Part shown: in pieces, positions 1 through 64,000 of the stretch | Layout of the letters: each line of letters opens with the position of its first letter | Position numbering within the stretch: position 1 is the first letter of the stretch | NCBI GenBank assembly: GCA_038245905.1 | Contig: JBBRRY010000002.1 | Span: forward strand, 32,001-96,000 | Direction of reading: 5' to 3' | DNA: 64,000 nucleotides | Source of the DNA: Thermoanaerobaculia bacterium | GTDB taxonomy: Bacteria; Acidobacteriota; Thermoanaerobaculia; UBA5066 | Made by a program: the position numbers and the translations under genes | The notes under the pieces: generated by a model | Told to the model about the DNA's origin: nothing | The model's input: the letters and a program-made list of their open reading frames with translations, nothing else | Database searches by the model: none

Positions 1-1656
1 CGCAACCATCGCCACCGGCTCCGGCAGGCCACGAGGCCGCGCCGAGGCCTGGACCGGCTGCCGTTCGTCCGGCTTCACGAGCGGGTTTCTCGGGATGTTG
101 AGGTCGTTGATCTTGACGGTCGGCGTGCGCGTCGGCGTGCCCGTGGGCGTCCAAGACGGCGTGTACGTGAACGTGGGCGTCGTCGTGGGCGTCACCGTCG
201 GGGTCGACGTGGGCGTCGTCGTCGGCGTCGGCGTAAGAGTCGGCGTATTCGTCGGCGTCACGCTCGGCGTCGAAGTCGGCGTCACGGTCAACGTGGGCGT
301 CGACGTGGGCGTCATCGAGGGCGTAAGGGTCGGCGTGACCGAGGGCGTGTTCGTGGGCGTCGGGGAAATCGTCGGAGTCCACGTCGGCGTGTAGGTCGGC
401 GTGACCGTGGGCGTATACGTCGGCGTCCCCGTCCACGTCGGCGTGTTCGAAGGAGTCGACGTCGGCGTCACGGTGGGCGTCGGCGTGACCGTGGGCGTGG
501 TGGTCGTGGTCGAGGTCGGCGTCACGGTCGGCGTCACGGTCGGCGTCGGCGTCCCGGTCGGCGTGTCCGTCGGCGTCCCGGTCGGCGTGACCGTGGGCGT
601 CCGCGTCGCCGTGCCGGTCGGCGTCGACGTGGGCGTCACCGTGGAAGTCGGCGTCACGGTCGGCGTACTCGTGGGCGTGTCCGTCACCGTGAAGGTCGGC
701 GTCACCGTGGCCGTATCCGTGGGCAGATTGGTCGGCGTGCTCGTCACCGTGGCCGTCCGCGTCGGCGTGTGCGTCGGCGTGCGCGTGGGCGTTCTCGTCC
801 GCGTCGACGTTCTCGTCGGTGTCCGGGTCGGCGTGTTCGAGGCCGTCGACGTCGGCGTGACCGTGGGCGTGATCGTCGGCGTCGGTGTGATCGTCGGCGT
901 TCTCGAAGCCGTGTAGGTCGGCGTGACGGTGGGCGTGATCGTCGGCGTCGGCGTTCGGGTCGGCGTGTCCGAGGCCGTCGAGGTGGGCGTCAGGGTAGGC
1001 GTGTTCGTCGAGGTCCCCGTCGGCGTCACGCTTGGGGTCGAGGTCGGCGTCGGCGTCAGCGACGGCGTGTTCGTCACCGTGAAGGTCGGCGTGACCGTCG
1101 GCGTGGACGAGGGGGTGCTCGAGGGCGTATTCGTGGGCGTCACGGTCAGCGTGGGCGTGACCGTCGGCGTTGAGGTCGGCGTCTCGGACGCCGTCGAGGT
1201 CGGCGTCAGCGTCAGCGTGGGCGTGAACGTCAGCGAGGGCGTCAGCGTGGGCGTCTCGGTAGGCGTCACGGTGGGCGTGATCGTTTCCGTGGACGTTGGC
1301 GTCACCGTTGGCGTCACCGTCGGCGTTTCCGTCGGCGTGACCGTCGGCGTATTGGTCGGGCCCGGGTTGCCGTCGAGGCATGTCACGCTCCAGACGAGCC
1401 GGCCGACGGAATCCTCGTCCTCGACGAGGGAGTGTCCGGTCACGTCCCAGCGCATCGAGCCGCTGACGTCCTGGAGGATGAGGAGGTTCGAGCGGAGAAG
1501 CTGCGCGGTGAGCTGGCGAAGGGGGTCGAACCCTTCCGTTCGGATCGCACCCTGCACAGTGCCCGCCCCGCCAAAGGCCATGGCGAAGAGAAGCAGGAAG
1601 GCGCACCCTTTCCTCACCGAGACCGGAAGAGCGACGGAGCGGCGAGGTTTCGTCAT
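1..1656 (-). CDS. PilY1/PilC-like type IV pilus tip adhesin, N-terminal part (runs off window start), with a long Pro/Thr repeat
   Basis: Own translation from ATG at 1656: [36 protein letters not shown] (signal peptide), then [12 protein letters not shown] (vWA MIDAS DxSxS), then the TPT repeat. Same frame at both ends, no stop seen down to base 1. Directly downstream of pilX. Absent from the ORF track because it has no stop in the window. Confidence 0.75.
118..1362 (-). repeat. Low-complexity coding repeat (TPTxTPT; about 415 codons of Pro/Thr-rich linker)
   Basis: Plus strand is dominated by gtcggcgt/gtgggcgt units, i.e. ACG-CCG/CCC-ACG on the minus strand. This explains the spurious Val/Gly ORFs on +. 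Confidence 0.95.
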
Positions 1657-1680
1657 GGCTTTCTCATCCAATCACGGCTC

Positions 1681-2340
1681 TCAAGGGCCGATTGCGGCGG
1701 TCGCCGACCCGGTAATGGTGTTCGTTCCACCTTGGTTCACGTTTTTCTGTGCTCCGGTCGATCCCCCGCCGGTCGTCAGGAGGAGCTGCTCCTCGACGAT
1801 CTTCGTCACGACGACACCCGCCGCGAGCCGCACGGTTCCGACCGAAATGAGGTTCACGATGTTGTCGTTGTCGACGGTGTCGGTGCCCGTCGCGTCATCC
1901 ACGTTGTTGCGAAGGTAGAGCGAGTATGTGACCCGATCCACGACGGAGACCCCTGCGGGTGGCGGGATCGGGACGTCGAGGTATGCCCGGCGATCCAACA
2001 GGAGGCAGCCGGCGTTCGAAATGGTGGAAAGGTCCAGCACCTGCGCGTCGTATCCCCCGCCGGGCACCTTCAGAGTCGGTGCCGAGCGGGCCGCAAGAAT
2101 GAGCGACAGAGTCTGGACGCCACAGGCCGCCGGGGCGAGGTTGATGACTTCGGTCAGGAGGGCCTCGCCGCGCCTGAGGCCCGCGTCCGCCGCGTAGAAG
2201 CCCGCCTTCGAGATGCGCGTGTTGCCCGACAGGCGGTCCTCCATGGACGTGAAGTACGCGATGCCGACTCCCACGATCGTCAGGACGAGGAGAACGAGGA
2301 TCACCGAGATGAGGGCGCTGCCGCGTGTTCTCATCGTCAT
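1681..2340 (-). CDS. pilX: PilX-like minor pilin
   Basis: RG|SALISVILVLLVLTIVGVG class III signal lacking Glu5; 'AGFYAADAGLRRG' PilX N-terminal motif; order fimU-pilV-pilW-pilX-pilY1. Confidence 0.8.
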   Translation of the reverse strand: MTMRTRGSALISVILVLLVLTIVGVGIAYFTSMEDRLSGNTRISKAGFYAADAGLRRGEALLTEVINLAPAACGVQTLSLILAARSAPTLKVPGGGYDAQVLDLSTISNAGCLLLDRRAYLDVPIPPPAGVSVVDRVTYSLYLRNNVDDATGTDTVDNDNIVNLISVGTVRLAAGVVVTKIVEEQLLLTTGGGSTGAQKNVNQGGTNTITGSATAAIGP

Positions 2341-3767
2341 CCCCTCGGAATCCGGTTGCGCAGCATCAGGGTCGCCGTCGCGCGGTAGTGGTCGAACTGA
2401 TCGTAAAGAGGCTTCAACCCGACCATCGTCACGGCGTGATCCTCCGAAGCCGGACGGAAATGCTGGTTAGGGGTCTTGGTCGGGTCCGCCACAACCAGGT
2501 CGTCATCCGCGCCCACGTTCGTGAGCTGACGGGCGCCGATCGGGAGGAGCGGGGATCGCCCCGTGACGGAGAACCTGAGGCCGATCACGTTTGCGATGTC
2601 GAGAGCGGGAGGACCCGCGGCGAAATTCGGCCCCGCCTGGAAGGGAACGCGCCCGGTGCATCCGGGCGCCGCCAGCGCCGCGCATCCGGGAGCCGCCGGA
2701 TTGATCGTCTGGGAGGCCGTATTCCAGACGAGCCCGCCCCCTCCCGCGGCCGCGTCCTGCGAGAACACGTAGGCGACCTGCAGATCCTCCACGTTCTCCA
2801 TCACGTTCGTGAAGGCCACACCCGGGTTGTCCGTGTTCGGGTCGAAGAGACCGAGCTTCTGCTGCAGCTTCGGAAGCCCGTCGACGCTGTCCGTGAGGAC
2901 GCGGAAGGAGATCACTTGAAGACCCGTGACGAGGAAAACCGGATCCGTGAGGCTCGCGACTGGGTTCGGGGCGGCGGGAAGCGCCGCCGTGGCCGTATCG
3001 GCCGTCACGTGAATGTTCTTGAAAGAACCCGCGGTCGTGTCGGTGCAGAGCCCGTCCACCAGATAACCCGCGGCCGGAATGCTCACGTAGGACCATCTCC
3101 CGTTCCTGTCGACGAGCATGAGGAGGGCGCTCGGCGTCGTTCCGTCAGATCCCGTCGCCGCCTGAAAGGCCAACCGATTCGCCGCATCGTCATTCAACGG
3201 GCCGCAGCCGACCCGGAAGTTGAACCACAAATCGACGTTCGCCCCGAGCGCCGGGAACCCCGTCGGCCCAGGCCAGGCCTGGTACCGGGCGGGATCGAAG
3301 GGAGCCACCATCGTGATCACGTCGGTTCCGACATCGCCGAACGCGGTCGAGGTATTGGCGGGCCTGAGCCCGCTCGCCGGCAGGAGAGAGTTCAAGGGCT
3401 CCGCACCCAACCCAATCCCGACGAGGTTGTTGTACGAGGCCTGCGTCGAGACCCCGTTGAGGTTGTAATACATGACCAGCGCGTTCGGGCTCGGGTGCGC
3501 GGAATCGACGTAGTTGGCGTCGGAAGCACCCGCGAAATAGTATGAGAGGTAGTCGGTCGCGCGGCGTGCCGCCTGGCGGGGAAGCATGAAGTACTGCTGC
3601 CGTTCCGCGAAGGCGCGCATCTGGAAAAGCATCGTCATCGCCACGACGAGGATGATGACGAGGAGCAGCAGCGAAACCATCGCCTCCAGAAGCGTGAAGC
3701 CCCGGGACAGGCCCCGGCGCCCGCGGCCATGGCTCTTGCTACTGTTACTGTGTGAACTGGGCCACAT
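2337..3767 (-). CDS. pilW: PilW-like minor pilin (large)
   Basis: RG|FTLLEAMVSLLLLVIILVVA; C-terminal 'MENVEDLQVAY' and 'LMLRN' motifs typical of PilW; 4-bp overlap with pilX. Confidence 0.8.
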   Translation of the reverse strand: MWPSSHSNSSKSHGRGRRGLSRGFTLLEAMVSLLLLVIILVVAMTMLFQMRAFAERQQYFMLPRQAARRATDYLSYYFAGASDANYVDSAHPSPNALVMYYNLNGVSTQASYNNLVGIGLGAEPLNSLLPASGLRPANTSTAFGDVGTDVITMVAPFDPARYQAWPGPTGFPALGANVDLWFNFRVGCGPLNDDAANRLAFQAATGSDGTTPSALLMLVDRNGRWSYVSIPAAGYLVDGLCTDTTAGSFKNIHVTADTATAALPAAPNPVASLTDPVFLVTGLQVISFRVLTDSVDGLPKLQQKLGLFDPNTDNPGVAFTNVMENVEDLQVAYVFSQDAAAGGGGLVWNTASQTINPAAPGCAALAAPGCTGRVPFQAGPNFAAGPPALDIANVIGLRFSVTGRSPLLPIGARQLTNVGADDDLVVADPTKTPNQHFRPASEDHAVTMVGLKPLYDQFDHYRATATLMLRNRIPRG

Positions 3768-4311
3768 AGTCCACTCTCTTGCCGCCGCCGTTCGTGCCGA
3801 TTCCCAGGTAACGCGAATCGCCGGCAGCGGCGGCGGCGGTCGTCGGCACTGCCGAGACCGTGATCACCCAGACGGCGACGCCGCTGTTCAGCGTCTGGTT
3901 CGCGTCTTGCGCGATCCTGTAGCTGATCTGGTACGGGCCGTTCGACGTTTCCATCACGTTCGCTCCCGCAGGACCCCAGAACGCCCACCCGGAATCGCCG
4001 CTGAGGTACGGAAGATTCCTGGTGACCGCACCGAGCGCGGGGATGTCGGTGGTGCCGATCACGGCGTCCGTCGCAAGACCGCGCGACGTCACGTAGTAGT
4101 ACCAGCGGATGTTCTCGACGACCTGCTGGCACTTGAAGAGCAGCTGCGTGCGCGCCGCCGAGCCCTTGTTGACGATGAGCGACACCGAGAACATCTGGAG
4201 AATGCCCACGAGGACGAGCGCCATGATGCTCATGGCGAGGAGCACCTCGACGAAGCTGCTGCCACGGCAGGAGCGGAAGCGGCGGTGCATGCGGAAGTTA
4301 CGCTCAGCCAT
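3745..4311 (-). CDS. pilV: PilV-like minor pilin
   Basis: RG|SSFVEVLLAMSIMALVLVGILQMF class III signal with Glu5; operon position. Confidence 0.75.
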   Translation of the reverse strand: MAERNFRMHRRFRSCRGSSFVEVLLAMSIMALVLVGILQMFSVSLIVNKGSAARTQLLFKCQQVVENIRWYYYVTSRGLATDAVIGTTDIPALGAVTRNLPYLSGDSGWAFWGPAGANVMETSNGPYQISYRIAQDANQTLNSGVAVWVITVSAVPTTAAAAAGDSRYLGIGTNGGGKRVDYVAQFTQ

Positions 4312-5122
4312 TTTGATCCACCCACGCAGGCGTAGAGTCCTTGATCTGTTTGACGACGCGAACGCTCCAGACGGGGTTGATGTTGAGAATGTACCGCGTC
4401 GGAGGCTGGAAGGTCTGGTTGACGACGTCCACGTGCGTGAAGACGAGCGTGGCCGGCCCCGCGATCTGCCGGCCCGTCGAAGCGGGGAGGCCGGCGTTCG
4501 GAGCGAAGGGCTTCGGGCCGACCGCCATCGCGCGCCCCTGGAGGTCGCACATGATGACGCGCGGAGCGGTCCAGAGCAGGGCGTTGTCCGACCAGAGCGT
4601 CGACTGGATCTCGGCCGTGTTCAAGACGGACAGGCAGAACTCCTGGTCCACACCGGAGATCCCCAGCGTTCCGGAGAGCCCCTTCACGATGATGTTGTAC
4701 TGGTCGATGAGGAGATCGGGGCATGCGGCCGTCGGCACCCTCTGAAAACATTCGAGGACTTCGTCTCCCGTGGACGACAAGACGCCGCCGGGAGCGCTCT
4801 GGTCCCCGACCAGGTAGATGGGGAGAGTACGGGAGGCTCCCGCGATGACGAGAGGACCCACCTGCACGAACACCGGGTTGCCGCGGCGGAACATCTCCGA
4901 GTACGCGCGCTGGAGGAGGACCTTGATGTCCGAGGAGGCGCTCTGGAGCTTCTGGCGTTTCCAGGCCCTCGAGATCTCGCCTCCGCCGATGACGGCGATG
5001 ATGCCGAGGATCATGATGACCACCAACAGCTCGACGAGGCTGAATCCCCTCCGGCCGCGCGGACGGGCCGAGCACGGGATCGGACTCAGGAGCAAAAGCG
5101 GCCGGTTCTTGCGGTTCTTCAT
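4304..5122 (-). CDS. FimU/FimT (GspH-like) minor pilin
   Basis: RG|FSLVELLVVIMILGIIAVIG, followed by 'KLQSASSDIKVLLQRAYSEMFRRGNPV' (FimT/GspH-like helix). Start chosen at ATG 5122. Confidence 0.78.
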   Translation of the reverse strand: MKNRKNRPLLLLSPIPCSARPRGRRGFSLVELLVVIMILGIIAVIGGGEISRAWKRQKLQSASSDIKVLLQRAYSEMFRRGNPVFVQVGPLVIAGASRTLPIYLVGDQSAPGGVLSSTGDEVLECFQRVPTAACPDLLIDQYNIIVKGLSGTLGISGVDQEFCLSVLNTAEIQSTLWSDNALLWTAPRVIMCDLQGRAMAVGPKPFAPNAGLPASTGRQIAGPATLVFTHVDVVNQTFQPPTRYILNINPVWSVRVVKQIKDSTPAWVDQNG

Positions 5123-5143
5123 CGAGAAAGTCCGTCCCTTAAA

Positions 5144-5159
5144 AGCGAGGTTCGTGCCC
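5144..5159 (-). promoter_or_regulatory. Candidate sigma54 (-24/-12) promoter of the minor pilin operon
   Basis: Minus strand GGGCACGAACCTCGCT versus consensus TGGCACG-N4-TTGCW; about 20 bp upstream of the ATG at 5122. Confidence 0.4.
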
Positions 5160-5346
5160 AACCTCTTTCTTGGAAGCCAAATGATTCCTGGAAAGCATGT
5201 TACACCCGTCGAGAGGCAAGGTCATCACCGCCATCCCACGCACGAACAGACACTTTTCGTAACACTCAATGCCCGGCGGCGGACGATTCCCGCGCAAGGC
5301 GCGAACCGGCGCGCTCGGCTACGATAGAGAACATGGAGCTTCGCTG

Positions 5347-7872
5347 ATGGTCTTCGAGAAGCTGCGCGGCCTGCGTTCCGAGCCGGCCTTCGTCGCCCAG
5401 CTCCGCGAGCATAAGTGGACGAGCGACCAGCAGAAGAGAGAGCTCCTCGAGAAATTCCAGAGCGTCTCGAAGCCGGACGTCGAATGGGTCGCCTGGACGG
5501 CCCTCGACCAGACCCCGGAGATTCGGGCGGCGGGCCTCGCGATCCTGAAACGGCGCCACGATCGGGCCGGCCTCGAGGCGCTCGTCCCTCTCCTCAAGAC
5601 CCGCTCGGAGGCCGTCCGGCGCGCGGTCATGCGTTTTCTGAAAGACCTCGCGGGCCCGCAGCTCGGACCTTTCCTCCAGGAGGTGGCGTCCCGCGGCGAC
5701 GACTTTGCGCGGCTCGCGGCCCTCGATCTCGCGCGTGAGCTGCCCGCCGAGGCCGCCTTCGACATCGCGCGCCGAGTCCTCACCGCGGCGAACCCCGCGG
5801 TCCGCGCCCGCGCCCTGAAGGCCGTGAGCGAGATGAGCTTCGAGGGAAGCGCGGCGGTGGCCGCGAGCCTTGCCGTTCCCCTCCTCCAGGACGAAAGCGA
5901 GGAGATCCGGTACTCCGCCCTCGCCGTTCTCGAGAATAATCCGAACGAGAGCTACTTCCCGGACGTTCTCCAGATGGCCCGCACGGGCGGCGGGCGCGTC
6001 GCGGAGGCCTCGTTCGCGGCCATCAAGCGCCTGCTCGCGTCGGCCAAGCAGGATCACACCCCGGAGATCGTGCCGCTCCTGGCCGACGGGAACGCGCTCG
6101 TGCGCCAGGGCGCCGTGAATCTCCTCATGCCCTTCGCGCCGGAGCTCCTCGCGCGCCGGCTTCTCGAGCATTTCCGCGGCTCGTTCGTCTGGGTTCGCGA
6201 CCGCGCGGTCGAGACGGCCCGGGACGGTCTTCCGGGGTTCGTGAACGCGCTCCTCACGCTCACGAACGATCCCGATCCGGCGTTCGCGAAGGCGGCGTCG
6301 GAAATGACCCTTGCGCTTTCCGACGTCAAGGCGCTGCCCGTGTGGATCAAGCTCGTGGACGACCGCGACCTCTGGGTACGGACGCGGGCCGTCGAGGCGC
6401 TCGGCCGCTTCGGCAAGGGAAACGACGACGTCCTCGCGCGCCTCCTCGCAGCGCTGAAAGACCCGGAGCTCGTCATCGCGGCCGCATCGGCCGTCGGGGA
6501 TCTCGGCGACAAGCGCGCCGCGCAGCCGCTGCTCGACGCGTTCAAGGCCGCCGCGACGCGTCCCGACGTCCAGATGGAGATCCTCGACGCGATGGGACGG
6601 CTCGCGCTTGCCGAGCCCGGAGTGCAGTCGCAGATCGCGACGATCTGTTCGCGGGTCTCGCAGATGGCACAGCTGGACGCCGCGGTTCGCGAACGCGCCC
6701 GCCGGCTCGTCGGCAGGCTCTCGGGCGACGACGCCCGCGACGCGCTCCCGAATATCGAGCCGGAGATCGAGGCCGTCAACCTCTCGGGCAACATCGGCGC
6801 GCGGCTCGTCGAGTTCCTCGCCGACACGGTCAAGCACGGCGCCTCCGACCTCCACCTCGCGACCGGATTCGTGCCCCATCGGCGAGTGCAGGGCGTTCTC
6901 GAGCCCGTGGATGCGCCTCCTATGACCCGCGCGCGTGCGGCCCAGCTCATCCGCGAAGTGCTCGACGAGACGGAGTGGAAGCGTCTCGAACGCGAGCGGC
7001 AGATCGACGTCTGCCTGAAGCTGCCCGGACTCGGGCGCTTCCGCGCGAACTTCTATTCCCAGCGCGGCGGCTTCGACGCGTGCTTCCGCGTCGTCCCGAA
7101 GTCGATTCCGACGATCGAGGAGATCGGGCTCCCCTCCTCCCTCTCCGACGTCCTGAAGTTCACGCAGGGACTCGTCCTCGTGACCGGCCCCTCAGGATGC
7201 GGGAAGTCCACGACGCTCGCGGCGCTCATCGACCGAATCAACGAAACGCGCCCGTGCCACATCATCACCGTCGAGGACCCTGTCGAGTTCGTCCACCAGA
7301 ACAAAGAAGCGCTCGTGAACCAGAGGCAGGTGCCCCACCACACGGCCTCGTTCGCGCGAGCGCTCAAGGCCGCCCTCCGCGAAGACCCGGACGTGATCCT
7401 GGTGGGCGAGATGCGCGACCTCGAGACGATCTCGCTCGCGATCACGGCCTCGGAGACGGGCCACCTCGTGCTCGGCACCCTGCACACGACCAATGCTCCG
7501 GCGACGATCGACCGCGTCGTCAGCTCCTTCCCCCCCGGTCAACAGGGCCAGATCCGCGTCATGCTCGCGGACTCCCTGAAGGCCGTCGTCTCCCAGGCTC
7601 TCCTGCCGCGCCGCGGGTTCGCGGGCCGCGTGGCCGCCTTCGAGATCCTGCGGACGACCTCCGCGGTGTCCGCGCTCATCCGCGAAGGAAAGACGCATCA
7701 GCTTCCGTCCCAGCTCCAGACCGGCCAGAGCGCCGGCATGATCACGATGGACCAGTCGCTCATGAAGCTCTGCGAAGAAGGCAAGGTGGATCCCGAGAGG
7801 GCCCTCGAGAAGGCGCTCAAGAAGGAACCCTTCGAGAAGCTACTCGCCGACGAGAGGCAGGCGCTCGAATGA
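5347..7872 (+). CDS. pilT: PilT/PilU-family pilus retraction ATPase with a long N-terminal HEAT-repeat region
   Basis: N-terminal ~470 aa of HEAT-like repeats (LLQDESEEIRYSALAVL; LVDDRDLWVRTRAVEALGRFG). C-terminal PilT domain: ASDLHL, GPSGCGKST, TVEDPVE, LREDPDVILVGEMRD, GHLVLGTLHT, AVSALIREGK. Confidence 0.88.
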   Translation: MVFEKLRGLRSEPAFVAQLREHKWTSDQQKRELLEKFQSVSKPDVEWVAWTALDQTPEIRAAGLAILKRRHDRAGLEALVPLLKTRSEAVRRAVMRFLKDLAGPQLGPFLQEVASRGDDFARLAALDLARELPAEAAFDIARRVLTAANPAVRARALKAVSEMSFEGSAAVAASLAVPLLQDESEEIRYSALAVLENNPNESYFPDVLQMARTGGGRVAEASFAAIKRLLASAKQDHTPEIVPLLADGNALVRQGAVNLLMPFAPELLARRLLEHFRGSFVWVRDRAVETARDGLPGFVNALLTLTNDPDPAFAKAASEMTLALSDVKALPVWIKLVDDRDLWVRTRAVEALGRFGKGNDDVLARLLAALKDPELVIAAASAVGDLGDKRAAQPLLDAFKAAATRPDVQMEILDAMGRLALAEPGVQSQIATICSRVSQMAQLDAAVRERARRLVGRLSGDDARDALPNIEPEIEAVNLSGNIGARLVEFLADTVKHGASDLHLATGFVPHRRVQGVLEPVDAPPMTRARAAQLIREVLDETEWKRLERERQIDVCLKLPGLGRFRANFYSQRGGFDACFRVVPKSIPTIEEIGLPSSLSDVLKFTQGLVLVTGPSGCGKSTTLAALIDRINETRPCHIITVEDPVEFVHQNKEALVNQRQVPHHTASFARALKAALREDPDVILVGEMRDLETISLAITASETGHLVLGTLHTTNAPATIDRVVSSFPPGQQGQIRVMLADSLKAVVSQALLPRRGFAGRVAAFEILRTTSAVSALIREGKTHQLPSQLQTGQSAGMITMDQSLMKLCEEGKVDPERALEKALKKEPFEKLLADERQALE

Positions 7873-9020
7873 GCGAGGCGCCTCCCGTCCGTGCCGCCGA
7901 GACGGGCGCGAACCGGATCGACACCCTCCTCCGGATCGTCGTCGACAAGAAGGCCTCGGACCTACACCTCGCCGTGGGCTCGCCGCCGATGGTCCGCGTG
8001 GACGGCGATCTCATACGGCTGAAGTGGCGCACGCTGACCGAGGAGGAGTACGAGAGCCTCGTCGCACCGATCGCCCCGGAGAAGCCCTTCAAGGACTGGA
8101 AGGAGACGGGCGACGCCGACTTCGGATACTCGATGGGAAAGATCGCCCGCTTCCGTGTGAACCTGTTCCGGCAGGAGCACGGGTCCGGCGCCGTACTCCG
8201 CATGATCCCGCCGAAGGTCCTCACGATCGAGGAGCTCGGACTCCCGCCCATCGTCGCGAACGTCGCGCGTGTTTCGCGCGGCCTCGTGCTCGTGACCGGC
8301 CCCACGGGATCCGGCAAGTCCACGACGCTCGCGGCCCTCCTCGACTGGATCAACCGCACCCGCGCATCGCACATCGTGACGATCGAGGACCCCGTCGAGT
8401 TCATCCACGCGCCCCTGAAGTCGCTCATCTCGCACCGCGAGCTCGGTTTCGACACGCCGACGTTCGCGGGCGCGCTCAAGGCCGCGCTTCGCGAGGACCC
8501 CGACGTCGTCCTCGTCGGCGAGCTTCGCGACCTCGAGACGATGTCGATGGCGTTGCAGGCCGCCGAGACCGGGCTCCTCGTCTTCGGCACGCTGCACACG
8601 AATTCCGCCGCGAAGGCGGTGGACCGCCTCATCGACAGCTTCCCCGCCGAGGAGCAGGAGCAGGTTCGAACCGTCCTGGCCGAAGTGCTGAAGTCGGTCG
8701 TCGCCCAGGTGCTGCTGAAGAGGAAGGGCGGCGGACGCGTGCCCGCGTTCGAGGTCCTCCGCGGCTCCTCCGCGCTCTCGAACAGCATCCGCGAAGGCAA
8801 GACGAACATGATCTCGACCCTCATCCAGACGGGCCGCAGCGGTGGGATGATCGGAATGGACCAGTACCTCGCGGATCTCGTCGCGGCAGCCACCGTCGAA
8901 CCTGAGGAGGCGCTCGAAAAGGCCCTGGACAAGGAACAGTTCAAGGGACTCGTCGAGAAGCGGAAAACCGCGGCAAACCGCCCGCCGGCGCCCGCGGCGG
9001 GCGCCGCCCTCGAACCCTGA
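7869..9020 (+). CDS. pilT: PilT/PilU-family retraction ATPase (second copy)
   Basis: Start at the ATGA overlap (MSEAPPV); ASDLHL, GPTGSGKST, TIEDPVE, REDPDVVLVGELRD, GTLHT, ALSNSIREGK. Confidence 0.92.
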   Translation: MSEAPPVRAAETGANRIDTLLRIVVDKKASDLHLAVGSPPMVRVDGDLIRLKWRTLTEEEYESLVAPIAPEKPFKDWKETGDADFGYSMGKIARFRVNLFRQEHGSGAVLRMIPPKVLTIEELGLPPIVANVARVSRGLVLVTGPTGSGKSTTLAALLDWINRTRASHIVTIEDPVEFIHAPLKSLISHRELGFDTPTFAGALKAALREDPDVVLVGELRDLETMSMALQAAETGLLVFGTLHTNSAAKAVDRLIDSFPAEEQEQVRTVLAEVLKSVVAQVLLKRKGGGRVPAFEVLRGSSALSNSIREGKTNMISTLIQTGRSGGMIGMDQYLADLVAAATVEPEEALEKALDKEQFKGLVEKRKTAANRPPAPAAGAALEP

Positions 9021-9048
9021 GAGCAACTCCCGATCGGAGAGGGAAGGC

Positions 9049-10821
9049 TCAGCCGGCCGCGGGCAGCGTGAGAACGAATCGCGCGCCGGAAAGCGCGCGT
9101 GAGCTCTCGACGGTCACGGCGCCGCCGTGGAGAAGCGCGATCTTGGCGACGAGAGCGAGGCCGAGCCCCGTCCCGGTGTCTTTCGTGGAATAGAAAGGGA
9201 CGAAGAGCTTCCCGGCGGCCTCTTCGGGCACTCCCGGGCCGTCGTCCTCGACCGCGATCCGCGCGAAGCCGGCCGCCGCGCCCTCGCCGCAGAGGACGAC
9301 GCGGCCCGCGCGGCCGCCCGCGGCCGCGGCCTCGCATGCGTTCTTCACCAGATTCACGAGCGCGCGCCGCACGAGGGCCGGGTCGGCGATCGCGGGCGCG
9401 AACGTCCCCGCTGCTTCCACGCGGACACCGGGCGTCAAAACGCGCTGCTCCTCGGCGATCTCGAGCGCGAGCGCGCGGAGGTCGCACAGGCCGGCCTCGA
9501 GCCGCTCGGGCCTCGCGAAAAAGAGGAAGTCGCCTGTCACGCGCGCCACGTGCTCGGCCTCGGCCTGGATCGCGTCGAGCTGGCGCCCGCGTGCCGCGGG
9601 ATCGCTCGTCTTCGCGGCGAGGCGCGCCCATCCGAGAATCGTGCCCGTCGCGTTGCGAAACTCGTGCGCAATGCCCGCTGACATCTCGCCGAGAGCCGCA
9701 AGCTCGCGGCGGGACGAGAGCTCCCGCTCGAGACGCCGCGTGTTCGTGCGGTCCTCGAGGAACAGCAGGATGCCCATGATGGATTTTCCAGAGTCGAGGA
9801 TCGGGACGGCCGTCAGCTCGAGCAGGCGCGCGCCCGCTCCCGTTCCGATCGCCAGCTCCAGGGAAAGAGTCGGCGAGCCCTTCCGCGCGGCCTCCGCCGC
9901 CGCGCGGAGAGCGGGCACCGCGTCGATCGCCGCCTCGGCTCCCTCGGCAAGAGCTCCCTCGCCGAGGCCGAGGAACTCGCGGGCGGGAGCATTCGCCTGC
10001 GTCAGGCGGCCCGCGGCGTCCACCACCACGAGCCCGCCCGGGTGCGAGCGCACGAGCGTCTCGGCCGTCACCGCGAGGTCGTCCGCGCGCCGCTTTTCGG
10101 AACGGCGGAGCCCTTCCAGCTCGACCGTGCGTTTCTTCAGCTCCTCGACCGTGCGTTGGAACGTGGCGATCGCCGTCTCGGCTTCGTCGCTGCCGGCTCG
10201 CGCCGCCGGCACGAGGCCTCCGACTCCGCGTGCCGTCTCCGTGAGGGCGTCGATCGGTTCCGAAAGGCGCCGGAGGAACGGCACCACGAGAAGAACGAGG
10301 ACGCACGCGGCCGCGGGCACCGCGATCGAGAGGATGCGGGCATTGCGGCGGGCCTCCGCGATCGACGCTCCGTCCCAGACGACCCTCAGTATCCGCGTCT
10401 CTCCCGAAAGGGCGACGGTGATCGACGGAGCTCCGCGTTCGCCCCCCGCCACGACGGGCTCCGGAGAGGGCCGCTCGCCGGCCGGCAGCACGGCGGGCGC
10501 GAGCCCCGCGTCCGGGAGGAACTGGGCCTCGACGATGCGCTCTCCGCGCGCGTCGTAGAGCGCCGCCCCCCGCGCGTTCAGCTCGCGGAGAATCCGCGTA
10601 AGGGGCGCATCCGAGGCAAGCGCGAGCGCGGCGTCCGGCGTTCGGGCTAGGCGGTCCGCGACCGCGCGCGTTTCCACGGTCAGGCGCCGGAGATTCTCGC
10701 CGGCGCCCCACTCCGCGGTGTTCCGGAGCACGACGACGGCCGCGCCGGCGAGAAAGAGCAGCGTCGCGAGCCCGCCCACGATCACGATGCGCACCTCGCG
10801 CTCGAACCCGCGATCCGTCAT
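9049..10821 (-). CDS. Membrane sensor histidine kinase (2 TM, HAMP, PAS, HisKA, HATPase), PilS/NtrB-like
   Basis: LGEMSAGIAHEFRN H-box, NLVKNACEA N-box, DDGPG, FVPFYSTK, GTGLGL; PAS-like 'GLVVVDAAGRLTQAN'. Confidence 0.9.
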   Translation of the reverse strand: MTDRGFEREVRIVIVGGLATLLFLAGAAVVVLRNTAEWGAGENLRRLTVETRAVADRLARTPDAALALASDAPLTRILRELNARGAALYDARGERIVEAQFLPDAGLAPAVLPAGERPSPEPVVAGGERGAPSITVALSGETRILRVVWDGASIAEARRNARILSIAVPAAACVLVLLVVPFLRRLSEPIDALTETARGVGGLVPAARAGSDEAETAIATFQRTVEELKKRTVELEGLRRSEKRRADDLAVTAETLVRSHPGGLVVVDAAGRLTQANAPAREFLGLGEGALAEGAEAAIDAVPALRAAAEAARKGSPTLSLELAIGTGAGARLLELTAVPILDSGKSIMGILLFLEDRTNTRRLERELSSRRELAALGEMSAGIAHEFRNATGTILGWARLAAKTSDPAARGRQLDAIQAEAEHVARVTGDFLFFARPERLEAGLCDLRALALEIAEEQRVLTPGVRVEAAGTFAPAIADPALVRRALVNLVKNACEAAAAGGRAGRVVLCGEGAAAGFARIAVEDDGPGVPEEAAGKLFVPFYSTKDTGTGLGLALVAKIALLHGGAVTVESSRALSGARFVLTLPAAG

Positions 10822-11996
10822 GGCAGGAGCCTCGGAACCCAGGGCAGCCCCCCGGCGATCGCGTCCCAGGCCGGGCGACCGGCCACGAACGCCACGAGCT
10901 CACCGCAGGCGAGAAAGACACCGAACGGCACGTCGACGCGCGCGAGAAGCACGAGGAGCCCGCCCGGCGTCGCCTCGGCACGCGCCGCGAGAACCCGGAA
11001 GAAGTCGGCGCCGTCGTCGAGCGCGAGGCGCCCGTGCGCGGCCCGCTCGCCGCGCCGGGCCCGCGTCCTCGCGAGCCGGACGAACGCGAGGAGCCGGCCG
11101 GCCGTCGGGACGTCCGCCGCGAGCCGATTTCCTTCGGCTGCGGCCCCCGGAATCTCGCGGAAGCGTGCCGAGGCCGAAAGGACGCGGCCGTCCTCCCCGA
11201 TGAGAAGCCCGGAACGTGCCGCCACCGCGCGAGCGGCCGAGGACGACGCGCGCGCGCGCCGCGCTTCGAGGGACCAGCGGAGCGCGCGCAGGAGCGTCGC
11301 GCCGCCCGCCACGACCGTGCCCGCGAGAGAGGCGAAAAAGAGCGTGAGAAAGACGCCCGCGGGTCCCGTGAACGCTCCCGCCATCGCGAGCATCTTCACG
11401 TCGCCTGCGCCCATGCCTTCCTGCCCACGCAGCCGTGCGTAGGCGCGGCGAACCCCTTCGAGAAAGAGCGCACCCAGGAGCGCCCCGAGGACCGCCTCGG
11501 CGAGGTGGCTCCCGGCCACCGCCCCCGCGAGATCGCGCCCCGAAGCCGGCGCGATGCGGTCGCGGAGCGCCGCGAGGACGAGGCCAAGCGCGAGAGTCCC
11601 GAGAGTCACCTCGTCGGGCAGCGTGCGCGCCTCGAGGTCGGTGGCCGCGAGGATCACCGACGCCGCTGCGAGAAAGGACGCCGAGGCCGCGACGAGCGTG
11701 GGCCCGTAGAGGAAGCCTGCCGCGAGAAAAAGCACCGCCACGAGCAGCTCGACGAGCGGGTAGCGGAGCGGGATGCGTGCGTCGCAGCGGCGGCAACGGC
11801 CGCGGAGAAGGAGCCAGGACACGACGGGCACGTTGTCGAAGAACGCGACGGGCTCCCCGCAGGACGGGCAATGCGAACCCGGGTAGACGACCGAAAGCCC
11901 GCGCGGCAGCCGGTGGATGCATACGTTCGCGAAGGAGCCCACGATCGCGCCCGTCGCGAAGAAGAGGCCCAGGAGGACGCCGTCGACGGCGCTCAC
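10818..11996 (-). CDS. pilD: Prepilin peptidase/N-methyltransferase with an internal insertion
   Basis: GSFANVCIHRLP, SHCPSC...GRCRRC Zn motifs, ATDLEARTLPD, GMGAGDVKM, terminal VPFGVFLA. Confidence 0.92.
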   Translation of the reverse strand: MSAVDGVLLGLFFATGAIVGSFANVCIHRLPRGLSVVYPGSHCPSCGEPVAFFDNVPVVSWLLLRGRCRRCDARIPLRYPLVELLVAVLFLAAGFLYGPTLVAASASFLAAASVILAATDLEARTLPDEVTLGTLALGLVLAALRDRIAPASGRDLAGAVAGSHLAEAVLGALLGALFLEGVRRAYARLRGQEGMGAGDVKMLAMAGAFTGPAGVFLTLFFASLAGTVVAGGATLLRALRWSLEARRARASSSAARAVAARSGLLIGEDGRVLSASARFREIPGAAAEGNRLAADVPTAGRLLAFVRLARTRARRGERAAHGRLALDDGADFFRVLAARAEATPGGLLVLLARVDVPFGVFLACGELVAFVAGRPAWDAIAGGLPWVPRLLP

Positions 11997-14290
11997 GCGC
12001 GACTCTTTCCCGCGAGAACGAGGCCGAGGAGCACGACGAGTGACGCGATCGAAATCGCCGCGCCCACGCGGAAAGAGATCGGGCGGTAGACGAGCTCGAG
12101 GCGGTGGGCGCCCGCCGGCAGGAGCACCGCCGAAAGGGCGAGGTCCGCCCGGCGGAGCGCGACGCCCTGCCCGTCCACGGACGCCTCCCAGCCGCGATCG
12201 TACGCGCGCGTGAGGACGAGGAAGCCCGCCTCGGAAGCCTCGACGTCGACCCTCAGGAGCTCGGGCGCATCCGACACGACGCGCGCGACCGAGAAGCTCC
12301 TCCCCGAGCGCGAAAGTGGAAGGGGTCCGGCGGGAGGAGCGACGAGGACGACAGCCTCCGGGTCGAAATCCGGCGTGGCAAGGGCATGAAAGGCGTCGTC
12401 GTCATCCGCCTCCCGCGCCGACCGCGCGAAAAAAACGCGCCCCTGCGGCCGCGAGAGGGCGTAGAGGAAGACGCCGCCGCCCTGCCGCTCGAGCCGGGCT
12501 CCGGGAATTGCCGCCGGAAACGGCGACACGATATGCCGCACGTCCGCTAGCGAGAGAATCGTGCCCGCGTTTCCCCCCGAGAGCGCGGCGCCGAGGAGGC
12601 GCCTGCGCCAGGGGTTCCCGATGGGCGACGGCGACGCCGCAGAGGAAAGGCCGAGGGGCAGGTTCGTGTAGCCCGAGAGTGCGGCCCGCGCCCGCGCCGC
12701 GGCCTCGCCTCCCCACTCACCGCCCGTCTCGCGGCCGAGCGCGAGGAGTGCCGCCCCGTCCGAGGCGAAGGGAAAAACTCGACCCGGCGCTCCGGTCAGT
12801 CCCGCGACGAGAGGCGGCGAACCCTCGAGCCTGGCGGGCGCGAAGAGGCCGGCCGTCGCGCCGGCGAGAGGAAGCGCCACGAGCACGATGAGAAGGGCGC
12901 CCGAACGCGCGGGACCCGGCCGCCCGGTCATGCGAACGGACGCGAGCAGAATCCCGCCGGCAGCCGCAGCGATAAGCGTCGCCCGGGCCGTCACACCCGT
13001 TGCTCGCCCGGCCGCGAGCCCCGCGCACAGAAGTGCGACCGTGATCGCCGCGAAGACGAAGAGGGGTGCGAGACGGGCCGCGGCCGGCGCCGACACGCGG
13101 GCGCCGTCTTCCGGTTCGAGACTCTTTGGCCACGTGAATATCCGTCCGTATCGCCAGCCGTCGAGGCCGGCGCCCGCGAGACCCGCGAGAGCGAACAGCG
13201 TGAGGACGAACCAGCGCGCGGGGAACCTTATGCCGCGCGCGATTCCCAGATCCCAAAGAACCGGGAGTAGCCCTCCCCGCGCCCCAAGAGCGAGCAAGAG
13301 GCCGACGAGCGCGAGAATCGCAAGCCCCGCGAGCAGCCGCGGCCGCGCCGCCAACCCAGCGCCCGCCCCCGCCGCGAGGACGAGCACGAGCGGAGACAGC
13401 GCGAGCGTCGCGAGGTAGCCGCCCCGCCCAGGCTCCGGACGGAGCGTCAGGGCGTCGGGCGGCGGCAGGACGAGATCGAGAAAATCCGACGATCCGACGG
13501 GACGTGCGAGCGCCTCGGCGCGGGTTACGCCCAGCAGCCGTCCGGAGGACGCGGCGTATTCGAAGAAGGGAAGCGCCGTGGCCGCCGCCAGGGTCGCGCC
13601 GAGAAGAAGCCCTCCAAGGAGCCGCACGAACGGCCTGCCCGAATCGACTGTTCCGGCCGGCTCCTCGCGCCGCGTGAAGAATGCAAGAAGGACCGCACCC
13701 GCCGCGCCCGCGACCGCGACGGACGGCTCCCCGCCGAGGAACGAGAGAGCGAAGGCAACCGCGAGCCCCGCAGGCGAGCCGCCCGCTGCCGCGTAACGCG
13801 CCGCGGCGAAGAGCCAGGGGAGGAACGCCGCCGTTTCGAAGTTGTTGTACACGAGCGCGAGCGACAGGAACGCACCGCCCCCCACGTACGCCGACGCGCC
13901 GAGGAGCGCCCCCGCGCGCGAGGCGCCGAGGCCGAACAACCAGACCGCCATTCCGGACGAGGCGATCGCAAGATGGATGGCGATGCTCAGGAGCGGCCCC
14001 CAGATGCCAGGGAGCAGGAACGGAAAGTCCACCGGGTTGAGTACGCCGGACTGGAGCTGAGCGATCCACGGCTCTCCACACCCCGACAGGGGATTCCAGA
14101 GAGGCATGCCGGAGGCCCAGCGCACGGCTGTGTAGGCCTTCATCGGCCAGAAGAAATCGGCGAGGTCTCCGCGCGCGGGCAGCCCGCCCGAAAACACGCT
14201 CGGCACCAGGAATACCGCCGCGAACGCGAGCCCCATGGCGCCGCCCAGGAGCGCCGTCCGTCCCGTCGTCCCGCGGCCTTGCACCGTCAC
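11993..14290 (-). CDS. YfhO-family polytopic membrane protein (GT-C-type glycosyltransferase-like); start uncertain (GTG 14290 or ATG 14236)
   Basis: GDLADFFWPMK...PLWNPLSGCGEP N-terminal motif, many TM segments, IRFPARW, C-terminal 'FLVLTRAYDRGWEASVDG...LPAGAHRLELVYRP'. Confidence 0.8.
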   Translation of the reverse strand: MTVQGRGTTGRTALLGGAMGLAFAAVFLVPSVFSGGLPARGDLADFFWPMKAYTAVRWASGMPLWNPLSGCGEPWIAQLQSGVLNPVDFPFLLPGIWGPLLSIAIHLAIASSGMAVWLFGLGASRAGALLGASAYVGGGAFLSLALVYNNFETAAFLPWLFAAARYAAAGGSPAGLAVAFALSFLGGEPSVAVAGAAGAVLLAFFTRREEPAGTVDSGRPFVRLLGGLLLGATLAAATALPFFEYAASSGRLLGVTRAEALARPVGSSDFLDLVLPPPDALTLRPEPGRGGYLATLALSPLVLVLAAGAGAGLAARPRLLAGLAILALVGLLLALGARGGLLPVLWDLGIARGIRFPARWFVLTLFALAGLAGAGLDGWRYGRIFTWPKSLEPEDGARVSAPAAARLAPLFVFAAITVALLCAGLAAGRATGVTARATLIAAAAGGILLASVRMTGRPGPARSGALLIVLVALPLAGATAGLFAPARLEGSPPLVAGLTGAPGRVFPFASDGAALLALGRETGGEWGGEAAARARAALSGYTNLPLGLSSAASPSPIGNPWRRRLLGAALSGGNAGTILSLADVRHIVSPFPAAIPGARLERQGGGVFLYALSRPQGRVFFARSAREADDDDAFHALATPDFDPEAVVLVAPPAGPLPLSRSGRSFSVARVVSDAPELLRVDVEASEAGFLVLTRAYDRGWEASVDGQGVALRRADLALSAVLLPAGAHRLELVYRPISFRVGAAISIASLVVLLGLVLAGKSRA

Positions 14291-14304
14291 GATTCTAGGC
14301 CCGG

Positions 14305-14334
14305 AAAAGAAAAGAGCCCCCAAGAGGGGGCTCT
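14305..14334 (-). terminator. Rho-independent terminator after the pilin gene
   Basis: AGAGCCCCC-AAGA-GGGGGCTCT perfect 9-bp stem; the minus strand continues into a T-rich tail; about 27 bp after the pilin stop. Confidence 0.85.
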
Positions 14335-14360
14335 CGAATCGGGACTCAGCGGGAGGACGA

Positions 14361-14867
14361 TTACCGCTGCGCGCCCGCGGGGTATTGGACGAACTGGCCG
14401 TTGAAGAAGACGATGTCGTCGTTGAAGTTCGTCGTCTCACCGCCGACGTAGGTACCCGGTGCGCCGTCTTTGCCGTTGGACGCCATGGCATAGGCCTGCG
14501 GGTTGGCCCCGCTGTTCCCGTACAGGAAGTACGAGCTCCAACCGTCCACGACGGGCAGGAGGCGGATGTAGGTCGGCGCGACCTGTTTGTTGAATCCGCT
14601 GTTGGGGGCGCCGAACGACGTCGTCGGGAGACCCATACCCGAAGGAAGGGTCACCGCGGCCGCGGCCGGATAGTGGTTGAAATCGACGGCATACGCCTCG
14701 GCGGCCGTGCCCGCGGAGCGCAAGTCGGCCATCGTCCTCTTCTGCTTGGCGCGCTGGATGGCGTTGAGCAGGTTCGGAATGGCGATCGCGACGATGATGC
14801 CGATGATCGCGACGACGATCAAGAGCTCGATCAGCGTGAAGCCTTTGTTTTGGTTCCTCTTCTTCAT
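14361..14867 (-). CDS. Major-type type IV pilin (PilA/GspG-like)
   Basis: MKKRNQNKG|FTLIELLIVVAIIGIIVAIAIPNLL; strong RBS (AGGAGG); own terminator; 'DGWSSYFLY...MASNGKDG' GspG-like C-terminal motif. Confidence 0.9.
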   Translation of the reverse strand: MKKRNQNKGFTLIELLIVVAIIGIIVAIAIPNLLNAIQRAKQKRTMADLRSAGTAAEAYAVDFNHYPAAAAVTLPSGMGLPTTSFGAPNSGFNKQVAPTYIRLLPVVDGWSSYFLYGNSGANPQAYAMASNGKDGAPGTYVGGETTNFNDDIVFFNGQFVQYPAGAQR

Positions 14868-14898
14868 GAAAATAACCCTCCTAGTTCCCTGCTCTGCT

Positions 14899-14914
14899 TT
14901 CAAGACGCGTGCCG
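14899..14914 (-). promoter_or_regulatory. Candidate sigma54-type promoter with non-canonical -12 (TTGA)
   Basis: Minus strand CGGCACGCGTCTTGAA, about 32 bp upstream of the pilin ATG; the same GGCACG-N4-TTGA occurs upstream of the second pilin. Confidence 0.55.
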
Positions 14915-15041
14915 TAGCCCTCCGAGGCTGAAACGGGCTCGTTCGGCAAGGATTTCGGCCCGAACAAGGGCGCCACGACGAATTTTTGTCAGAGAAGGCG
15001 GGAAGGGCGGGCCACCGTTTGTCGGGCCGCGGATGCTTCTC

Positions 15042-15527
15042 TCATCGCTGCGCGCCGTCGGGAAACTGCACGAACGTCCCGTCCACGAGAATGATGTCGG
15101 CGTTGAAATTCGTCGTCGCACCACCCAGGGGGCTCGTTTCCGGGACGCCGTCCGCACCCGTGGAGCAGAGGGCGAAGTCGCTCCGCGACACGCTCGTCCC
15201 GTAGAGGAAAAACGAGCTCCATCCGTCCACCAGCGGCACCCCGCGGATGTAGGTCGGACCGAGCGAGCCGGAGATCGCCCCGATCGTGCCGGTGGGCAGC
15301 GAAAGCCCCGACGGCAGAGAGAATGCCGCCGCGGCTGGATAGAAATTCTGGTCTGTGGCGTATGCCTCGATGGCGGTCGCGATCGTCTTCATGTCGCCCA
15401 TCGAACGCTTCTGTTTCGCGCGCTGAATCGCGTTGATCATGTTCACGATCGCGATGGCGGCGATGATGCCGATGATCGCCACGACGATCAATAGCTCGAT
15501 GAGAGTGAATCCCCGGCGTCTCGGCAT
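15042..15527 (-). CDS. Second type IV pilin paralog
   Basis: MPRRRG|FTLIELLIVVAIIGIIAAIAIVNMINAIQRAKQKR; clearly paralogous to 14361-14867 (shared TYIR, VDGWSS, GADG/GKDG, TTNFN, GAQR end). Confidence 0.9.
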   Translation of the reverse strand: MPRRRGFTLIELLIVVAIIGIIAAIAIVNMINAIQRAKQKRSMGDMKTIATAIEAYATDQNFYPAAAAFSLPSGLSLPTGTIGAISGSLGPTYIRGVPLVDGWSSFFLYGTSVSRSDFALCSTGADGVPETSPLGGATTNFNADIILVDGTFVQFPDGAQR

Positions 15528-15559
15528 GCTCCCTCGTAACCCGAATTCCCGGAAAAGCA

Positions 15560-15575
15560 CTCAAGAAGCGTGCCT
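15560..15575 (-). promoter_or_regulatory. Candidate sigma54-type promoter with non-canonical -12 (TTGA)
   Basis: Minus strand AGGCACGCTTCTTGAG, about 33 bp upstream of ATG 15527. Confidence 0.55.
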
Positions 15576-15618
15576 CGAATCGGGCGCCTCGGGAAATGGC
15601 CTTTAGAATAGGTCCAAC

Positions 15619-17154
15619 GTGATCCCGCGACCACCCTTCGCGTCCGCCCTCACTCTCGAGCAGGAACTGGCTGAATTCGAGACCCTGAAACCGCGCCTGG
15701 CCGAAGTCTGGGATTCGATTTCCGGGCGTGACGATCAGCCCCATACCTCGGTCGTTGTGCCGTCGCTCACGCTGGACCAGGCGGAAATGAAAAAGCTCGA
15801 CGGCGCCAGCTTTTACGAGGAAAGACTCCTTTTTCTCCTCATCCGGCTGCGCAACCCACGGGCACGCGTTGTTTTCGTGACCTCTCAGCCCGTTCATCCC
15901 CTCGTCCTCGAGTACTACTTCCAGCTCCTCGTCGGCATTCCCGCGAGCCACGCGCGCGGCAGGCTCACGCTCCTCTGCGCCCATGACGCCTCGCCCCGCT
16001 CGCTTACGGAGAAGATCCTGGAACGGCCGCGCCTCATCGAGCGCATCCGGCAAGGGATCCCCGATCGTTCGCGCGCGTATCTGACCGTCTTCAACTCGAC
16101 GCCGCTCGAGCGAAAGCTCGCCGTTCTCCTCGGCGTGCCCCTGAATGGCGTCGACCCCGCCCTCAACTCGTACGGAACGAAGTCCGGAAGCCGGAAGATC
16201 TTCCGGGAGGCCGGCGTACCCGTGCCGGACGGCTTCGAGGACCTGAGGGACGATGCCGACATCGAGGCGGCACTCGTCGCGCTCAAGGAGCGAAACCCTG
16301 CCCTCCGCCGAGCGGTCGTGAAGCTGAACGACAGCTTCTCGGGCGAAGGCAACGCGGTCTTCCGCTACCCGGAGACGGGACACCTCGGCGATGCGGTCCA
16401 CGCGACGCTCCCGAACGTCGAGTTCTCGGTGCCATGGGAGACCTGGGACGATTACCACGGCAAGTTCCGCAGGATGGGCGGGATCGCAGAAGAATTTCTC
16501 GAGGCGCCGCAAAAGATGTCGCCCAGCGTTCAGTTGCGCAGCGACCCGCATGGCGGCGTGATCCCGATCTCCACGCACGATCAGATCCTGGGCGGTCCGA
16601 GCGGACAGGTTTTCCTCGGCTGCCTCTTCCCCGCCGCGGACGACTACCGAATGCTCATCCACGACGCGGCGATGCGCATCGGCAAGGTCCTCGCCGCGAA
16701 GGGCGTCGTGAGCCGGTTCGCCGTCGACTTCCTCGTGACGCGGGAGAGCGACGATCTTCCCTGGAAGGCCTGGGCCCTCGAGATCAACCTCCGCATGGGA
16801 GGAACGACGCACCCGTACCTCGCGCTCCAGTTCCTGACGGGCGGGCAGCTCGACCCCGGAACGGGCCTCTTCCATTCGCCGCGCCGCTCGCCGAAGTTCT
16901 ACCGCGCCACGGACAACCTGCAGTCGGAGACGTTCCGCGGACTCCTGCCCGAGGATCTCATCGAGATCGTCACGATCAACTCCCTCCACTACAGCCACAA
17001 CTCCGAGTCGGGCGTGCTCTTTCATCTCATCGGGGCGCTCTCGGAATACGGGAAGCTCGGAATGACGGCCATCGGGAACACGCGCGAGGAGGTCGAGGCG
17101 ATCTACGGCAAGACCCTCCGGATTCTCGACCACGAGGCCGGCATGGGCCGGTAA
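15619..17154 (+). CDS. PGM1-related pre-ATP-grasp/ATP-grasp peptide ligase-like protein
   Basis: VVVPSLTLD, YEERLLFLL, GTKSGSRKIF, VVKLNDSFSGEGNA, SPSVQ, STHDQILGG, EINLRMGGTTHP, YRATDN, GVLFHL. Confidence 0.75.
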   Translation: MIPRPPFASALTLEQELAEFETLKPRLAEVWDSISGRDDQPHTSVVVPSLTLDQAEMKKLDGASFYEERLLFLLIRLRNPRARVVFVTSQPVHPLVLEYYFQLLVGIPASHARGRLTLLCAHDASPRSLTEKILERPRLIERIRQGIPDRSRAYLTVFNSTPLERKLAVLLGVPLNGVDPALNSYGTKSGSRKIFREAGVPVPDGFEDLRDDADIEAALVALKERNPALRRAVVKLNDSFSGEGNAVFRYPETGHLGDAVHATLPNVEFSVPWETWDDYHGKFRRMGGIAEEFLEAPQKMSPSVQLRSDPHGGVIPISTHDQILGGPSGQVFLGCLFPAADDYRMLIHDAAMRIGKVLAAKGVVSRFAVDFLVTRESDDLPWKAWALEINLRMGGTTHPYLALQFLTGGQLDPGTGLFHSPRRSPKFYRATDNLQSETFRGLLPEDLIEIVTINSLHYSHNSESGVLFHLIGALSEYGKLGMTAIGNTREEVEAIYGKTLRILDHEAGMGR

Positions 17155-17196
17155 GAAGAGGCCCTTGAGCGCCAAAGGGCGGGATAGCATCCTCAA

Positions 17197-18705
17197 ATGG
17201 TCCGCCTGACGCGCCAGGCCGGCGTGCTTTTGCACCCGACGTCGTTGCCGTCGCGCTTCGGCGTGGGGGACCTGGGTCCGGCCGCCGACGCCTTCCTCGA
17301 CTGGGCGTCGGAGGCGGGGCTGAGGCTCTGGCAGGTCCTGTCCCCGGGTCCGACCGGCCCCCACCATTCTCCCTACGACGGCCTCTCCGCGTTCGCCGGG
17401 AATCCGCTCCTCGTCTCGCCCGAGTGGCTCGTCGAGGAGGGCCTCCTGCCGGCCGGCGCCCTCGACGACGCCCCGGACTTTCCGGCTGACCGTGTCGACT
17501 GGGAGCGCGTGGTGCCGTTCCGCCGGCGGCTTCTCGAAGATTCGTTTCGCCATACGCGTTCCCTCGGCGGAAGGATCGAAGAAGAGATCGCGCGCTTCCA
17601 GAACGCCTCGTCACAGTCCGCATGGCTCGCGGACTGGGCGCTCTTCGCTGCCCTTCGCGAACGAAACGAGGCGCGGCCCTGGACCGAGTGGGACCCAGCC
17701 CTCGCGCACCGCGAGGAGGCCGCCCTCGCCGCGGCGCGGGCCGAGCTCGCCGGCGAGATCGCCTTCCACACCTACTCGCAATTCCTCTTCTTCCGTCAGT
17801 GGCAACGGGTCAAAGCCGCCGCGAACGCGCGCGGCATCTCGATCCTCGGAGACGTGCCCATCTACGTCGCGGGAGACAGCGCCGACGTCTGGGCGCACCG
17901 CCGGCTGTTCGCCCTCGGAGAGGACGGGCGGCCCACGGCGGTGGCGGGCGTTCCGCCGGACGCCTTCAGCGCGGACGGCCAGCTCTGGGGTCATCCGCTC
18001 TATCGTTGGGACGTCCTCGCCGACGAGGGCTACGACTGGTGGATCGAGCGGATTCGCCTCAATCTCCGGCTCGCGGACGCGGTGCGCCTCGACCACTTCC
18101 GCGGCTTTTCCGCATATTGGGAAGTGCCCGCCGGCGCCGCTACCGCGCGCGCGGGGCGCTGGGTGAACGGACCGGGCCTCATGCTCTTCATGGCGATCCA
18201 GCACGCGCTCGGAGACGTCGCGCTCGTGGCCGAAGATCTCGGCGTTCTCACGGACGAGGTGAGGCGGCTCCTCGAGGTTCTCGGCCTGCCGGGTATGAAG
18301 GTGCTTCAGTTCGCCTTCGGCGAGCTCGACAGCGAGCACCTGCCGCACCGTCACGTTTCCAACAGCGTCGTCTATACGGGCACCCACGATAACGACACGA
18401 CCCGCGCCTGGTTCGCGACGCTCGACGAAGACGCGAGGACCCGCTTTCGCGACTACCTCGGCACGACGGGAGAGGACGCGGCCTGGGATCTCATCCGCGC
18501 CGCGTTCTCTTCCGTCGCGGAGCGCGCGATCGTGCCGCTGCAGGACATCCTCGATCTCGGAGCGGAGGGCCGCATGAACGTGCCGGGGCGCGCCGGCGAG
18601 AACTGGGACTGGCGCGCCTCGAAGGATGCGTTCACGCCCGAATGCGCCGCACGCCTCCGGCACCTCGCGACACTGACGGGACGCGCGGCCGGCCCGAGGA
18701 GCTAG
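17197..18705 (+). CDS. malQ: 4-alpha-glucanotransferase (amylomaltase, GH77)
   Basis: GVLLHPTSLP, GVPPDAFSADGQLWG, RLDHFRGF, AEDLG, YTGTHDNDT, RMNVPG. Confidence 0.96.
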   Translation: MVRLTRQAGVLLHPTSLPSRFGVGDLGPAADAFLDWASEAGLRLWQVLSPGPTGPHHSPYDGLSAFAGNPLLVSPEWLVEEGLLPAGALDDAPDFPADRVDWERVVPFRRRLLEDSFRHTRSLGGRIEEEIARFQNASSQSAWLADWALFAALRERNEARPWTEWDPALAHREEAALAAARAELAGEIAFHTYSQFLFFRQWQRVKAAANARGISILGDVPIYVAGDSADVWAHRRLFALGEDGRPTAVAGVPPDAFSADGQLWGHPLYRWDVLADEGYDWWIERIRLNLRLADAVRLDHFRGFSAYWEVPAGAATARAGRWVNGPGLMLFMAIQHALGDVALVAEDLGVLTDEVRRLLEVLGLPGMKVLQFAFGELDSEHLPHRHVSNSVVYTGTHDNDTTRAWFATLDEDARTRFRDYLGTTGEDAAWDLIRAAFSSVAERAIVPLQDILDLGAEGRMNVPGRAGENWDWRASKDAFTPECAARLRHLATLTGRAAGPRS

Positions 18706-20018
18706 CTTCTCCCGCTGCCGGGGACCCGCTCGGACGGCAGCAGGATGACCGACTCCCCGAGCCCGCCCGCCGCGCTGCCGCCGCGATACGCTTCTTCCCC
18801 GTGCACCTGGCGGTCGAGGCCTTCCAGCTCGGCGCGAAGCTCGACCCGGAGCGGCGTGACGGCCTTCACGAGGAGGAGAACGGCGGCCGTGGCCGCCGCG
18901 GTGTATAGAAACACGACCGCGACCGCGCCGATCTGGACGCCGAGAAGCGCCGCGCCCCCCGCGAGGAGCCCGTTGCCGCCGTCCGGGTTCGCCGCCTTCG
19001 AGGCGAAGACGCCAGTCAGGATCGAACCGGTGATCCCGCCGATTCCGTGGCACGCGAAGACGTCGAGCGTGTCGTCGAGCGACGTACGCGCCCGAAGGCG
19101 CAGGGCCGTGAAGCTCGCGAGGGCCGTGAGCGCTCCGATCGCGACCGCGGAGAGCGGCGACACGAAGCCGGCCCCCGGCGTGATGCCGACGAGCCCGACG
19201 ACCGCGCCCGTCGCCGCGCCGACCGCCGTCGCATGGCCGCCAAAGTGGTTTTCGAGGAGGAGCCAGGTGAGGAGGGCTGCCGCCGCCCCGGCATTCGTCG
19301 TGACGAACGCGAGCGACGCGATGCCGTTCGCGGCGAGCGCCGATCCCGCGTTGAAGCCGAACCAGCCGAACCACAGCAGACCCGAGCCGAGGAGCACATA
19401 TGGGACGTTGTGCGGGATCAGCGCGATGCGCTTGTGGTCCTGCCGCGCGCCGAGCAACCGCGCGGCAACGAGAGCAGCCGTCCCGGCCGTCACGTGCACG
19501 ACCGTGCCGCCGGCGAAATCGAGCGCGCCCCATCCCCGCAGGAATCCGCCGGTGCCCCAGACCCAATGCGCAACCGGGGCGTAGACGACGAGACTCCAAA
19601 GTCCGATGAAGAGGACGTAAGCGCGGAAGCTCATCCTCTCGACGATCGCGCCCGAGATGAGCGCGGGCGTGATCGTCGCGAACATCCCCTGAAAGACGAA
19701 GAACGCGAGGTGCGGAACCGTGGGCGCATAGTCGGACTGGGGCGCCGCTCCGACCCCGGAAAGGCCGAGCCACTTCAACCCGCCGAGGAACGCCGAACCC
19801 GGAGCAAACGCGAGCGAATAGCCCGCCGCCATCCAGACGAGGGCGCCCGTACCCATCGCAACGTACGTCATCATCAGCGTGTTGAGCGTGTTCTTCCGCC
19901 GCACGAGGCCGCTGTAAAAGAAGGCCAGCCCTGGGTTCATGACGAAAACGAGCGCGGCCGAGCCGAGGAGCCACGCGGTGTCGCCGGCGCTGATCGCGGG
20001 AAGAGCCGCGCCATTCAC
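18702..20018 (-). CDS. amtB: Ammonium transporter
   Basis: PGLAFFYSG, FQGMFATITPALISG, DFAGGTVVH, LLWFGWFGFNAGS, DDTLDVFACHG. Confidence 0.97.
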   Translation of the reverse strand: MNGAALPAISAGDTAWLLGSAALVFVMNPGLAFFYSGLVRRKNTLNTLMMTYVAMGTGALVWMAAGYSLAFAPGSAFLGGLKWLGLSGVGAAPQSDYAPTVPHLAFFVFQGMFATITPALISGAIVERMSFRAYVLFIGLWSLVVYAPVAHWVWGTGGFLRGWGALDFAGGTVVHVTAGTAALVAARLLGARQDHKRIALIPHNVPYVLLGSGLLWFGWFGFNAGSALAANGIASLAFVTTNAGAAAALLTWLLLENHFGGHATAVGAATGAVVGLVGITPGAGFVSPLSAVAIGALTALASFTALRLRARTSLDDTLDVFACHGIGGITGSILTGVFASKAANPDGGNGLLAGGAALLGVQIGAVAVVFLYTAAATAAVLLLVKAVTPLRVELRAELEGLDRQVHGEEAYRGGSAAGGLGESVILLPSERVPGSGRS

Positions 20019-20416
20019 GCCGGGTCTCCCTTCGCGACACGGATCGCGCGCGCCTGGACCGCTCCGGCCGAAACGGGCGTCAGCGCCTGGACGTCCTGCT
20101 CGCCCGTCCGGATCCGGATCACGCGATCGAGCGGCTGGACAAAAATCTTTCCGTCGCCGACCTCGCCGGTGCGGGCGCCCGCGATGATGGCCGCGATCGT
20201 CGCCTCGACGAACGGCTCGGAGACAGCGATGTCGATCCGCACTTTCTCGACGAACTCGAAGACGAGCGTCGTGCCGCGGTACTGCTCGACCGTTTCATGC
20301 TCGCCGCCGTGCCCCTGCACGCGCGACAGGGAAATCCCCGTGACGCCGGCGCGGAACAGCTCGGCCTTTACGTCGGCGAGCTTCTCGGGGCGGATGATCG
20401 TGGTGATGAGTTTCAT
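20015..20416 (-). CDS. glnK: Nitrogen regulatory protein P-II
   Basis: MKLITTIIRPEKL...YRG...ARTGEVGDGKIFV...IRIRTGE; overlaps the amtB start. Confidence 0.95.
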   Translation of the reverse strand: MKLITTIIRPEKLADVKAELFRAGVTGISLSRVQGHGGEHETVEQYRGTTLVFEFVEKVRIDIAVSEPFVEATIAAIIAGARTGEVGDGKIFVQPLDRVIRIRTGEQDVQALTPVSAGAVQARAIRVAKGDPA

Positions 20417-20500
20417 GTGCAATCTCCCGCTTTCGCGCGTCGACGGCGCGTTGTATCGTCTTTCGGGGTCGAAGAGAAGCCTCGGCTCCTGGAGGTCTTC

Positions 20501-21082
20501 GTGGTTCGGACGGTCCGGGAAGAACCGGGGGGCGGGACCGGCACGAGCGGGACCTACCCAGCCGGGGACGAGCAGGACGTCGTCCTGAAGGACGGCGCGG
20601 CGCTGCACATGCGCCCGATCCGGGACGCCGACGAGGCGGGCCTCCTCGCGCTCTACGACCGCCTCTCTCCCGAGAGCCTCTATTTCCGCTTTTTCGCCGT
20701 GCCCGACAAGGACGCGGGGAAAGTCGCGTACCTCACGCATGTCGACTACGAAACGCGCTATGCCGTCGTCGCCGAGACGGCGGGAGCTATCGTGGGCGTC
20801 GCGCGATGGGAGCGCCTCGGCGTCCCGCCGGGCCACGCGGAAGTCGCCTTCACGGTAGCCGACGACTTTCAGGGGCGCGGCCTGGGCAGTATTCTTTTCC
20901 GGCGCCTCGCCGTGCTGGCCCGCGCTCGGGGAATCGCGGTATTCGAGGCCGAGGTCTTGAAGAACAACGAGCGCATGCTGCGCGTCTTCGAGCGCACCGG
21001 CCTCCCGACAGCGACGCGCGATCAGGGAAGCATTCTGACGATCCTCATGACGCTGGATCCGGCGGGCTCCCCGCCAGCCTGA
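20501..21082 (+). CDS. Stand-alone GNAT acetyltransferase (similar to the GNAT domain of Pat-type protein acetyltransferases)
   Basis: GTG after GGAGG; DVVLKDG..HMRPIR..D, LSPESLYFRFF, AEVAFTVADDFQGRGLG, N..ML.VF. Confidence 0.85.
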   Translation: MVRTVREEPGGGTGTSGTYPAGDEQDVVLKDGAALHMRPIRDADEAGLLALYDRLSPESLYFRFFAVPDKDAGKVAYLTHVDYETRYAVVAETAGAIVGVARWERLGVPPGHAEVAFTVADDFQGRGLGSILFRRLAVLARARGIAVFEAEVLKNNERMLRVFERTGLPTATRDQGSILTILMTLDPAGSPPA

Positions 21083-21116
21083 TCCGGCGCCCGTATCCCT
21101 ATACACTTGCCGCGCG

Positions 21117-22253
21117 GTGGCCGCGGAACCACTTCCCAAGAGCATCGGCCGGTACGAGATTCTCCGCCTGCTCGGCCGGGGCGGAATGGGAGAGGTCTAC
21201 CTCGCGTCGGACTCCGCGCTGGGCCGCCAGGTCGCCATCAAGATCCTCCCGGCGGCTCTCCAGAGCGACGCGAAGATGCGCGGGCGTTTCATGAACGAAG
21301 CGCGCGCCGTCGCGACGCTGATCCATCCGAACGTGATCACGATCCACGACCTCGCGACGACGGACGCGCGCGACATGGGGGTCCCTCCGGGAGCCCTCTA
21401 TCTCGTCCTCGAATACCTCGAGGGAGAGGGCCTGGACGAGATCATGGACAGGCGGCGGCTCTCGATCGCCGAGTGCCTCGACATCGCGATCCAGGCGCTC
21501 GAGGGCCTGAAGGTGGCGCATCAGAGCCGCATCCTGCACCGGGACATCACGCCGTCGAACATCATGCTGGCGCCGAGCGGCCACGTGAAGGTGCTCGACT
21601 TCGGACTCAGCAAGATTCTCTCCGAGGGCGCCCGCGACACGGCGCGGTCTCACCTCCATACGGGCGAAGGGATGATCGTCGGCACACTCGACTACCTGTC
21701 GCCGGAGCAGGCCCTCGGCAACCCCCTCGACGAGCGGTCCGACCTCTTCTCGTTCGGCATCGTGTTCTACCAGATGCTGGCCGGCGTGCATCCGTTCTCG
21801 GGTGCGAGCGTGACGCAGATGGTGGCCAAGATGATGACCAAGGAGGCGGACCCCTGGCCCGAGCCCGAGCTCGTGCCCGAAAGCCTGAAACAGATCGTTG
21901 CGCGCGCCCTCCGGAAAGAGCCCGCCGAACGTTACGGAAGCGCGGGCCAGATGATTCTCGACCTCGTGGTCGCCCGGCGCGAGCTGCACGCGAGACCCGC
22001 CCGGGGGGCCGTCACGCGAGAAGTCCCCGCAGCAAGACCCGTCGCGGGCTCCGTCGCCGACTCAACGGCCCCGCTTCGGCGGCCGCGCTCCTCGGCCGCG
22101 GCCATGACGAGCGAAATGCCAGCGCCCCGAAAGGGGCCTCTTCTTCTCCTCCTCGGCGCGAGCCTCTCGTTGATCGCCGTGACCGCCCTCTTCGCGACCC
22201 GCGGCTGCGGACGGCTCCGGACGCTCGCCCCCCCGCCGGCGTCGGCCCGCTGA
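21117..22253 (+). CDS. Hanks-type Ser/Thr protein kinase with a C-terminal TM segment
   Basis: LGRGGMGEVY, VAIK, HRDITPSN, VKVLDFGL, GTLDYLSPEQ, SDLFSFG. Confidence 0.93.
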   Translation: MAAEPLPKSIGRYEILRLLGRGGMGEVYLASDSALGRQVAIKILPAALQSDAKMRGRFMNEARAVATLIHPNVITIHDLATTDARDMGVPPGALYLVLEYLEGEGLDEIMDRRRLSIAECLDIAIQALEGLKVAHQSRILHRDITPSNIMLAPSGHVKVLDFGLSKILSEGARDTARSHLHTGEGMIVGTLDYLSPEQALGNPLDERSDLFSFGIVFYQMLAGVHPFSGASVTQMVAKMMTKEADPWPEPELVPESLKQIVARALRKEPAERYGSAGQMILDLVVARRELHARPARGAVTREVPAARPVAGSVADSTAPLRRPRSSAAAMTSEMPAPRKGPLLLLLGASLSLIAVTALFATRGCGRLRTLAPPPASAR

Positions 22254-22380
22254 ACACGCCGCCATGACGAAACCTTGTTGCGATCGCCGTCACACGGATC
22301 TTGAGATAGGCTTCACGCGAACTTCACGTCCCCTGCATCTAGGGGTGACGATCATTGAGCCGTTCGAAGGAGGATTTTCG

Positions 22381-25335
22381 ATGTCGCGATCGTTCCGTTC
22401 TCTCGCGATTCTCACCGCGGTCATGGCCCTTGCGCTGGCGTGGCCCGCCGCGCCGCTTTTCGCGCAGAGCAGCGCGGGATCCATCTCGGGCACCGTGGCG
22501 GACGCTGCCGGAGGGCCCCTCCCCGGCGCAAGCGTGACCGCGAAGAACGCGAAGACGGGGGCCACGCGGGCCACCGTCTCCAACGCTGCCGGCGCGTTCA
22601 ACTTTCCTCTTCTCGGCGTCGGCGTTTACAGCGTCACCGCGGACCTCTCCGGCTTCGGCTCCGCGACGAAAACCGGCATCGAGCTGAATGTCGGCGGCGA
22701 CGTCTCGCTCAAGTTCGTGCTCGCGCTCTCGAGCGTGAAGACGGCCGTGACCGTCACCGAAGAGGCGCCCCTGATCGAGACGACGCGCACGCAGCAAAGC
22801 GCCGTCGTGAACGAGAACTACATCCAGAACCTCCCCACGAACGGGCGCAATTTCATCGACTTCGTCCTCACGACGCCGGGCGTCACGAAGGACCCGCGCC
22901 TTGGCGACATCAGCTTCGCCGGTCAGCGCGGCACACTGAACAGCCTGGTGATCGACGGCGCCGACAACAACAACACGTTCTTCGGCCAGGCCCTTGGCCG
23001 CACGGGCTCGGGCCGCGCGCCCTACCAGTTCAGCCAGGATGCCGTGAAGGAGTTCCAGGTCAACCGTAACGCATACACGGCCGAGTTCGGCCGGGCGGGC
23101 GGCGCGGTCATCAACGTCGTGACGAAGTCGGGCACGAACGAGTTCCACGGAAGCGCGTTTGAGTTCTTCCGCGACAAGGGCATGAACGCGAACGACTACA
23201 TCAACGTGATCAACGGCCGCGACAAGAGCAACTACCACTACAACCAGTTCGGCGCGAGTCTCGGAGGACCGATCCTCCGAGACCGGCTCTTTTTCTTCGT
23301 GAACTACGACGGACAACGCAATACGAACGGACAGCCCGTCATCCTCTCCACCGGCGCCCTCCCGACGGACGCAAACACGGCCGCCGGCCTTGCGAAGCTC
23401 ACCCCCCTCGCGAGCCCCTACGACCGCGGCCAGAACCAGGACGTCTTCCTGGCGAAGGCCGACTATGACGCGGGCTCCTCGGCGCACGTCTCCGTTCGCT
23501 ACAACCGCCAGGACTTCACGGGCGTGAACAACGAGAACGGCGGCACGACACAGTCCGTCACGCACTCGGGCAACTCGCTCGTCAAGACGGATACCGTCAC
23601 CGCCTCCCTCACTAATTCCTTCGGGACGTCGCTTTTCAACGAGCTGCGCGGCCAGTACGCGAGGGACTCCGAGCCCGGCCTCGCGAACAGCTCCGACCCC
23701 GAGGCGCTGATTCAGGACGTCGGAAACTTCGCCTTCACGATCGGGCGGAACAATTTCAGCCCGCGCGAGACGACGATTACGCGCTACCAGGCCGCCGACG
23801 CCGTGACCTACCTCTTCGGCAGCCACGCGATCAAGGGCGGCGTCGACTTCAACCGCGACCTGATCCTGAACTGGTTCCCCGGCAACTTCTCCGGCAGCTA
23901 TACCTTCAACTCGATCGCGTCTTACAACCTCGGACAACCCATCCGGTTCGTCCAGGCGTTCGGGGGCCCCGGCACGAGCGGCCCTTTCACGAACCCCGAT
24001 CTCTCGGAGATCGGAATCTTCCTGCAGGACGAGTGGCGGCCGACCCCGAACCTCACGCTCAACCTCGGCGTGCGCTACGACAAGCAGGGCATCGCGCAAC
24101 CCACGGTCCGTAACCCCGACGCCCAGCTCCTCGCGGCGGGCATCGACACGAGCGTCGTCCCGGAGGACACGAACAACGTCGGCGTCCGCCTCGGCTTCGC
24201 ATGGACGCCGAAGGGCCAGGACACAACGGTCGTTCGCGGCGGCTACGGCATGTTCTACGGCCGGACGCCTTCGATCATGATCGGGACGGCGATGTCGAAC
24301 AACGGCGTCAACGTGCAGACGCTCACGTTCACGGGCGCGCAAATGCCGGCGTACCCGAACATCTTCCCCTCGATCCCGACGGGCGTCGCCCTGCCGAAGC
24401 CGACGATCTTCGTCTTCGACCCGAGCTTCGAGAACCCGCTTGTCCACCAGGCGAGCCTCGGCATCGAGCATGCGGTGTCGAACGACTACTCGGTCGGCCT
24501 GTCCTATCTCTACGTGAAGGGCACCAAGCTACAGCGCTCGACGGACATCAACGTCGGATCCCCATCCGTCGTCAACTTCACGGACGCCGCGGGAAACGTC
24601 TACCCCATCACACGCTACGGCGCCGACCGTCCCTTCACGAACTTCGCGCGCGTCGTCCAGTTCCAGAGTACGGCGGAATCCAACTACAACGGCGTCACGC
24701 TCGAGCTCAACAAGCGCTTCTCGAACAACTGGCAGGCGCGCGTCGCATACACGTTCGGCAAGGTCCTCGACACGAAGCCCGACGCGACCTCGGTCGTCCC
24801 GGGCGGCGGCGACGACGCCAAGCAGGCCTCCGACCCGAAGAACTTCCAGGCGGACTACGCCCCGGGAGACGCCGACCAGCGCCACCGCATCGTCTTCTCG
24901 GCCTACTGGAGCCTTCCTTACTACCGCAGCGCGGGCGGCGTCGAGCAGGCCCTGTTCGGAGGATGGTCGCTCTCGGGAATCGTGACGCTCGCGAGCGGCC
25001 AGCCGTATTCGCCGATCCTCTCGCCGCTCACCGACATCAACAGCGACGGAAACAACCGCAACGACCGCGCCCCCGGCTTCTCGCGCAATTCGTTCAACTA
25101 CCCGACGTTTTTCTCGATCGACCCGCGCATCACGAAGGACGTCCCGCTCGGCGGGGTGACGCTCCAGGTGATCCTCGAAGCCTTCAACGTGTTGAATCGC
25201 TCGAACATCGTGAGCGTGAACCAGGGCTACTACGGCGTGAACGGAACGGTGCTCGCGCCTCTCGCGAGCTTCGGCGCGCCGACCACCTCGTTCGGCCCCC
25301 GCATCCTGCAGCTCGCGGCCAAGGTCATCTTCTGA
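22381..25335 (+). CDS. TonB-dependent receptor, Oar-like, with an N-terminal carboxypeptidase-regulatory-like domain
   Basis: RBS GGAGGA; signal peptide; GSISGTVAD..G..LPGASVT; LPTNGRNF; AEFGRAGGAVINVVTKSGTNEFHGS; C-terminal PRILQLAAKVIF. Confidence 0.92.
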   Translation: MSRSFRSLAILTAVMALALAWPAAPLFAQSSAGSISGTVADAAGGPLPGASVTAKNAKTGATRATVSNAAGAFNFPLLGVGVYSVTADLSGFGSATKTGIELNVGGDVSLKFVLALSSVKTAVTVTEEAPLIETTRTQQSAVVNENYIQNLPTNGRNFIDFVLTTPGVTKDPRLGDISFAGQRGTLNSLVIDGADNNNTFFGQALGRTGSGRAPYQFSQDAVKEFQVNRNAYTAEFGRAGGAVINVVTKSGTNEFHGSAFEFFRDKGMNANDYINVINGRDKSNYHYNQFGASLGGPILRDRLFFFVNYDGQRNTNGQPVILSTGALPTDANTAAGLAKLTPLASPYDRGQNQDVFLAKADYDAGSSAHVSVRYNRQDFTGVNNENGGTTQSVTHSGNSLVKTDTVTASLTNSFGTSLFNELRGQYARDSEPGLANSSDPEALIQDVGNFAFTIGRNNFSPRETTITRYQAADAVTYLFGSHAIKGGVDFNRDLILNWFPGNFSGSYTFNSIASYNLGQPIRFVQAFGGPGTSGPFTNPDLSEIGIFLQDEWRPTPNLTLNLGVRYDKQGIAQPTVRNPDAQLLAAGIDTSVVPEDTNNVGVRLGFAWTPKGQDTTVVRGGYGMFYGRTPSIMIGTAMSNNGVNVQTLTFTGAQMPAYPNIFPSIPTGVALPKPTIFVFDPSFENPLVHQASLGIEHAVSNDYSVGLSYLYVKGTKLQRSTDINVGSPSVVNFTDAAGNVYPITRYGADRPFTNFARVVQFQSTAESNYNGVTLELNKRFSNNWQARVAYTFGKVLDTKPDATSVVPGGGDDAKQASDPKNFQADYAPGDADQRHRIVFSAYWSLPYYRSAGGVEQALFGGWSLSGIVTLASGQPYSPILSPLTDINSDGNNRNDRAPGFSRNSFNYPTFFSIDPRITKDVPLGGVTLQVILEAFNVLNRSNIVSVNQGYYGVNGTVLAPLASFGAPTTSFGPRILQLAAKVIF

Positions 25336-26014
25336 GGAGAGTCAGAATCCTCTCGTAGTCTTCCGGGAGCTGGGCCTCGACGTCGAGGCCCAGCTCCTCG
25401 ACGACGATCCGCTCCGCGTGGAGGAGCGGCCGCGTGATTCCGGCGAGCGCCTCACGCAGCGCGTGGTTGCGAACACCGTGCCAGCGGCTGGCGCCCCCGT
25501 AGAAGTCGTCGCCCACGATCGGGTGGCCCACCGCGGATAGGTGGACGCGGATCTGGTGCGTGCGTCCGGTCTCGGGCGCAAGCGAGAGATCAGCGAGCGA
25601 CGAGAACCTCGCAAGCGTCGCGTAGCGCGTGACGGACGGCTTCCCGTCGCCGGAAACGCGCATCTTGCGCCCGTCCTTCGGGTCGCGTGAGAGAGAGCGG
25701 TCGATTGCCCCTTTCGCGGGCACGGGATGGCCCCAGACGAGCGCGCGGTATGTCTTTTGGGCGCGGCGCTCCTGAAACGAGAGACTGAGCGCGCGATGGG
25801 CGGCGGGCGTCTTCGCAAAGAGAACGACACCCGACGTCCCCGTGTCGAGGCGGTGGACGAGAAGCGGAAGGGGATCCGGCGGATCGACGCCACAGGCCGC
25901 GAGCAGACGCCGGACGGCATCTTCCGCCGACTTGCCTTCCTTCGAGGATGTCGCCATCGAGACGCCCGGGGGTTTGTCGAGCGCCAGGACGTCGTCGTTC
26001 TCGAAGAGGACCAC
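25325..26014 (-). CDS. RluA-family RNA pseudouridine synthase
   Basis: DKPPG, VHRLDTGTSG, KTYRALV, TGRTHQIRVH, GHPIVGD, LHA. Confidence 0.93.
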   Translation of the reverse strand: MVLFENDDVLALDKPPGVSMATSSKEGKSAEDAVRRLLAACGVDPPDPLPLLVHRLDTGTSGVVLFAKTPAAHRALSLSFQERRAQKTYRALVWGHPVPAKGAIDRSLSRDPKDGRKMRVSGDGKPSVTRYATLARFSSLADLSLAPETGRTHQIRVHLSAVGHPIVGDDFYGGASRWHGVRNHALREALAGITRPLLHAERIVVEELGLDVEAQLPEDYERILTLLRR

Positions 26015-26024
26015 CTCGCCGCCG

Positions 26025-26498
26025 TCAATCCACGTTCGTCATGACGACGCGGGACTCCGCGTAGGTGACGCGCGACGCGTAGCGGCGCTTTTTCACCACT
26101 TTCGTCTCGACGAGAACCATCCGTCCCGACGCCAGGCCTTCGGGAACGGACGCGTCCCTCGCGAGGGGGTATTTCACGAGCTGTCCCGCGGGCGACTTCA
26201 CCGTGATCGATCTTCCCGGCACGTATCCCGTCACGGTCGACGCGGCCGAACGCCCGAGCGTGACGGGCTTGCCCGAGGCGAGGCCCGACTTCAGCCGGAC
26301 GCGGCCGGCCGCCGGGGACGCGACGAGCGGCGGCGCGGAAACGGTCGGTCCGCTATCGGGCGTCGGGGCGGAAGCGGGTGCCGTCGTTTCCGGGACGGGT
26401 GTCGGGGCGGCCTCCCTCGCGGAGAGCCGCGACCCGGTCAGCGCCATCAGTGAAGCGAAAGCGACGCGGAAAATCGGCGGGGACGCGCCGGCTTTCAA
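26025..26498 (-). CDS. Exported hypothetical protein (Pro-rich linker plus small beta domain)
   Basis: Signal-like N-terminus; C-terminal TVTGYVPGRSITVK...VPEGLASG resembles the adjacent gene. Confidence 0.6.
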   Translation of the reverse strand: MKAGASPPIFRVAFASLMALTGSRLSAREAAPTPVPETTAPASAPTPDSGPTVSAPPLVASPAAGRVRLKSGLASGKPVTLGRSAASTVTGYVPGRSITVKSPAGQLVKYPLARDASVPEGLASGRMVLVETKVVKKRRYASRVTYAESRVVMTNVD

Positions 26499-27112
26499 CG
26501 GACCGGCGACTGCGCGGCGGAGAACTTGGACTTCGGCGGCGCCTTGGGCGGCGTCTGCCGCGACACGAGGTCTGCGGTCTTCCCGCTGCCGGAGCTCTCG
26601 AGCGGAACGCGCACGATGACGCGGTCTCCGGTCGCGAGACCTTCGTACACGCCCGCGCCCGGCGCGAGAGCCACGGTGCGCTTGCGCCCGTTCTTCTCGA
26701 CGATCGTGATCGAGACGCCCTTCGCGTAGGCCTTGACGCGTCCCCGGAGCGACACGAACGCCGCCTTGACCTCCGCCGGGCCGGTCGGGCCGGAAGGCGG
26801 CGCCGGAGCGGGCGCCCGCACGATGGTTCCGGTGCCCGTGACGCCGGCAACGCCCGTCGAGGGGGCCGGCGTCGCGGACGGATCCACCGCGCCGCGATTC
26901 GTTCGAACGTATCCCTCCGCGTCCGTCGGCATCGAGCCGCTCGGGCGCGCGACGCCTTCCTTGTTCGGCTGATCCGGGAGAGACGGCGCCACGACGTGCT
27001 GTTCGGCTGGCGTCGGCGCGGGCGCCGGCGGGATGGGCGTCGGCGCCTGCGCGAGTGCCGAGGCGCCGGCGACGGACGCGAAAGCGAGGACTGCGGCGAG
27101 CGCGACTTTCAT
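26495..27112 (-). CDS. Exported hypothetical protein, paralog of 26025-26498
   Basis: MKVALAAVLAFASVAGASALAQ signal peptide; GRVKAYAKGVSITIV...VYEGLATGDRVIV. Confidence 0.65.
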   Translation of the reverse strand: MKVALAAVLAFASVAGASALAQAPTPIPPAPAPTPAEQHVVAPSLPDQPNKEGVARPSGSMPTDAEGYVRTNRGAVDPSATPAPSTGVAGVTGTGTIVRAPAPAPPSGPTGPAEVKAAFVSLRGRVKAYAKGVSITIVEKNGRKRTVALAPGAGVYEGLATGDRVIVRVPLESSGSGKTADLVSRQTPPKAPPKSKFSAAQSPVR

Positions 27113-27168
27113 GTGCGAATTGTAGTCTTCGGGGTCACGGGTCCGCGGAGTGGTTCCCGCAATCGTCC

Positions 27169-28644
27169 TCATGCGGACTCCGGCGTGCGCGGCCGGACGC
27201 TTCGATCGGGGAACCGCGACGTCACGGCGAGATTGACCAGGGCGAGGGCGAGGAGCACGGCGAAGACGGGCAGGAGCGACTGCTCGAGCGCGAGACGCAT
27301 CTCGCGGGGGACGTGCCCCTGCGTCAGGAGCGATCCGGCGGAATCGGCAGCCGCCCCCAGCCGGCGGGTCAGGCCGGCCGCGAGAATCCCGCCCAGGGCC
27401 CCGACGCCCAGCGAGCCGCCGACGGTGCGGAAGAAAGGCACGAGGCTCGTGGCGACGCCCCGGCGATTCTCTTCGACGACGTTCTGGATCGCGAGCACCT
27501 GGGAGAGTGACGACGGGCCGAGCCCGGCCCCGATCAGGCCGCACGCCGCGCTGATCGCAGCCACCGGAGCGTCGTATCGCGCCGCCACGAGGAGGCCCAC
27601 GAAGCCCGCAAGGATCAGGAGGGCGCCGACGCGGGCGGTCCTCCGGAAGCCGAAGCGGACGATGATCCGCGCCGCGATCGCCGCCGAGAGCGACCAGAAA
27701 AGGACGAGCGGTGTGATGACCGCGCCGGCTGCCCCCGCGGTGCCGCCGCGCGCGCCCTGCACGAAGAGCGGCACGAAAGTATCGACCCCGTAAATCGTCG
27801 TTCCGAGGAGAATCCCGCCTACGTACGGAGCCGCCGTGTCGGCATGCCGGAAAAGCTCTGGCGGAATGAGGGGATGCTTGCGCCGGGTTTGCAGCCGCGC
27901 GAAGAGTCCGAGCAGGGTGAAGCCCATGACCCCGAGGAAGAGGCGGACCCCCACGCCGAGCGCTCCCGCGCCGGCTCTCTCCAGAACTGCGAAAAGCAGC
28001 GCCCCGATCCCGAGAGCGAGCGTGAGCGCGCCCGCGACGTCGAGCGGATCGGACCCCGGCTTGCGCGATTCGATCATCTTCGTCGCGACGAGGTAAAGGG
28101 CGACGAGGCCGAGCGGCACGTTGATCGTAAAGATGGATCGCCATCCGAACGTGACCGTCAGGAACGCGCCGAGAAGCGGACCCACGAGGCTCGCGAACCC
28201 CCAGACGCCGCTGAAAAACGCCTGCACCCGTGCGCGCTCCTCCAGCGAATAGAGGTCGCCGGACACCGTGAGGGCGATCGGAACGAGGCCGCCCGCGCCC
28301 AGGCCCTGAAGGCCGCGCGCGACGATGAGCTGCGGCATCGACCGGGCCAGCGCGCACGCCACCGCCCCGGCCAGAAACACGAGCGTTGCGCCCATGAGGA
28401 TGCGGCGCCTCCCGTAAACGTCCGCGAGCCGGCCGTAGATCGGCATCGTGACGGTGGACGCGAGGAGGTAGATCGAGAAGACCCATGAGTAGAGAGGAAG
28501 TCCGCGGAGCTCGCCGATGATCGTCGGCATCGCCGTCGACACGACCGTGGACTCGAACGACGAAAGAGCCGTGACGAGAAGCAGGGCGATCGTGACGGCG
28601 CGGCGCCGCGCCGGGTCGAAACGGGGCTCGACGGAGGCCGGCAT
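27169..28644 (-). CDS. MFS drug:H+ antiporter (DHA2/EmrB-like)
   Basis: [22 protein letters not shown] motif [23 protein letters not shown]. Confidence 0.92.
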
Positions 28645-28667
28645 CGGCCGGCGAGAGTAGCAGGCGC

Positions 28668-28853
28668 CTCCGCGCCTACTACGCGCTCGGGGCGCGCTAC
28701 ATGACGCTGACCTACAACGTCACGCTCGACTGGGCCGACAGCGCGACGGACCCGCCCGCCCGCCACGGCGGTCTCACGAAGTTCGGCGAGGACGCCGTGC
28801 GCGAGATGAACCGGCTCGGGATGCTCGTGGACCTCTCCCACGTCGCGCCCTAG
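28668..28853 (+). pseudogene. Internal fragment of a membrane dipeptidase (peptidase M19)
   Basis: Translates [64 protein letters not shown]; N- and C-terminal regions missing. Confidence 0.8.
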
Positions 28854-28914
28854 ACGGTCGCGAAACGGCTCCGGTCTTCACAACCGCACTAGAATCCCGA
28901 AGCGGGAGTCACAC

Positions 28915-29625
28915 ATGGAACTAAAAGGCCGAGTCGTTCTCATCACGGGCGCGGGGCACGGCATCGGCCGCGCGCTGGCGCACGCCTTCGCGGCGGCGGG
29001 GGCGAAGGTCGCTCTCCTCGGGAAGACGAAGAAGAACCTGCTCGACGTGCAGAAGGAGCTGAAGGACTCCGGCGTCCCGACCGTCGTCCTCGCGGCGGAC
29101 GTCTCGGACGAGGGCGCGGTCTCGCGCGCCGTCGCCGCCGCCGAGCAACAGCTCGGGCCGGTGGACGTCCTCGTGAACAACGCGGGCATTTTCGTGCTGG
29201 CGCCGGTCGAGAAGCTGGACACGCTCGCCTTCGACCGGACGATCGCCGTCAACCTGCGTGGGCCCTTCCTCATGTCCCGCGCCGTGCTGCCCGGGATGAA
29301 ATCCCGCAAGCGCGGGCACATCGTGAACATCTCGTCGACGGCGGGCCGGCGCGGGTTCGCGGGCGGCGGCGCGTACTGCACGTCGAAATTCGGGCTCGCG
29401 GGCCTCACGGAGGCGATGCGGTACGAGGCCCGCACGTCGAACGTGCGTGTGACCTGCGTCTACCCGTCCACGGTGAACACCGGCCTCGTGAAGAAGGCGG
29501 GAATGGACCTAGTACCCGAACGCGCGATCCAGCCCGAGGACGTCGCGAACGCGGTCGTGTCGCTCGTGGCGATGGACGACCGCGCGATGACGACGGCCTT
29601 GGAGATCTGGCAGACGAACCCGTGA
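28915..29625 (+). CDS. Short-chain dehydrogenase/reductase
   Basis: TGAGHGIG, NNAG, NISS, YCTSK (YxxxK). Confidence 0.93.
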   Translation: MELKGRVVLITGAGHGIGRALAHAFAAAGAKVALLGKTKKNLLDVQKELKDSGVPTVVLAADVSDEGAVSRAVAAAEQQLGPVDVLVNNAGIFVLAPVEKLDTLAFDRTIAVNLRGPFLMSRAVLPGMKSRKRGHIVNISSTAGRRGFAGGGAYCTSKFGLAGLTEAMRYEARTSNVRVTCVYPSTVNTGLVKKAGMDLVPERAIQPEDVANAVVSLVAMDDRAMTTALEIWQTNP

Positions 29626-30395
29626 CGGCTCCGGACGCCTCTCCAAGGCCGCACACGCCAGCGGCGCCTCCACACGCGAAGGGCACGTCCCGGCCCCGCC
29701 CCCGCCATCACCACGTGGAAGCCCACTTCTCGGGCTCCGAGACCGTGCGGGACGTCGTGCTCGGGATGTCCGACGGCCTCACGGTCCCCTTCGCACTCGC
29801 TGCGGGCCTTTCCGGCGCAGTTGCGAGCTCGCGCGTGATCCTCGTGGCAGGCGTCGCCGAGCTGGCCGCGGGCGCGATCGCTATGGGCCTCGGTGGATAT
29901 CTGGCCGCCAAGAGCGAGACCGATACGTGGCACAGCGAGCTGAAGCGCGAGTACGAAGAAGTGAAGGACGTTCCCGCGGAAGAGCAGGAAGAGGTCCGCA
30001 AGGTGTTCCGCGCCTGGGGCCTCGAGGGGGACACACTGGAAGCGGCCACGCACGCCGTCTGTGCGGATCACGATCGCTGGGTCGACTTCATGATGCGCGA
30101 GGAGCTCAACCTCTCGGAGCCCGATCCGAAGCGGGCCCGCGTCTCGGCGCTCACGATCGGCGGGTCGTACGTGGCCGGCGGGGCGATTCCGCTCGCTCCC
30201 TATCTCTTCGGGATGCCCGTCACGAGGGCTCTCGCCGCTTCGGTCGTCGTCACCCTCATCGCGCTCGCCGTCTTCGGAGCGTGGAAGGGCAAGCTCACGG
30301 GACGGCCGCCCGTCAGCGAGGCGCTGCGCACCGTGCTCGTCGGAGCCCTCGCGTCCGGAGCGGCCTATACGCTGGCCCGACTGATTTCCGGCTAA
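29622..30395 (+). CDS. VIT1/CCC1-family Fe/Mn transporter
   Basis: RDVVLGMSDGLTVPFALAAG, AGAIAMGLGGYLA, FMMREEL; His-rich N-terminus. Confidence 0.92.
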   Translation: MTAPDASPRPHTPAAPPHAKGTSRPRPRHHHVEAHFSGSETVRDVVLGMSDGLTVPFALAAGLSGAVASSRVILVAGVAELAAGAIAMGLGGYLAAKSETDTWHSELKREYEEVKDVPAEEQEEVRKVFRAWGLEGDTLEAATHAVCADHDRWVDFMMREELNLSEPDPKRARVSALTIGGSYVAGGAIPLAPYLFGMPVTRALAASVVVTLIALAVFGAWKGKLTGRPPVSEALRTVLVGALASGAAYTLARLISG

Positions 30396-30554
30396 ACCGC
30401 CGCTCCGGGCCAGCAGGGGCTGAGACACAGGATCAACAGGGTGATCCGTTTGCACCATTGAGGAAGACCCCGCCCCCCCGCACTCTGGCGCGCACCCGAA
30501 GGGCCCGTTCTGAGAGCCGTTCTTGGTCAATTCATTGGAGAAGGCGAGGCCGCT

Positions 30555-32336
30555 GTGCAACAACGAACAATCACGATCGCCATGGTCGGCGCGGGTGGCG
30601 ACGGAATCGTCACGATGGGCGACGTCCTCTCGCAGGCCGCCGCGCGCGATGGGCTCAACGTCCTGAAAACCGAGGCTTACGGCCCGCAGATTCGCGGCGG
30701 CGAATCCTCCTGCGTCGTCCGCCTCAGCGGCGACCCGATCTATGAATCGGGCGACGGCGCGGACGTCCTCGTCGTATTCAGCTGGGCCGACTTCAGCCGT
30801 TTCAAAGGCGAGTGCACCCCCGCGAAGAATGCCGTCGTCCTCTCGGACGAGGCCGATCCCGTCGCGCGCACGCCCGAGGACCTCGGACTCGGCGCGGACG
30901 CGGTCTGGATCAAGCTGCCGTTCGGGAAGCTGTCCACGGAGTCGGGCGCGAAGGGATCGAAGAACCTCGTGGGCCTCGGCGTTCTCACGGCTCTCTTCGG
31001 CCTGCCCGCGGAGACGCTTCGCCGCGCGGTGGTCTCCCGCTTCGGGAAGAAGAAGGCGGCCGTCGGCGAAGGCGCCCTGAAGGCGTTCGAGGCCGGCTTC
31101 CTTCTCGGTCAGACGCTGCCTCCGATGCCGGAGCGCCGGCTCGGCTTCACGCCGGGGCCCGCCAAGCTCATCATGTCGGGCAACGAAGCGACGGCGATCG
31201 GCGCCCTGCACGCGGGCTGTCGCTACTTCGCGGGCTATCCCATCACGCCTTCCACCGAAATCCTCATGTTCCTCGACGAGTGGCTTCCAAAGATGGGCGG
31301 CTCGCTCGTTCAGACGGAGGACGAGCTCTCCGCCATCGGCGCCGTCCTCGGCGCGTCGTTTGCGGGCCAGAAGGCGATGACGGCCACCTCCGGCCCCGGG
31401 CTCTCGCTCATGACCGAGATGCTCGGCCTCGCGTCGATGGCCGAGCTCCCTTGTGTCGTCGTGAACGTGCAGCGCGGGGGCCCGTCCACCGGCCTTCCCA
31501 CGAAAAGCGAGCAGTCGGATCTCTTCCAGGCGGTCTTCGCCGGACACGGCGATATGCCGCGCGTCGTTCTGGCCTGCTCGGACGTGGAGGACTCCTTCCA
31601 TACGACCGTCGACGCCTTCAACATCGCCGAGGAGTACCAGATCCCCGTCATCGTCCTCTCCGATCAGCTGGTCGCGGGCCGGCGGGAAACTTTCGACCCG
31701 GCGTCCCTCGTCCACGCCGTGCGCGAGCGGCGCCTTCCCACCGACGAGGAGCTGACCGACTATCACCGCTACCGGGAGACCCCCGACGGCGTCTCGCCGA
31801 TCGCGCGCCCCGGGATCAAGGGCGGGATCTATCAGACGAACGGCCTCGAGCACGACGAAGAGGGCAGCCCCGGCTCCGGGTTCGACCTTCACGAAGTGAT
31901 GAACGCGAAGCGGTACCGCAAGCTCATCCCCATCCGGGACGCCCATACGTTCCACCGGCGTTACGGCCCAAAAGACGCGGATATCGGCATCGTGTGCTGG
32001 GGCTCGTCGAAGGGTGCCGTGCGCGAGGCCGTGCGGCGCGCGAACGAACGCGGCCTGAAGGTCGCCGCCTTCGTGCCGCAGATGATCTATCCGTTCCCGA
32101 AGAAGGAATTCGAGGCCTTCCTGAAGGGTCTGAAGCGCATCCTCGTCGTCGAGCTCTCGTACGCTGCGCAGTTCCACAAGTACCTCCGCACGTTCCTCGA
32201 CCTACCCGCCGATCGCACGCACGTCTACAAGAGGTCGGGCGGCAAGAATCTGACCGTCGCCGAAGTGGACGCGGAGCTCGTCGCGCTCTCTGTCGCCCTC
32301 GCGGCCGAGCGCGCCCAGGAAAAGGTGTCCGCATGA
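30555..32336 (+). CDS. korA: 2-oxoacid:ferredoxin oxidoreductase alpha subunit (gamma-alpha fusion)
   Basis: GAGGDG, YGPQIRGGES, AGYPITPST, TATSGPGLSLM, QRGGPSTGLPT. Confidence 0.93.
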   Translation: MQQRTITIAMVGAGGDGIVTMGDVLSQAAARDGLNVLKTEAYGPQIRGGESSCVVRLSGDPIYESGDGADVLVVFSWADFSRFKGECTPAKNAVVLSDEADPVARTPEDLGLGADAVWIKLPFGKLSTESGAKGSKNLVGLGVLTALFGLPAETLRRAVVSRFGKKKAAVGEGALKAFEAGFLLGQTLPPMPERRLGFTPGPAKLIMSGNEATAIGALHAGCRYFAGYPITPSTEILMFLDEWLPKMGGSLVQTEDELSAIGAVLGASFAGQKAMTATSGPGLSLMTEMLGLASMAELPCVVVNVQRGGPSTGLPTKSEQSDLFQAVFAGHGDMPRVVLACSDVEDSFHTTVDAFNIAEEYQIPVIVLSDQLVAGRRETFDPASLVHAVRERRLPTDEELTDYHRYRETPDGVSPIARPGIKGGIYQTNGLEHDEEGSPGSGFDLHEVMNAKRYRKLIPIRDAHTFHRRYGPKDADIGIVCWGSSKGAVREAVRRANERGLKVAAFVPQMIYPFPKKEFEAFLKGLKRILVVELSYAAQFHKYLRTFLDLPADRTHVYKRSGGKNLTVAEVDAELVALSVALAAERAQEKVSA

Positions 32337-33211
32337 GCGAAGCCGTGACCCTTCCCGAATTCAAGCCCGTCGACTACAAGACCGATCTCAAGCCCGTCTG
32401 GTGCGCCGGCTGCGGCGACTTCGGCGTCCTGACCGGCCTCTACCGGGCGCTCACCGAGCTGCAGGTGAAGCCATGGGAGACCGTCGTGGTCTCGGGCATC
32501 GGCTGCTCGTCGCGCCTTCCCGGTTACGTCGACACGTTCGGCGTGAACAGCCTCCACGGCCGCGCCCTCCCGCTCGCGGCGGGAGTCAAGGTCGCGCGCC
32601 CGGACCTCACCGTCATCGCGGTGGGCGGCGACGGCGACGGTCTCGCGATCGGCGGCAACCACTTCATGCACGCCGCGCGGCGAAACCTGGACGTCACGTA
32701 CCTCATCATGGACAACGAAATCTACGGCCTCACGAAGGGCCAGGCCGCGCCCACGACCCCCGCCGGCGACAAGACGAAGTCCACGCACTACGGCAACCCC
32801 GAGCCCTCGGTCGACCCCTGCGAGCTCGCGATCTCGTTCGGAGCGACGTGGGTCGGGCGGGCCTTCTCGGGCGACCTCAAGGGAACCGTCGAGCTCATGG
32901 TGAAAGCCCTTTCGCACAAGGGCTTCGCGTTCCTCAACATCATGTCTCCCTGCGTCACCTGGCGCGGCGACGACCAGTTCAAGGCCCTCAAGGCTAAGCA
33001 GAGGCAGCTTCCCGAGAATCACGACGCCTCGTCGCGCCCGGCGGCGCTCGCATTCACTCGCGAGAAGGAGTTCGTGACGACCGGCGTCCTCTACGACGTC
33101 TCGGAGCCCACGCTCCTCGACCGCCTCGGGACCGTCAAGGTCAACGCGCTCGCGGGCAAGCCGCAGTCGACCGTCCAGGACATCATCAAGAGCTTTCAGC
33201 CGTCGTTCTGA
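32333..33211 (+). CDS. korB: 2-oxoacid:ferredoxin oxidoreductase beta subunit
   Basis: WCAGCGDF, SGIGCSSR, LHGRA, GGDGDG...DNEIYGLTKGQ (TPP-binding), SPCVT; ATGA overlap with the alpha subunit. Confidence 0.94.
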   Translation: MSEAVTLPEFKPVDYKTDLKPVWCAGCGDFGVLTGLYRALTELQVKPWETVVVSGIGCSSRLPGYVDTFGVNSLHGRALPLAAGVKVARPDLTVIAVGGDGDGLAIGGNHFMHAARRNLDVTYLIMDNEIYGLTKGQAAPTTPAGDKTKSTHYGNPEPSVDPCELAISFGATWVGRAFSGDLKGTVELMVKALSHKGFAFLNIMSPCVTWRGDDQFKALKAKQRQLPENHDASSRPAALAFTREKEFVTTGVLYDVSEPTLLDRLGTVKVNALAGKPQSTVQDIIKSFQPSF

Positions 33212-33233
33212 CGGCTTTCGTCCACGGGACTTC

Positions 33234-33260
33234 GGGCCGCGCTCGCGCGGCCCTTTTTCT
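33234..33260 (+). terminator. Rho-independent terminator after korB
   Basis: GGGCCGCG-CTCG-CGCGGCCC stem followed by TTTTTCT. Confidence 0.85.
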
Positions 33261-33273
33261 TTCCGCTATCCCC

Positions 33274-33717
33274 TCATGCCGGGATCAATTCGAGGGTTCC
33301 GCGCTCCGCTTCGATCACGGCCGCGACGGGAATACCCCGGTCGAACGTGGCGAGTCTCCCCTTCCTGCTCGTTGTAAGACCCAGTAGGTAGACGTCCGTC
33401 AGCTTCTGATGAGACACGGGCGCGGTCCACCTGAAAAGACCGGGATCGCGAAGCGAGACTTCGTCCGGCCAGAAGACGTGCCCGCCGCTCGCGCAGAATT
33501 CGCCTAGGCGGCGGACGATTGCTCCCCGCGTCTCGGGGCTGGCCATGTAGGCCGGGTTCGAGAGAATCCGCACGAGTCCGTTCTCGGTGATCGGACAGGT
33601 GGCCCAGCCACTCTCGCGGTTTTCGCCAAACCACCGGTGAGCGGCTTCGTGGTGCACGTGATCCGGATCGAACAGAGCGACGAGGACGTTGACGTCGAGG
33701 AGGGCGACGCGCGTCAC
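33274..33717 (-). CDS. vapC: VapC-family PIN-domain toxin
   Basis: LLDVNVLVALF..H.HH, TENGLVRILSNP, TDVYLLGL, LATFD. Confidence 0.9.
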   Translation of the reverse strand: MTRVALLDVNVLVALFDPDHVHHEAAHRWFGENRESGWATCPITENGLVRILSNPAYMASPETRGAIVRRLGEFCASGGHVFWPDEVSLRDPGLFRWTAPVSHQKLTDVYLLGLTTSRKGRLATFDRGIPVAAVIEAERGTLELIPA

Positions 33718-33962
33718 GCCTCGTCCCGGAGCCTGTTGACGAGAGCCATCGTCGGGCGAACGCTCCCCTTCGGCCGGCGCGGAATCAGCGGAACACCGTT
33801 GCGCACCCGCGGCGCTTTTCCCGGCTCGAGCGCTTTCCGCGCCAAGTCCGACAGAACCCGGCCAGCTGTGGTCGAGCGGTTGGCCGCGATTTCCTTCGCC
33901 GCCTGCAGGACATCGTCGTCGATCTCGAGTGTCGTCCTCACGCGGACATCATCACGCATCAC
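33714..33962 (-). CDS. vapB: VapB-type (RHH) antitoxin
   Basis: RTTLEIDDDVLQAAKEIA...AGRVLSDLARKAL...RNGVPL; 4-bp overlap with the toxin; start may be slightly downstream. Confidence 0.85.
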   Translation of the reverse strand: MMRDDVRVRTTLEIDDDVLQAAKEIAANRSTTAGRVLSDLARKALEPGKAPRVRNGVPLIPRRPKGSVRPTMALVNRLRDEA

Positions 33963-33994
33963 GCATCAGATGTCAAACGCGAGAGCAAAGTTCC

Positions 33995-35509
33995 TCAGCG
34001 TCCTCGCATCTCGTAGACGAAGCCCATGCCGGGCGTCTTCCTTGCCTCGAGGTCTGCGCGGAAGACGCGGGCTGCGTCCACGTCGGGGAACTCGCCCACG
34101 ACGACTCGATACCAGACGCCCTTCTCCCCGAGATCCACTTCGACCGCGCGCGCGGGCGACCCCAACGCCGCGCCGAGCTTCAGGGCTTCCTTCGCCGCGC
34201 TGTCGCGGTCTTTCGTCGAAGAGAAGTGAATGACGTAGACAGCCGACTTTCCGGACCAGTCGGGCGTCAGGAGAACGGCCGCCTTTCCCCGCGGCACCTC
34301 GGGCGCGGGCTTTGCCGAAGGAGCCGCTGGCTTTGCCGCTAGAGCCACGGGCTTCGCAGCCACGGCCGGCGCGGCCGTCGGGACCGCGACGGGCACCGGA
34401 ACTGTTACAGGGGCCGGCTCGGGTTTCTTGCGCGCGACGAGCGGTGTCGGCTTCACGATCTCGTTCTTGAAGACGTACTCCCGGACGGCCCACGCGAGGC
34501 CAGCCCCGACCGCGAGGACGAGCCCAACGGCCACGAGCCAGCCTCTCCCGCTCGAACGACGGGGCGGCGGGGGGAGAGGATCGGCCGCCTTGAAGTGGAA
34601 TTCCTCCATCGCCGGCTGCGTGTTGTCCTCGAGCAGCTCGGCGAGGCGCGGCGTCTCGGGCGCGGACCTTGCCGCCGGCTCGTGAGGAGGCACGAGCGGG
34701 ATCGACGGGGCGGACGCGACGGCGGGGCGGGGAAGGGGTTTCGGAGCCTCGGTGAGAAGGTCGTCGAGGTTCTCGTCTGTGAGTCTGGGGCGCGGCTCGC
34801 CGAATGGCAGAGTCCCGCTCTCGGCGGGCGCTTTCGATTCGGGTGCGTACGTGAGCGGTGGCGAGTAGCTGACGGGCGGTGGCGCGCCGGCTGGAGGCGC
34901 AGGCGTAACCGCCGGCGGCCGCGGCGGGCCGGACGAAGTCTCCGGCGCGTACGCGAGGGGCGCGGGCGCCGGCACCCGGTCGCGCTCGGGCTCGATCAGC
35001 ACAGAGATCTCGAGAGGACCGCGCGATCTGCGCGGGATCGGCAGGATCGCCGACCGGAACGGCGCGTCGTCGGGCTGAATCGGCAGGTCTTTTTCCCAGT
35101 TCAGATCCGAACGGGAGGCCAGATCCTGGAAGGGATCGTCGGCCGCCGCCGGCTTCGCGGGCGGCTGCGGATGCTGCGTCGTCGGCGATCCCGGCGCCTC
35201 GCGCGCGGGCGCCGGCCGGGCGGGAAAAATGGGCATGGGCGGCGGCTCGGGCTCCGAAACGGGAATCCCCGACCCGTCCCGCTCGAGCTGGAGGCGTGCC
35301 CGCCGTGCGAGCACGTCGAGCGGCGCCGCCTCGAATCCCTGCTTCACCTTCGCCAGCTCCTCGGCGACCACGCTCCGCGCCGCCTTGAACAGCACGGCCG
35401 GATCCGCCGAAACGGTCTTGGCAAGCTCGCGCACGACGTCCGTCACTGACGGAAGCATTCTCTTCCTGGGCTCTGGATCGCGCGGAAAACCTGTGTCGAG
35501 CGGACTCAT
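33995..35509 (-). CDS. Bitopic SPOR-domain protein (FtsN/DedD/DamX-like topology) with a small helical N-terminal domain and a long Pro-rich cytoplasmic region
   Basis: ATGA overlap with the actin gene; TM GWLVAVGLVLAVGAGLAWAV; C-terminal YVIHFSSTKDRDSA...GVWYRVVVGEFPDVDAARVF SPOR pattern. Confidence 0.8.
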   Translation of the reverse strand: MSPLDTGFPRDPEPRKRMLPSVTDVVRELAKTVSADPAVLFKAARSVVAEELAKVKQGFEAAPLDVLARRARLQLERDGSGIPVSEPEPPPMPIFPARPAPAREAPGSPTTQHPQPPAKPAAADDPFQDLASRSDLNWEKDLPIQPDDAPFRSAILPIPRRSRGPLEISVLIEPERDRVPAPAPLAYAPETSSGPPRPPAVTPAPPAGAPPPVSYSPPLTYAPESKAPAESGTLPFGEPRPRLTDENLDDLLTEAPKPLPRPAVASAPSIPLVPPHEPAARSAPETPRLAELLEDNTQPAMEEFHFKAADPLPPPPRRSSGRGWLVAVGLVLAVGAGLAWAVREYVFKNEIVKPTPLVARKKPEPAPVTVPVPVAVPTAAPAVAAKPVALAAKPAAPSAKPAPEVPRGKAAVLLTPDWSGKSAVYVIHFSSTKDRDSAAKEALKLGAALGSPARAVEVDLGEKGVWYRVVVGEFPDVDAARVFRADLEARKTPGMGFVYEMRGR

Positions 35510-36525
35510 GCCGACAGCGGCTCCCAGTCTCCTTCGGGCGCGTCCAGCGCGATGGCAAGGCCGCCATTCGAGCCCGCGAAGACCGGATCGTCCACGGTGC
35601 GCACCCGGCCCCCGCCGAGCTCGGAAAGCGTCTTCTCGAGCGCGGCCGCGAAACCGGGCAGCTGCGAGCCGCCGCCCGCGAGGACGATGCTGTGCTGCAC
35701 CTTTTCCTGGTATTCCGGCTCGACCTTGGAGAGGAGGTCGAGCATCGTCTCGGCGATGGGCCCGACGATGCTCTCGCAGGCCTTCTTCATCTCGGCCGTA
35801 ATGTCGACGTCCGCCGGCTTCCCCTTCACGGGGAACCGCACGACGACCGGACCCGGCGGGCTCCCGACGAAGCTGTGCTTCTCCTTCCACTCGCGCACCA
35901 TGTGAACCGAGATACGACCGTCGGGGTTCTTCGCCTTGACGAGCATCATGAGCTGCTCGTCGACGGAGTCTCCCGCGTGCGTGAGCGTTCGCTGGTCGTC
36001 GTCGGTCGGGTAGCGGCCGTTCATGACGCAGAAGTCCGTCGTGCCCGCGCCGATGTCGATGATCATGGTGTGAAGCAGCGCGTCCATTCCGTATGCCACG
36101 GCGAACGGCTCGGACACGATGAGCAGGGCGTCCGCGATCCCCTTCACCGCCGCGCGCAGGTGCTGCCTCGAGACGCGCAGCGCCTCGGCCGGCACGCCGA
36201 CGACGGCCTGCACGGCCTGGCCTTCCTTCCGGCCGGCCAGCGAGATGAGGTGCTTCAGAAGCTCGTGCACGGCCTCCTCGTCCTTCACGGAGCCCTGCTT
36301 GATGAGACCGCGCTCGAGCGGGCGGTGCAGGTCGAGCATGGGCCGGTTCTCGAGCGCCTCGGCGCCAAAGAGGATCGGCTTTTTCACGACCTTGCGGGCC
36401 ACCATGTCCAGGGGCCAGCCCACGTAACTCTCCACGACGTGATGCGCGCCGTTCGAGGCCGTGATCGCGCTCCGCGACGTGCCGAGGTCGATCCCGACGT
36501 GGAGAACATCCTTCTTCCCGCTCAT
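35506..36525 (-). CDS. MamK-like actin-family ATPase
   Basis: GIDLGTSRS, ESYVGWPLD, RPLERGLIK, VVGVPAEA, IVSEPFAVAYG, IIDIGAGTTDFC..G.YP..DDQ.TL..AGD.VDE, KEKHSFVG, LAGGGSQ. These match MamK (SVVGYPKD, VSEPFMVGYG, DIGAGTTDIC, KEQFSFVG) better than MreB (IEEPMAAAIG, DIGGGTT). Confidence 0.88.
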   Translation of the reverse strand: MSGKKDVLHVGIDLGTSRSAITASNGAHHVVESYVGWPLDMVARKVVKKPILFGAEALENRPMLDLHRPLERGLIKQGSVKDEEAVHELLKHLISLAGRKEGQAVQAVVGVPAEALRVSRQHLRAAVKGIADALLIVSEPFAVAYGMDALLHTMIIDIGAGTTDFCVMNGRYPTDDDQRTLTHAGDSVDEQLMMLVKAKNPDGRISVHMVREWKEKHSFVGSPPGPVVVRFPVKGKPADVDITAEMKKACESIVGPIAETMLDLLSKVEPEYQEKVQHSIVLAGGGSQLPGFAAALEKTLSELGGGRVRTVDDPVFAGSNGGLAIALDAPEGDWEPLSA

Positions 36526-36526
36526 G

Positions 36527-37519
36527 TCAACTCCGATTGGAGGGCGGATGGTTCCGCGCCTCCGCGTACGCGAGGATTCCGTTCGAAAGCGCCCGTGCGA
36601 TCTGCTGACGATACCCGGGTTCCCGGAGATGACGCGCCTCTTCGTCGTTCGACACGGTCGAGACCTCCGCGAGAATGCCCGGCATCTCCGTTGCGATGAG
36701 GACGACGAACGGCGCGCTCCGGACACCGCGGTCCTGGAGCCGGGGCACGAAGGGCCGGAGCGAGGTCACGAGGCCGCCCTGAACGGACTCGGCGAACTTC
36801 CGGGATTCGCCCTGACGGGCGTCCGCGAGGACTCCCTCGAGAAGGCGCCGGAAGTCGGCCATCGTGTAGCCCGAGGAGCGGTTCTCGTCTCCCGCGAGCT
36901 GCTGCACGTGAGGATCGGTCGTGGTGCCGAGAAAATACGTCTCGACGCCGCGCTTGTCCTTCACCGAGGGGAGCGAGTTCACGTGAATCGAGACGAAGAG
37001 ATCGGACTTCCTCGCGTTCGCGAAGGCCACGCGATCCTTCAACGACAGGGTCGCATCCGCCTCGCGGGTCAGCGACACGGCGATCTTCTGGGCGACGAGA
37101 AGGTCCCGAAGGCGGCGCGCCACGTCGAGCGTCACGTCCTTTTCGGCGATGCCGGAGGCCGTCGCGCCCGGATCCGCCCCGCCATGCCCCGGGTCGATGA
37201 CGACGGAGCGCACTTCGAGACGGAAGAGCGAAGGCTCGAGGCCGTTCGGCGCGTTGATGACACTTGCGGGCGCCGCAGGCGCCGCGGACGGAGACGACAC
37301 GACGAGAACGTCCGTGCGCTCGCCGCGCCCCGTGGTCAGGGCGTTGATGGAGAGGAACAGAGCCAACGGCACGACGATGAAAATGGACGTCCGAAACAGT
37401 ATGCGGCGCACGCGGTCCGAGCGCCGGAGGCCCTTGGGAAGCCGCCCTTCGATGACGTCCACGTTCTCGCGGATCGCGTCCTTGAGGATTGACTGCCGGA
37501 GTCGGTTCACGTTGGCCAT
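36527..37519 (-). CDS. Membrane-anchored N-acetylmuramoyl-L-alanine amidase (Amidase_3)
   Basis: VVIDPGHGGADPGA, EKDVTLD, RVAFAN, LFVSIHVNS, GVETY, APFVVLI..MPGILAEV; N-terminal TM segment. Confidence 0.93.
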   Translation of the reverse strand: MANVNRLRQSILKDAIRENVDVIEGRLPKGLRRSDRVRRILFRTSIFIVVPLALFLSINALTTGRGERTDVLVVSSPSAAPAAPASVINAPNGLEPSLFRLEVRSVVIDPGHGGADPGATASGIAEKDVTLDVARRLRDLLVAQKIAVSLTREADATLSLKDRVAFANARKSDLFVSIHVNSLPSVKDKRGVETYFLGTTTDPHVQQLAGDENRSSGYTMADFRRLLEGVLADARQGESRKFAESVQGGLVTSLRPFVPRLQDRGVRSAPFVVLIATEMPGILAEVSTVSNDEEARHLREPGYRQQIARALSNGILAYAEARNHPPSNRS

Positions 37520-38295
37520 GAATGTCCCAAAAAGGGTAGCACCTGACCGCTCTTCGACTGGAGGAGCCAGCGTGTCGCGGGGTGCTGGGGGTCCTTCAGG
37601 ACCTTCGCGGGCGGACCTTCCTCGACGACGACGCCGTCCGCGAGAATGACGACCCGCGTGGCGAAATCGAGCACGAAGTCGTCGTCGTGCGTCGCGACGA
37701 CGAGCGTCCTGCCGTCCTTCTCCACGAGCGCCGCCAGCGTTCGTCCCAGCTCGTTGCGGCGCGCCGGATCGAGGGAGGCCGTCGGCTCGTCCATCAGAAG
37801 GAGAGGCGGCTCCATCGCGAGCGTGCGCGCGATCGAGACGCGCTGAGCTTCCCCGCCCGAGAGCTCGCGCGGCAGCGCGCGCGCGTGCCGCTCGACTCCG
37901 AGGGACGCGAGCAGCGCGAGCGCCCGCTCTTCGGCGGCACCTCTCGCGAGCCTGGCGACATGCAAGGGAGCGAGCGTCACGTTGTCGAGGACCGAGAGGT
38001 GCTCGAAGAGGCCGTGGTACTGGAAGACCATCCCGACGCGCGTACGCAGCGACCGAAGCGTCTCCGCGGAGGGCGGCGGCCCGGGCTTGAGCGCGACGCC
38101 GCCCACATCCACCGACCCCGCGTCGAATCCCTCGAGGCCGACGACTGCCCGAAGGACGGTCGTCTTTCCGCCGCCCGAGAGCCCCATGAGCGCGAGAAGC
38201 TCACCGCGCGCGACGGAAAGCGTCACGCCGTTCAAGACGCCGGCCGCGCCCCGCGAGAGGCATAGACCGTCGATCGCGAGGACGGATGCGTTCAC
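37507..38295 (-). CDS. Polar amino acid ABC transporter ATP-binding protein
   Basis: GLSGGGKTT, GMVFQ, LSGGEAQRV, LLMDEPT, ATHD. Confidence 0.92.
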   Translation of the reverse strand: MNASVLAIDGLCLSRGAAGVLNGVTLSVARGELLALMGLSGGGKTTVLRAVVGLEGFDAGSVDVGGVALKPGPPPSAETLRSLRTRVGMVFQYHGLFEHLSVLDNVTLAPLHVARLARGAAEERALALLASLGVERHARALPRELSGGEAQRVSIARTLAMEPPLLLMDEPTASLDPARRNELGRTLAALVEKDGRTLVVATHDDDFVLDFATRVVILADGVVVEEGPPAKVLKDPQHPATRWLLQSKSGQVLPFLGHSWPT

Positions 38296-39840
38296 CTATG
38301 AGGCCGCCTTCCAACGTCCCTCGAGTCGTCGCGCGAGGCGCGCGAGAGGGATCGACATCGCGAGATACAGGCCCGCGCACAAGGCGCCGGGGACAGCCCA
38401 GCTCGCGATGTTCGTCGCGAAGATGGCCGTCTGCTTCGTGAGCTCGACGACTGTCACGACGGAAACGAGCGACGAGTCCTTCAGGAGAGCGACGAAGTCG
38501 TTCGTCATGGGAGCGAGCGCGAGCCGGAAGGCCTGCGGCCCGCGAACGAGGCGGAGGACTTGCCCCTCCGTGAGGCCGAGCGTCCGCGCGGCCTCGAGCT
38601 GTCCCTTCGGCACGGCCTCGAGCGCGCCCCGGTAGATCTCGCTCTCGTACGCGGCGTAGTTCAGCCCGAGGCCGAGAAGCGCCGCGACGAACGCGGGCAG
38701 GCGCACGACGGACGAGAGCCCGTAGTAGAGGACGAAGAGCTGGAGGAGAACCGGCGTCCCGCGCGTGATCTCGACGTAGGCCGTCAGGAGCAGGCGGACC
38801 GGCGCGTTCCCGTAGACGCGCCCGCTCGCGATCGCGACGCCGAGGGCGACCGCCAGCGCCATCGCGAGGCACGAAAGCGAGATCGTCACGAAGGCGGCCT
38901 TCAGCAGAGAAGGGAGATAGGAGATGACGAGGGAAAGAGATGAAGAAGAGAAGATCTTCTTAGAAGGTGAAGAAGGCAACGGGAGCTTCTCGCCCGCCCG
39001 AAGCGTTTCAGCGGCGCCTGCAGCCTCTTTACCATTCAAAGAAATCTCTCTCTTCTCTTCCTCTCTTTTCTCAAATGCCGCCTGCTGGTCGTCCCAGACA
39101 TTCCACTTCTCGAAGATCCTTCGCAGCGTCCCGTCCTTCATCGCCGCGACGAGAATTGCGTCGATGCCGTCGCGGAGCGCCGCGTTCTTCTTCGAGAGGA
39201 CGCCGACGTACCACCCCGTCGAGGCGGTGCCGGGCTGGATCGCGATTCCCGCGACGCGGCGCACCGAGCGCGCCGCGAGGACGTGGTCGAGGAGGACGGC
39301 GTCGAGGCGGCCGTTCGCGAGGTCCTCGTATGGATGGACGTCGTCGTCGTAGGAGACCGGGAGGATCCCGTCCGTCTTCCCGGCCGCGACGAGCAAGTCC
39401 CATGCGATCGTCCCCGCGAGCGTGCCAACCCTCCGGCCACGGAGTTCCGCGAGCGTGCGTAAGCGCGAAACGTCGGCCTCTCGCACCGTGAGGACCTCGC
39501 GAAACTCGAAGTACGGGGCCGTGACAGAGAGTGAGGCGCGCCGCTGGGGGGTGTCTTCGATTCCCGAGAAGCCGATGTCGAAGTCGCCGCGCGCGGCCGA
39601 CTGGTCCAGCGACTGAAATGCGACCTGGACGAAAACAGATGTTCTCCCGAGACGTCTTGCGACGAGATTCGCGATCTCTACGTCGAAACCGCGCACCTTC
39701 GAGGGATCGGCCGGGTCGGCTTCGACAAAGGGCGCGCCCCCTTCCGCGTCGCCGCCCCAGCGGAGCACGAGCGGATCCGGCACGGCCGCGCGCGCCGCGC
39801 CGGGGAGCAGGAGGATCCCGGCGAGGACGGCCCGGATCAA
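38296..39840 (-). CDS. Polar amino acid ABC transporter, fused substrate-binding domain and permease
   Basis: TTG start overlapping the psd stop; WGGDAEGGAPF, GFDVEIA, GRLDAVLLD; permease YVEITRGTPVLLQL, AAYESEIYRG, GQLEAARTLG, LLKDSSL. Confidence 0.9.
   Translation of the reverse strand: MIRAVLAGILLLPGAARAAVPDPLVLRWGGDAEGGAPFVEADPADPSKVRGFDVEIANLVARRLGRTSVFVQVAFQSLDQSAARGDFDIGFSGIEDTPQRRASLSVTAPYFEFREVLTVREADVSRLRTLAELRGRRVGTLAGTIAWDLLVAAGKTDGILPVSYDDDVHPYEDLANGRLDAVLLDHVLAARSVRRVAGIAIQPGTASTGWYVGVLSKKNAALRDGIDAILVAAMKDGTLRRIFEKWNVWDDQQAAFEKREEEKREISLNGKEAAGAAETLRAGEKLPLPSSPSKKIFSSSSLSLVISYLPSLLKAAFVTISLSCLAMALAVALGVAIASGRVYGNAPVRLLLTAYVEITRGTPVLLQLFVLYYGLSSVVRLPAFVAALLGLGLNYAAYESEIYRGALEAVPKGQLEAARTLGLTEGQVLRLVRGPQAFRLALAPMTNDFVALLKDSSLVSVVTVVELTKQTAIFATNIASWAVPGALCAGLYLAMSIPLARLARRLEGRWKAAS
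38952..39046. repeat. Inverted pair of an AT-rich TTC-N3-GAA motif with purine/pyrimidine flanks (locus A)
   Basis: AGATCTTCTTAGAAGG at 38952 and CCATTCAAAGAAATC at 39032; the latter is identical to 49476-49490. Confidence 0.6.
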
Positions 39841-40691
39841 GACGACAGGCTCCCGAGCCGCTCCCCCATCTTCACGGGCCCGAGGCCGCGCGCCGGATTC
39901 CACTCCACGGCTCTCGGCCCGCCGACGAGCAAAACGACGGTCGATCCGAGCTCGAAGACGCCGAGATCGTCGCCCGGCGCGCACGCAACGGAGGCGACCT
40001 CGAGGCGGCCGCGCCGCGGCAGCGCGCGCCCCGCGAGCCAACGCGGGTCGATCACGACGCCGCCCACGTGCGTCGCCGCGACCATGACAGCGGCCACGAC
40101 GAGTCCTTCGGCCTCCCGGACGCCACGCGCAATCCAGTAGGCGCGCCGGTTCCTCACGTAGAGCCGCGGCGTCGCGGCCGTGGAGGCCGCGTTGACAGGC
40201 CAGAGCTCCCCTTCCACGCGTCCGACCGCGACGCACGCTCCCGAGAGCGGGACGTGAATGCGGTGGTAGTCCTTCGGGGCGAGATACAGCGCCAGGTAGC
40301 GGGCGCTGGTGAACTCGGATGCGCAGGCGTCGTCGTCGAGGAGCTCGGCGAGGCGGTACGGCAGGCCTTTGGCCTGGATGAGCGTGCCCTCCTCAACCCG
40401 CCCCTCGGCGATCACGAGCCCGTCGATCGGCGAATTGATTCCGCCCGCCACGACGGGCGCTTGCGGCCTCAGACCCGGCCTCAGCCGCCGCGTGAAGAAA
40501 TCGAGAAACGACACGTAGGTGCCGAGATCCTTCTCCGCTTCGTCGAGGTTCGCGCCGAATGCGGCCGCGAACCGGCCGAGGAGCGGGCGGCGCAAGCGCA
40601 CGGGGAGGCGCAGCCGGGCGAGCGCTCCCACCGCGAGAGAGCCTGCCTTCTTGGGATAGAGCCGAAGGAGGCGGAGATCCGCTACGTCCAT
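39837..40691 (-). CDS. psd: Phosphatidylserine decarboxylase proenzyme
   Basis: FFTRRL, SPIDG, QAKG..Y, YLAPKDYHRIH, LGVFELGSTVVL (LGST autocleavage site). Confidence 0.93.
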   Translation of the reverse strand: MDVADLRLLRLYPKKAGSLAVGALARLRLPVRLRRPLLGRFAAAFGANLDEAEKDLGTYVSFLDFFTRRLRPGLRPQAPVVAGGINSPIDGLVIAEGRVEEGTLIQAKGLPYRLAELLDDDACASEFTSARYLALYLAPKDYHRIHVPLSGACVAVGRVEGELWPVNAASTAATPRLYVRNRRAYWIARGVREAEGLVVAAVMVAATHVGGVVIDPRWLAGRALPRRGRLEVASVACAPGDDLGVFELGSTVVLLVGGPRAVEWNPARGLGPVKMGERLGSLSS

Positions 40692-40716
40692 GCAAGGGCT
40701 CCGAGCCGAACTCGTG

Positions 40717-41103
40717 TCACTTGGCCTCCGGGACGGCCGCAATCGCCTGGATCTCGATCTGCCAGCCGCCGCGGAACTCGTTGACGGGCACGATCGCGCG
40801 AGCCGGGCGGTGCTCTCCCATGACGCGCGCGTAAACCGCGTTGACGCGGCCCCAGAACGCGGCGTCCGAGATGTAAATCGTCATCTGGAGGACGTGCGCG
40901 AGGTCGCTTCCCGCGGCCGCGAGGACGGCCTCGACGTTTCGGAGCGCACGCTCGGTCTGCTCTTCCAGCGTCTCCGGAAGCGCCTCGGGCCTCGCGGCAT
41001 CCTTCCCGAGCTGCCCGGCGACGTAGACGAGCCCTCCGTGGACGATGCCTTGCGAATAGTGGCCCGCGGGCGCGGGCGCATCCTTCGTGAAGACGGCCTC
41101 CAC
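40717..41103 (-). CDS. RidA/YjgF/UK114-family protein
   Basis: APAPAGHYSQ, VYVAGQL, VNAVY, RPARA, IEIQAIA. Confidence 0.92.
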   Translation of the reverse strand: MEAVFTKDAPAPAGHYSQGIVHGGLVYVAGQLGKDAARPEALPETLEEQTERALRNVEAVLAAAGSDLAHVLQMTIYISDAAFWGRVNAVYARVMGEHRPARAIVPVNEFRGGWQIEIQAIAAVPEAK

Positions 41104-41104
41104 G

Positions 41105-42052
41105 TCAGACCTTCTTCTTGAACGCTTCCGTGGCCTCGACGAGCGCGCTCGAAATACCCGGCTCGTCCGCCGCGTGGCCGGCCGCGGGCACGACCACGAG
41201 CCGCGCCTCCGGCCAGGCCGCCGCGAGGTCCCACGCGGACTGCATCGGGCAGACCAGGTCGTAGCGGCCCTGCACGATGACGCACGGCAGCGCGCGCAGG
41301 CACCACGCGCCCTTCAGGAGCTGGTCGTCGCTCTCGAGGAACGTCCCGTTGATGAAGTAGTGGGCCTCGATGCGCGCGAGCGCGATCTCGCGCTGGAGCT
41401 CCTCCGGATCGGGACCCTTCGTGTCCGGGATGAGATGGCTCGCCGTCCCCTCGAAAGCGTTCCACGCGAGTGCGGCCGCCGTTCGCTCCTCCTCGTCCTC
41501 GGAGGTAAGCCGCCGGTGGTATGCGCGCACGATGGAACCGCGCTCGCGCACCGACAGGGGCTCCACGAAGGCCTCCCAGGCATCGGGCCAGATGCGGCGC
41601 ACGCCGTCGGCGAAGCTCCACTCGAGCTCCGACTTACGGGCGAGGAAGATCCCACGAAGGATGAGGCCGGTGACACGCGCGGGATACCTCTCGGCATACG
41701 CCAGGCCCAGCGTCGAGCCCCACGAGCCTCCGAACACGAGCCACTTCTCGATCCCGAGGTGAACGCGGATCTTCTCGGTGTCCGCCACGAGATCCCACGT
41801 CGTGTTCTCGCGCAGCTCGCCGAGCGGCGTCGATTTCCCAGCCCCGCGCTGGTCGAAGAGGATGACCCGCCAGAACGTAGGGTCGAAGAACCGGCGGTGG
41901 ATCGCGGAAACGCCGGCGCCCGGGCCGCCGTGAAAAAAGACGACCGGGGGGCCGGACGGATTGCCCGCTTCCTCGACGTGCAGCTCGTGGAGGTCCGAAA
42001 CGCGCAGCCGATACGTCCGGTTCGGCTCGATCTCGGGAAAGAGAGGCGTCAT
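41105..42052 (-). CDS. pip: Proline iminopeptidase
   Basis: HGGPGAG, FDQRGAGKS, FGGSWGSTL, LRGIF, QGRYDLVCP, AGH. Confidence 0.95.
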   Translation of the reverse strand: MTPLFPEIEPNRTYRLRVSDLHELHVEEAGNPSGPPVVFFHGGPGAGVSAIHRRFFDPTFWRVILFDQRGAGKSTPLGELRENTTWDLVADTEKIRVHLGIEKWLVFGGSWGSTLGLAYAERYPARVTGLILRGIFLARKSELEWSFADGVRRIWPDAWEAFVEPLSVRERGSIVRAYHRRLTSEDEEERTAAALAWNAFEGTASHLIPDTKGPDPEELQREIALARIEAHYFINGTFLESDDQLLKGAWCLRALPCVIVQGRYDLVCPMQSAWDLAAAWPEARLVVVPAAGHAADEPGISSALVEATEAFKKKV

Positions 42053-42077
42053 GAGGGGATTATGAGCGACGCCGCCT

Positions 42078-45000
42078 TCAGGGCGACCCGGCGACCGCGT
42101 CCCAGAAGTCGCATCGGGACGCGCGTACACCCTCTCCCGATGTGGTCACGTTGTCGAGGTCGAGATACGTGTCGAGGGCCGGGTCGTAGCGGGGCCAGAG
42201 CGTCGCGCCAGGTCCGTTCGGGTTTCCGTTCGCGGCGAACCGGGACCAGTACCCGTTCATCGCGTCCGAAAGCGCCCGCTCCCGCGCGGAAGGCGTGAAG
42301 CCAGGAAACTTGTCGAGGGTGCCGAATACGAAAGGGAGCTCCAACGAGTGGTACGCCCCGTACGAGGCGGCGGAGGTGGAATCCAGCGACTTCGTGAAGA
42401 AGTAGCGGAACACGGGCTCGGCCTGCCCGGCCGCGGCCGCGCGCGCGATCCGGCGAGCCGGGCACGTGTAGACCTCGTCGGTCGTCGCCCCGATCCAGGC
42501 CTTCTGCGGCGTCGCGAAGGCGCTCGAGGGGTACTCCGCGAGGACGCGCGCGCCAAGCGTGAATCCATAGAGCGAGAAAATGGCCGACCGATAGGCCGCG
42601 TCTGAGGCGAACGAAGGAGCGTCGAGAGAGGTCTCATCCGCGTTCGCACCGACGAGAAGCGGAACATGGTGGTGTCTGCCGGCCGACAGCGCGTCGAGCG
42701 GGGAGTCGAGGAGGACGAACCCGTCCACGTTGGGGCCGTACGAGTTGACGTCCGGCCGGGCCGCCGACACGAGCGTCTCGGTGCTTTGGGCGCGAAGACA
42801 TGCGACCACGTCGGCCGTGCCCCCGCAACCCGCGGCCTCGACGATCGTCGCGCCGGCCGACTCCGCCTCCGGGAGCGTCGGCTGGCTGCAGTGCCCGCTT
42901 TCGATGAGTGCACGCGTGAAGAGCCCCTTCGCGAGCGGCGAGGCGAGGAGAGAGCAGACATCCTCGCCTCCCGCCGACTCGCCCCCGATGAGCACGCGGT
43001 CCGGGTCGCCTCCGAATGCCGCGATGTTGCGCCGCACCCACTGGAGTGCGGCGATCTGGTCGAGAAGGCCGTCGTTCCCGGAAACACCGTGCGCGCTCTC
43101 GGCGTCGAGGGCGGGGTGCGCGAGAAAGCCGAGCGAGGAAAGCCGGTAGTTGATCGTCACCACGACGACTCCGCTCTTTTCCAGGAAGGTCTGGCCGTCG
43201 TATACCGGGAGACTCCCCGCGCCCTGCACGTTTCCACCGCCGTGAATCCAGAAGACGACGGGAGCGCGCGTGGACGGTGGCGTGGCCCGCGCCCAGACGT
43301 TGAGCACGAGACAGTCTTCCGATCCGACGACCCGTCCTGCGCCGTCCGGCTGTGGGCAGATGCTGCCGAATCCCGACGCGTCGCGGACGGTCGCCCACGG
43401 GTCCGGGGTCACGGGGGGACGGAACCGCAACGGTCCGAGCGGAGGGGCGGCGTATGGAATTCCGCGGTAAACCGCCACCTGGTCGTCGAGGAAACCGCGC
43501 ACCGTGCCTCCCGACGTCGGCACGACGGCCGGGACGGGTGCGACGTCGAGCGTGAGCGCGGCCATCCCCGTGCCGCAGGAATTCGCCGCGAAAAGCCGAT
43601 AGGTCGTCAAGGCCGCGGGAGTCAGCGTGAGGGTGCCGTCGGGCGCCGACGCGAACCCGCCCGGCTCGGCGCGCACGGCGGCGCCGCCCGCGGAGAGGAA
43701 GACCGTCACGGGCGTTCCCGGCGTCGCCCGCGCCGGCGAGATCGCGAGCACGACGATCGAGGGCACCGCGCAGGCAGGAGGTTTCGCAAGCGTCGGGGTC
43801 ACCACGGCGTCGCCCGTGACGTTGTCGATGACGCTCGCGTAAGCGTCGGCGGCCCCCGCCGTCACCACGACGTCGACGCGCGTTCCCCGTGGCGCGCTCG
43901 CGACCTCGAACCATCCACCGAGACTCTGCTGCCGCCACTCGGTCGGCCTGAGGGAAAAAGCCGCGCTTGCGATCCGGGCGCCGGAAAGGTCGCGGAGCAC
44001 GAGCAGACCGCTTGCACCCACCGGACCGCCGAGCAGGGCGACGTTCGTCCTGAAGCCTGGCGAAGCCCCGGAATGCGACAGCCCAGGGAGCGTGGCCTCG
44101 CGCCCCGCCGGGACGAGGCCGGTCGTCCAGGCAATGGCGCGTAAGCCCGCGCTGAACCCGCCCGGGCGGACGCCCGTGGGATCCACATTGCTCGTGCGCC
44201 CCGCCGCGAGGAACGGCGCGGATGCCCGAAGGAGGATCGCGCCGGCGACGCCATCCCCCAGAGCGAAGCCACCCGGTCCGAGGACGTCGTCGATCTTCAG
44301 CAGAGAGCGCGGCGGCAGAGTGCGTGTGAAGGAGGACGCCGCTGGGAGGCCGACCGGTGTGAACGTAACGACGAGCGGAGCCAGCCCGGGGTTGAAGACC
44401 GCAAGATCCGTCGACCAGTGCGTTCCGTTCAGGCCGCCGGCACGCGCCGCACCGTCCAGGAGGATGTCGCCCGGCTCGAACGGCATCCGCTCGGCGAGAA
44501 CGGCGATGCCGTCTCCCGTGACGTTGTCGACGACGGACGTGAAGCCGGTCGCGCGGCCGCGCGTGACCTCCACGGTGACACGACCCGTTGCCAGCTCCGG
44601 GCCGGCGGCGAAATCGGCCACCGAAGCCTGCCACGTGACCGGATTCGCCGAGGCAACCCGAGTCGAGCCTCGCGGGAAACCCGATTCGTCCCAGAGCGTC
44701 ACGATCGCCTCGCTGTCGGAATCGAGGAGGGCGACGTTCACGTTCGTGCGGTAACCGCGCAAGGGGTCGGTGGAATTCGAGAGCCAGATCGCATGGCCCG
44801 TCTCCCCCGCCCGGAGCGTCCCCGAGTCGCCCACAGCCGTCAGTCCGACGCCATACGTCGCCGCGGGATCCTTCACGTTCGCCGTCGTTCCGCGCACGAC
44901 GACCGGAGCGTCGCTCAGAATCGTGAGCGTGCCGAACGTGCCTTCGAGGCCGAACAAATCCGAAAGTGCGTTCGAGAAGGCCAGGGACTCACCTGCCAGG

Positions 45001-45248
45001 AGGACCCGCGTGAGAGGAGCCGGGGCGGGGATGCCTCCCGAGGGGACGAGCCCGATCCGGACGGTCGTCTCGACCGGGCCGGGATTCACGAGATACACGC
45101 TCGAGTGAAAGAGCGTCCCATTCTGCCCGCCTGTATTCGCGACGCCGGGAAGAAAGAGCGTGGCGGCGGGCGCCGCGGAAGCCAGACCGGCGAGGCAAGC
45201 GGCGCTCACGAGGCGGCTCACGACGGGTTGGACGCCTCCTGAGCGCAT
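42078..45248 (-). CDS. Secreted type-B carboxylesterase/lipase with tandem N-terminal extracellular beta domains
   Basis: GIPYAAPP, SEDCLVLNVW, WIHGGG, INYRL, GESAG, YH..ELPFVFG; N-terminal GQNGTLFHSSVYLVNP and GLNGTHWSTDLAVFNP repeats. Confidence 0.88.
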   Translation of the reverse strand: MRSGGVQPVVSRLVSAACLAGLASAAPAATLFLPGVANTGGQNGTLFHSSVYLVNPGPVETTVRIGLVPSGGIPAPAPLTRVLLAGESLAFSNALSDLFGLEGTFGTLTILSDAPVVVRGTTANVKDPAATYGVGLTAVGDSGTLRAGETGHAIWLSNSTDPLRGYRTNVNVALLDSDSEAIVTLWDESGFPRGSTRVASANPVTWQASVADFAAGPELATGRVTVEVTRGRATGFTSVVDNVTGDGIAVLAERMPFEPGDILLDGAARAGGLNGTHWSTDLAVFNPGLAPLVVTFTPVGLPAASSFTRTLPPRSLLKIDDVLGPGGFALGDGVAGAILLRASAPFLAAGRTSNVDPTGVRPGGFSAGLRAIAWTTGLVPAGREATLPGLSHSGASPGFRTNVALLGGPVGASGLLVLRDLSGARIASAAFSLRPTEWRQQSLGGWFEVASAPRGTRVDVVVTAGAADAYASVIDNVTGDAVVTPTLAKPPACAVPSIVVLAISPARATPGTPVTVFLSAGGAAVRAEPGGFASAPDGTLTLTPAALTTYRLFAANSCGTGMAALTLDVAPVPAVVPTSGGTVRGFLDDQVAVYRGIPYAAPPLGPLRFRPPVTPDPWATVRDASGFGSICPQPDGAGRVVGSEDCLVLNVWARATPPSTRAPVVFWIHGGGNVQGAGSLPVYDGQTFLEKSGVVVVTINYRLSSLGFLAHPALDAESAHGVSGNDGLLDQIAALQWVRRNIAAFGGDPDRVLIGGESAGGEDVCSLLASPLAKGLFTRALIESGHCSQPTLPEAESAGATIVEAAGCGGTADVVACLRAQSTETLVSAARPDVNSYGPNVDGFVLLDSPLDALSAGRHHHVPLLVGANADETSLDAPSFASDAAYRSAIFSLYGFTLGARVLAEYPSSAFATPQKAWIGATTDEVYTCPARRIARAAAAGQAEPVFRYFFTKSLDSTSAASYGAYHSLELPFVFGTLDKFPGFTPSARERALSDAMNGYWSRFAANGNPNGPGATLWPRYDPALDTYLDLDNVTTSGEGVRASRCDFWDAVAGSP

Positions 45249-45260
45249 GAACCGGTGAGC

Positions 45261-46778
45261 CTATTCGATTCCGAAAAAGGCGCGAATCTTCGCGAGCGTG
45301 AGGGACTGCGACCGCTCCATCCTGAGGCGCTTGGCCTCTTCCGAGAGTCCCTCGCGAACGGCCGCGAGCGCCGCGTCCCGCTCCGCCACCAGCTTCGCGA
45401 TCGCATCCGCGACCGCGGGGCGCTTCTCGAGGATCTCCTTGAAGTGACTCTTCTCGACGCGCCAGGCCTCGGCGTCCGTTAGGGCAAGGACCGTCGCCTT
45501 GCGCGGCTCGCCCGTGAGGAGGCCCATCTCGCCGAAGAAATCGGGTGCCTGGAGCGTCGCGACGCTGCGCGGCGTCCCGCCGTCCACGGACACGCGAACC
45601 TCGACGTGGCCCTTCGTGAGGACGTAAAGGTGATGACCCTCGGCTCCCTGGACGACGAGCGATTCCCCTGCGGCGAATGGGGTGAACGCGATCGTGCTCG
45701 CGAGTCCCTCGCGCTCCTCCGGCGTCAACGGCGAGAAGATGGACACCCGCTCGAGCAGGGCGCGCCGCGCGCCGCGATCGGCGTCGAGGGCCCGGGCGCG
45801 GCTCTCGGCGTCGTCGGGCGTGAGGACGACGTGGCGGACCGGGAAAGAGAGATGGAGGCCGGCGCGCCGGAGCGCGAACCAGATCCTTGCCCTCACGATC
45901 GAATCCGTCGCGTCAGCGCGAAACATGTCCGTGAGCCAGTAGCGGACCGCGAATCGCGAGGAGCTCTCCGCGAAGTCGATGAAGACGCATTCCGGCGGAG
46001 GCTCCGGGTCGACATCCGGCACGGCGTCGCGCCGCAGGGCCTCCTCGACGTGCGCGATCACCTCCGTCGGGGGCGCCCCCGACTCCACGTTGAAAAAGAC
46101 CCAGCGGCGCTCGGTGTCGATGGCCCCCATCCCGCGGCCGCGGACCGTCACCGCGTTCTTCATGAAGAGCGCGTTCGGGACGACGACGAGATCGCGGTTG
46201 CGCGTCTCGATCGAGGTCTGTCGCCAGCCGATCTCGCGCACGAGACCGGTCGTGTCGCCAAGGGTCACCCAGTCGCCCGCCTTGACGGACCCGTCGAGCT
46301 GTAGGGCGAGGCCGCCCATGACATTTCCGAGCGTGTCCTGCAGCGCCCAGCCGAGAACCGCGGTCAGGACCGCCGACGTCGCGACGATGCCGGCGACCTC
46401 GACGCGCCCCGACGAGAGGACCGCGAGCGTCGCGGCGACGCTGCCCGCGGCGATCGCGAGATCGCGGAGGATGCGGGGCGGGCGCATTTTCACGAGCGGC
46501 AGGAAGACGTCGAAGAACAGCGTCCCCGCGAGCGCAACGGCGGCGATCGCGGCGATCGCGCGCCCCGTGAGATCGAGGGCGGGCGCGGCCGCGGACAGGC
46601 CGACCTCGGGGGCGAGGTGGGCGGCCGCGTGGACGACGAAGCCCAGAACGCCGAGGAGCAAAACCCTCAGGACGCGGCGCCGCTCGCGGCGGTCGGCCAG
46701 CGCCACGAAGACCGCGGCGGCGCCGAACGCGAGTGCGTCCCGGAGGACGGAGTGGGTCAGGAAGGGCTCTGAAGTCAA
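45261..46778 (-). CDS. MscS-family mechanosensitive channel with a C-terminal cNMP-binding domain
   Basis: GWALQDTLGNVMGG, GDWV, EIGWRQT, VPN; FFGEMGLLTGEPRKATV. Confidence 0.92.
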   Translation of the reverse strand: MTSEPFLTHSVLRDALAFGAAAVFVALADRRERRRVLRVLLLGVLGFVVHAAAHLAPEVGLSAAAPALDLTGRAIAAIAAVALAGTLFFDVFLPLVKMRPPRILRDLAIAAGSVAATLAVLSSGRVEVAGIVATSAVLTAVLGWALQDTLGNVMGGLALQLDGSVKAGDWVTLGDTTGLVREIGWRQTSIETRNRDLVVVPNALFMKNAVTVRGRGMGAIDTERRWVFFNVESGAPPTEVIAHVEEALRRDAVPDVDPEPPPECVFIDFAESSSRFAVRYWLTDMFRADATDSIVRARIWFALRRAGLHLSFPVRHVVLTPDDAESRARALDADRGARRALLERVSIFSPLTPEEREGLASTIAFTPFAAGESLVVQGAEGHHLYVLTKGHVEVRVSVDGGTPRSVATLQAPDFFGEMGLLTGEPRKATVLALTDAEAWRVEKSHFKEILEKRPAVADAIAKLVAERDAALAAVREGLSEEAKRLRMERSQSLTLAKIRAFFGIE

Positions 46779-46804
46779 GAGAAGGCGATTATGCCCGGAG
46801 CGGC

Positions 46805-47956
46805 CTACGCCCCTTCCCGCGCGAGGCTCACGACCGGCCGGCCCGAGAGGCTGATGGCGGGGACGAGAGAGGAAAGGACCGCGACGAACAGGGACAACCC
46901 CGCGACGACCGCGACCATCGTGGCGTCGGCCCTCAGCAGCGCGCCGATTCCCGCGAACTGCGAGTCGGAGATCGCCCTCTCGACGAGCCGTGCGAACAGG
47001 CTCATGAATCCGACCGCGAGGATCGCCCCCGCAGCTCCGAAGAACGCGCCCTCGAGGACGAGCAACTGAAGCACGGTCTGCCGGGGGAAACCAAGGATTC
47101 TCAGCAGGGCCGCCTCACCCCGCCTCTCGCGGGCCGACATCGCGAGCGTGTTGCTCGTGATGAGGAAGAGCGTGAACGCGGTCGCGAGGCCGATCCCCCC
47201 GAGGAGCGCCTGTACGTTGCCGAGCATGTCCATGAACATGAGCTGCCACTGCTTCTCGCTCATGGCCCGGATCGGAACGGGCGAGTTTTCCAGACGGCGC
47301 TCGATCTCGGCCGTGACGCGCGCGACGTCCGGCCTGGATTTCGCGAGGATCCAGTACATCCCGACCTGCCCCGCGTCCCCCGTCACGTTCTCGTAGTACT
47401 TGCGGTGGACGTAGAGGCCATTGTCGAGCTTGTACGCCATGATCCCGCGGATCGTCGTCTCGACGACGCCGCCCGCCACGGGCGCCTTGAGGACGACCCG
47501 GTCCCCGATCTTCCAGCCGTGCTGCTTCGCGAGAATCGGACCGATCACGCACCCCGTCGGGTCGGCCTTCCACGCGGCCACCTGGTCGGGTGGGATCTTC
47601 GCCTCTATGTAGACCTCGAGAAACGCGTCAGCTGGAGCCGCCTGGAACGGGACCATGTTCTCGGGCCGATCGTCTTTCCACTGCGTCATGAGGAAGTCGA
47701 ACGGGCAGACGCGCTGGACGCCGGGAACGTCTTCGAGCTTCGCGAGGTAAGCCATCGGAAGCCTCTCGAACATGGACGTCTTCGCCATGACCATCGCGCG
47801 GCGGCCCATGTTCTCGGACCAGTCGTTCTTGAGCGCCCCGTTCACGAGGTAGAGAAAGCCCACCAGACCCGCGGAGAGGCCGATCGCGAGGGCCGTCAGC
47901 GCGCTCCGCAAGGGGCGGCTCGTCACGTGTCGGTAGGCGAGGCGAACAGGGGTCAT
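46805..47956 (-). CDS. MacB/FtsX-type ABC permease (no ATPase adjacent)
   Basis: RPLRSALT, GCVIG..LA...GWKIGD, NTLAMSARERRGEAALLRILGF. Confidence 0.85.
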   Translation of the reverse strand: MTPVRLAYRHVTSRPLRSALTALAIGLSAGLVGFLYLVNGALKNDWSENMGRRAMVMAKTSMFERLPMAYLAKLEDVPGVQRVCPFDFLMTQWKDDRPENMVPFQAAPADAFLEVYIEAKIPPDQVAAWKADPTGCVIGPILAKQHGWKIGDRVVLKAPVAGGVVETTIRGIMAYKLDNGLYVHRKYYENVTGDAGQVGMYWILAKSRPDVARVTAEIERRLENSPVPIRAMSEKQWQLMFMDMLGNVQALLGGIGLATAFTLFLITSNTLAMSARERRGEAALLRILGFPRQTVLQLLVLEGAFFGAAGAILAVGFMSLFARLVERAISDSQFAGIGALLRADATMVAVVAGLSLFVAVLSSLVPAISLSGRPVVSLAREGA

Positions 47957-49014
47957 GCGACGGGCTCTATTCTCAGCGTGGATCCCCGAATCGTCTCGAT
48001 GAAACGCGCTCCGAACGCGAGCGACGGCGTGTGGACCCCCGGCGGCACGGAACCGGCGAGGACGCGCTTCGCGATCGCGACCGACGTCTCCGCCGTCAGC
48101 CCGTAGCCCTCCAGCGTCTCGAGCGCGCCGGTCACGGAGCGCCCGCCCTTCGTGACGCGCCCCCACAGGAACGAGCGCTCCCGCTCGCGCTCCTCGGCCG
48201 TCGGGCCCTTCACGTTTCGCTCGATACGCCTCATGAGGAAGGACTGCACGAGAGGCAGGCCGAGGACGGGGGCAAACCGGCGCATGCGCCGCGCGTTCGC
48301 GACCGCCGAGGGTGGGACCGCCATGTAGACCTCGATGTTCGGGATCCCGGTCGACCGCCAGGCGGTCGCGAGGTCGCCCCACGGAATCGTCATCGCGAGG
48401 CGGGGTTTGTCCGGAAGCGGGACGTCCATCGTCTTCCATGCCGACGGCACTCTCGTGAGCTTCCCTTCGACTCGCACGAGTCCGCCCTTGTGGGCCCCCT
48501 CGACCATCGTCTTCATCGTCCCCGCGCTCGGCTTGAAGCCCCGGAAAGCGAGCGTGAGCGTCTCCGCCCCCGGCAGGGCTTCCGAGAGCGCCTTCGCGAG
48601 GCAGTCCGACGGCACGACGTCGAACCCCGTGCCCGGAAGCACAGAGATTCCCGCCTTCTTCGCGTCCGCGTCGCGTGCGAACGCGGCCTCGAATACCGCG
48701 ACCTCGCCCGTGATGTCGAGATAGGCGGTCCGTGCGCGGAGGCACGCGTCGAGCGCCGGGGCGCTCGTTTTCGAAAACGGTCCCGCCGCGAGGAGCAGCG
48801 CGGAAAACGGCTCGAGCAGACGCGCCACGGTGCCGGGATCCTCGAGGCCGAAACAGAGGCTCTTCAGACCGTGCGCCTTCGCGATCGGCTCGACGGCCGC
48901 CGCGCTTCGGCCCGCGAGGATGGGCCGAAGCCCCTCGCGCAGCGCGACTTCGAGAATGAGCTTCCCCGTGTAGCCGTTCGCGCCGTAGAGCAGCAGGCCC
49001 GACTTTTCGGTCAT
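47953..49014 (-). CDS. Saccharopine dehydrogenase-like NAD(P)-binding oxidoreductase
   Basis: LYGANGYTG, LAGR, AAGPF, YLDITGE, GFDVVPSD, IPWGD. Confidence 0.88.
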   Translation of the reverse strand: MTEKSGLLLYGANGYTGKLILEVALREGLRPILAGRSAAAVEPIAKAHGLKSLCFGLEDPGTVARLLEPFSALLLAAGPFSKTSAPALDACLRARTAYLDITGEVAVFEAAFARDADAKKAGISVLPGTGFDVVPSDCLAKALSEALPGAETLTLAFRGFKPSAGTMKTMVEGAHKGGLVRVEGKLTRVPSAWKTMDVPLPDKPRLAMTIPWGDLATAWRSTGIPNIEVYMAVPPSAVANARRMRRFAPVLGLPLVQSFLMRRIERNVKGPTAEERERERSFLWGRVTKGGRSVTGALETLEGYGLTAETSVAIAKRVLAGSVPPGVHTPSLAFGARFIETIRGSTLRIEPVA

Positions 49015-50423
49015 GAGGGGGTTCCTTCCAGAGAGCCGGGCGCGCTTCCCAGCCGCACGCCGCAGACGTTCGTGAGATCACGGCACGCGTCGACCTCGTC
49101 CTCGGCGCCGCGCGCCGCCTCGTCGGACAGAACGTACCGGAATCCCTCGTCCTGAGGAAACACGATCCCGTTTTCGAGGACACGGCGCGGCCCACCGACG
49201 CCGAAGAGGCCGGAGTCCATCACGATCCACATCCAGTCGGCCTCGCGGGCGAGACCAGCGTGGGCCAGGACGTCGCCGAGGCGGAATGCGGGGATGGAGG
49301 AGAGAGAAGAGTCGCTTGCTGAAGAGGGGGAAGGAGAGAAAGAGATTTTCTTAGAAAGGGATCGAGAGAGAGCCTCGAAGCCTCTTGGGTCGAATGCGCG
49401 CGTAGCGCCCTTCCCGTCTTCGAGCGTCAGGAGCGGGGCATCCGCGGGCACGAGCGCGTCCGCCAGCACTCTTTCCCATTCAAAGAAATCCCCGGTTCCC
49501 TCCCCCGTCTCCGGGTCCTTCAGGATCACGTCCACCCGGCTGTCGCGCCGCCACGACGTCGGCTCGCTCGTGAGCCTTCCGCCCGCGATCTCGTGGAGCC
49601 TCCAGCCCGCCGTCGTGTGAAAGAGGCCCTTGGCGCGTGCGACGCGCCCCTTCGTGAGCGTACCTGCGCGGAGCGCTTCGAGGGCGGCCATGAGGCGATC
49701 CGCGTCGAAGACCCTCTCCGGCGGGTACGCAACGCCCTTCCCGACATGTCCCTCGGAGGAATTCGGATTTCCATGGAGGTGGTGTGGCGCCGGCGTCTCG
49801 AGAAGGGTCGCGGCGGCAGCGGTCGCGGGGCGCTCGAGATCCCAGACCTCGTCGGGGAGGATGGCGTGCTTCGCCCGCACGATCAGCAGCTTCGGCGGCG
49901 CCAACGCGCGGACGAACTCTTCACTTCTAAGAATCTCTTCTTCCGAGGCGACATCGCAGCGATTTACGACGATCACGTCGGCAACGTCGATCTGGTCCCG
50001 GAAGAGCGCGCTCTCCGCGTAGGCCTTCGCGAGGTCCTGCTGAGGGTCGAGGATCGTGATGACGGGGCGGACGTCGAAGCGGTTCGCCCAGCGCGGGCCG
50101 CGCAGGAGGTCGACGAGCTCGGACGGCCTCGCGAGCCCGGTCGGCTCGAGGACGAAACGCGTCGGCGCCACGAGGTCGGAAACCTCTTCGAGGGAGGCCT
50201 CGAGGTCGGCCATCGCGGTGCAGCAGACGCACCCCCCCGGCACTTCTCGGAGGATGCAGCTTGCGCAGTCCGACAGGAGCGCGCCATCCACGCCGAGCGT
50301 CCCGAATTCGTTCACGACGACCGCGATCCGCTCGCGATCGGCCCGGCGCGCGAGGAGATTCTTGACCGCGGTGGTCTTCCCGGCGCCCAGGAACCCCGAC
50401 AGCACGTGGAATGGAATCCTCAC
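49011..50423 (-). CDS. COG0523/CobW-family G3E metallochaperone GTPase with a C-terminal extension
   Basis: SGFLGAGKTT, VNEFG, GGCVCC, EPTGLARP, NRCD, ARAKG, DSRVDVI. Confidence 0.9.
   Translation of the reverse strand: MRIPFHVLSGFLGAGKTTAVKNLLARRADRERIAVVVNEFGTLGVDGALLSDCASCILREVPGGCVCCTAMADLEASLEEVSDLVAPTRFVLEPTGLARPSELVDLLRGPRWANRFDVRPVITILDPQQDLAKAYAESALFRDQIDVADVIVVNRCDVASEEEILRSEEFVRALAPPKLLIVRAKHAILPDEVWDLERPATAAAATLLETPAPHHLHGNPNSSEGHVGKGVAYPPERVFDADRLMAALEALRAGTLTKGRVARAKGLFHTTAGWRLHEIAGGRLTSEPTSWRRDSRVDVILKDPETGEGTGDFFEWERVLADALVPADAPLLTLEDGKGATRAFDPRGFEALSRSLSKKISFSPSPSSASDSSLSSIPAFRLGDVLAHAGLAREADWMWIVMDSGLFGVGGPRRVLENGIVFPQDEGFRYVLSDEAARGAEDEVDACRDLTNVCGVRLGSAPGSLEGTPS
49343..49490. 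repeat. Inverted pair of the TTC-N3-GAA motif (locus B); an additional single copy at 49924-49940
   Basis: AGATTTTCTTAGAAAGGG at 49343 is the exact reverse complement of 63711-63728; CCATTCAAAGAAATC at 49476 equals 39032-39046. Confidence 0.6.
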
Positions 50424-50487
50424 AGGATCATCCTACCGCCGAAATTTAGGGCACGAACCAGCCTTCCCTTCCCGTAAGATTCGCGCG

Positions 50488-52443
<1,956 letters not shown>

Positions 52444-52449
52444 CCCCGC

Positions 52450-53397
52450 TTGAACTTCGCCCTGCCCGTTCTTGTTTTAGCTGCCCTCGTTGCCGTCGCC
52501 CCGGAACCCGCGCCGGATCCCGCCGGCGCCGCGGTCGTCGCCGCTGCCCGGACGGCGGAAGGGACCTCTGGTGCCGTCGTGGGCGTTTCCGTCCTGCACC
52601 TCGAGACCGGCCGCCGCGCCTCGTGGCACGGGCACGAGCGCTTCCAGATGGCGAGCGTCTTCAAGCTGCCCGTCGCGATCGCGATCCTCCACGCCGTCGA
52701 GAAGGGAAAGCTGCGGCTCGAACAGGAAGCCGAGATCCGGGAGTCGGACCGGATGGAGATCGGTCCGATCTACGACGAGTGGAAACCCGGGATGCGCGTG
52801 ACGGTCGAGCGAATGGTCGACGTCATGCTCGTCGACAGCGACAACACCTCCGCGGACGTCCTCATCGGCCTCCTCGGCGGGCCGCAGGCGATTGAGAAGA
52901 CGTTAGCGGCGAAAGGCGTCTCCGGCATCCGGATCTCGCTCGACGAGAAGGGCCTCGGCGCCGCGATGAAGAAGGATCTCGCCGCGCTCGAGAGGGGCTC
53001 TGAGAACGGGACGAGCCCCGACGCGATGGCGGCCCTGCTCGGCCGACTCTTCATGGGCGAGCTCCTTTCGCGTCCGTCGACGGACCGTATCCTGGACGCG
53101 ATGCGCCGGTGCGCGACGGGCGGCCGCCGTCTCCGCGCGGGCCTTCCGAAAGGCACGGCGGTCTTCGACAAGACAGGCACGCTGCGCTCGTGCACGAACG
53201 ATTCCGGAATCGTGACTCTCGAGGACGGTTCGCACCTCGTCCTCGCCGTCTTCGTCCGGGGAGGGACCGACGCCGCGACGAGGGAGGCGGCGATCGCGTC
53301 CGTCGCGCGCGCGGCTTGGGAAGCGTTCGTACCCGGACGCACCGTTTCCGGCGGCACCGCCCCCCGCGCTAGTCTCCGCGCATGGTCGAGTCCCTGA
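52450..53397 (+). CDS. Class A serine beta-lactamase-family protein
   Basis: Signal peptide; FQMASVFK (SxxK), SDNT (SDN), E166-like DEKGL, DKTGT (KTG). Confidence 0.85.
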   Translation: MNFALPVLVLAALVAVAPEPAPDPAGAAVVAAARTAEGTSGAVVGVSVLHLETGRRASWHGHERFQMASVFKLPVAIAILHAVEKGKLRLEQEAEIRESDRMEIGPIYDEWKPGMRVTVERMVDVMLVDSDNTSADVLIGLLGGPQAIEKTLAAKGVSGIRISLDEKGLGAAMKKDLAALERGSENGTSPDAMAALLGRLFMGELLSRPSTDRILDAMRRCATGGRRLRAGLPKGTAVFDKTGTLRSCTNDSGIVTLEDGSHLVLAVFVRGGTDAATREAAIASVARAAWEAFVPGRTVSGGTAPRASLRAWSSP

Positions 53398-53942
53398 CGA
53401 CGCCCTATCTGCTCCTGGCCGCACCCGTGATGCTGGACCCGAACTTCTCGAAGACCGTCGTGGTCATGGGCCATCACACGCGCGAGGGCGCGCTGGGATG
53501 GATCGTGAACCGCCTGCTGGGCGAGCCTGCCATCAAGCTTCTCGCGCCGCCGCTCGACACGGCCGTTCACCCGGAGACCCCGCTCCGCGTGGGCGGGCCC
53601 GTTCTCACGAACGGGCTCGTCGCCCTCTTCCCGGAGGCTGTGCAAGGTGTCGAGTCGATCGAGATGGCGCCGGGGCTCCGTGTTTCGGCGGCCGCCGAGA
53701 TCCTCCCCAGGCTCTTCACCGCTCCGCCGTCCGCGGGCACGCCGGGGCTTCTCGTAATGGGCTATTCCGGCTGGGCCGCCGATCAGCTCGAGAGCGAAAT
53801 GGAGGAGGGCTCCTGGCTCGTCCTCCCGTGGGAACCCGGGCTCGTCTTCACGAACGACGTCGACGGGCTCTGGGAACGCGCTCTCGCGCACCTCGGCGTC
53901 GACCCGGCGTCCGTCTCCTCGTCGTCGACGGGCGTGAGCTGA
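53382..53942 (+). CDS. YqgE/AlgH-family protein
   Basis: LLAAP.MLDPNFSKTVV, GALGWIVNR, GGPV, GYSGWAADQLESE...GSW. Confidence 0.92.
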   Translation: MVESLTTPYLLLAAPVMLDPNFSKTVVVMGHHTREGALGWIVNRLLGEPAIKLLAPPLDTAVHPETPLRVGGPVLTNGLVALFPEAVQGVESIEMAPGLRVSAAAEILPRLFTAPPSAGTPGLLVMGYSGWAADQLESEMEEGSWLVLPWEPGLVFTNDVDGLWERALAHLGVDPASVSSSSTGVS

Positions 53943-53943
53943 C

Positions 53944-54918
53944 GTGAACGAGCTGACGGCCCTCATCCTCCGGCACGGCGTCGGCTTCGTGTTCCTGAAC
54001 GTTTTCCTCCAGCAGCTCGGCGTTCCCGTGCCCGCCGTCCCGACGCTTCTCGTCGCGGGCGCGCTCGCGGCCGACGGGCGGCTGCCGTTTGAGAGACTGC
54101 TCGCGGCGGCGTTCTTCGCGACGGTCGCGGCCGACACGGGCTGGTTCCTGCTCGGCCGGCGCTACGGGCAGAGGGTTCTCAAGACGCTCTGCAAGCTGTC
54201 TCTCTCTCCCGATTCCTGCGTACGCCAGACCGAGGGTCTCTTCGATTCGTATGGCCTCCGGTCGCTCCTCTTCGCGAAATTCGTTCCCGGATATTCCACG
54301 GTGGCACCGCCTCTCGCGGGCGCGGCGGGTGCGACGCTGCCCCGTTTTCTGGCCTTCACGTCCGCGGGAACGCTGATCTGGGTCGGGACCGCTCTCGGCC
54401 TCGGCCTCGTCTTCCATGGCGCGATCGAGCGCGTCCTCGCGTTTCTCGCGGATCTCGGTGGCGGCGCGGTCGCCGTCATCCTGGCGGCGCTCGTCGTCTA
54501 CATCGGCCTCAAGTGGATACAGCGGCGCCGCTTCTACCGGTTCCTCCGCATGGCGCGTATCCGCGTCGCGGACCTCCGCCGGCTCATGGACGAGGGAAAC
54601 GCTCCGCTGATCGTGGACGTGCGCTCGAACAACGCGCGGACGCGCGACGGGCGGCGCATCCCGGGAGCCATCGTGGTCAACATCCTCGAGCTGGACGAGA
54701 AGATTTCTCACCTGCCGACCGACCGGGAGATCGTCCTCTACTGCACGTGACCCAATGAAGCCTCGGCGGCCCGTGTGGCACGCCTTCTCATGGACCGCGG
54801 GTTCGCCCTCGTCCGGCCCCTCGAAGGCGGGCTCGACGCGTGGGAGGAAGCCGGCTACGAAATCGAGGCGGAGCGAATTCCCATGAGTCCGACGGGTTCG
54901 TTCCCTCCCGCGCCCTGA
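53944..54918 (+). CDS. DedA (VTT) membrane domain plus rhodanese; probable selenoprotein (UGA at 54748-54750 read as Sec)
   Basis: DedA motifs (QQLGVPVPA, LLFAKFVPG); rhodanese IVDVRS, IPGA, IVLYC-T-UGA-PNEASAARVARLLMDRGF..VRPLEGGLDAW continuing in frame to TGA 54916-54918. Confidence 0.85.
54751..54793 (+). promoter_or_regulatory. Candidate bacterial SECIS stem-loop
   Basis: GGCG-GCC-[CGUGU]-GGC-A-CGCC hairpin whose G-containing apical loop starts 22 nt after the UGA; a lower stem CCAAUGAAG/CUUCUCAUGG is possible. Confidence 0.55.
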
Positions 54919-54922
54919 GCCC

Positions 54923-55333
54923 TCACGCCCGCTCCCAGACCTCCTCGACGACGACGTCCGGATGCAGGGAGCGCCTCACGGGACACGTCTTGCCAGCGTT
55001 GACGAGCTTCTTGAAGTCCTCGTCGCTGCAGGGTGACGCGATGCGGTAGCGCGCCACGAGCTTCGCGATGCGCCGCGGGGGCTCCTGCGTCATGTGCTTC
55101 TCGATCTCGAACGTCACGCCCGTCACGGAAATCCCGCTCCGCGTCGCGTAAAGGCTCAGCGTCGTCGCCGCGCACGCGGCGAGCGACGCGGCGCAGAGAT
55201 CCGTAGGCGAGAAGCGGCTTCCGTCGCCGCCGTTGTCCGTCGGCGCCGTCGTCTCGAGGAGCGCGCCGGAAGGGCCATGGCGGAGTTCGGCTCCAGTCGG
55301 AGACGTGAGTCTGCCGGAGATTGAAACGCTCAT
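54923..55333 (-). CDS. OsmC-family protein
   Basis: APTDNGGDGSRFSPTDL...LAAC, CPVRRSLHP. Confidence 0.9.
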   Translation of the reverse strand: MSVSISGRLTSPTGAELRHGPSGALLETTAPTDNGGDGSRFSPTDLCAASLAACAATTLSLYATRSGISVTGVTFEIEKHMTQEPPRRIAKLVARYRIASPCSDEDFKKLVNAGKTCPVRRSLHPDVVVEEVWERA

Positions 55334-55348
55334 GGCGGTGAGTCTAGT

Positions 55349-56230
55349 TCAGCGGACAGCGTCCGCTCCGGGCAGCGGCCAGGCCGGGAGCGAGAGGAGA
55401 TCCTCCGGGTTCACGCGCGCGGCGCGCAGCTTCGCTCCCCAGTGGAGGTGCGGGCCCGTGACACGGCCCGTGTGCCCCGACGCGCCGAGGAGGGCCCCTT
55501 TCGCCACGTCGTCTCCCTCCTTCACGTCGATGCGCGACATGTGAAAGTACTGCGAGAAGAGCCCGGCGCCGTGGTCCAGGAGGACCGTGCCCCCGCTGAA
55601 GTAGAGATTCCCGGCGAGCACGACGCGGCCGTCCCCTGCCGCCTGCACGGACGTGCCCTCTGCCGCCGCGAGGTCCAGGCCCGCGTGAAAGCTCTTCGTC
55701 TTCCCGTTGTAGACGCGGCGGGCGCCGAAGTTGCCGTTCGAGGGCGCTGTCGAGGGCCGCGCGAAAGACGTAAAGAGGCGGACTGGCGATCCGCGGCCAT
55801 ACGCCTTGGCCACGCGAACCTGATCGGCCTTCACGCGCTCAAGCTCCTCTTTCGGCACCTCTACGTAGCGCGGGTCGACGGACAGCTTCTGGAGACGGAA
55901 GTTCCCTGCCGCGATCTTCAGCGGCCAGGCCAGCCGGGTGGAACCGTCCGGCGTCTCGAAGACGAGCGACCGCGTGCCGGGCGCCGCGGCCAGGTCCACG
56001 CCGAGGAGCCCGCGAAACGTCGTCCCGGCGATGTCGCGCTCGAGCGGGGTGCGCGTCTCCCCGTCCACCATGACGAGCGCCTGGAGCGGACGTTCGCTCG
56101 TGACCGTTACGAGGCTGACGCCGCCCTGTGTCGGAGACGTCACCGAGGCCGTGACCGTGAGGCCCGCGGCGGGGCCGGGAGCCGGACCGGCCGCGAGGAC
56201 GGCCGCCAGCAGAGTCTCCGGGAGGTTCAT
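55349..56230 (-). CDS. M23-family metallo-endopeptidase
   Basis: FGARRVYNG...HAGLD (HxxxD), YFHMS, GRVTGPHLHW (HxH). Confidence 0.92.
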   Translation of the reverse strand: MNLPETLLAAVLAAGPAPGPAAGLTVTASVTSPTQGGVSLVTVTSERPLQALVMVDGETRTPLERDIAGTTFRGLLGVDLAAAPGTRSLVFETPDGSTRLAWPLKIAAGNFRLQKLSVDPRYVEVPKEELERVKADQVRVAKAYGRGSPVRLFTSFARPSTAPSNGNFGARRVYNGKTKSFHAGLDLAAAEGTSVQAAGDGRVVLAGNLYFSGGTVLLDHGAGLFSQYFHMSRIDVKEGDDVAKGALLGASGHTGRVTGPHLHWGAKLRAARVNPEDLLSLPAWPLPGADAVR

Positions 56231-58506
56231 GGGACGAACCCGCCGGTCTCACACGCGGGCCTCGAAAGACGCGTCGCCGCGCCCGACGGATCGCCGCCCC
56301 GCCAGAACGGGAGCTGATCGAAGCGATGCCGGGAGCCCACGTGCCCGGAGACGCCGAACGGGATGACGAGGGTCGCCTCGTCCGGCGTGCCCCAGTCCAC
56401 GATGAAACGCATGGACTGCCCGAACGTCGGAGACGCGACGCGCACGACGCCCGTCGCCCCCTGCTGCGGGAACGAAGGCGGGTCGAAGAGCCAGGACAAT
56501 CCGGGCACGCGTCCGAGCGGATGGCGTACGGCGAGCCGGTTGGCCTCGCCCCACTGGAGCCGGGTTGCGTCCTTGCCGTATTTCGCCTCGAGATCGGCGA
56601 ACGCGTCGTCCCATGCGCTTTTCACGAAGCCAGCCTTCGCGCCGAGACCGGCGCCGCGGAACATCGCGTCGTCCGCACGCGCGAGATCGAGGACTCGGTA
56701 TTCCGCGAGGCCGAAGTCCGGAGCGACACGCCACGCCTTGAGCGCCTGCTCCCCGAACTTCCGGCGAAACACGCGTGCGACGAGGAAACGCGAGGACGCC
56801 GCCTCGGCTCGTCCGTCCCAGTCGTGAAAACGCGCGCCCCAGTCCGGCGGAAGAAAGGGAACGAGCGCCTCCATCGTGGCCGCGAGGACCGGCGACGCCG
56901 TATCGAGCTGCATCGCCTCGACAGCGGCGCGATCGAGCTTCTGTCCCGCACGCCCCGCCCCTTCGAGCATCGTCGCGATCCGACGCGCCCGTGCGGGCGA
57001 GGGCGAGTCGGTCCCGAGGACGTGAGGCCAGCTCGTGCCCGCGACGCGTTGATTCGCGGTCGCAAGAAATCCCTCTCTGGGGTTCACGAGGCGCGGCATT
57101 TCGTCCTGGGGGACAAACCCGGTCCAGTCGTTCCGAGCGTCCGAGCCGTCGTAGGGAATGCTGCCGTCCGTTCCGGGGCGGCGGACCGGCACGAGGCCCG
57201 TCGCCCGCCAGCCGATATTCCCGCCGGAGTCCGCCCAGACGACGTTCTGCCCGGGCGCGAGGAACCCATCGAGCGCTCTCTCGACACTCTCGGCGTCCCC
57301 GGCCCGCATCACGTTCGAAGACGGAAGCCTCAGGTTCGCGGGGTCCAGCGCGACCCACTTCAGGGCGAGATTCTCCGTGACGAGAGGACCGTGCGACGTC
57401 GAGCGGACGACGAGTCGCTCCGCGGCGGCTCCACGGACCGAAATCGTCTCCTCGCGCAGGGCGACTTTCTCCCACTCCGCGCCGCGCTTCGCCCCGCTGT
57501 CGACAATCGTCTCCCTGTAGAGGTCCTGCACGTCGGAATAGAGGTTCGTGAACGCCCACGCGACGCGCTCGTTCCGTCCCAGCGTCACGCCGGGCAGGCC
57601 GGGCAGCGTGACCCCCTCGACGAGGTGCCCGCCGATGACGAACCGCATGGGCAGCCAGATTCCAGGCGCGCCGATTCCGAGGTGCGGATCGTTCGCCAGG
57701 ATCGGCTTGCCGCTCTTCGTGAGGGCGCCCGAAACGGCCCAGCTGTTCGATCCCGGCGCCTCGTCCGGATCGCCCTCCGCCCGGAAGCCGAGGGCCCGGG
57801 TGGGCGCCGCATCGCCCGGAACCGGCAGCGGCGGCAGTTCGGGCTTCCCGGCATCGGGAACGAGCACGAGATCGTCGGCCGTGAAGCCGGACGTGAGGAA
57901 GCGCCGCACGGAGGACGGCCGCGAGAGGAGGCGCTCCGTGGCGATCTCTTTCCTCCACGTGGAGGAGATCTCCTCGCACATCATGAGAAGGACGCGGAGC
58001 GAGTCGGCGGGAGTGAATCTCCGCGGCGTCAGGCCGAGAAGGGTGAACTCGAGCCCCCAGCGTCCCTTGTGCGTGTCGAGAAAGGCGTTGATGCCGTCGG
58101 TCAGAGCGGCCACGTCCGCGCGTTCGTTCGCCGGAAGGAGCGGGACGGCCGCCTCGGCGACACGCGAGAAACCGTAGATCCTGTGCAACCGGTCCGAGGG
58201 AAGCGCGGCGCTGCCGAAGATCTCGGCGAGCTCGCCGCCCGCCAGCCGGCGCTGCAGCTCCATCTGGAAAAGCCTCTCGCGCGCCGTTAGATATCCCTGG
58301 GCCCGAGTGGCGTCTCCGGTATCGGCCGCTGTGATCGTGGCGACGCCGTGGTCGTCGAACGCGACGGTCACCCTCGCGCGGAGTCCGGGGATCTTCGGAA
58401 ACGACAGGTCCGGGAGGTTTCGGAACACGAGAACGCCGAGCGTGGCACCGGCGACGAGCACGGCCGCGACGGTCGCCGCCGCGATCCTCCCCAGCACGCG
58501 CTTCAT
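56227..58506 (-). CDS. Penicillin acylase / AHL-acylase family Ntn hydrolase
   Basis: AQGY..A.ERLFQMELQRR, GSNSWAVSG (N-terminal Ser nucleophile), ILANDPHL, GRNERVAWAFTN, ATANQR. Confidence 0.92.
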   Translation of the reverse strand: MKRVLGRIAAATVAAVLVAGATLGVLVFRNLPDLSFPKIPGLRARVTVAFDDHGVATITAADTGDATRAQGYLTARERLFQMELQRRLAGGELAEIFGSAALPSDRLHRIYGFSRVAEAAVPLLPANERADVAALTDGINAFLDTHKGRWGLEFTLLGLTPRRFTPADSLRVLLMMCEEISSTWRKEIATERLLSRPSSVRRFLTSGFTADDLVLVPDAGKPELPPLPVPGDAAPTRALGFRAEGDPDEAPGSNSWAVSGALTKSGKPILANDPHLGIGAPGIWLPMRFVIGGHLVEGVTLPGLPGVTLGRNERVAWAFTNLYSDVQDLYRETIVDSGAKRGAEWEKVALREETISVRGAAAERLVVRSTSHGPLVTENLALKWVALDPANLRLPSSNVMRAGDAESVERALDGFLAPGQNVVWADSGGNIGWRATGLVPVRRPGTDGSIPYDGSDARNDWTGFVPQDEMPRLVNPREGFLATANQRVAGTSWPHVLGTDSPSPARARRIATMLEGAGRAGQKLDRAAVEAMQLDTASPVLAATMEALVPFLPPDWGARFHDWDGRAEAASSRFLVARVFRRKFGEQALKAWRVAPDFGLAEYRVLDLARADDAMFRGAGLGAKAGFVKSAWDDAFADLEAKYGKDATRLQWGEANRLAVRHPLGRVPGLSWLFDPPSFPQQGATGVVRVASPTFGQSMRFIVDWGTPDEATLVIPFGVSGHVGSRHRFDQLPFWRGGDPSGAATRLSRPACETGGFVP

Positions 58507-58554
58507 GCGCCGGCGGCGTCCGTCAACTGCTCAAGCAATTGAGCGCCCCTGGTC

Positions 58555-59130
58555 TCAGCCCTTCTTCTTCGCGGGAGCCGCCTTCGCGAGAGGCTCGACC
58601 CACATCTCCTCCACGCGGCGCTGCTTGTCCTCGGACATGCCCATGCGATAGCGAAGGCGGATGCCGCACTGGGGAACGGGCCAGGACGACACTCCCGGAT
58701 CGGACGCGACGGGAGTTCCCTTTCCGTAGCGCTCGAGGATGCCGTCGTAAAGACCGGAGGGCGGGTCGAGGAGGTAGTGCAGCGACACGACCTTCGCGTC
58801 GAGGGCGTCGGACGCGTAGGTCACGTCGACTTTCCACGGCCGCCCCTCGGGGGTGTGCACGACTTTCAGGTCGCGGACGACTGTCTTCTTCGACGGCTCG
58901 TGCAGCGCCATGCGCTCGAACGAAAATGCGCGCGTCTGCCCGATCTCAAGGCCGGCCATCCCCGGGCAGGGGGGCGGCGTGGGCTGCGCCGCGGCAGCGC
59001 CAGTTGACGAGGCGGCCGCGCCGGCCTGAGGGCCAGTCTGTTTCGTTTGAACCTGAATCTGCGCGATCGCCGGAGGTGCGGCGAACCCCGCGAGAAAGAG
59101 GCTCGTGCAGAGGAACGGGGAAACTTTCAT
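58555..59130 (-). CDS. Secreted hypothetical protein
   Basis: RBS AGGAG; signal peptide MKVSPFLCTSLFLAGFAAPPAIAQ; no recognisable domain. Confidence 0.65.
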   Translation of the reverse strand: MKVSPFLCTSLFLAGFAAPPAIAQIQVQTKQTGPQAGAAASSTGAAAAQPTPPPCPGMAGLEIGQTRAFSFERMALHEPSKKTVVRDLKVVHTPEGRPWKVDVTYASDALDAKVVSLHYLLDPPSGLYDGILERYGKGTPVASDPGVSSWPVPQCGIRLRYRMGMSEDKQRRVEEMWVEPLAKAAPAKKKG

Positions 59131-59232
59131 CGAAACTCCTGAACGGGATGCCCGGCCGCGCCGGCACGGGGTCTCTCGGTGACGCGAGGAGCGTGCCAGA
59201 CCCGAATTCGAAGAGTGTACCAGCCGGCTCCC

Positions 59233-60663
59233 TCAGGGGGCCGTCGCAAACTCGAGGAGAACCCGTCTCATCCGGTCGATCCCGTCGACGTAAAGCGGCA
59301 GCGAAATCCCCTCATTCACGTGATGGATCGTCGACGCATCGTAGATGCTCACGGCGAAAGGAGACACCCCGTAGGCGCGCAGGCCGCGGGCCCGGATGGC
59401 GGCCGCCGACGTGACCTGCCCGCTCAGGATGTAGGGCCCGACGGGCGCGCTCTCCGGGTCCAGGCCAAACACGTTGGCGATCGCGCGATATGCGTTTCCC
59501 TCGGAGGGGCTCGACACGCAGTCCCTGGTCTCGAGGACGAGACGGAGGCGGAAGCCTCTTGCCAGGGCCCAGCCCTCGATCTCGGCGCGGGCGGACGCGA
59601 CCGGGCTTCCCGGAAGCAGCGTCTTCACGACGTGCAGGGAAAAGCCTTCAGCGATCCGTTCCACCTTGCTCACGTAAATGCTGTCCTTGAGGAGCGAACG
59701 GTAGACCTCGGGAACGAACTTCCAGAACTCCGCTTGAGGGCCGAGCTTCTCGGCTCCGTCCGTCATGTAGCGGCCCCAGACATCCGACCGCGAAGGCGCG
59801 ATGAACCGCAGGAACTCCCGCACGGCGGGGACCACGCGAACGGGCTGCTCCAGATCACGGGCCTTCAGGAATTCGCGAAACTCCTCGAGTGTTCTTTCCT
59901 CGGGTGACAGGACGTCCACCGAGAAAACTGCCTTCTGCATGGTCTCGATGCCGAAGCGCTCTACGTGCTGGTTCTTGACCTCGTTCACTCCCCCCTCGTT
60001 GAACACGTCCGTCACTCCTGCAAGGAGGTCTGGCCGGTGGTCGAAGAGCCAGCCCATACCGAGGTCTTCCCGAAGCGTCTCCTCTCCCGACTCGACGACG
60101 AAAACGATGTCGCGGAGGGGCACGAGGCCCGCACGCGTGAGCGAGGTCATCGCAAGGAGGTTCGCGACCGTCTGCCCCTTCATGTCGAGCGTCCCCCGGC
60201 CGAAGAGGTGGTCGCGGTCGAGGCCGGTGCCGCGTTCGGCCGCGAAGGGCGGCTTGGTCCATGCGCCAAGGTCTCCCGCGGGGACGACGTCCGCGTGATT
60301 CAGGAGGGCGAGCGCTCCGTCCGGAGCGCGGCCCGTGATTCGGGCAACGAGGATCGGGCGCTCCGGGTCGGCGCCGGTGATCGTCACGGGGATTCCCTCG
60401 CACACGAGGAACCGGGCGAGGAACTCGATCGCGGGACGTGTGATTCCGGGCGGATTCGTCGTGTCGATGCGTACGTACTCTACGAGAAGCTTCACGGCCT
60501 CCGTTTCCATGGCCGCGTCCGCCTCGACATCCATCCGGCGAATCGTGAGCGGCGTCGCGAGCCGCGACACGAGCGCCGGAAACCCCCAGAGCGCAAGGAC
60601 GGCAAAAACCGCGGCACCGCCATAAAGGGCGAGGCGCCGCCTTCCGTTGGAGCCCAGCTTCAT
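59233..60663 (-). CDS. M20/M25/M40-family metallopeptidase with an N-terminal membrane anchor
   Basis: VRIDTTNPPG, NHADVVP, GRGTLDMKG, GEE, NEGG, IHHVNE; start overlaps the upstream stop. Confidence 0.88.
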   Translation of the reverse strand: MKLGSNGRRRLALYGGAAVFAVLALWGFPALVSRLATPLTIRRMDVEADAAMETEAVKLLVEYVRIDTTNPPGITRPAIEFLARFLVCEGIPVTITGADPERPILVARITGRAPDGALALLNHADVVPAGDLGAWTKPPFAAERGTGLDRDHLFGRGTLDMKGQTVANLLAMTSLTRAGLVPLRDIVFVVESGEETLREDLGMGWLFDHRPDLLAGVTDVFNEGGVNEVKNQHVERFGIETMQKAVFSVDVLSPEERTLEEFREFLKARDLEQPVRVVPAVREFLRFIAPSRSDVWGRYMTDGAEKLGPQAEFWKFVPEVYRSLLKDSIYVSKVERIAEGFSLHVVKTLLPGSPVASARAEIEGWALARGFRLRLVLETRDCVSSPSEGNAYRAIANVFGLDPESAPVGPYILSGQVTSAAAIRARGLRAYGVSPFAVSIYDASTIHHVNEGISLPLYVDGIDRMRRVLLEFATAP

Positions 60664-62765
60664 GCGTTCCCGAACGCAGGCCGGCGCCGCGGAACGAGCA
60701 GGGCGGTGGCGAGCGCCAGCGCGGTGGCTGCAGAGATCATCGCCCCGATCTTCACCCACCGCGTGTCGGGCCGCAAACGCACCGCATGACGCCCCGGAGG
60801 GACGGCCAGGCCCGCGAACCCGAACGCGACCCGCGAGACGCGGGCCGGGCGGCCGTCGATCGTGGCCTCTTCCGCGGCCTCCCACAGCCGGTACAGCATG
60901 AGAAAGCCCGGACCCGGCCCCTCGACCTCGACGTCGAGAAAGAGCCCCGAGGGGCGGTCGTCGACCGCAAGGATCCGGCCCGCCGCGGGCGCGGCAGAAA
61001 CCCCCGGGACCGCTTCGTCGGCGTACGCGGTGTCGACGGGAAAGCCTTCCTCGAGCAGCCGCTTGAACACCGCGCGCCGGTCCGTAGATGCCACGAGCCT
61101 CCCTGCGAACCGGTACGGCGGAACCGGGTTCACGATCCGCTCGAGGCGCGGCCGGTAGCGCCCGTCCTCTCCCCGTTCGCTGCGGACGATCGCCGTGACG
61201 CCGACGCCCCGTACAAGGCGCTGGGCGAGCGGCGGCGTTTCCCGAACGGCGCGGGACAGAAGGCTCGACCACTCGAACGCCTCGAGGGGAAGCGACAGGT
61301 CGTAATCGACCTCGAACTGATAGCCGACCCCGAACAGCGATCCGTATGCCGGGAGCAGAGACTGCCGGCCGACGCGGGTCGCCGACTCGAGGTCACGCAG
61401 GTCGTACACCGGGACGGGCGCATAGCTGTCCCGGAAAAAAAGGCGCGGCGGGGGCGCGCCGGGGGCGACCGGGACGAGTGAGGACAGGAGCGCCGGAACG
61501 CGCGCGATCACGGAAGCGTCGTCGAGCGGCACGAGGCGCCGCGCCATGCCCTCGCGATCGATGAAAATCGCGAAAGCGAGGAGCAGCAAGACGACGCGAA
61601 GGGCGCGGGGCGAGACGGTTTCCGCGAGGCGCCTCAGCCCGAGCGCGGCGAGCCAGGCGAGACCGAATCCCGCGAGGATCAGGTGCCTTTCCGGATAGCG
61701 GATCCAGCCGAGAGGCGGCACGACCCACCTCACGAGTCCGAAGACCGGCGTCGCGTCGCCGAGCGCGAGGAGGAAGCCCGCCAGCGCGAGAAGCGCCGCC
61801 GCGATCCGTCCAGGCCCTTTCCGGACGAGTCCCGCGAGGACGAGGACCCACGCGACCCGCCCCGGCGTCACGGAGGGGAGGTACGGATAATCCGGTATCC
61901 GGGGTGCCGTCGCGACGACCGTCCAGTCGGCGATCATCCCGTCCGACGCGAGATCCGCGAGGCGCGCCAGCGCAAACGGCTTTAAGGAACTCTTGTCGAA
62001 GGTCCGTCCACTCTCCGGCGAACGGCTGCTGCGCGCCGCGGTCGCGCCCCCCGGAATGACGGAGACCGCGGCAAGACCACCAGCCACGAGAGCGCTGATC
62101 GCCAGGGCCGCGAGAGGCCGCGCGCGCCCGCGCCACCCGCTGTGTTCCTCCCACGCCGCCCAGGAGACCGCCACCGCGACAAACGCCGCATAGAGCACGA
62201 ACTCGGGCGCCGTCGCGAGAAGAATCAGCGCCGCCGCGATCGCCACCTTCGCCACCTCGCGCGTACGCGGCGCCTTCACGAGGTCGAAGACGAAGGCGGC
62301 GAACCACGGAAGAATCGAGAGAGCGGACAGCGTGGGCGGAAACGTGGCGACGGACACCGCCGTTCCGCCAAGCGCGAAGACGAGGCCGGCCACGGCCGCG
62401 GGCGCGCGCGGAACACCGAGGCGCCGCGCGAACGCGGCTAATCCCGCGAGGGCGACGGCGAGGTGGAGAAGGATCCACGCCTTCATCGCCCCGCCGAGCG
62501 GCAGCAGCAGGAAGAGAACGTTCGCGGGGTCGAAGGGCGCCGCCGACAAGCCGCCGAGAAGCGGCGACCCGCCCCAGCGGAATCGATCCACCCATGGCAG
62601 CTCCCCGCGCCCGATCGCTTCGACGAGATGCGCCTTCAGCGGAAAGAAATAGAACAGGAGGTCCCGGCCCACCGGAATGCCGGTGCCGAAAAAATCGCGA
62701 AACGGCAGGAGCGCGAGAAGGAGCGCCCCGAGGAGCGGAAGCAATTCGCGGAGACGTGCCTTCAC
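60660..62765 (-). CDS. YfhO-like polytopic membrane protein (GT-C-like)
   Basis: RDLLFYFFPLK...GELPW, IRYPER, C-terminal ATIDGRP...VPPGRHAVRL. Confidence 0.78.
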   Translation of the reverse strand: MKARLRELLPLLGALLLALLPFRDFFGTGIPVGRDLLFYFFPLKAHLVEAIGRGELPWVDRFRWGGSPLLGGLSAAPFDPANVLFLLLPLGGAMKAWILLHLAVALAGLAAFARRLGVPRAPAAVAGLVFALGGTAVSVATFPPTLSALSILPWFAAFVFDLVKAPRTREVAKVAIAAALILLATAPEFVLYAAFVAVAVSWAAWEEHSGWRGRARPLAALAISALVAGGLAAVSVIPGGATAARSSRSPESGRTFDKSSLKPFALARLADLASDGMIADWTVVATAPRIPDYPYLPSVTPGRVAWVLVLAGLVRKGPGRIAAALLALAGFLLALGDATPVFGLVRWVVPPLGWIRYPERHLILAGFGLAWLAALGLRRLAETVSPRALRVVLLLLAFAIFIDREGMARRLVPLDDASVIARVPALLSSLVPVAPGAPPPRLFFRDSYAPVPVYDLRDLESATRVGRQSLLPAYGSLFGVGYQFEVDYDLSLPLEAFEWSSLLSRAVRETPPLAQRLVRGVGVTAIVRSERGEDGRYRPRLERIVNPVPPYRFAGRLVASTDRRAVFKRLLEEGFPVDTAYADEAVPGVSAAPAAGRILAVDDRPSGLFLDVEVEGPGPGFLMLYRLWEAAEEATIDGRPARVSRVAFGFAGLAVPPGRHAVRLRPDTRWVKIGAMISAATALALATALLVPRRRPAFGNA

Positions 62766-64000
62766 GGGAGCACCCGCGGCCGAGCGAAGAGGGCGATCGC
62801 CAGGAGCGACGCGAGAGAGAGAGCGGCGCCGGAAGAGAATGCGGGGTTCTCGTATGCGAGTGCGATCTCGTGGTCTCCCCCCGGGACGTTCACGGCCATC
62901 AGGTATCCGTCCGAAGCGTGGACCTGAAGATCCGCTCCGTCCAACCGGGCATGCCAGTTCGGGTCGAACGTCCGCCCGACGAAGAGCACGGCGGCCGGAA
63001 GGCCGACCCGCACTCTGAGGCGGGCCCGACCTGCCCGGCGCTCCTCAACCGTGACGGTCCCGGCACCCCTCGGGAGGACGGCGAACTCTGCCCGCGCGTT
63101 TTCGACGTGCAGGATCCGGTCCTCTCCGAAGCGGCCGATCTCGACGACACCGGGCGGGTCGGGCGGCGCCGCCGCCGTCCTCGTGACCGTGACCCCCAGC
63201 GTCCGCAGGCGCGCGACCTTTTCCTCTCCCCATCGGAGTCGGGCGAGCGCCCGGGCGAAGCGCGCCGACGGCGCCGCCGTCATGCGGTCTATGTCGTTCT
63301 CTCCGGTGTATCGGATCCCGAACGCGACGCCGACGGCAGGGTGCAACGGATCGAGCCCGCCGGCCTCGCGAGTCCGGCGCGCGACCGTCGACGCGTCGTC
63401 GGCGCCGTCATCGTAAAAGCGGCCGGATCCCGCCTGCGCGCGCACGAGCGCGACCTCGGGCGTCTCCTTACGGTAAAGGTCCGGTGGACCGGCGGGGCAC
63501 GTCCCCGCCACGCGCCGGCTCGCATCGGCAATGAACAGAAGAGAAAGAATTCCTGCGAAGAGAGAGACGGGAAGCCGGTTGTGCGAGACGAGCCACCCGA
63601 GGGCGGCGACGAGAGCAAGAGTAAGACTTCCTAGAAGGAGGAGGGGACGGAGAGTCGCGGCCACAGCCGCGGCGGACGTGGGTCCGGAGCCCAAGCCGAC
63701 GCCCCATAAACCCTTTCTAAGAAAATCTTCCGCGCCGATCGCCAACGCGAGAAGCGAGCCGCAGACGACGGCCAATCCAGTCGCGCCCATCCGAAGCAGA
63801 TTGAAAGCCTGTCGTCGTGCCTCCACGTCCGCGAAGAAGACGCGGTCCACGCCGGCCGCCGCCGCCGCCGCGAGCGCAAACGTCACGAGGAGCCACCACT
63901 TTTCCGGATATCGAATGACCGGAAAGGCCTGCGCGAGGAAAGAGGCGCCTGGCAGAAACCGTCCGAACGAGAGCACCGCGCCCCCGAGAGCGAGAAGAAT
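62762..64000 (-). CDS. YfhO-like membrane protein, C-terminal part (start lies beyond the window end)
   Basis: Frame open to the window edge; IRYPEKW, TFDPNWHARLDG, VPGGDHEIALAY. Confidence 0.78.
   Translation of the reverse strand: MLLALGGAVLSFGRFLPGASFLAQAFPVIRYPEKWWLLVTFALAAAAAAGVDRVFFADVEARRQAFNLLRMGATGLAVVCGSLLALAIGAEDFLRKGLWGVGLGSGPTSAAAVAATLRPLLLLGSLTLALVAALGWLVSHNRLPVSLFAGILSLLFIADASRRVAGTCPAGPPDLYRKETPEVALVRAQAGSGRFYDDGADDASTVARRTREAGGLDPLHPAVGVAFGIRYTGENDIDRMTAAPSARFARALARLRWGEEKVARLRTLGVTVTRTAAAPPDPPGVVEIGRFGEDRILHVENARAEFAVLPRGAGTVTVEERRAGRARLRVRVGLPAAVLFVGRTFDPNWHARLDGADLQVHASDGYLMAVNVPGGDHEIALAYENPAFSSGAALSLASLLAIALFARPRVLP
63624..63728. repeat. Inverted pair of the TTC-N3-GAA motif (locus C)
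   Basis: AGACTTCCTAGAAGG at 63624 and CCCTTTCTAAGAAAATCT at 63711; purine-rich flank on the left. Confidence 0.55.

Follow-up and report, generated by a model that had tools for sequence, protein, structure and literature searches.

Organization of the locus

The locus lies in a 64,000-nt stretch of DNA (the window) from a Thermoanaerobaculia bacterium of the Acidobacteriota (GCA_038245905.1, contig JBBRRY010000002.1). ORF calling and translation give three adjoining genes, and these, like all features described here, are on the minus strand: a bitopic N-acetylmuramoyl-L-alanine amidase of 330 aa (36527..37519), a MamK-family actin-like ATPase of 339 aa (35506..36525), and a bitopic Pro-rich SPOR protein of 504 aa (33995..35509). 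A preliminary description of this DNA had reported three consecutive minus-strand genes, the first two separated by 1 bp and the last two coupled by an ATGA, and both the ORFs and the junctions are borne out in the sequence. The amidase TGA is followed, after one base, by the actin ATG (36525-36529), while the ATGA at 35506..35509 contains both the stop codon of the actin gene and the SPOR start, a -3 offset that is repeated in the relatives L049, L058, L061, L062, L065, L066, L068 and L072.

The amidase begins with a cytoplasmic tail of about 40 residues, followed by a predicted transmembrane helix (residues 40-61; 37337..37402) recognized in the translation as a hydrophobic stretch behind an Arg-rich segment; the N-terminus is probably on the cytoplasmic side. 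The catalytic domain (residues 106-316; 36572..37204) matches Pfam Amidase_3 with E 6.7e-48. In 39 relatives there is no variation at H112, E126, H179 and E285, which we take to be the zinc ligands or catalytic residue. Its best solved relatives are AmiA (8c2o) and AmiB (3ne8), colinear with it over residues 104-323 and including residues 200-262, whereas insertion-free chains of the CwlV type stop at about residue 200. The domain therefore probably carries the AmiA/B/C-type insertion, which in those enzymes is autoinhibitory and holds the autoinhibitory helix. It scores below the NCBIfam equivalog cut-offs for AmiA (118.5; cut-off 400), AmiC (106.9; 700) and AmiB (76.8; 532), and no AMIN match was found in the window amidase. 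In this and in its membrane anchor it departs from the classical enzymes, which are soluble in the periplasm and, in the case of AmiB and AmiC, include an AMIN domain.

Placement of the actin

Among NCBIfam models the actin is matched best by MamK (371.8 bits, cut-off 400; 372.2 bits on NF040964 in the genome scan, again below the curated 400). Other actins of the amidase-linked clade described below score 347-418 bits on this model, and 8 of 10 actins without amidase linkage reach at least 400. The nearest solved structures are those of MamK, entered in the PDB under 'Actin-like ATPase' (5ljw, 5jyg and 5ljv), and the match at about 254 bits (E about 1e-74) takes in residues 5-337 and hence the full length; MreB structures give about 46 bits in the same search, and identity to a named magnetosome MamK is 41%. 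The four motifs earlier cited as MamK-type, ESYVGWP, SEPFAVAYG, DIGAGTTD and KEKHSFVG, are all present, at residues 32-38, 138-146, 157-164 and 214-221. Two other assignments were considered and rejected: MreB (72.7 bits on the NCBIfam model against a cut-off of 293, with a separate mreB-mreC on contig C34) and FtsA, whose models give only 17.7-20.2 bits. By sequence, then, the actin is a MamK-family protein and not MreB. The DLGTS, DIGAGTTD and GGGS nucleotide-binding motifs and E139 are invariant in 39 relatives, very strong conservation extends from these motifs over most of the surface (mean column identity 68% in 39 sequences), and the gene is under strong purifying selection. The protein would be expected to polymerize like MamK.

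A comparison outside magnetotactic bacteria is offered by BeeR, a tubular actin of Verrucomicrobiota that is also related to MamK and has a disordered N-terminal domain as its hallmark (PMC11929497). BeeR is a family apart: the window actin reaches 217 bits on its model (cut-off 530) and has no such disordered N-terminal domain.

Checks proposed with the preliminary description, on mam genes and a separate mreBCD, were taken up in the 96.4%-complete genome for MamI, MamP, MamQ, magnetochrome, mreB and mreC. MamI gave no match in the profile search, and the scores for MamP, MamQ and magnetochrome were 26.8, 84.4 and 20.1 bits, below their respective cut-offs of 300, 250 and 30.4; mreB (487.5 bits on PF06723) and mreC were found together on contig C34. 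Besides the three genes, the genome encodes two more paralogues of the amidase and two more proteins with a SPOR domain, and the module is additional to these housekeeping genes. The view of the three genes as a wall-linked module outside a magnetosome context thus holds, with an actin of the MamK family in a non-magnetic bacterium of soil or sediment and no magnetosome cluster over cut-off.

Conservation of the amidase-actin pair

The amidase is directly upstream of the actin, on the same strand, in all 94 unique genome-derived loci having at least 900 nt of upstream sequence. For metagenome loci the upstream flank required was at least 1000 nt, and these loci divide exactly: 32 of 62 have the amidase directly upstream, and in these the actin is 48.5-72% identical to that of the window, whereas in the 30 without it identity is 38.6-46.5%; the amidase-linked loci are precisely those whose actin is at least 48.5% identical. 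Clustering of neighbours at 140 loci left the amidase as the only conserved one (137/140), the next best cluster comprising 23 loci. Downstream, a same-strand SPOR gene occurs at 23 of the 138 unique loci. Of the proposed amidase-actin-SPOR synteny, therefore, the amidase-actin part stands and the SPOR part does not hold generally; the conserved core is the amidase-actin pair. The arrangement goes far past what chance would give, the amidase-actin order being the same wherever a related locus has sufficient flanking sequence.

A tree of the actin family, suggested earlier as a check, places the window actin within an amidase-linked clade separate from named MamKs. In a first tree, of 129 rows, the 79 that are amidase-linked fall together in a single clade (SH-aLRT 100); in a second, 27 amidase-linked rows form a clade (SH-aLRT 99), and 10 named MamK or magnetotactic-taxon proteins with 2 metagenome rows form another (SH-aLRT 100), these values coming from quick searches with SH-aLRT as the sole support measure, a very long MreB outgroup branch, and a sampling that leaves out Magnetospirillum-type MamK. 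The trees show the amidase-linked actins as a monophyletic subfamily, present in several phyla if record names are followed.

These findings bear on the view that the adjacency is functionally meaningless, or that the actin remains from a magnetosome cluster since lost. The gene link is known from sequence and the NCBI MamK model is the actin's best match, both of which would fit such a view; however, linkage in 94/94 and 32/32 loci within one clade spanning 48-100% identity, the strong purifying selection, the separation from named MamKs and the failure of MamI, MamP, MamQ and magnetochrome to exceed their cut-offs all argue against it. Synteny brings this view close to refutation, and we regard it as highly improbable.

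The amidase tail and its predicted contact with actin

Within the cytoplasmic tail of the amidase is a conserved helix motif (residues 4-25; 37445..37510), proposed from conservation and co-folding to be an actin-binding peptide. It is kept in both subclades, with N19 nearly invariant. An HMM of the motif matched only the amidase in the genome (E 9.2e-14; next 2.2), and its 128 matches were all at amidase N-termini (best other E 0.49). Co-folding of the tail with the actin, a measure of model confidence, scored 0.77, against 0.02 for the best of three controls. Solved complexes reached the mark in 58 of 80 cases and mismatched pairs in 2 of 110, a calibration that is rough here because our own alignments were used. 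The runs had at least 73% of contacts in common and a partner pLDDT of at least 63, and tail residues 4, 7-16, 18-20, 22-23 and 25 touch the actin. The docking site predicted for the helix is a hydrophobic groove of the actin that is flanked by subdomains IA and IIA. A helix in this groove is known from solved actin-partner complexes, ParR on ParM and WH2 on actin, and part of the co-fold score may reflect likeness to such complexes. Residues particular to the amidase-linked clade were not significantly enriched at the predicted interface (2/22 versus 9/317, one-sided Fisher p 0.15).

The IA/IIA groove also takes part in the longitudinal contacts of actin-like filaments, so the tail perhaps binds only monomers or filament ends. 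This raises another reading, in which the actin is a monomeric or end-capped regulatory ATPase rather than a positioning filament, and uses the tail to switch the amidase, perhaps by controlling the oligomeric state of the enzyme or the access of an activator. Binding of the tail and polymerization could compete if, as predicted, both use the same groove, and a switch is plausible given an insertion that is autoinhibitory in AmiA/B/C. Against this, the strong conservation of the nucleotide motifs and of most of the surface (the 68% mean above) fits a polymer, and the nearest solved relatives form filaments, as described for MamK and BeeR (PMC11929497). A purely regulatory actin is, in our judgment, improbable, and a shade more so than the SPOR-based tethering considered below; a filament that holds the amidase by its tail is the preferred reading.

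The SPOR protein and other third partners

The SPOR protein appears to consist of a cytoplasmic part of about 320 residues, a single transmembrane helix (residues 323-342; 34484..34543; hydrophobicity maximum at residue 324) and a C-terminal SPOR domain (residues 424-488; 34046..34240), with Pfam support at E 5.4e-6 and 27.1 bits (cut-off 21; 30.8 bits in the genome scan). SPOR proteins of model organisms bind denuded glycan and localize to the septum. The cytoplasmic part begins with a three-helix domain (residues 18-78; 35276..35458) defined by an iterated HMM and by AlphaFold2 (helices 22-32, 37-56 and 64-78; mean pLDDT 78.5), for which a search of the PDB gave no fold match (best E 0.25). 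In the close clade, homologues of the SPOR gene directly follow the actin, the N-domain being found in 20 loci and the SPOR domain in 14, window included, with the remaining loci interrupted by contig ends; in the 20 loci the N-domain starts 21-74 nt after the end of the actin gene.

Taken over all lineages, SPOR proteins after the actin gene recur in three subclades with three unrelated kinds of cytoplasmic domain: the three-helix domain of the window, a REC domain in a clade about 50% identical, and an HTH domain in L120. Pfam confirms REC+SPOR, HTH+SPOR and PilZ among the third-gene proteins. In 20 other loci the pair is adjoined by an AMIN-like bitopic protein, usually with PilZ. By sequence its AMIN assignment falls short of the threshold, with Pfam scores of 17.0-18.6 bits (cut-off 20.5; E 0.002-0.007) in 4 of 13 third-gene proteins scanned from related loci; the AlphaFold2 model (pLDDT 93) has as its only high-TM fold matches PilQ (3jc8_Qa; TMq 0.66, E 0.11) and AmiC (4bin; TMq 0.67, E 0.59). 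A SPOR or AMIN-like protein is present in 28 of the 85 loci with both flanks available. A wall-reading third partner thus recurs, in that a SPOR or AMIN-like bitopic protein adjoins the pair in separate subclades, and the SPOR protein keeps its proposed role as a bitopic wall-reading neighbour. The SPOR part is nevertheless not general, because in about two thirds of loci the third gene is missing or different.

The preliminary description had gone further, making the SPOR protein the recruiter of the filament and its Pro-rich cytoplasmic part the contact element. In that scheme the SPOR protein is a tether recruiting the filament, and the amidase only marks the wall without touching actin. 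The ATGA coupling repeated in relatives, the conserved and confidently folded three-helix domain close behind the actin gene in 20 loci, and the recurrence of SPOR proteins after the actin in three subclades are all consistent with such a tether. However, the SPOR gene is present in so few loci (23/138, against 137/140 for the amidase), its cytoplasmic domain is exchanged for REC or HTH rather than conserved, the three-helix domain has no fold relative hinting at actin binding, and the universal element with a predicted contact is the amidase tail helix, which passes a controlled co-fold. As worded, neither of those earlier claims is supported; the amidase is the conserved partner, and a SPOR tether that leaves the amidase out of contact with actin seems unlikely.

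Proposed mechanism and comparison with known systems

We favour, by a modest measure of confidence, a cytoskeleton-to-cell-wall module with a two-gene core, a bitopic AmiA/B/C-type amidase with a periplasmic catalytic domain and a cytoplasmic MamK-family actin, that would control wall cleavage from the inner side of the membrane. The actin filament, acting through the amidase tail, would position, cluster or gate the amidase, and cleavage would thereby be steered from the cytoplasm. In the window lineage the third gene would supply a DamX/FtsN-like bitopic SPOR protein that binds the peptide-free glycan made by the amidase, and this binding would retain or reinforce the machine at the cleaved site; in other lineages REC-TM-SPOR, HTH-TM-SPOR or PilZ-TM-AMIN-like proteins could fill the same role, and these variants suggest phosphorylation or c-di-GMP inputs. 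The process served is most likely septal or other local wall splitting, which holds rather less than half of the weight of this explanation and is favoured by analogy with the roles of SPOR, AMIN and AmiA/B/C-type domains in model bacteria.

The nearest parallel by descent is MamK with MamJ or McaA/McaB, which shares the actin family (best NCBIfam model, best solved relative, 41% identity) and leads one to expect here too a filament tied to a membrane-embedded client. It differs in that the window genome is without magnetosome genes, the actin falls in a separate clade below the NCBIfam cut-off, and the client is an amidase with its own conserved cytoplasmic tail, whereas that of MamK is an acidic repeat adaptor. 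In the E. coli divisome, the actin-fold FtsA, the bitopic SPOR protein FtsN and the AmiA/B/C amidases form a loop in which the SPOR domain binds the amidase product. The combination of cytoplasmic actin fold, bitopic SPOR protein and amidase is the same, and a self-reinforcing loop logic would match; in the module, however, the actin is MamK-like and not FtsA, the amidase is membrane-anchored and predicted to contact actin, the SPOR protein with its long cytoplasmic part is more DamX-like than FtsN-like, and the three genes share one operon.

In the MreB-RodZ elongasome a filament guides wall synthases through bitopic membrane proteins, and the module would likewise couple a cytoplasmic actin filament via bitopic proteins to periplasmic wall enzymes. 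Its client is a hydrolase, whereas those of MreB are synthases, and the canonical mreB-mreC lies elsewhere in the genome. ParM filaments are bound at their end by ParR, whose C-terminal helix lies in the ParM groove. A short amphipathic client helix is likewise predicted in the IA/IIA groove here, but the client is an enzyme of the membrane where ParR is an adaptor that binds DNA, and there is no sequence relation.

Significance

No description of the module was found in the literature searched. Almost everything known of MamK concerns its part in magnetosomes, yet it has many relatives in non-magnetic bacteria. A large and sharply bounded subfamily of MamK relatives now has a fixed client, a peptidoglycan amidase, and a concrete predicted contact, a 22-residue helix with its nearly invariant Asn in the actin IA/IIA groove. 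A wider generalization is possible but doubtful: that this subfamily, over several phyla, would be a dedicated wall-splitting machine apart from MreB and FtsA, in which the filament holds the amidase by its tail, a bitopic SPOR or AMIN-like protein recognizes wall that has been cleaved, and the interchangeable REC, PilZ, HTH and three-helix domains of that protein let phosphorylation or c-di-GMP signals bear on the place and time of cell separation or wall remodelling. On this view, actins of the MamK family would serve generally as filaments that position clients, the magnetosome system being only one specialization.

The actin, tail peptide and amidase domain are small, and in vitro work is possible without culture of the host. 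Should the proposal hold, we know of no earlier example in which an actin filament couples directly to a hydrolase of the wall and not to synthases; the module would be an undescribed way to steer wall cleavage from the cell interior, and a new answer to how autolysins are spatially confined. The exchange of REC and PilZ domains in the partner that reads the wall hints, further, at signal-controlled cell separation in abundant uncultured bacteria of soil and sediment.

Gene content and junctions

Three consecutive minus-strand genes make up the module, as the preliminary description had laid out, and both of the junctions that it reported are present. The amidase gene (36527-37519, minus strand) is an ORF of 330 aa that matches Pfam Amidase_3 (E 6.7e-48); its TGA is followed, after one base, by the ATG of the actin-like gene (35506-36525, minus strand, 339 aa), whose stop is in turn overlapped by the start of the third gene as ATGA, both junctions being read directly from the sequence. 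The third gene (33995-35509, minus strand) encodes a Pro-rich protein of 504 aa with a Pfam SPOR domain (E 5.4e-6, 27.1 bits, cut-off 21). The best NCBIfam model for the actin-like protein was MamK at 371.8 bits, just below the cut-off of 400, followed by BeeR (217.3) and MreB (72.7), and the four MamK-type motifs already attributed to it were located at residues 32-38, 138-146, 157-164 and 214-221. Among solved structures, 5ljw, 5jyg and 5ljv (taken here to be MamK) aligned over the full length with about 254 bits, 8r2n (presumably BeeR) with 155 bits and MreB chains with about 46 bits.

On the upstream side, the first 13 nt of the amidase gene are shared with the end of an ABC-transporter ATPase gene (37507-38295, minus strand), itself preceded by a fused solute-binding (SBP_bac_3) and permease gene (together 37507-40236, minus strand). 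Only 8 of 140 related loci have these transporter genes, which lie outside the conserved unit, so that their coupling to the amidase gene is local. Directly past the SPOR gene, at 33274-33962 (minus strand), are an 82-aa ORF with no Pfam family (33714-33962) and a 147-aa PIN-domain ORF (33274-33717, E 1.1e-5), the ends of which overlap by 4 nt in the layout of a VapBC-like toxin-antitoxin pair. Further on, the plus strand of 30555-33211 holds two long ORFs, one of 593 aa and then one ending at 33211, which by eye resemble subunits of a 2-oxoacid:ferredoxin oxidoreductase.

Genomic background

The assembly (3.8 Mb in 113 contigs, 96.4% complete) was searched for MamI, MamP, MamQ and magnetochrome, and no magnetosome marker reached its cut-off: MamI had no match, MamP scored 26.8 against 300, magnetochrome 20.1 against 30.4, and MamQ 84.4 against 250, a score typical of ordinary LemA proteins. 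The module thus lies outside a magnetosome context, as had been proposed. Source records assign near-identical homologues to Thermoanaerobaculia or Acidobacteriota. The same genome has a canonical MreB (487.5 bits on PF06723) adjoining MreC on another contig, two more Amidase_3 paralogues (36% and 24% identical) and two other, more canonical SPOR proteins; since all of these are kept, the module supplements the standard wall machinery and does not replace it.

Conservation of the amidase-actin pair

A MamK-like gene (threshold E 1e-40) was found in 25 of 301 genomes sampled from the phylum, the window's genome included, and in 19 of 26 other genomes of the same class. Loci for comparison were taken from this sample (24), from one-genome-per-species contigs (80, retrieved with a 12-sequence alignment, all with records titled as MAGs) and from metagenomes (80, retrieved with an alignment of distant relatives). 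The preliminary description had asked whether the synteny holds elsewhere, and for amidase and actin it does: an amidase gene immediately precedes the actin gene, in the same orientation, in 94/94 loci taken from genomes and having 900 nt or more of upstream sequence, two duplicates having been removed. The diverse metagenome set, with 62 loci having at least 1000 nt upstream, split cleanly into 32 with the amidase and 30 without, and the split followed the actin itself, which is 48.5-72% identical to the window's protein in the former and 38.6-46.5% in the latter.

When every ORF within 4.5 kb was clustered all against all over 140 amidase-linked loci, the conserved ones were the actin (present in 140), its antisense shadow ORFs and the amidase (present in 137); the next-largest cluster came from only 23 loci. 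These counts speak against the rival reading that the adjacency of the two genes is meaningless. For the 30 MamK-like metagenome loci without amidase (among L139-L211), no neighbour common to the set was found. Small groups of these share flanking ORFs of about 340-370 aa, and four such candidates that were scanned matched no Pfam family. The module is strongly conserved, and the observation is real.

Actin phylogeny and distribution

A quick maximum-likelihood search over 129 rows, with the MreB of the same genome as root, placed all 79 amidase-linked actins in one clade (SH-aLRT 100) that was free of unlinked rows. The clade divides into actins at least 60% identical to the window's (43 rows, support 100) and those about 50% identical (36 rows, support 92). 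When 10 proteins named MamK by their sources or derived from magnetotactic taxa were added in a second tree, these and two metagenome rows formed a clade of their own (100), separate from the amidase-linked clade (99); L170 and L179 were the only amidase-lacking loci to group with the named magnetosome MamKs. Both trees are quick searches with a very long outgroup branch, and neither contains a Magnetospirillum-type sequence. The window's actin is 41% identical to one named MamK. The NCBIfam MamK cut-off was reached by 8 of 10 unlinked actins scored, compared with 347-418 for the amidase-linked clade, and on these scores the latter is a slightly divergent branch of the wider MamK radiation.

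By record title, the 80 closest genome loci comprise 72 Acidobacteriota, 5 Rokubacteria/Methylomirabilota, 2 Binatota and 1 'Deltaproteobacteria', and the cluster 50% identical to the window's actin includes a Nitrospira MAG protein named 'MamK family actin-like protein' by NCBI. Many MamK-like representatives (P0204, P0131, P0140-P0151 and others) are long proteins of 700-1232 aa with a C-terminal actin domain and an N-terminal part that has no Pfam family; one is a 768-aa fusion of FtsZ (Tubulin and FtsZ_C) with a MamK-like domain.

The amidase tail and its predicted contact with the actin

Residues 104-323 of the amidase are colinear with AmiA (8c2o) and AmiB (3ne8), and the alignment spans an insertion at about 200-262 that CwlV-type amidases are without; in AmiA/B/C this insertion holds the autoinhibitory helix. 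H112, E126, H179 and E285 are invariant among 39 relatives. The window's amidase differs from AmiA/B/C in having a cytoplasmic tail, some 40 residues long, followed by a single predicted TM helix. Mean top-residue frequency is 0.51 in the tail, against 0.43 in the TM helix and 0.38 in the periplasmic linker, so that the tail is the best conserved of the three, and both subclades carry a motif of roughly R-x-K-x-x-x-L-R-x-x-x-x-E-N-L-x-x-x-x-G in which Asn19 is nearly invariant. Searched against the genome, an HMM of the tail matched this amidase alone (E 9.2e-14; the second-best hit has 2.2); over all fetched loci it gave 128 matches, at amidase N-termini, the best elsewhere being a non-significant 0.49, and it matched 0/30 of the MamK-like loci without amidase at E < 1.

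The actin and residues 1-42 of the tail, each given as a custom 39-row alignment, were co-folded, with scores of 0.77, 0.78 and 0.77 in three runs and 0.00, 0.00 and 0.02 in three controls. In the calibration of the method, 58 of 80 solved complexes reach the mark used, as do 2 of 110 mismatched pairs; these counts are only roughly valid for custom alignments. The runs share at least 73% of contacts, with partner pLDDT of at least 63. On the tail side the predicted interface (residues 4, 7-16, 18-20, 22-23 and 25) is the conserved motif; on the actin side it takes in residues 120-124, 134-151, 170-172 and 325-339, which in the actin fold border the groove separating subdomains IA and IIA. Since ParM-ParR and actin-WH2 complexes also have a partner helix in this groove, some of the score may reflect resemblance to complexes of known structure. 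Clade-specific residues were not significantly enriched at the predicted interface (2/22 versus 9/317, p 0.15), the groove being largely conserved over the whole MamK radiation.

Because the IA/IIA groove is also part of longitudinal filament contacts, the tail might bind only to monomers or to the ends of filaments. This bears on the rival reading of the actin as a non-filament switch, against which stands the polymerisation that would be expected of the protein by its family. In either case, the contact between amidase tail and actin is a specific prediction of the modeling that is open to test.

The third gene and its variants

Third genes were located by start-anchored ORF picking and iterated local HMMs. 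The SPOR protein of the window consists, in order, of a three-helix cytoplasmic domain (residues 18-78, AlphaFold2 mean pLDDT 78.5), a cytoplasmic linker of about 240 residues (25% proline), a TM helix (residues 323-342), a Pro/Ala-rich periplasmic linker and the SPOR domain. Its N-domain had no match in a PDB fold search (best E 0.25) and no usable hit in the ESM Atlas. This domain directly follows the actin gene in 20 loci including the window, these being all the close relatives (about 72-100%) with contigs long enough; the SPOR domain was seen in 14 of them, and the other 6 end at contig ends. A first tblastn/HMM search of 24 loci had placed the SPOR protein in the same genus only, and its spread widened with more loci: of 138 unique amidase-linked loci, 23 have a SPOR domain downstream, in the same orientation and no more than 2.5 kb away, and no SPOR domain was found elsewhere in those loci (20 of the 112 with at least 1500 nt downstream have it). 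The 23 belong to three subclades with different cytoplasmic domains, namely three-helix (as in the window), receiver, and HTH (locus L120). For the receiver form, which occurs in the ~50%-identical subclade, Pfam Response_reg was matched by 4 and SPOR by 5 of 5 proteins scanned. At five metagenome loci of this subclade (L149, L153, L176, L178, L194) the post-actin gene reads receiver domain, acidic linker, TM and SPOR, an unusual membrane-anchored response-regulator-like protein.

Another 20 loci encode a bitopic protein whose C-terminal part is a beta domain; its gene comes next after the actin gene in 7 of them and immediately precedes the amidase gene in 13. The beta domain was predicted with pLDDT 93, and its sole high-TM matches were PilQ (TMq 0.66) and AmiC (TMq 0.67), both AMIN carriers. 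Pfam AMIN stayed sub-threshold (0/4 full proteins at E 0.01, 2/10 domains at E 0.003, 2/3 at E 0.002-0.007), and the label 'AMIN-like' is accordingly retained on fold evidence. PilZ was found in 5/5 of these proteins scanned with Pfam; the downstream forms L039 and L123 are without it. Where present, the PilZ-TM-AMIN-like protein adjoins the pair, on one side or the other by lineage (upstream in L081, L092, L100 and 10 more; downstream in L037, L112, L129, L134 and L040). A SPOR or AMIN-like neighbour is present in 28 of 85 loci with both flanks available. Other next genes encode, for example, a TM-anchored alpha/beta hydrolase, a GDSL hydrolase or a NUDIX protein; the first of these (Hydrolase_4 / Abhydrolase_1) follows the actin in several genera (L044, L046, L051, L104 and others) and could be another wall- or lipid-active client.

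The wall-reading bitopic partner is thus outside the universal core. As the SPOR and AMIN-like loci differ in their cytoplasmic domains, such a partner recurs through independent domain combinations, and the recurrence argues for a functional link. The preliminary description had proposed that the amidase marks a wall site, that the SPOR protein reads the mark, and that its Pro-rich cytoplasmic part recruits the filament. This outline is plausible; the evidence, however, places the conserved contact on the amidase and not on the Pro-rich part, and a SPOR-centred mechanism is only partly supported. The rival in which the SPOR protein is the sole tether can draw on the recurrence of SPOR proteins after the actin gene, and is faced with the same placement of the conserved contact.

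Literature, expression and proposed function

A literature search, with supplementary gene-neighbourhood tables beyond its reach, did not find MamK together with N-acetylmuramoyl-L-alanine amidase, and a wider one found nothing on an amidase-actin module. In the accessible portion of PMC13483887, MamK and amidase are mentioned in unrelated places (a second paper containing both words is on a locust transcriptome), and in that of PMC7203096 MamK is mentioned once, within an evolutionary claim. The accessible text of PMC11929497 describes BeeR as a MamK relative of unknown function from non-magnetotactic Verrucomicrobiota, and amidases and gene context are not mentioned in that text. One soil RNA-library run (X20, 0.05 of sampled words) contained contigs with 80-95% similarity to stretches of each of the three genes. 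By a 31-letter rule none bridged a gene junction, the best reaching 25 letters on the actin side, and DNA carry-over is possible; the contigs were not counted as evidence of expression, and they give none of co-transcription.

As the literature search returned neither description nor experiment, the function of the module remains inferred, and a filament-to-amidase module is the best reading of the locus. Under this reading the actin would polymerise and would bind the cytoplasmic helix of the amidase, and the tail-bound actin would decide where, or whether, the periplasmic amidase cuts. SPOR domains bind glycan stripped of peptides by amidases, AMIN and SPOR domains target the septal wall in model bacteria, and AmiA/B/C-type amidases split septa; by analogy with these roles, the process most likely served is a local splitting of the wall, for instance as daughter cells separate. 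Regulation of this process is suggested by the REC and PilZ domains. On this reading the module would be a form of actin-guided wall remodelling.

Follow-up and report, generated by a model that had tools for sequence, protein, structure and literature searches.

Why an AT-rich motif should recur, largely as inverted pairs, inside unrelated protein-coding genes is the question raised by a 64,000-nucleotide stretch of a Thermoanaerobaculia genome (hereafter the window), in which a first-pass annotation described seven copies. All seven are present (Table 1), with matrix scores of 23-41 bits, and the exact matches reported between them hold: the 18-mer at 49343-49360 recurs as its reverse complement at 63711-63728, and one 15-mer is found at both 39032-39046 and 49476-49490. 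The facing pairs, described as 80-135 bp apart, have core-to-core distances of 78, 131 and 87 nt for pairs 1, 2 and 3, and the translations SKKIF, SKKIS, EDFLRKG, EILRSE and DFFEW were correctly read, with three frames and both orientations in use.

Table 1. Arms of the repeated word and their host genes within the window (cores are 9 nt long).
Feature	Position	Strand	Core	Core position	Score (bits)	Residues read	Description
Arm 1a	38940..38976	+	TTCTTAGAA	38957-38965	41.4	PSSPSKKIF (minus-strand gene)	Purine-rich 5' flank; GGTGAAGAAGG at 3' side
Arm 1b	39024..39060	-	TTCTTTGAA (minus strand)	39035-39043	40.7	EKREISLNGKE	Partner of 1a
Host gene 1	38296..39840	-					Fused solute-binding protein and ABC permease; Pfam SBP_bac_3 and BPD_transp_1
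Arm 2a	49331..49367	+	TTCTTAGAA	49348-49356	38.0	SLSKKISFS	
Arm 2b	49468..49504	-	TTCTTTGAA	49479-49487	34.1	GDFFEWE	Partner of 2a
Unpaired arm	49914..49950	-	TTCTTAGAA	49925-49933	24.6	EEEILRSEE	End of CobW GTPase domain
Host gene 2	49011..50423	-					CobW-family GTPase, CobW_C domain, then pair 2, then tail of ~110 residues
Arm 3a	63611..63647	+	TTCCTAGAA	63628-63636	23.3	PLLLLGSLTL	Weak copy; codes part of hydrophobic membrane segment
Arm 3b	63704..63740	-	TTCTTAGAA	63715-63723	32.2	AEDFLRKGLWG	Partner of 3a
Host gene 3	62762..64000	-					YfhO-like membrane protein; gene continues past window end

Pair 1 occupies the inter-domain linker of its host gene, and sister genera without the motif also have both the binding protein-permease fusion and a linker. 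The tail of host gene 2 has no Pfam match, and the open frame of the gene is kept in 17 of 18 genomes of the genus. The unpaired arm is strong in only 4 of 20 orthologs, and in three other species it has a facing partner of 20-35 bits ~150 nt away. Ser/Lys/Glu-rich linkers do coincide with the motif, as the first-pass annotation observed, but they are not independent features: they are the purine- and pyrimidine-rich flanks of the word read as protein.

Across the 3.8 Mb genome the motif is a ~37-nt AT-rich DNA word with hundreds of copies, mostly inside ordinary protein-coding genes, and each arm runs from a purine-rich run through RRGAT and a near-palindromic core, TTCTT[A/T/C]GAA, to GGTGAAGAGG. 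A fixed 33-nt matrix with a cut-off of 14 bits or more finds 572 copies, as against 7 after triplet shuffling; TTCTTAGAA occurs 149 times, where base composition predicts ~2.4 by arithmetic estimate, and of the exact 11-mer there are 46 forward and 49 reverse copies. A chance origin of the copies is excluded. Genic copies number 422 (74%), and the 150 intergenic copies, lying in the 8% of the genome outside predicted genes, are enriched ~3-fold. No described repeat family fits the word. All 20 genomes of the genus, which comprises uncultured Acidobacteria from soil and sediment, carry it (51-267 exact 11-mers each), as against 0-3 exact 11-mers in each of 141 other genomes of the class. A gene for an HK97-type capsid was found in only one of 41 genomes of the family.

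The first-pass annotation had proposed a signal at the level of DNA and not a protein motif, and this is supported by the use of frames and orientations, by shuffling that preserves the protein and by retained third-position A+T. A codon-shuffled null had been set beforehand as a refuting test, and enrichment persists against it: predicted genes hold 416 matches, whereas two synonymous-codon shuffles, which leave each protein unchanged, give 39 and 51, and shuffling the codon order twice gives 2 and 1. Each of the six frame-orientation classes occurs, and among unpaired genic copies 83 follow the direction of the gene and 86 oppose it. Between genes, core base 6 is A in 100 of the 150 copies; it turns to T or C in the two classes in which an A would give a stop codon (forward frame 3: 1 A, 27 C, 30 T; reverse frame 1: 2 A, 42 C, 41 T). 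Third-codon-position A+T is 0.49 in arms versus 0.14 in the rest of the same gene (20 species, p = 2e-7), and the word is demonstrably kept against the strong G+C pressure of the genome. It is shown to be a genus-specific genomic signal word, and not a mobile element, an RNA hairpin or a protein motif.

Insertion of a miniature mobile element, in the manner of Rickettsia palindromic elements (RPEs) or another MITE, would account for copies in frame in unrelated genes, for inverted arms and for extra Ser/Glu/Lys-rich residues at some sites, and an IS-like repeat at seven contig ends does contain one copy of the word. Precedent exists in the in-frame RPEs of R. conorii, which, in the accessible portion of PMC10969869, are ~150 bp long, account for 44 in-frame insertions in genes and, like the word, are translated within unrelated housekeeping genes. 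RPEs enter whole and code a conserved peptide, whereas here cores replace codons without a change of length, every frame occurs and extra residues come from the flanks alone, small insertions being confined to the purine-rich flanks. The proposal of a degenerate in-frame miniature element finds no support in the out-group orthologs, which have the same length without the word; L050, the most distant CobW ortholog, has same-length sequence free of it at all three sites, arm 2b included. In the pairs read, the arms enclose ordinary host coding sequence, such as a kinase alpha-C region, which is different in each pair, and in kinase paralogs the pair overlies conserved N-lobe residues. Conservation tails off gradually on both sides of an arm, arm ends show neither an abrupt border nor a target duplication, and spacing varies tenfold over pairs (28-300 bp). 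An inserted element is extremely improbable. Comparison of orthologs shows instead a word that arose in place, through point substitutions in sites that already existed, within and between genes. At roughly 75-86% protein identity, arms 2b and 2a are kept at 14 bits or more in 20/20 and 19/20 genus orthologs, respectively, and among species sites strengthen, weaken and arise at new positions.

The pair is the unit. A genome-wide preference for inverted pairs, likewise set beforehand as a refuting test, was found: adjacent +/- neighbours are no more than 300 bp from each other in 159 of 185 cases, compared with 5 of 169 in the -/+ class and 39 of 160 on the same strand. In the usual arrangement two arms face each other with their GGTGAAGAGG sides turned inward, at a distance of 40-300 bp (median 113). 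Facing pairs take in 318 of the 572 copies, and 86 of the 254 apparent singles have a partner of at least 6 bits on the facing side, as against 10 on the other. Pair spacing shows neither 3-nt periodicity nor 10.5-nt helical phasing (R = 0.088, p ~0.29, n = 159).

Inverted arms invite comparison with single-stranded RNA or DNA hairpins, either REPIN/REP-like elements mobilised by a RAYT transposase or translation-sensitive terminators or processing sites. REP sequences and REPINs are likewise hundreds of short repeats, often inverted doublets of ~100 bp and thus of similar size; in minimum-free-energy structures computed for 146 units, the left arm has a median of 27.5 of its 46 bases paired with the right arm, and behind some of the intergenic arms lie G+C-rich hairpins and runs of T. 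Complementarity of an arm to its partner is, however, no greater than to the arms of other pairs: within-pair identity is 21.53 of 47 positions versus 21.50 between pairs (z = 0.1), so that arms do not co-vary and there is no sign of a selected hairpin. Whole units are less stable than control segments (-64.8 versus -72.3 kcal/mol). The copies, unlike REP, BIME and REPIN sequences, are mostly intragenic and bracket stretches that differ between pairs; Rfam at gathering score returns no match in the window, and the RAYT/IS200 domain (Y1_Tnp, PF01797) gives 0 matches in the 96.4% complete genome, the same search being positive in 6 of 14 control genomes. A hairpin is very unlikely to be what is read.

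Inverted repeats around 40-300 bp within genes are also the layout of intragenic invertons, as far as these are set out in the accessible part of bioRxiv 10.1101/2023.03.11.532203, and a recombinase flipping the between-arm segment could recode or switch off the host gene. The flipped state would nevertheless break more than half of the host genes: simulated inversion leaves 55 of 119 genic pairs free of stops, compared with 63% of 1,706 control segments. Pairs show no phase preference (40, 37, 42) and no within-pair homogenisation of arms, and their host genes include AlaRS, CysRS, DnaJ and genes of histidine and tryptophan biosynthesis. Many of the gaps are too short for recombinase synapsis. 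Over pairs 1 and 2 the contigs assembled from four runs keep one colinear order, with no inverted form among them, although contigs drop rare forms. The probability left to inversion is close to negligible.

Each arm is inferred to be read alone, as double-stranded DNA, by a sequence-specific protein in fixed orientation, and two bound copies of the protein probably cooperate across the variable gap. The word may be either a nucleoid-protein site or a DNA-uptake-like sequence, two options named in the first-pass annotation. Such a reader could be a cytoplasmic chromosome-structuring or regulatory DNA-binding protein (ParB/Noc-like, ribbon-helix-helix or another dimer) that clamps or bridges paired sites under ordinary selection, with no part in uptake. 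The strict facing geometry (159 versus 5) and the arm-by-arm constraint suit a pair of oriented protein sites, the core forms a short palindrome, copies are over-represented between genes, and clumps in some operons could mean local function. Chi and KOPS offer a parallel as in-gene DNA words held by selection on DNA function; these are 8-mers with an orientation skew tied to replication, whereas the arms here are long, paired and without strand bias relative to GC skew (81 versus 71), GC skew being itself uninformative in this genome. Against ordinary binding sites stands the information in the word, which carries ~32-35 bits where 13.7 would suffice for 572 sites, an excess of ~18-20 bits that is inflated because the copies were chosen with the same matrix. 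Spacing over 28-300 bp without helical phasing fits such sites poorly, as do the fall in density from 3.12 to 0.39 matches per 10 kb with rising gene GC3 and the turnover among species, which look opportunistic rather than position-specific; no candidate protein of this kind was found. A chromosomal or regulatory binder is somewhat unlikely.

The leading mechanism for a DNA word built in place and read singly, although put forward only tentatively, is a 'self' tag in DNA uptake and recombination, comparable to the uptake sequences of Pasteurellaceae (USS) and Neisseriaceae (DUS). Under this mechanism better-matching alleles would be preferentially taken up and recombined, and the resulting drive would build a long word of high information content at hundreds of positions that tolerate it; excess information, site turnover, GC3-linked density and presence in every genome of the genus are drive-like features. 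ComEC, a ComEA-like protein, DprA, two PilT/PilU ATPases and pilins are encoded, but these do not discriminate, because they are common genes that also occur in sister genera without the word; two proteins of the minor-pilin cluster and a tandem ComEA-like protein are likewise not genus-specific. The search for a reader protein yielded no candidate, and no ComP-like receptor was identified.

Of known systems, USS and DUS resemble the word most closely, as a likeness rather than a membership. Known uptake sequences act as single copies, DUS pairs being tight terminator hairpins, and to our knowledge all known cases are in Proteobacteria; the host here belongs to the Acidobacteriota. Like them, the word is restricted to one lineage, present in hundreds of copies and in either orientation, built by substitution and retained at orthologous sites, and richer in information than the site number demands, and the genome encodes pilus and competence genes. 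Many copies also occupy coding sequence, in more than one frame and at residues that tolerate change, as do USS and DUS in the accessible portion of PMC2817400, where coding-region shares of 65%, 49% and 34.5% are given and the residues concerned are poorly conserved. Density is lower here, at one copy per 6.6 kb compared with genome totals of 765-1,892 copies in a table of PMC2817400, and the loci are clumped rather than even: the gap coefficient of variation is 1.23, and 268 of 637 10-kb intervals are without any copy while one has 12. Unlike a single-copy unit at roughly kilobase density, the usual unit here is two ~37-nt arms facing each other at 40-300 bp, a geometry not known for USS or DUS, with weak partners beside 86 of the remaining copies.

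A bolder form of the self tag, which we regard as somewhat unlikely, would be a self-recognition system of new design, in which two half-signals, facing each other over a short and freely variable length of host DNA, are recognised by a genus-specific receptor. Both arms of a folded DNA loop might be gripped during pilus pull-in; alternatively, the arms could mark out a segment on which a repair or recombination machine acts. Were such a receptor to exist, drive would have rewritten hundreds of positions in essential genes, and the word would be the first uptake or self-tag sequence outside Proteobacteria and the first to require a pair.

The word accounts for odd low-complexity Ser/Lys/Glu stretches in predicted proteins of the genus, and in practice provides a sharp genus marker for binning and strain tracking. 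It is also a natural example of a long DNA signal laid over coding sequence in all frames, and as such would help in gauging the non-coding capacity of genes. If a protein reads it, a whole genus of abundant uncultured bacteria would mark its own DNA in an undescribed way, at the cost of amino-acid changes in housekeeping proteins, and the word would offer a handle on gene exchange or chromosome handling in Acidobacteriota, a phylum in which these are experimentally almost blank.

The AT-rich word is shown to have evolved in place, to be constrained arm by arm, to occur normally as a facing pair of arms and to be specific to one genus. All seven copies reported by the first-pass annotation were recovered, their cores scoring 23–41 bits, and the exact 18-mer and 15-mer identities it had noted across unrelated genes were genuine by direct reading of the sequence. 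Alignment of copies from the whole genome under study (G000; 113 contigs, 3.80 Mb, 67.8% G+C) gave an arm of ~37 nt, in which a purine-rich run (~70% purine between −30 and −4) leads into RRGAT, the core TTCTT[A/T/C]GAA, GG and a purine-rich GGTGAAGAGG-like tail, with conservation tapering off gradually on both sides. The most frequent cores are TTCTTAGAA (149 occurrences, against ~2.4 expected from base composition), TTCTTTGAA (117), TTCTTCGAA (78) and TGCTTAGAA (37). With a fixed 33-nt seed matrix, on which every count rests (an iterated matrix was discarded after drifting to generic purine-rich sequence), 572 copies were found at a threshold of at least 14 bits and 366 at 24 bits, against 7 and 0, respectively, in a triplet-shuffled genome. 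The word carries ~32–35 bits, a figure inflated by copy selection, against the 13.7 bits needed for 572 sites. The suspected enrichment also held against a codon-preserving null: 416 copies lay in predicted genes, compared with 39 and 51 in two synonymous-codon shuffles that kept the proteins and 2 and 1 in two codon-order shuffles, the gene set (3,158 genes, 92% of the genome) being that of our own simple codon-score gene finder.

Locations of the word copies, host genes and associated features (unprefixed positions are window coordinates, the window being C2:32001–96000; C-numbers are contigs of G000)
Feature	Location	Strand	Remark
Core, pair 1	38957	+	
Core, pair 1	39035	−	
Core, pair 2 (arm 2a)	49348	+	
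Core, pair 2 (arm 2b)	49479	−	
Core, unpaired	49925	−	
Core, pair 3	63628	+	
Core, pair 3	63715	−	
Host gene, SBP_bac_3 + BPD_transp_1 fusion	38296–39840	−	family-wide loci L066–L080
Host gene, CobW-family GTPase	49011–50423	−	
CobW C-terminal tail	49011–49340	−	no Pfam match
Host gene, YfhO-like membrane protein			carries pair 3
PilT/PilU-family ATPase	5347–7872	+	841 residues
Two-ComEA-domain protein	C12:35123–35794	−	L063:1489–2163; 224 residues
Kinase pair	C11:59932–60025		
Kinase pair	C24:11449–11542		
Kinase pair	C24:14193–14286		
Kinase pair	C24:27684–27777		
Head-to-tail array	C7:31719–31775		
Head-to-tail array	C69:2157–2225		
Head-to-tail array	C29:46795–46838		
Contig-end repeat	C7:127161–127397		
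Contig-end repeat	C12:87182–87321		
Contig-end repeat	C29, last 140 nt	−	
Contig-end repeat	C38:29872–30011		
Contig-end repeat	C40	−	
Contig-end repeat	C46:20089–20228		
Contig-end repeat	C71:3860–3999		

Neighbouring copies face each other (+/−) in 185 cases, 159 of them no more than 300 bp apart, compared with 5 of 169 −/+ neighbours and 39 of 160 same-strand neighbours within that distance. Among the 254 copies without a strong partner, a partner of at least 6 bits was present on the facing side in 86 and on the other side in 10, which makes the facing pair the usual unit. Core-to-core distance within pairs has a median of 113 nt (interquartile range 84–148), with no preference modulo 3 (63, 44, 52) and no 10.5-nt periodicity (R = 0.088, p ~0.29, n = 159); 119 of the 159 pairs lie inside a single predicted gene. 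Two or three arms also occur head to tail in short intergenic gaps, at spacings of 24, 30 or 35 nt, and the array on C7 reads in one frame as DFLEREEG-DFLEEEEK-DFFESE followed by a stop.

Several observations place the signal at the DNA level. Genic copies (422 of 572) are spread evenly along genes and occupy all six frame-orientation classes. Of 150 intergenic copies, 100 have A at core base 6; this A is replaced in the two frame-orientation classes in which it would produce TAG or TAA: forward frame 3 (1 A, 27 C, 30 T) and reverse frame 1 (2 A, 42 C, 41 T). A flank-frame test, in which 278 of 564 copies fell into the class ‘weak’, was too crude to be of use. A strand-specific RNA signal is unlikely, since unpaired genic copies run along the gene in 83 cases and against it in 86; no Rfam family matched in the 64-kb window. 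Folds of whole units are weaker than those of equally long adjacent DNA (−64.8 vs −72.3 kcal/mol, n = 142), with inter-arm stretches only marginally more stable than controls (−32.7 vs −31.0). Paired arms match at a mean of 21.53 of 47 aligned positions, against 21.50 for arms drawn from separate pairs (z = 0.1, 1,000 permutations). Each arm is kept to the consensus independently, and this arm-by-arm constraint points to a sequence-reading factor, not to arm–arm pairing, inverted duplication or gene conversion. REPIN/RAYT elements are disfavoured: no RAYT gene was found, the copies are intragenic and the arms do not co-vary. Invertons are also judged improbable; after a simulated flip the reading frame stayed open in 55 of 119 genes, compared with 63% of 1,706 control segments. 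Contigs of four DNA runs are colinear over pairs 1 and 2, and no strand-change joint fell at a pair among the 15 joints listed (105 more lie beyond these), a comparison with little bearing on rare inversions.

Comparison of orthologous host genes bears on how the word arose. In the CobW alignment (20 orthologs; 8 of 28 fetched loci were left out for truncated or interrupted frames), pair 2 reaches at least 14 bits in nearly all genus-like sequences (arm 2b 20/20, arm 2a 19/20), and the most distant ortholog, the out-group L050 (75% identity), lacks the word at all three sites while retaining equal length and similar amino acids, with GDWEALGA where GDFFEWER is found elsewhere. Length varies only on the side of the pyrimidine run, translated as Ser repeats, where species differ by 3–18 codons. 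The ~110-residue C-terminal tail of the CobW-family protein beyond pair 2, well conserved genus-wide (FRLGDV..DWMW.VMDSGLFGVGGPR..), could represent a previously undescribed domain joined to CobW. The single polypeptide that links a family-3 solute-binding protein to its ABC permease is full length in seven genera of the family, so the fusion predates the word now filling its linker. Fusion and linker are present in the motif-less genera g9, g12, g68 and g69; the genus that carries the word has a rewritten linker with ~5–13 extra residues, in an alignment covering 8 of 15 loci (the anchor pattern missed 7, including all five of genus g10). Pfam domain alignments pass directly across the arms in further hosts, including DnaJ, AlaRS, CysRS, LysA, DapB, aspartokinase, HisD, TrpE and TrpC/F; genes around the three hosts in the window are ordinary metabolic genes. 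An RPE or MITE origin, judged by the RPE features given in PMC10969869, is disfavoured for want of any insertion of the word at the CobW or SBP-permease sites. In four paralogous Ser/Thr kinases the pair overlies the conserved N-lobe (beta-3 to beta-4), its arms 93–94 nt apart, with a Ser-rich insertion after the second arm.

Third codon positions of the CobW alignment are 49% A+T within arms against 14% elsewhere (p = 2e-7), with no difference in raw identity at these positions (0.671 vs 0.633, p = 0.32). Only 4 of 20 species have a strong copy of the unpaired arm at 49925. Two additional CobW sites, absent or weak in G000, reach at least 14 bits elsewhere, one in 3 species and the other in 6, and one of the two sites is a facing partner for the 49925 arm. 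Within the genus, then, individual sites appear, strengthen and disappear.

The exact word is restricted to one genus: the 11-mer TTCTTAGAAGG occurs 51–267 times per genome in the 20 genomes of that genus (G000, G001–G018, G130), 0–1 times in 6 genomes from 4 further genera in the family, and 0–3 times in the 135 genomes that make up the rest of the class (a single match in the out-group genome G024), with reversed-pattern controls at 0–7. No AT-rich over-represented word was found in a 400-kb sample of the sister genus g10 (genome G072), by a method to which a G+C-rich dialect is invisible. Along G000, copies form 356 loci (183 single, 140 double, 33 larger) that are clumped rather than even, with a coefficient of variation of 1.23 for the gaps and 268 of 637 10-kb windows free of copies, the fullest holding 12. 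Copy density drops eightfold across the deciles of gene GC3 (arms masked), being 3.12 per 10 kb in the lowest and 0.39 in the highest; candidate causes are tolerance, expression level or a larger supply of near-matches in genes richer in A+T. No strand bias relative to GC skew was detected (81 vs 71), the skew itself being uninformative here (genes 873 vs 863). Seven contigs share the same terminal repeat, beginning TAGCAGGCTG, with a structured non-coding end of ~165 nt bearing one word copy (core TTCTTAGAG), followed by the 3′ end of an opposite-strand gene. The repeat probably belongs to an insertion sequence with a body that was left out of the bin; a single end type was seen, and flanking DNA has no conserved target.

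As to mechanism, each arm would be bound by a protein in fixed orientation, and two bound proteins would cooperate over a flexible distance. The main rival to an uptake or self-tag role, a cytoplasmic protein binding the paired sites, is considered less likely than that role. Uptake and recombination genes are present in the genome, and the type IV pilus named by the first-pass annotation corresponds to a cluster within the window's first 15 kb, comprising two PilT/PilU ATPases, a prepilin peptidase, pilins and a PilX-like protein. One PilT/PilU-family ATPase has a ~480-residue N-terminal extension with HEAT repeats and adjoins a normal 383-residue PilT. A secreted periplasmic protein with two ComEA-type domains (HHH_3, joined by a Ser/Lys-rich linker) has full-length relatives in most genomes of the motif-bearing genus, and was rejected as reader, as it is also found in two motif-less genera (g10, g68) and is not genus-specific; in its gene, the linker is formed by one arm of a facing pair, whose other arm overlaps the start codon and the ribosome-binding site. 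Two minor-pilin-cluster proteins, found in 8 of 8 genera searched, were rejected on the same ground. A gene-transfer-agent packaging signal was dropped because an HK97-type capsid gene was found in 1 of 41 family genomes. Among the matches listed, literature on Thermoanaerobaculia and repeats held nothing on genomic repeats by title or abstract, and the matches listed for uptake sequences or natural transformation made no mention of Acidobacteria.

Unlike the uptake sequences USS (Pasteurellaceae) and DUS (Neisseriaceae), the word has a paired geometry, a lower density and clumped loci; with this mismatch, and candidate readers that are not genus-specific, it is therefore likened to, and not classed as, an uptake word. 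In those two families, 34.5–65% of uptake sequences lie in genes, preferentially at poorly conserved residues (PMC2817400). Tentatively, an uptake or self-tag word may be what this word most resembles in its working, sharing with the products of uptake-bias drive in Pasteurellaceae and Neisseriaceae its length and information content, its origin by substitution, its accumulation where tolerated, its turnover between species and its confinement to a single lineage.

Follow-up and report, generated by a model that had tools for sequence, protein, structure and literature searches.

The gene described here, which lies on the forward strand of a window of 64,000 nucleotides of Thermoanaerobaculia bacterium DNA (the whole stretch that was analysed), very probably encodes a genuine selenoprotein, in which the in-frame UGA at 54748-54750 would be read as selenocysteine (Sec269) within a DedA-rhodanese product of 324 residues. 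The recoding signature, the conservation of the SECIS, the Sec machinery and the fold have been computed here, and the features of the gene are collected in Table 1.

The frame opens with GTG, meets the TGA at codon 269 and continues for 55 further in-frame codons (PNEASAARVARLLMDRGF...GGLDAWEEAGYEIEAERIPMSPTGSFPPAP) up to a second TGA. The sequence around residue 269 is EIVLYCT-U-PNEASAAR, and the residues that follow include LLMDR and GFALVRPLEGGLDAWEEAGYEIEAER. Regarding the start of the coding sequence, orthologs align from residue 1, most of them with only 2-4 open codons upstream. A first-pass annotation of this DNA had described a DedA-rhodanese protein whose rhodanese is completed by the open frame beyond the TGA; both Pfam domains have indeed been placed above their cut-offs, and the rhodanese match runs across the TGA, in agreement with the open frame. 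It had further expected standard annotation to truncate the gene, and this is what the databases contain: among the 120 nearest homologs, 84 end at the Sec codon as proteins of 268 residues with the terminus ...YC[T/S/A], and 26 of the 150 best representatives of 50%-identity clusters are truncated at the same codon. The AF2 model of the complete product has reached a pLDDT of 93.7 and a pTM of 0.85.

Table 1. Positions in the window of the predicted DedA-rhodanese selenoprotein gene and its parts.
Feature	Position	Strand	Description
Predicted DedA-rhodanese selenoprotein, complete CDS	53944..54918	+	324 residues; predicted Sec at 269; GTG start; TGA terminator
DedA / VTT membrane domain	54028..54405	+	residues 29-154; Pfam PF09335, 46.2 bits vs cut-off 33.9
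Family-specific Cys pair C83...C92	54190..54219	+	LCKLSLSPDSCV; inside the DedA domain
Last long helix, residues 173-201	54460..54546	+	transmembrane segment, then basic stretch KWIQRRRFYRFLRMAR, link to rhodanese; helix in AF2 model
Rhodanese domain	54568..54849	+	residues 209-302, across the UGA; Pfam PF00581, 52.7 bits vs cut-off 22.2
Cys267 codon	54742..54744	+	first residue of the C-x-U motif; conserved in orthologs
UGA, predicted selenocysteine codon 269	54748..54750	+	TGA in orthologs, TGC/TGT in other homologs
Putative SECIS hairpin	54765..54784	+	stem GGCGGCC (54765-54771) / GGC-(A)-CGCC; loop CGUGU 54772-54776; bulged A 54780; CGCC 54781-54784
Predicted true terminator, TGA	54916..54918	+	end of the 55-codon continuation

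Conservation of the UGA codon

All 33 orthologs found in the same order, drawn from 9 genera in 3 families and 54-88% identical, have TGA at the identical codon; two of the genomes (G025, G030) are unpublished, and leaving them aside gives 31 of 31. The gene is split or frameshifted in five more genomes, in which the TGA is again found in the C-terminal piece. Farther away in the phylum, 44 loci have been compared, of which 27 carry TGA and 17 carry TGC or TGT; the TGA is thus retained at 60 loci in all, with identities down to ∼33%. Cysteine occupies the TGA column in all 31 full-length database homologs of one alignment and in 95 of the 99 full-length homologs of a second. The homolog motif YCxCPNE, which the first-pass annotation had given, is confirmed by the Cys of the 31 full-length homologs together with the TGC or TGT of the 17 distant loci, and the counter-case named with it, that close relatives might all carry TGC or TGT, is contradicted by the 33 same-order orthologs, Cys codons being met only in more distant homologs. 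Downstream of the TGA, V290, R291, P292, G295 and G296 are invariant in all 33 orthologs at synonymous entropies of 1.35-1.66, and the residues there are under purifying selection at the protein level, with synonymous change free outside the hairpin.

A sequencing error, another concern voiced beforehand, finds no backing in the assemblies: the contigs of the probable source run have shown 0 differences across the TGA, and contigs of an independent study also cover it, with none of their listed differences lying between 54706 and 54868. Read support has been judged on contigs, and neither depth nor absence of cover has been used as evidence. An RNA-library contig (X16, 54670-54867, 9 differences), which stems from a relative, spans the site as well and is not proof of transcription or translation.

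These data bear on the alternative that the TGA is a true stop and the gene yields a DedA protein of 268 residues with a vestigial half-rhodanese, the downstream frame being a decaying remnant, left by pseudogenisation or a recent nonsense mutation, or a product of assembly or sequencing error. Public gene callers annotate it in this way, as the 268-residue entries among the nearest homologs attest, and UGA also serves for normal termination in these genomes, since the ortholog frames end with TGA in 30 of 33 cases (TAG in two, TAA in one). The retention of the codon in the 60 loci, purifying selection on the 40 residues downstream with free synonymous sites outside the hairpin, the need of the rhodanese fold for the downstream helix and strands, and the contigs that are identical across the site or cover it independently all speak against a true stop. 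We regard this alternative as extremely improbable; it appears effectively refuted by conservation.

The downstream hairpin and the selenocysteine machinery

Bacterial SECIS elements are described as hairpins that follow the UGA directly on its 3' side and carry a G in a small apical loop (PMC1088965), and such a hairpin is found at 54765-54784. It is present as the first-pass annotation had described it (GGCG-GCC-CGUGU-GGC-A-CGCC), with the first loop base 22 nt past the UGA. The folding energy is not better than chance (z = +0.54; 140 of 200 dinucleotide shuffles fold at least as well, in a genome of 68% G+C) and is therefore given no weight here. In Rfam, positions 54600-55000 have matched no SECIS family at E up to 10; the only two matches, to Guanidine-III (14.9 bits) and mir-2545 (14.4 bits), are below threshold and unrelated. 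Classical covariation is weak as well: the three apical pairs are invariant, two registers occur in the outer stem, and controls with slid partners score like the hairpin (0.111 and 0.179 vs 0.086).

Consequently, the argument for a functional RNA rests on frozen synonymous sites and on the contrast between Sec and Cys forms. Among 100 conserved four- or six-fold degenerate columns of the 33 orthologs, just six have a synonymous entropy below 0.35, namely codons 274-278 and 280, a clustering within codons 274-280 that has not been reached in any of 100,000 permutations; the base between these frozen codons, which is the predicted bulge, has an entropy of 1.77. The freezing at the hairpin is confined to TGA forms. 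The same loop is closed by a stem of 4 bp or more in 56/56 distinct TGA forms vs 2/17 Cys forms (ten of the latter have no stem and five have 3 bp), and the same numbers, 56/56 vs 2/17, have been obtained for a G at loop position 2.

Regarding the machinery, whose presence in the genome the first-pass annotation had left to be checked, all components have been located: SelA (356.8 bits), the wing domain of SelB (61.6 bits), SelD (333.6 bits), which has its own in-frame TGA at a ...SSAG-U-ACK... site, and a tRNA-Sec (62 bits; called by ARAGORN as tRNA-SeC, anticodon tca). The co-presence of selA, selB, selC and selD that is looked for beside a bacterial selenoprotein gene is thus observed. The genome contains four further selenoprotein genes, encoding SelD, an FdhA-type enzyme, a Redoxin WUPAC protein and a GrdB-like protein, whose loops start 17-19 nt after the UGA and read G-U at positions 2 and 3. 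When the whole genome was scanned loosely for any TGA with a 3-bp stem and a CGKGY loop behind it, 207 raw matches came up, nearly all of them in spurious frames of the G+C-rich sequence, and the result is uninformative. Tightening the scan by coding filters on GC3 and GC2 has left 22 candidates, SelD among them; four of the 22 have been checked against Pfam, three of which are known selenoprotein types, and the candidate L102, which belongs to no Pfam family, has been dropped.

The predicted Sec-versus-Cys split tracks the presence of SelA: SelA occurs in all five distant TGA-form genomes, and only one of five Cys-form genomes, all ∼99% complete, has a full-length SelA, three of the others being without any SelA match and one having weak partial matches alone. 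The accompanying Sec/Cys tree is a quick tree with a midpoint root chosen for drawing, from which no direction of change between Sec and Cys is claimed.

The same observations weigh on the idea that the UGA is decoded by a route other than Sec, either by near-cognate suppression with Trp, Cys or Arg or by a lineage-wide reassignment of TGA, with the hairpin merely stimulating read-through. The inserted amino acid cannot be told from sequence data, and stimulatory downstream hairpins do occur in other recoding events. Reassignment is excluded because TGA terminates both the upstream neighbour gene and, in 30 of 33 orthologs, this gene itself; the residue aligned in homologs is Cys, the standard counterpart of Sec; SelA accompanies the TGA form in the five distant genomes and is mostly missing from the five Cys-form genomes; and the position of the hairpin and its small G-containing loop match those of the four other selenoprotein genes. 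A non-Sec route is accordingly judged very improbable, and decoding as Sec269 is the reading taken further below.

Fold of the two halves and comparison with known relatives

Foldseek has matched the rhodanese half to solved single-domain rhodaneses, among them 3gk5, 3ilm and 1gmx, with target TM-scores up to 0.8 and a probability of 1.00. The active-site region of the AF2 model comprises a strand (263-266), a coil (C267-T268-U269) and a helix (270-284), so that C267 and U269 both lie within the three-residue connection from strand to helix. In sequence alignment to solved rhodaneses, the catalytic Cys of 6mxv falls ungapped on U269, and those of 6pfz and 3tp9 fall on C267 with a two-residue gap. 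Cys267 is conserved in 33/33 orthologs, 27/27 distant TGA forms and 94/99 full-length homologs, and LYCT-U is invariant in the 33 orthologs. E. coli GlpE (1gmx) and the rhodanese domain of the membrane-anchored YgaP (5hbl/5hbo) have the fold in common with the present domain (target TM-scores 0.77 and 0.65) but possess Cys instead of Sec in a canonical single-Cys loop, and neither has a DedA domain.

The best NCBIfam match is NF041203 (rhodanese_LYCAU, 'rhodanese-related (seleno)protein'; rhodanese-like 'form 3', equal to COG0607 form 2, CxU), which aligns residues 203-309 with profile positions 20-125 of 126 and scores 77.7 bits (73.3 in the genome search), below the curated cut-off of 115. 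Both share the domain type and the LYC-x-U motif, here LYCTU; however, NF041203 describes a stand-alone protein of ∼126 positions, whereas here the rhodanese makes up the last third of a 324-residue membrane protein. Rhodaneses of this type are listed as computationally predicted selenoproteins of unknown function (PMC13188914, PMC9312934). Fusions of a DedA domain (COG0586 subfamily) with a rhodanese, of the same PF09335 plus PF00581 architecture, are contained in 'Three Bacterial DedA Subfamilies' (PMC10127716), whose account of them lacks the selenocysteine predicted here. The architecture is already in print, though not as a selenoprotein, and the surveys cited in PMC13188914 may already list the fusion. 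A precedent for a Sec rhodanese joined to a membrane thiol-handling module is TsoB (NF045694, rhodanese/DsbD fusion-like, 'rhodanese form 5'), which differs in its DsbD-like membrane partner and in a UxxxxU motif with two Sec in place of a DedA partner and CxU (PMC13188914). NF045694 is not among the nine NCBIfam families matched by the protein at E up to 0.01.

The DedA half is all-helical in the AF2 model, with a pLDDT mostly above 90. C83 and C92 are present in all 33 orthologs and, respectively, in 93 and 92 of the 99 full-length homologs; the genome's canonical DedA paralog has neither. The basic stretch after the last transmembrane segment and the rhodanese domain probably face the cytoplasm, as judged only by the positive-inside rule. 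DedA proteins are viewed as a superfamily of lipid flippases or scramblases, and the equivalents of D51 and R136 are held essential for the flipping of undecaprenyl-phosphate, UndP (PMC10127716). UndP flippases of COG0586 have an acidic pair in re-entrant helix 1 and a basic pair in re-entrant helix 2, a combination that the fusion lacks: the equivalents of YghB E39, D51, R130 and R136, mapped by alignment to the canonical paralog (E40, D52, R130, R136), are Q23, V32, K112 and S118. Among the 33 orthologs, the site of Q23 is E in 25, that of V32 is hydrophobic in all and never acidic, and K112 and S118 are each found in 33/33. The canonical paralog retains all four hallmark residues and scores 260.6 bits against NF008102 (cut-off 236); the fusion scores far under the cut-offs of NF008102 and the UptA models. 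As two of the four hallmark residues are missing, the DedA half probably handles a different substrate, i.e., one other than undecaprenyl-phosphate. The genomic surroundings have given no conserved neighbour among 96 flanking open frames in 24 loci; in the window, the gene lies between an AlgH-like gene and an OsmC-like gene that is convergent with it.

Proposed function and significance

We propose that the hairpin, located 15-35 nt downstream of the UGA, acts as a bacterial SECIS element that would recruit SelB carrying Sec-tRNA(Sec), upon which Sec would be inserted as residue 269 and translation would go on to the TGA at 54916. The predicted product would be an inner-membrane protein in which the N-terminal DedA/VTT helical bundle is followed by the last transmembrane helix, a basic linker and the probably cytoplasmic rhodanese, whose strand-to-helix connection at the active site would be formed by Cys267-Thr268-Sec269. 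Sec269 may serve as the nucleophile that carries sulfane-sulfur or selenium, or it may form a selenenylsulfide with Cys267. The membrane domain may position this chemistry at the membrane, or it may exchange an atom or electrons with Sec269, possibly via Cys83 and Cys92.

A selenoprotein could also use its C-x-U motif for something other than sulfur or selenium transfer, namely as a redox switch or sensor in which a reversible selenenylsulfide regulates a lipid-flipping DedA domain. Such a role would suit the joint presence of Cys267 and Sec/Cys269 in 93 of the 99 full-length homologs, the flippase or scramblase activity attributed to the superfamily (PMC10127716) and the general interpretation of CxU/CxxU in other predicted selenoproteins as redox motifs (PMC1976440, PMC13188914); it fits poorly with a domain that is a rhodanese by both sequence and fold, and with a DedA half without the equivalents of D51 and R136. 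We consider the switch unlikely, while giving it some weight.

A more far-reaching proposal is a membrane chalcogen relay, in which Sec269/Cys267 would pass a sulfur or selenium atom to, or accept it from, Cys83/Cys92 of the DedA domain, which in turn would move the atom into or across the membrane. The loss of UndP-binding residues together with the gain of Cys83/Cys92 on the side of the rhodanese might reflect such a relay, the species handled being conceivably a persulfide, a perselenide or a compound of the selenotrisulfide type. Both the relay and these details are speculative and, in our estimate, rather improbable. DedA has reportedly been linked to selenite in a paper of 2005. If the relay were true, the protein would be a dedicated transporter for selenium or sulfur trafficking with Sec as its own catalytic residue, DedA proteins would gain a non-lipid substrate, and the earlier genetic evidence tying DedA to selenite would be explained.

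If the assignment of Sec269 is true, a membrane-integral two-domain member would be added to the predicted CxU rhodanese selenoproteins. The fusion is widespread, with its 60 TGA-form loci among genomes sampled from one phylum, and because the gene is almost always mis-annotated as a protein of 268 residues, the selenoproteomes of Acidobacteriota from soil and sediment are likely undercounted. The split between Sec and Cys forms that follows SelA would provide a clean natural experiment on how Sec and Cys replace each other. The biochemical function of DedA proteins is not settled, nor is that of CxU rhodaneses, and their predicted fusion around a presumably catalytic Sec points to a specific and testable chemistry at the membrane.

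Reading frame and conservation of the internal UGA

The DedA-rhodanese gene opens with GTG and meets its first TGA at codon 269, beyond which 55 further codons remain open before a second TGA (see table). With the first TGA read through, Pfam has assigned a DedA/VTT domain to residues 29-154 (46.2 bits) and a rhodanese domain to residues 209-302 (52.7 bits) with the TGA inside it, so that the extension, which the first-pass annotation had described as completing the rhodanese fold, has been borne out. Used as a query against 40 relatives and the genome of the window itself, the read-through protein has recovered 33 full-length orthologs from 3 families and 9 genera (54-100% identity), each of which has an internal TGA. 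After re-extraction and alignment, TGA has been found at the identical codon in 33/33 (31/31 without the unpublished genomes G025 and G030), embedded in an invariant LYCT-U-PNEASAARVAR motif, and thus no close relative carries TGC or TGT there. The gene is split or frameshifted in 5 more genomes, again with the TGA within the C-terminal piece, and 3 genomes have given paralog-level matches only (G002, 79% complete; G012, 74%; G013, 97%). As 30 of the 33 orthologs terminate with TGA (TAG 2, TAA 1), this codon also serves as an ordinary stop in these organisms. Downstream of the UGA the protein is still under selection: V290, R291, P292, G295 and G296, for example, never change, although their codons are free to vary (entropy 1.35-1.66). 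Across a phylum sample of 301 genomes, 53 of which match at E values up to 1e-40, the aligned codon in 44 further loci has been TGA in 27 and TGC/TGT in 17. None of the window's five neighbour genes is kept beside the distant orthologs.

The TGA itself stands in the sequencing data, where the first-pass annotation had asked for a check: contigs of the probable source run have shown 0 differences over TGA and hairpin. Contigs from one other study, which derive from relatives with 25-35 differences along the gene, extend over the TGA site without indels, and none of the differences listed falls within 54706-54868 (23 rows lie beyond those listed). An RNA-library contig from a relative covers 54670-54867, which is no proof of transcription. 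In the probable source metagenome run, the summed contig depth rises about four-fold exactly over TGA and hairpin, 54736-54801 (264 and 234 vs ∼60), where short contigs from other community members match in that stretch only; this jump fits with nucleotide conservation in the gene family being highest there.

Features of the gene, its surroundings and the Sec-related loci of the genome (G000); L-numbers denote extracted loci, C-numbers contigs
Feature	Position	Strand	Remarks
Class A beta-lactamase-family protein	52450-53397	+	neighbour
AlgH-like (DUF179) protein	53382-53942	+	neighbour; TGA stop 1 nt before GTG start of selenoprotein gene
DedA-rhodanese gene	53944-54918	+	GTG 53944; TGA 54748-54750; second TGA 54916-54918
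Hairpin	54765-54784		GGCGGCC, loop CGUGU, GGC, bulged A, CGCC; loop starts at 22nd nt after UGA
OsmC-like protein	54923-55333	-	neighbour, convergent
M23 peptidase	55349-56230	-	neighbour
Penicillin amidase	56227-58506	-	neighbour
selA	L001 (C2:23330-24421)		∼7.6 kb upstream of window position 1, same contig
SelD, ...SSAG-U-ACKLG...	L003:26-994 (C11)		TGA L003:47-49; hairpin CUGGGUC-AGUCU-GACCUGG, loop 17 nt after UGA
TAT-signal molybdopterin oxidoreductase, formate-dehydrogenase alpha (FdhA) type	L099:1-1680 (C21:742-2421)	-	in-frame TGA ...SQARV-U-HGPTVA...; SECIS-like loop AGUCU identical to SelD's
Redoxin/AhpC-TSA protein	L100:1-1059 (C4:21870-22928)		in-frame TGA in W-U-P-A-C (UxxC); loop AGUU
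GrdB-like protein (Pfam GRDB, 40.5 bits)	L101:1-771 (C3:136685-137455)	-	in-frame TGA in L-U-P-M-C; 7-bp hairpin, loop CGUCG 18 nt downstream

The SECIS hairpin and the Sec machinery

The hairpin drawn in the first-pass annotation is present in that form and at that distance from the UGA; the usual spacing between UGA and SECIS loop is 16-37 nt. Its folding energy does not stand out in a genome of 68% G+C (z = +0.54), and Rfam has given no relevant match to the region. Its constraint has been seen at synonymous sites: the 33 orthologs have 100 codon columns in which a four- or six-fold degenerate residue is conserved, and entropy falls below 0.35 in just six of them, codons 274-278 and 280 (TCG GCG GCC CGT GTG ... 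CGC), which include the only 5 columns with zero synonymous variation. At codon 279, where the third base is the predicted bulge, the entropy is 1.77 (mean elsewhere 1.29), and the clustering of frozen columns has been reached in 0/100,000 permutations. Comparing all 60 TGA forms (56 distinct 45-mers) with 17 Cys forms, we have found a stem of 4 bp or more closing the same 5-nt loop in 56/56 distinct TGA forms (4 bp 5, 5 bp 5, 6 bp 15, 7 bp 31), whereas 10 of the Cys forms lack a stem, 5 have one of 3 bp and 2 have one of 4 bp or more. A G occupies the second loop position in 56/56 TGA forms vs 2/17 Cys forms, and in the Cys forms the loop-encoding Arg codon is mostly replaced by Lys; the TGA-form loops read CGUGU (42), CGGGU (8), CGUGC (3), CGGGC (2) and AGUCU (1). 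The last belongs to a distant ortholog (L067:2296-2340, genome G074), where it replaces the usual CGKGY on an otherwise similar stem (GCGCC/GGCGC), and equals the loop that the window's genome uses in SelD and its FdhA-type gene. The three apical pairs are fixed throughout apart from one U-G wobble, and two registers occur in the outer stem; as slid-partner controls have given similar covariation scores, covariation support is not claimed.

The sel genes, whose presence the first-pass annotation had made a test of its reading, have all been detected in the window's genome (96.4% complete): SelA (356.8 bits), the SelB wing domain (61.6 bits), SelD (333.6 bits; its gene likewise contains an in-frame TGA) and tRNA-Sec (62 bits vs a gathering score of 47; tRNA-SeC with anticodon tca by ARAGORN). 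SelA occurs in 5/5 distant TGA-form genomes; among 5 Cys-form genomes (all ∼99% complete) it is full-length in 1, represented by weak partial matches only in 1 and not found in 3. In four other selenoprotein genes of the genome, the hairpin loops start 17-19 nt after the UGA, with G-U as their second and third bases. The Redoxin frame also contains a downstream DUF1223 match in the same open frame, which could be one fusion or two genes.

The Sec/Cys pair and truncation in databases

Among the best 120 matches in a large protein database, 84 end exactly at ...YC[T/S/A] and are thus cut short at the UGA, as the first-pass annotation had anticipated, while 34 are full-length with CxC and 2 have other forms. 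Source names include 'Thermoanaerobaculia bacterium' for the truncated proteins, and 'Terriglobales' and 'Steroidobacteraceae' for the full-length ones. The YCxCPNE motif that the first-pass annotation gave for homologs has been recovered in 31 aligned full-length proteins, where C267 and the UGA-aligned residue are both invariant Cys (YC[T/S/N]-C-PNEASAA); 99 more diverse ones have both Cys in 93, the second only in 2, the first only in 1 and neither in 3. Considering the best 150 representatives of 50%-identity clusters, 26 stop at the Sec codon and 98 have CxC. On a quick tree of 77 sequences, midpoint-rooted for drawing only and with no direction of change claimed, the Sec/Cys label requires 2 changes, the Cys forms falling into two clades (15 rows in f38, 2 in f29). 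One 2327-residue database protein (P0127) aligns with the rhodanese part of the fusion in 16 separate stretches and is thus a giant multi-rhodanese repeat protein.

Domain architecture, relatives and function

The best named relative of the rhodanese domain is NF041203 (rhodanese_LYCAU, 'rhodanese-related (seleno)protein'), matched at 77.7 bits, under the 115-bit cut-off, over residues 203-309 only. This family is listed as a computational prediction in tables of two reviews (PMC13188914, 2026; PMC9312934, 2022), the former of which also lists TsoB, a rhodanese/DsbD fusion and thus a precedent for a membrane-linked Sec-rhodanese. The terms 'DedA', 'VTT', 'SNARE' and 'PF09335' are absent from the main text of PMC13188914, and 'DedA' from that of PMC9312934; supplementary tables could still list the fusion. 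Literature joining selenoprotein, rhodanese and DedA has not been found, and the titles and abstracts listed for DedA with selenocysteine contain no DedA selenoprotein. The window's genome has no stand-alone NF041203 member; second, shorter rhodanese-only matches with in-frame TGA in two relatives (G026:C187:253-576 and G032:C34:9623-9952; 37-43% identity to residues 201-310) may be stand-alone CxU selenoproteins of this type.

The AF2 model (100 homologs; pLDDT 93.7, pTM 0.85) consists of a membrane domain built from helices, a last helix that is long (173-201), and a rhodanese domain of alpha/beta type. In the latter, C267-T268-U269 is all that joins the central strand (263-266) to the next helix (270-284). 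Sequence alignments disagree on the canonical catalytic position, which is U269 by 6mxv (gapless) but C267 by 6pfz and 3tp9 (2-residue gap). With Foldseek, the rhodanese domain alone matches solved structures (3tp9, 3gk5, 2hhg, 3ilm, GlpE 1gmx, YgaP 5hbl), with nothing for the DedA half. The basic stretch KWIQRRRFYRFLRMAR after the last membrane helix suggests, by the positive-inside rule, a cytoplasmic rhodanese domain.

The link between DedA and selenite that the first-pass annotation mentions reportedly goes back to Ledgham et al. 2005. As described in PMC10127716, the putative undecaprenyl-phosphate (UndP) flippases of COG0586 are defined by YghB residues E39, D51, R130 and R136, and the paper also notes rhodanese fusions in that subfamily, calling their relation to UndP unclear. 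The canonical DedA paralog of the genome (NF008102, 260.6 bits, cut-off 236) has all four (E40, D52, R130, R136), whereas the fusion aligns Q23 (E in 25/33 orthologs), V32 (hydrophobic in 33/33), K112 (33/33) and S118 (33/33) to them, and carries a Cys pair, C83 and C92, in 33/33 orthologs that the paralog lacks. Owing to these differences the DedA half is atypical, and it would handle a substrate other than UndP.

Taken together, the conserved UGA, the Sec/Cys pair, the SECIS hairpin and the Sec machinery support the initial selenoprotein reading, and we regard the gene as very probably a real selenoprotein gene. As a membrane DedA fusion under the family cut-off, it is a new form among the already known predicted rhodanese selenoproteins, and one that is systematically cut short in public annotation. 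Its function would be that of a Sec-based centre for sulfur/selenium transfer or for redox chemistry, which the atypical DedA domain would hold at the membrane.
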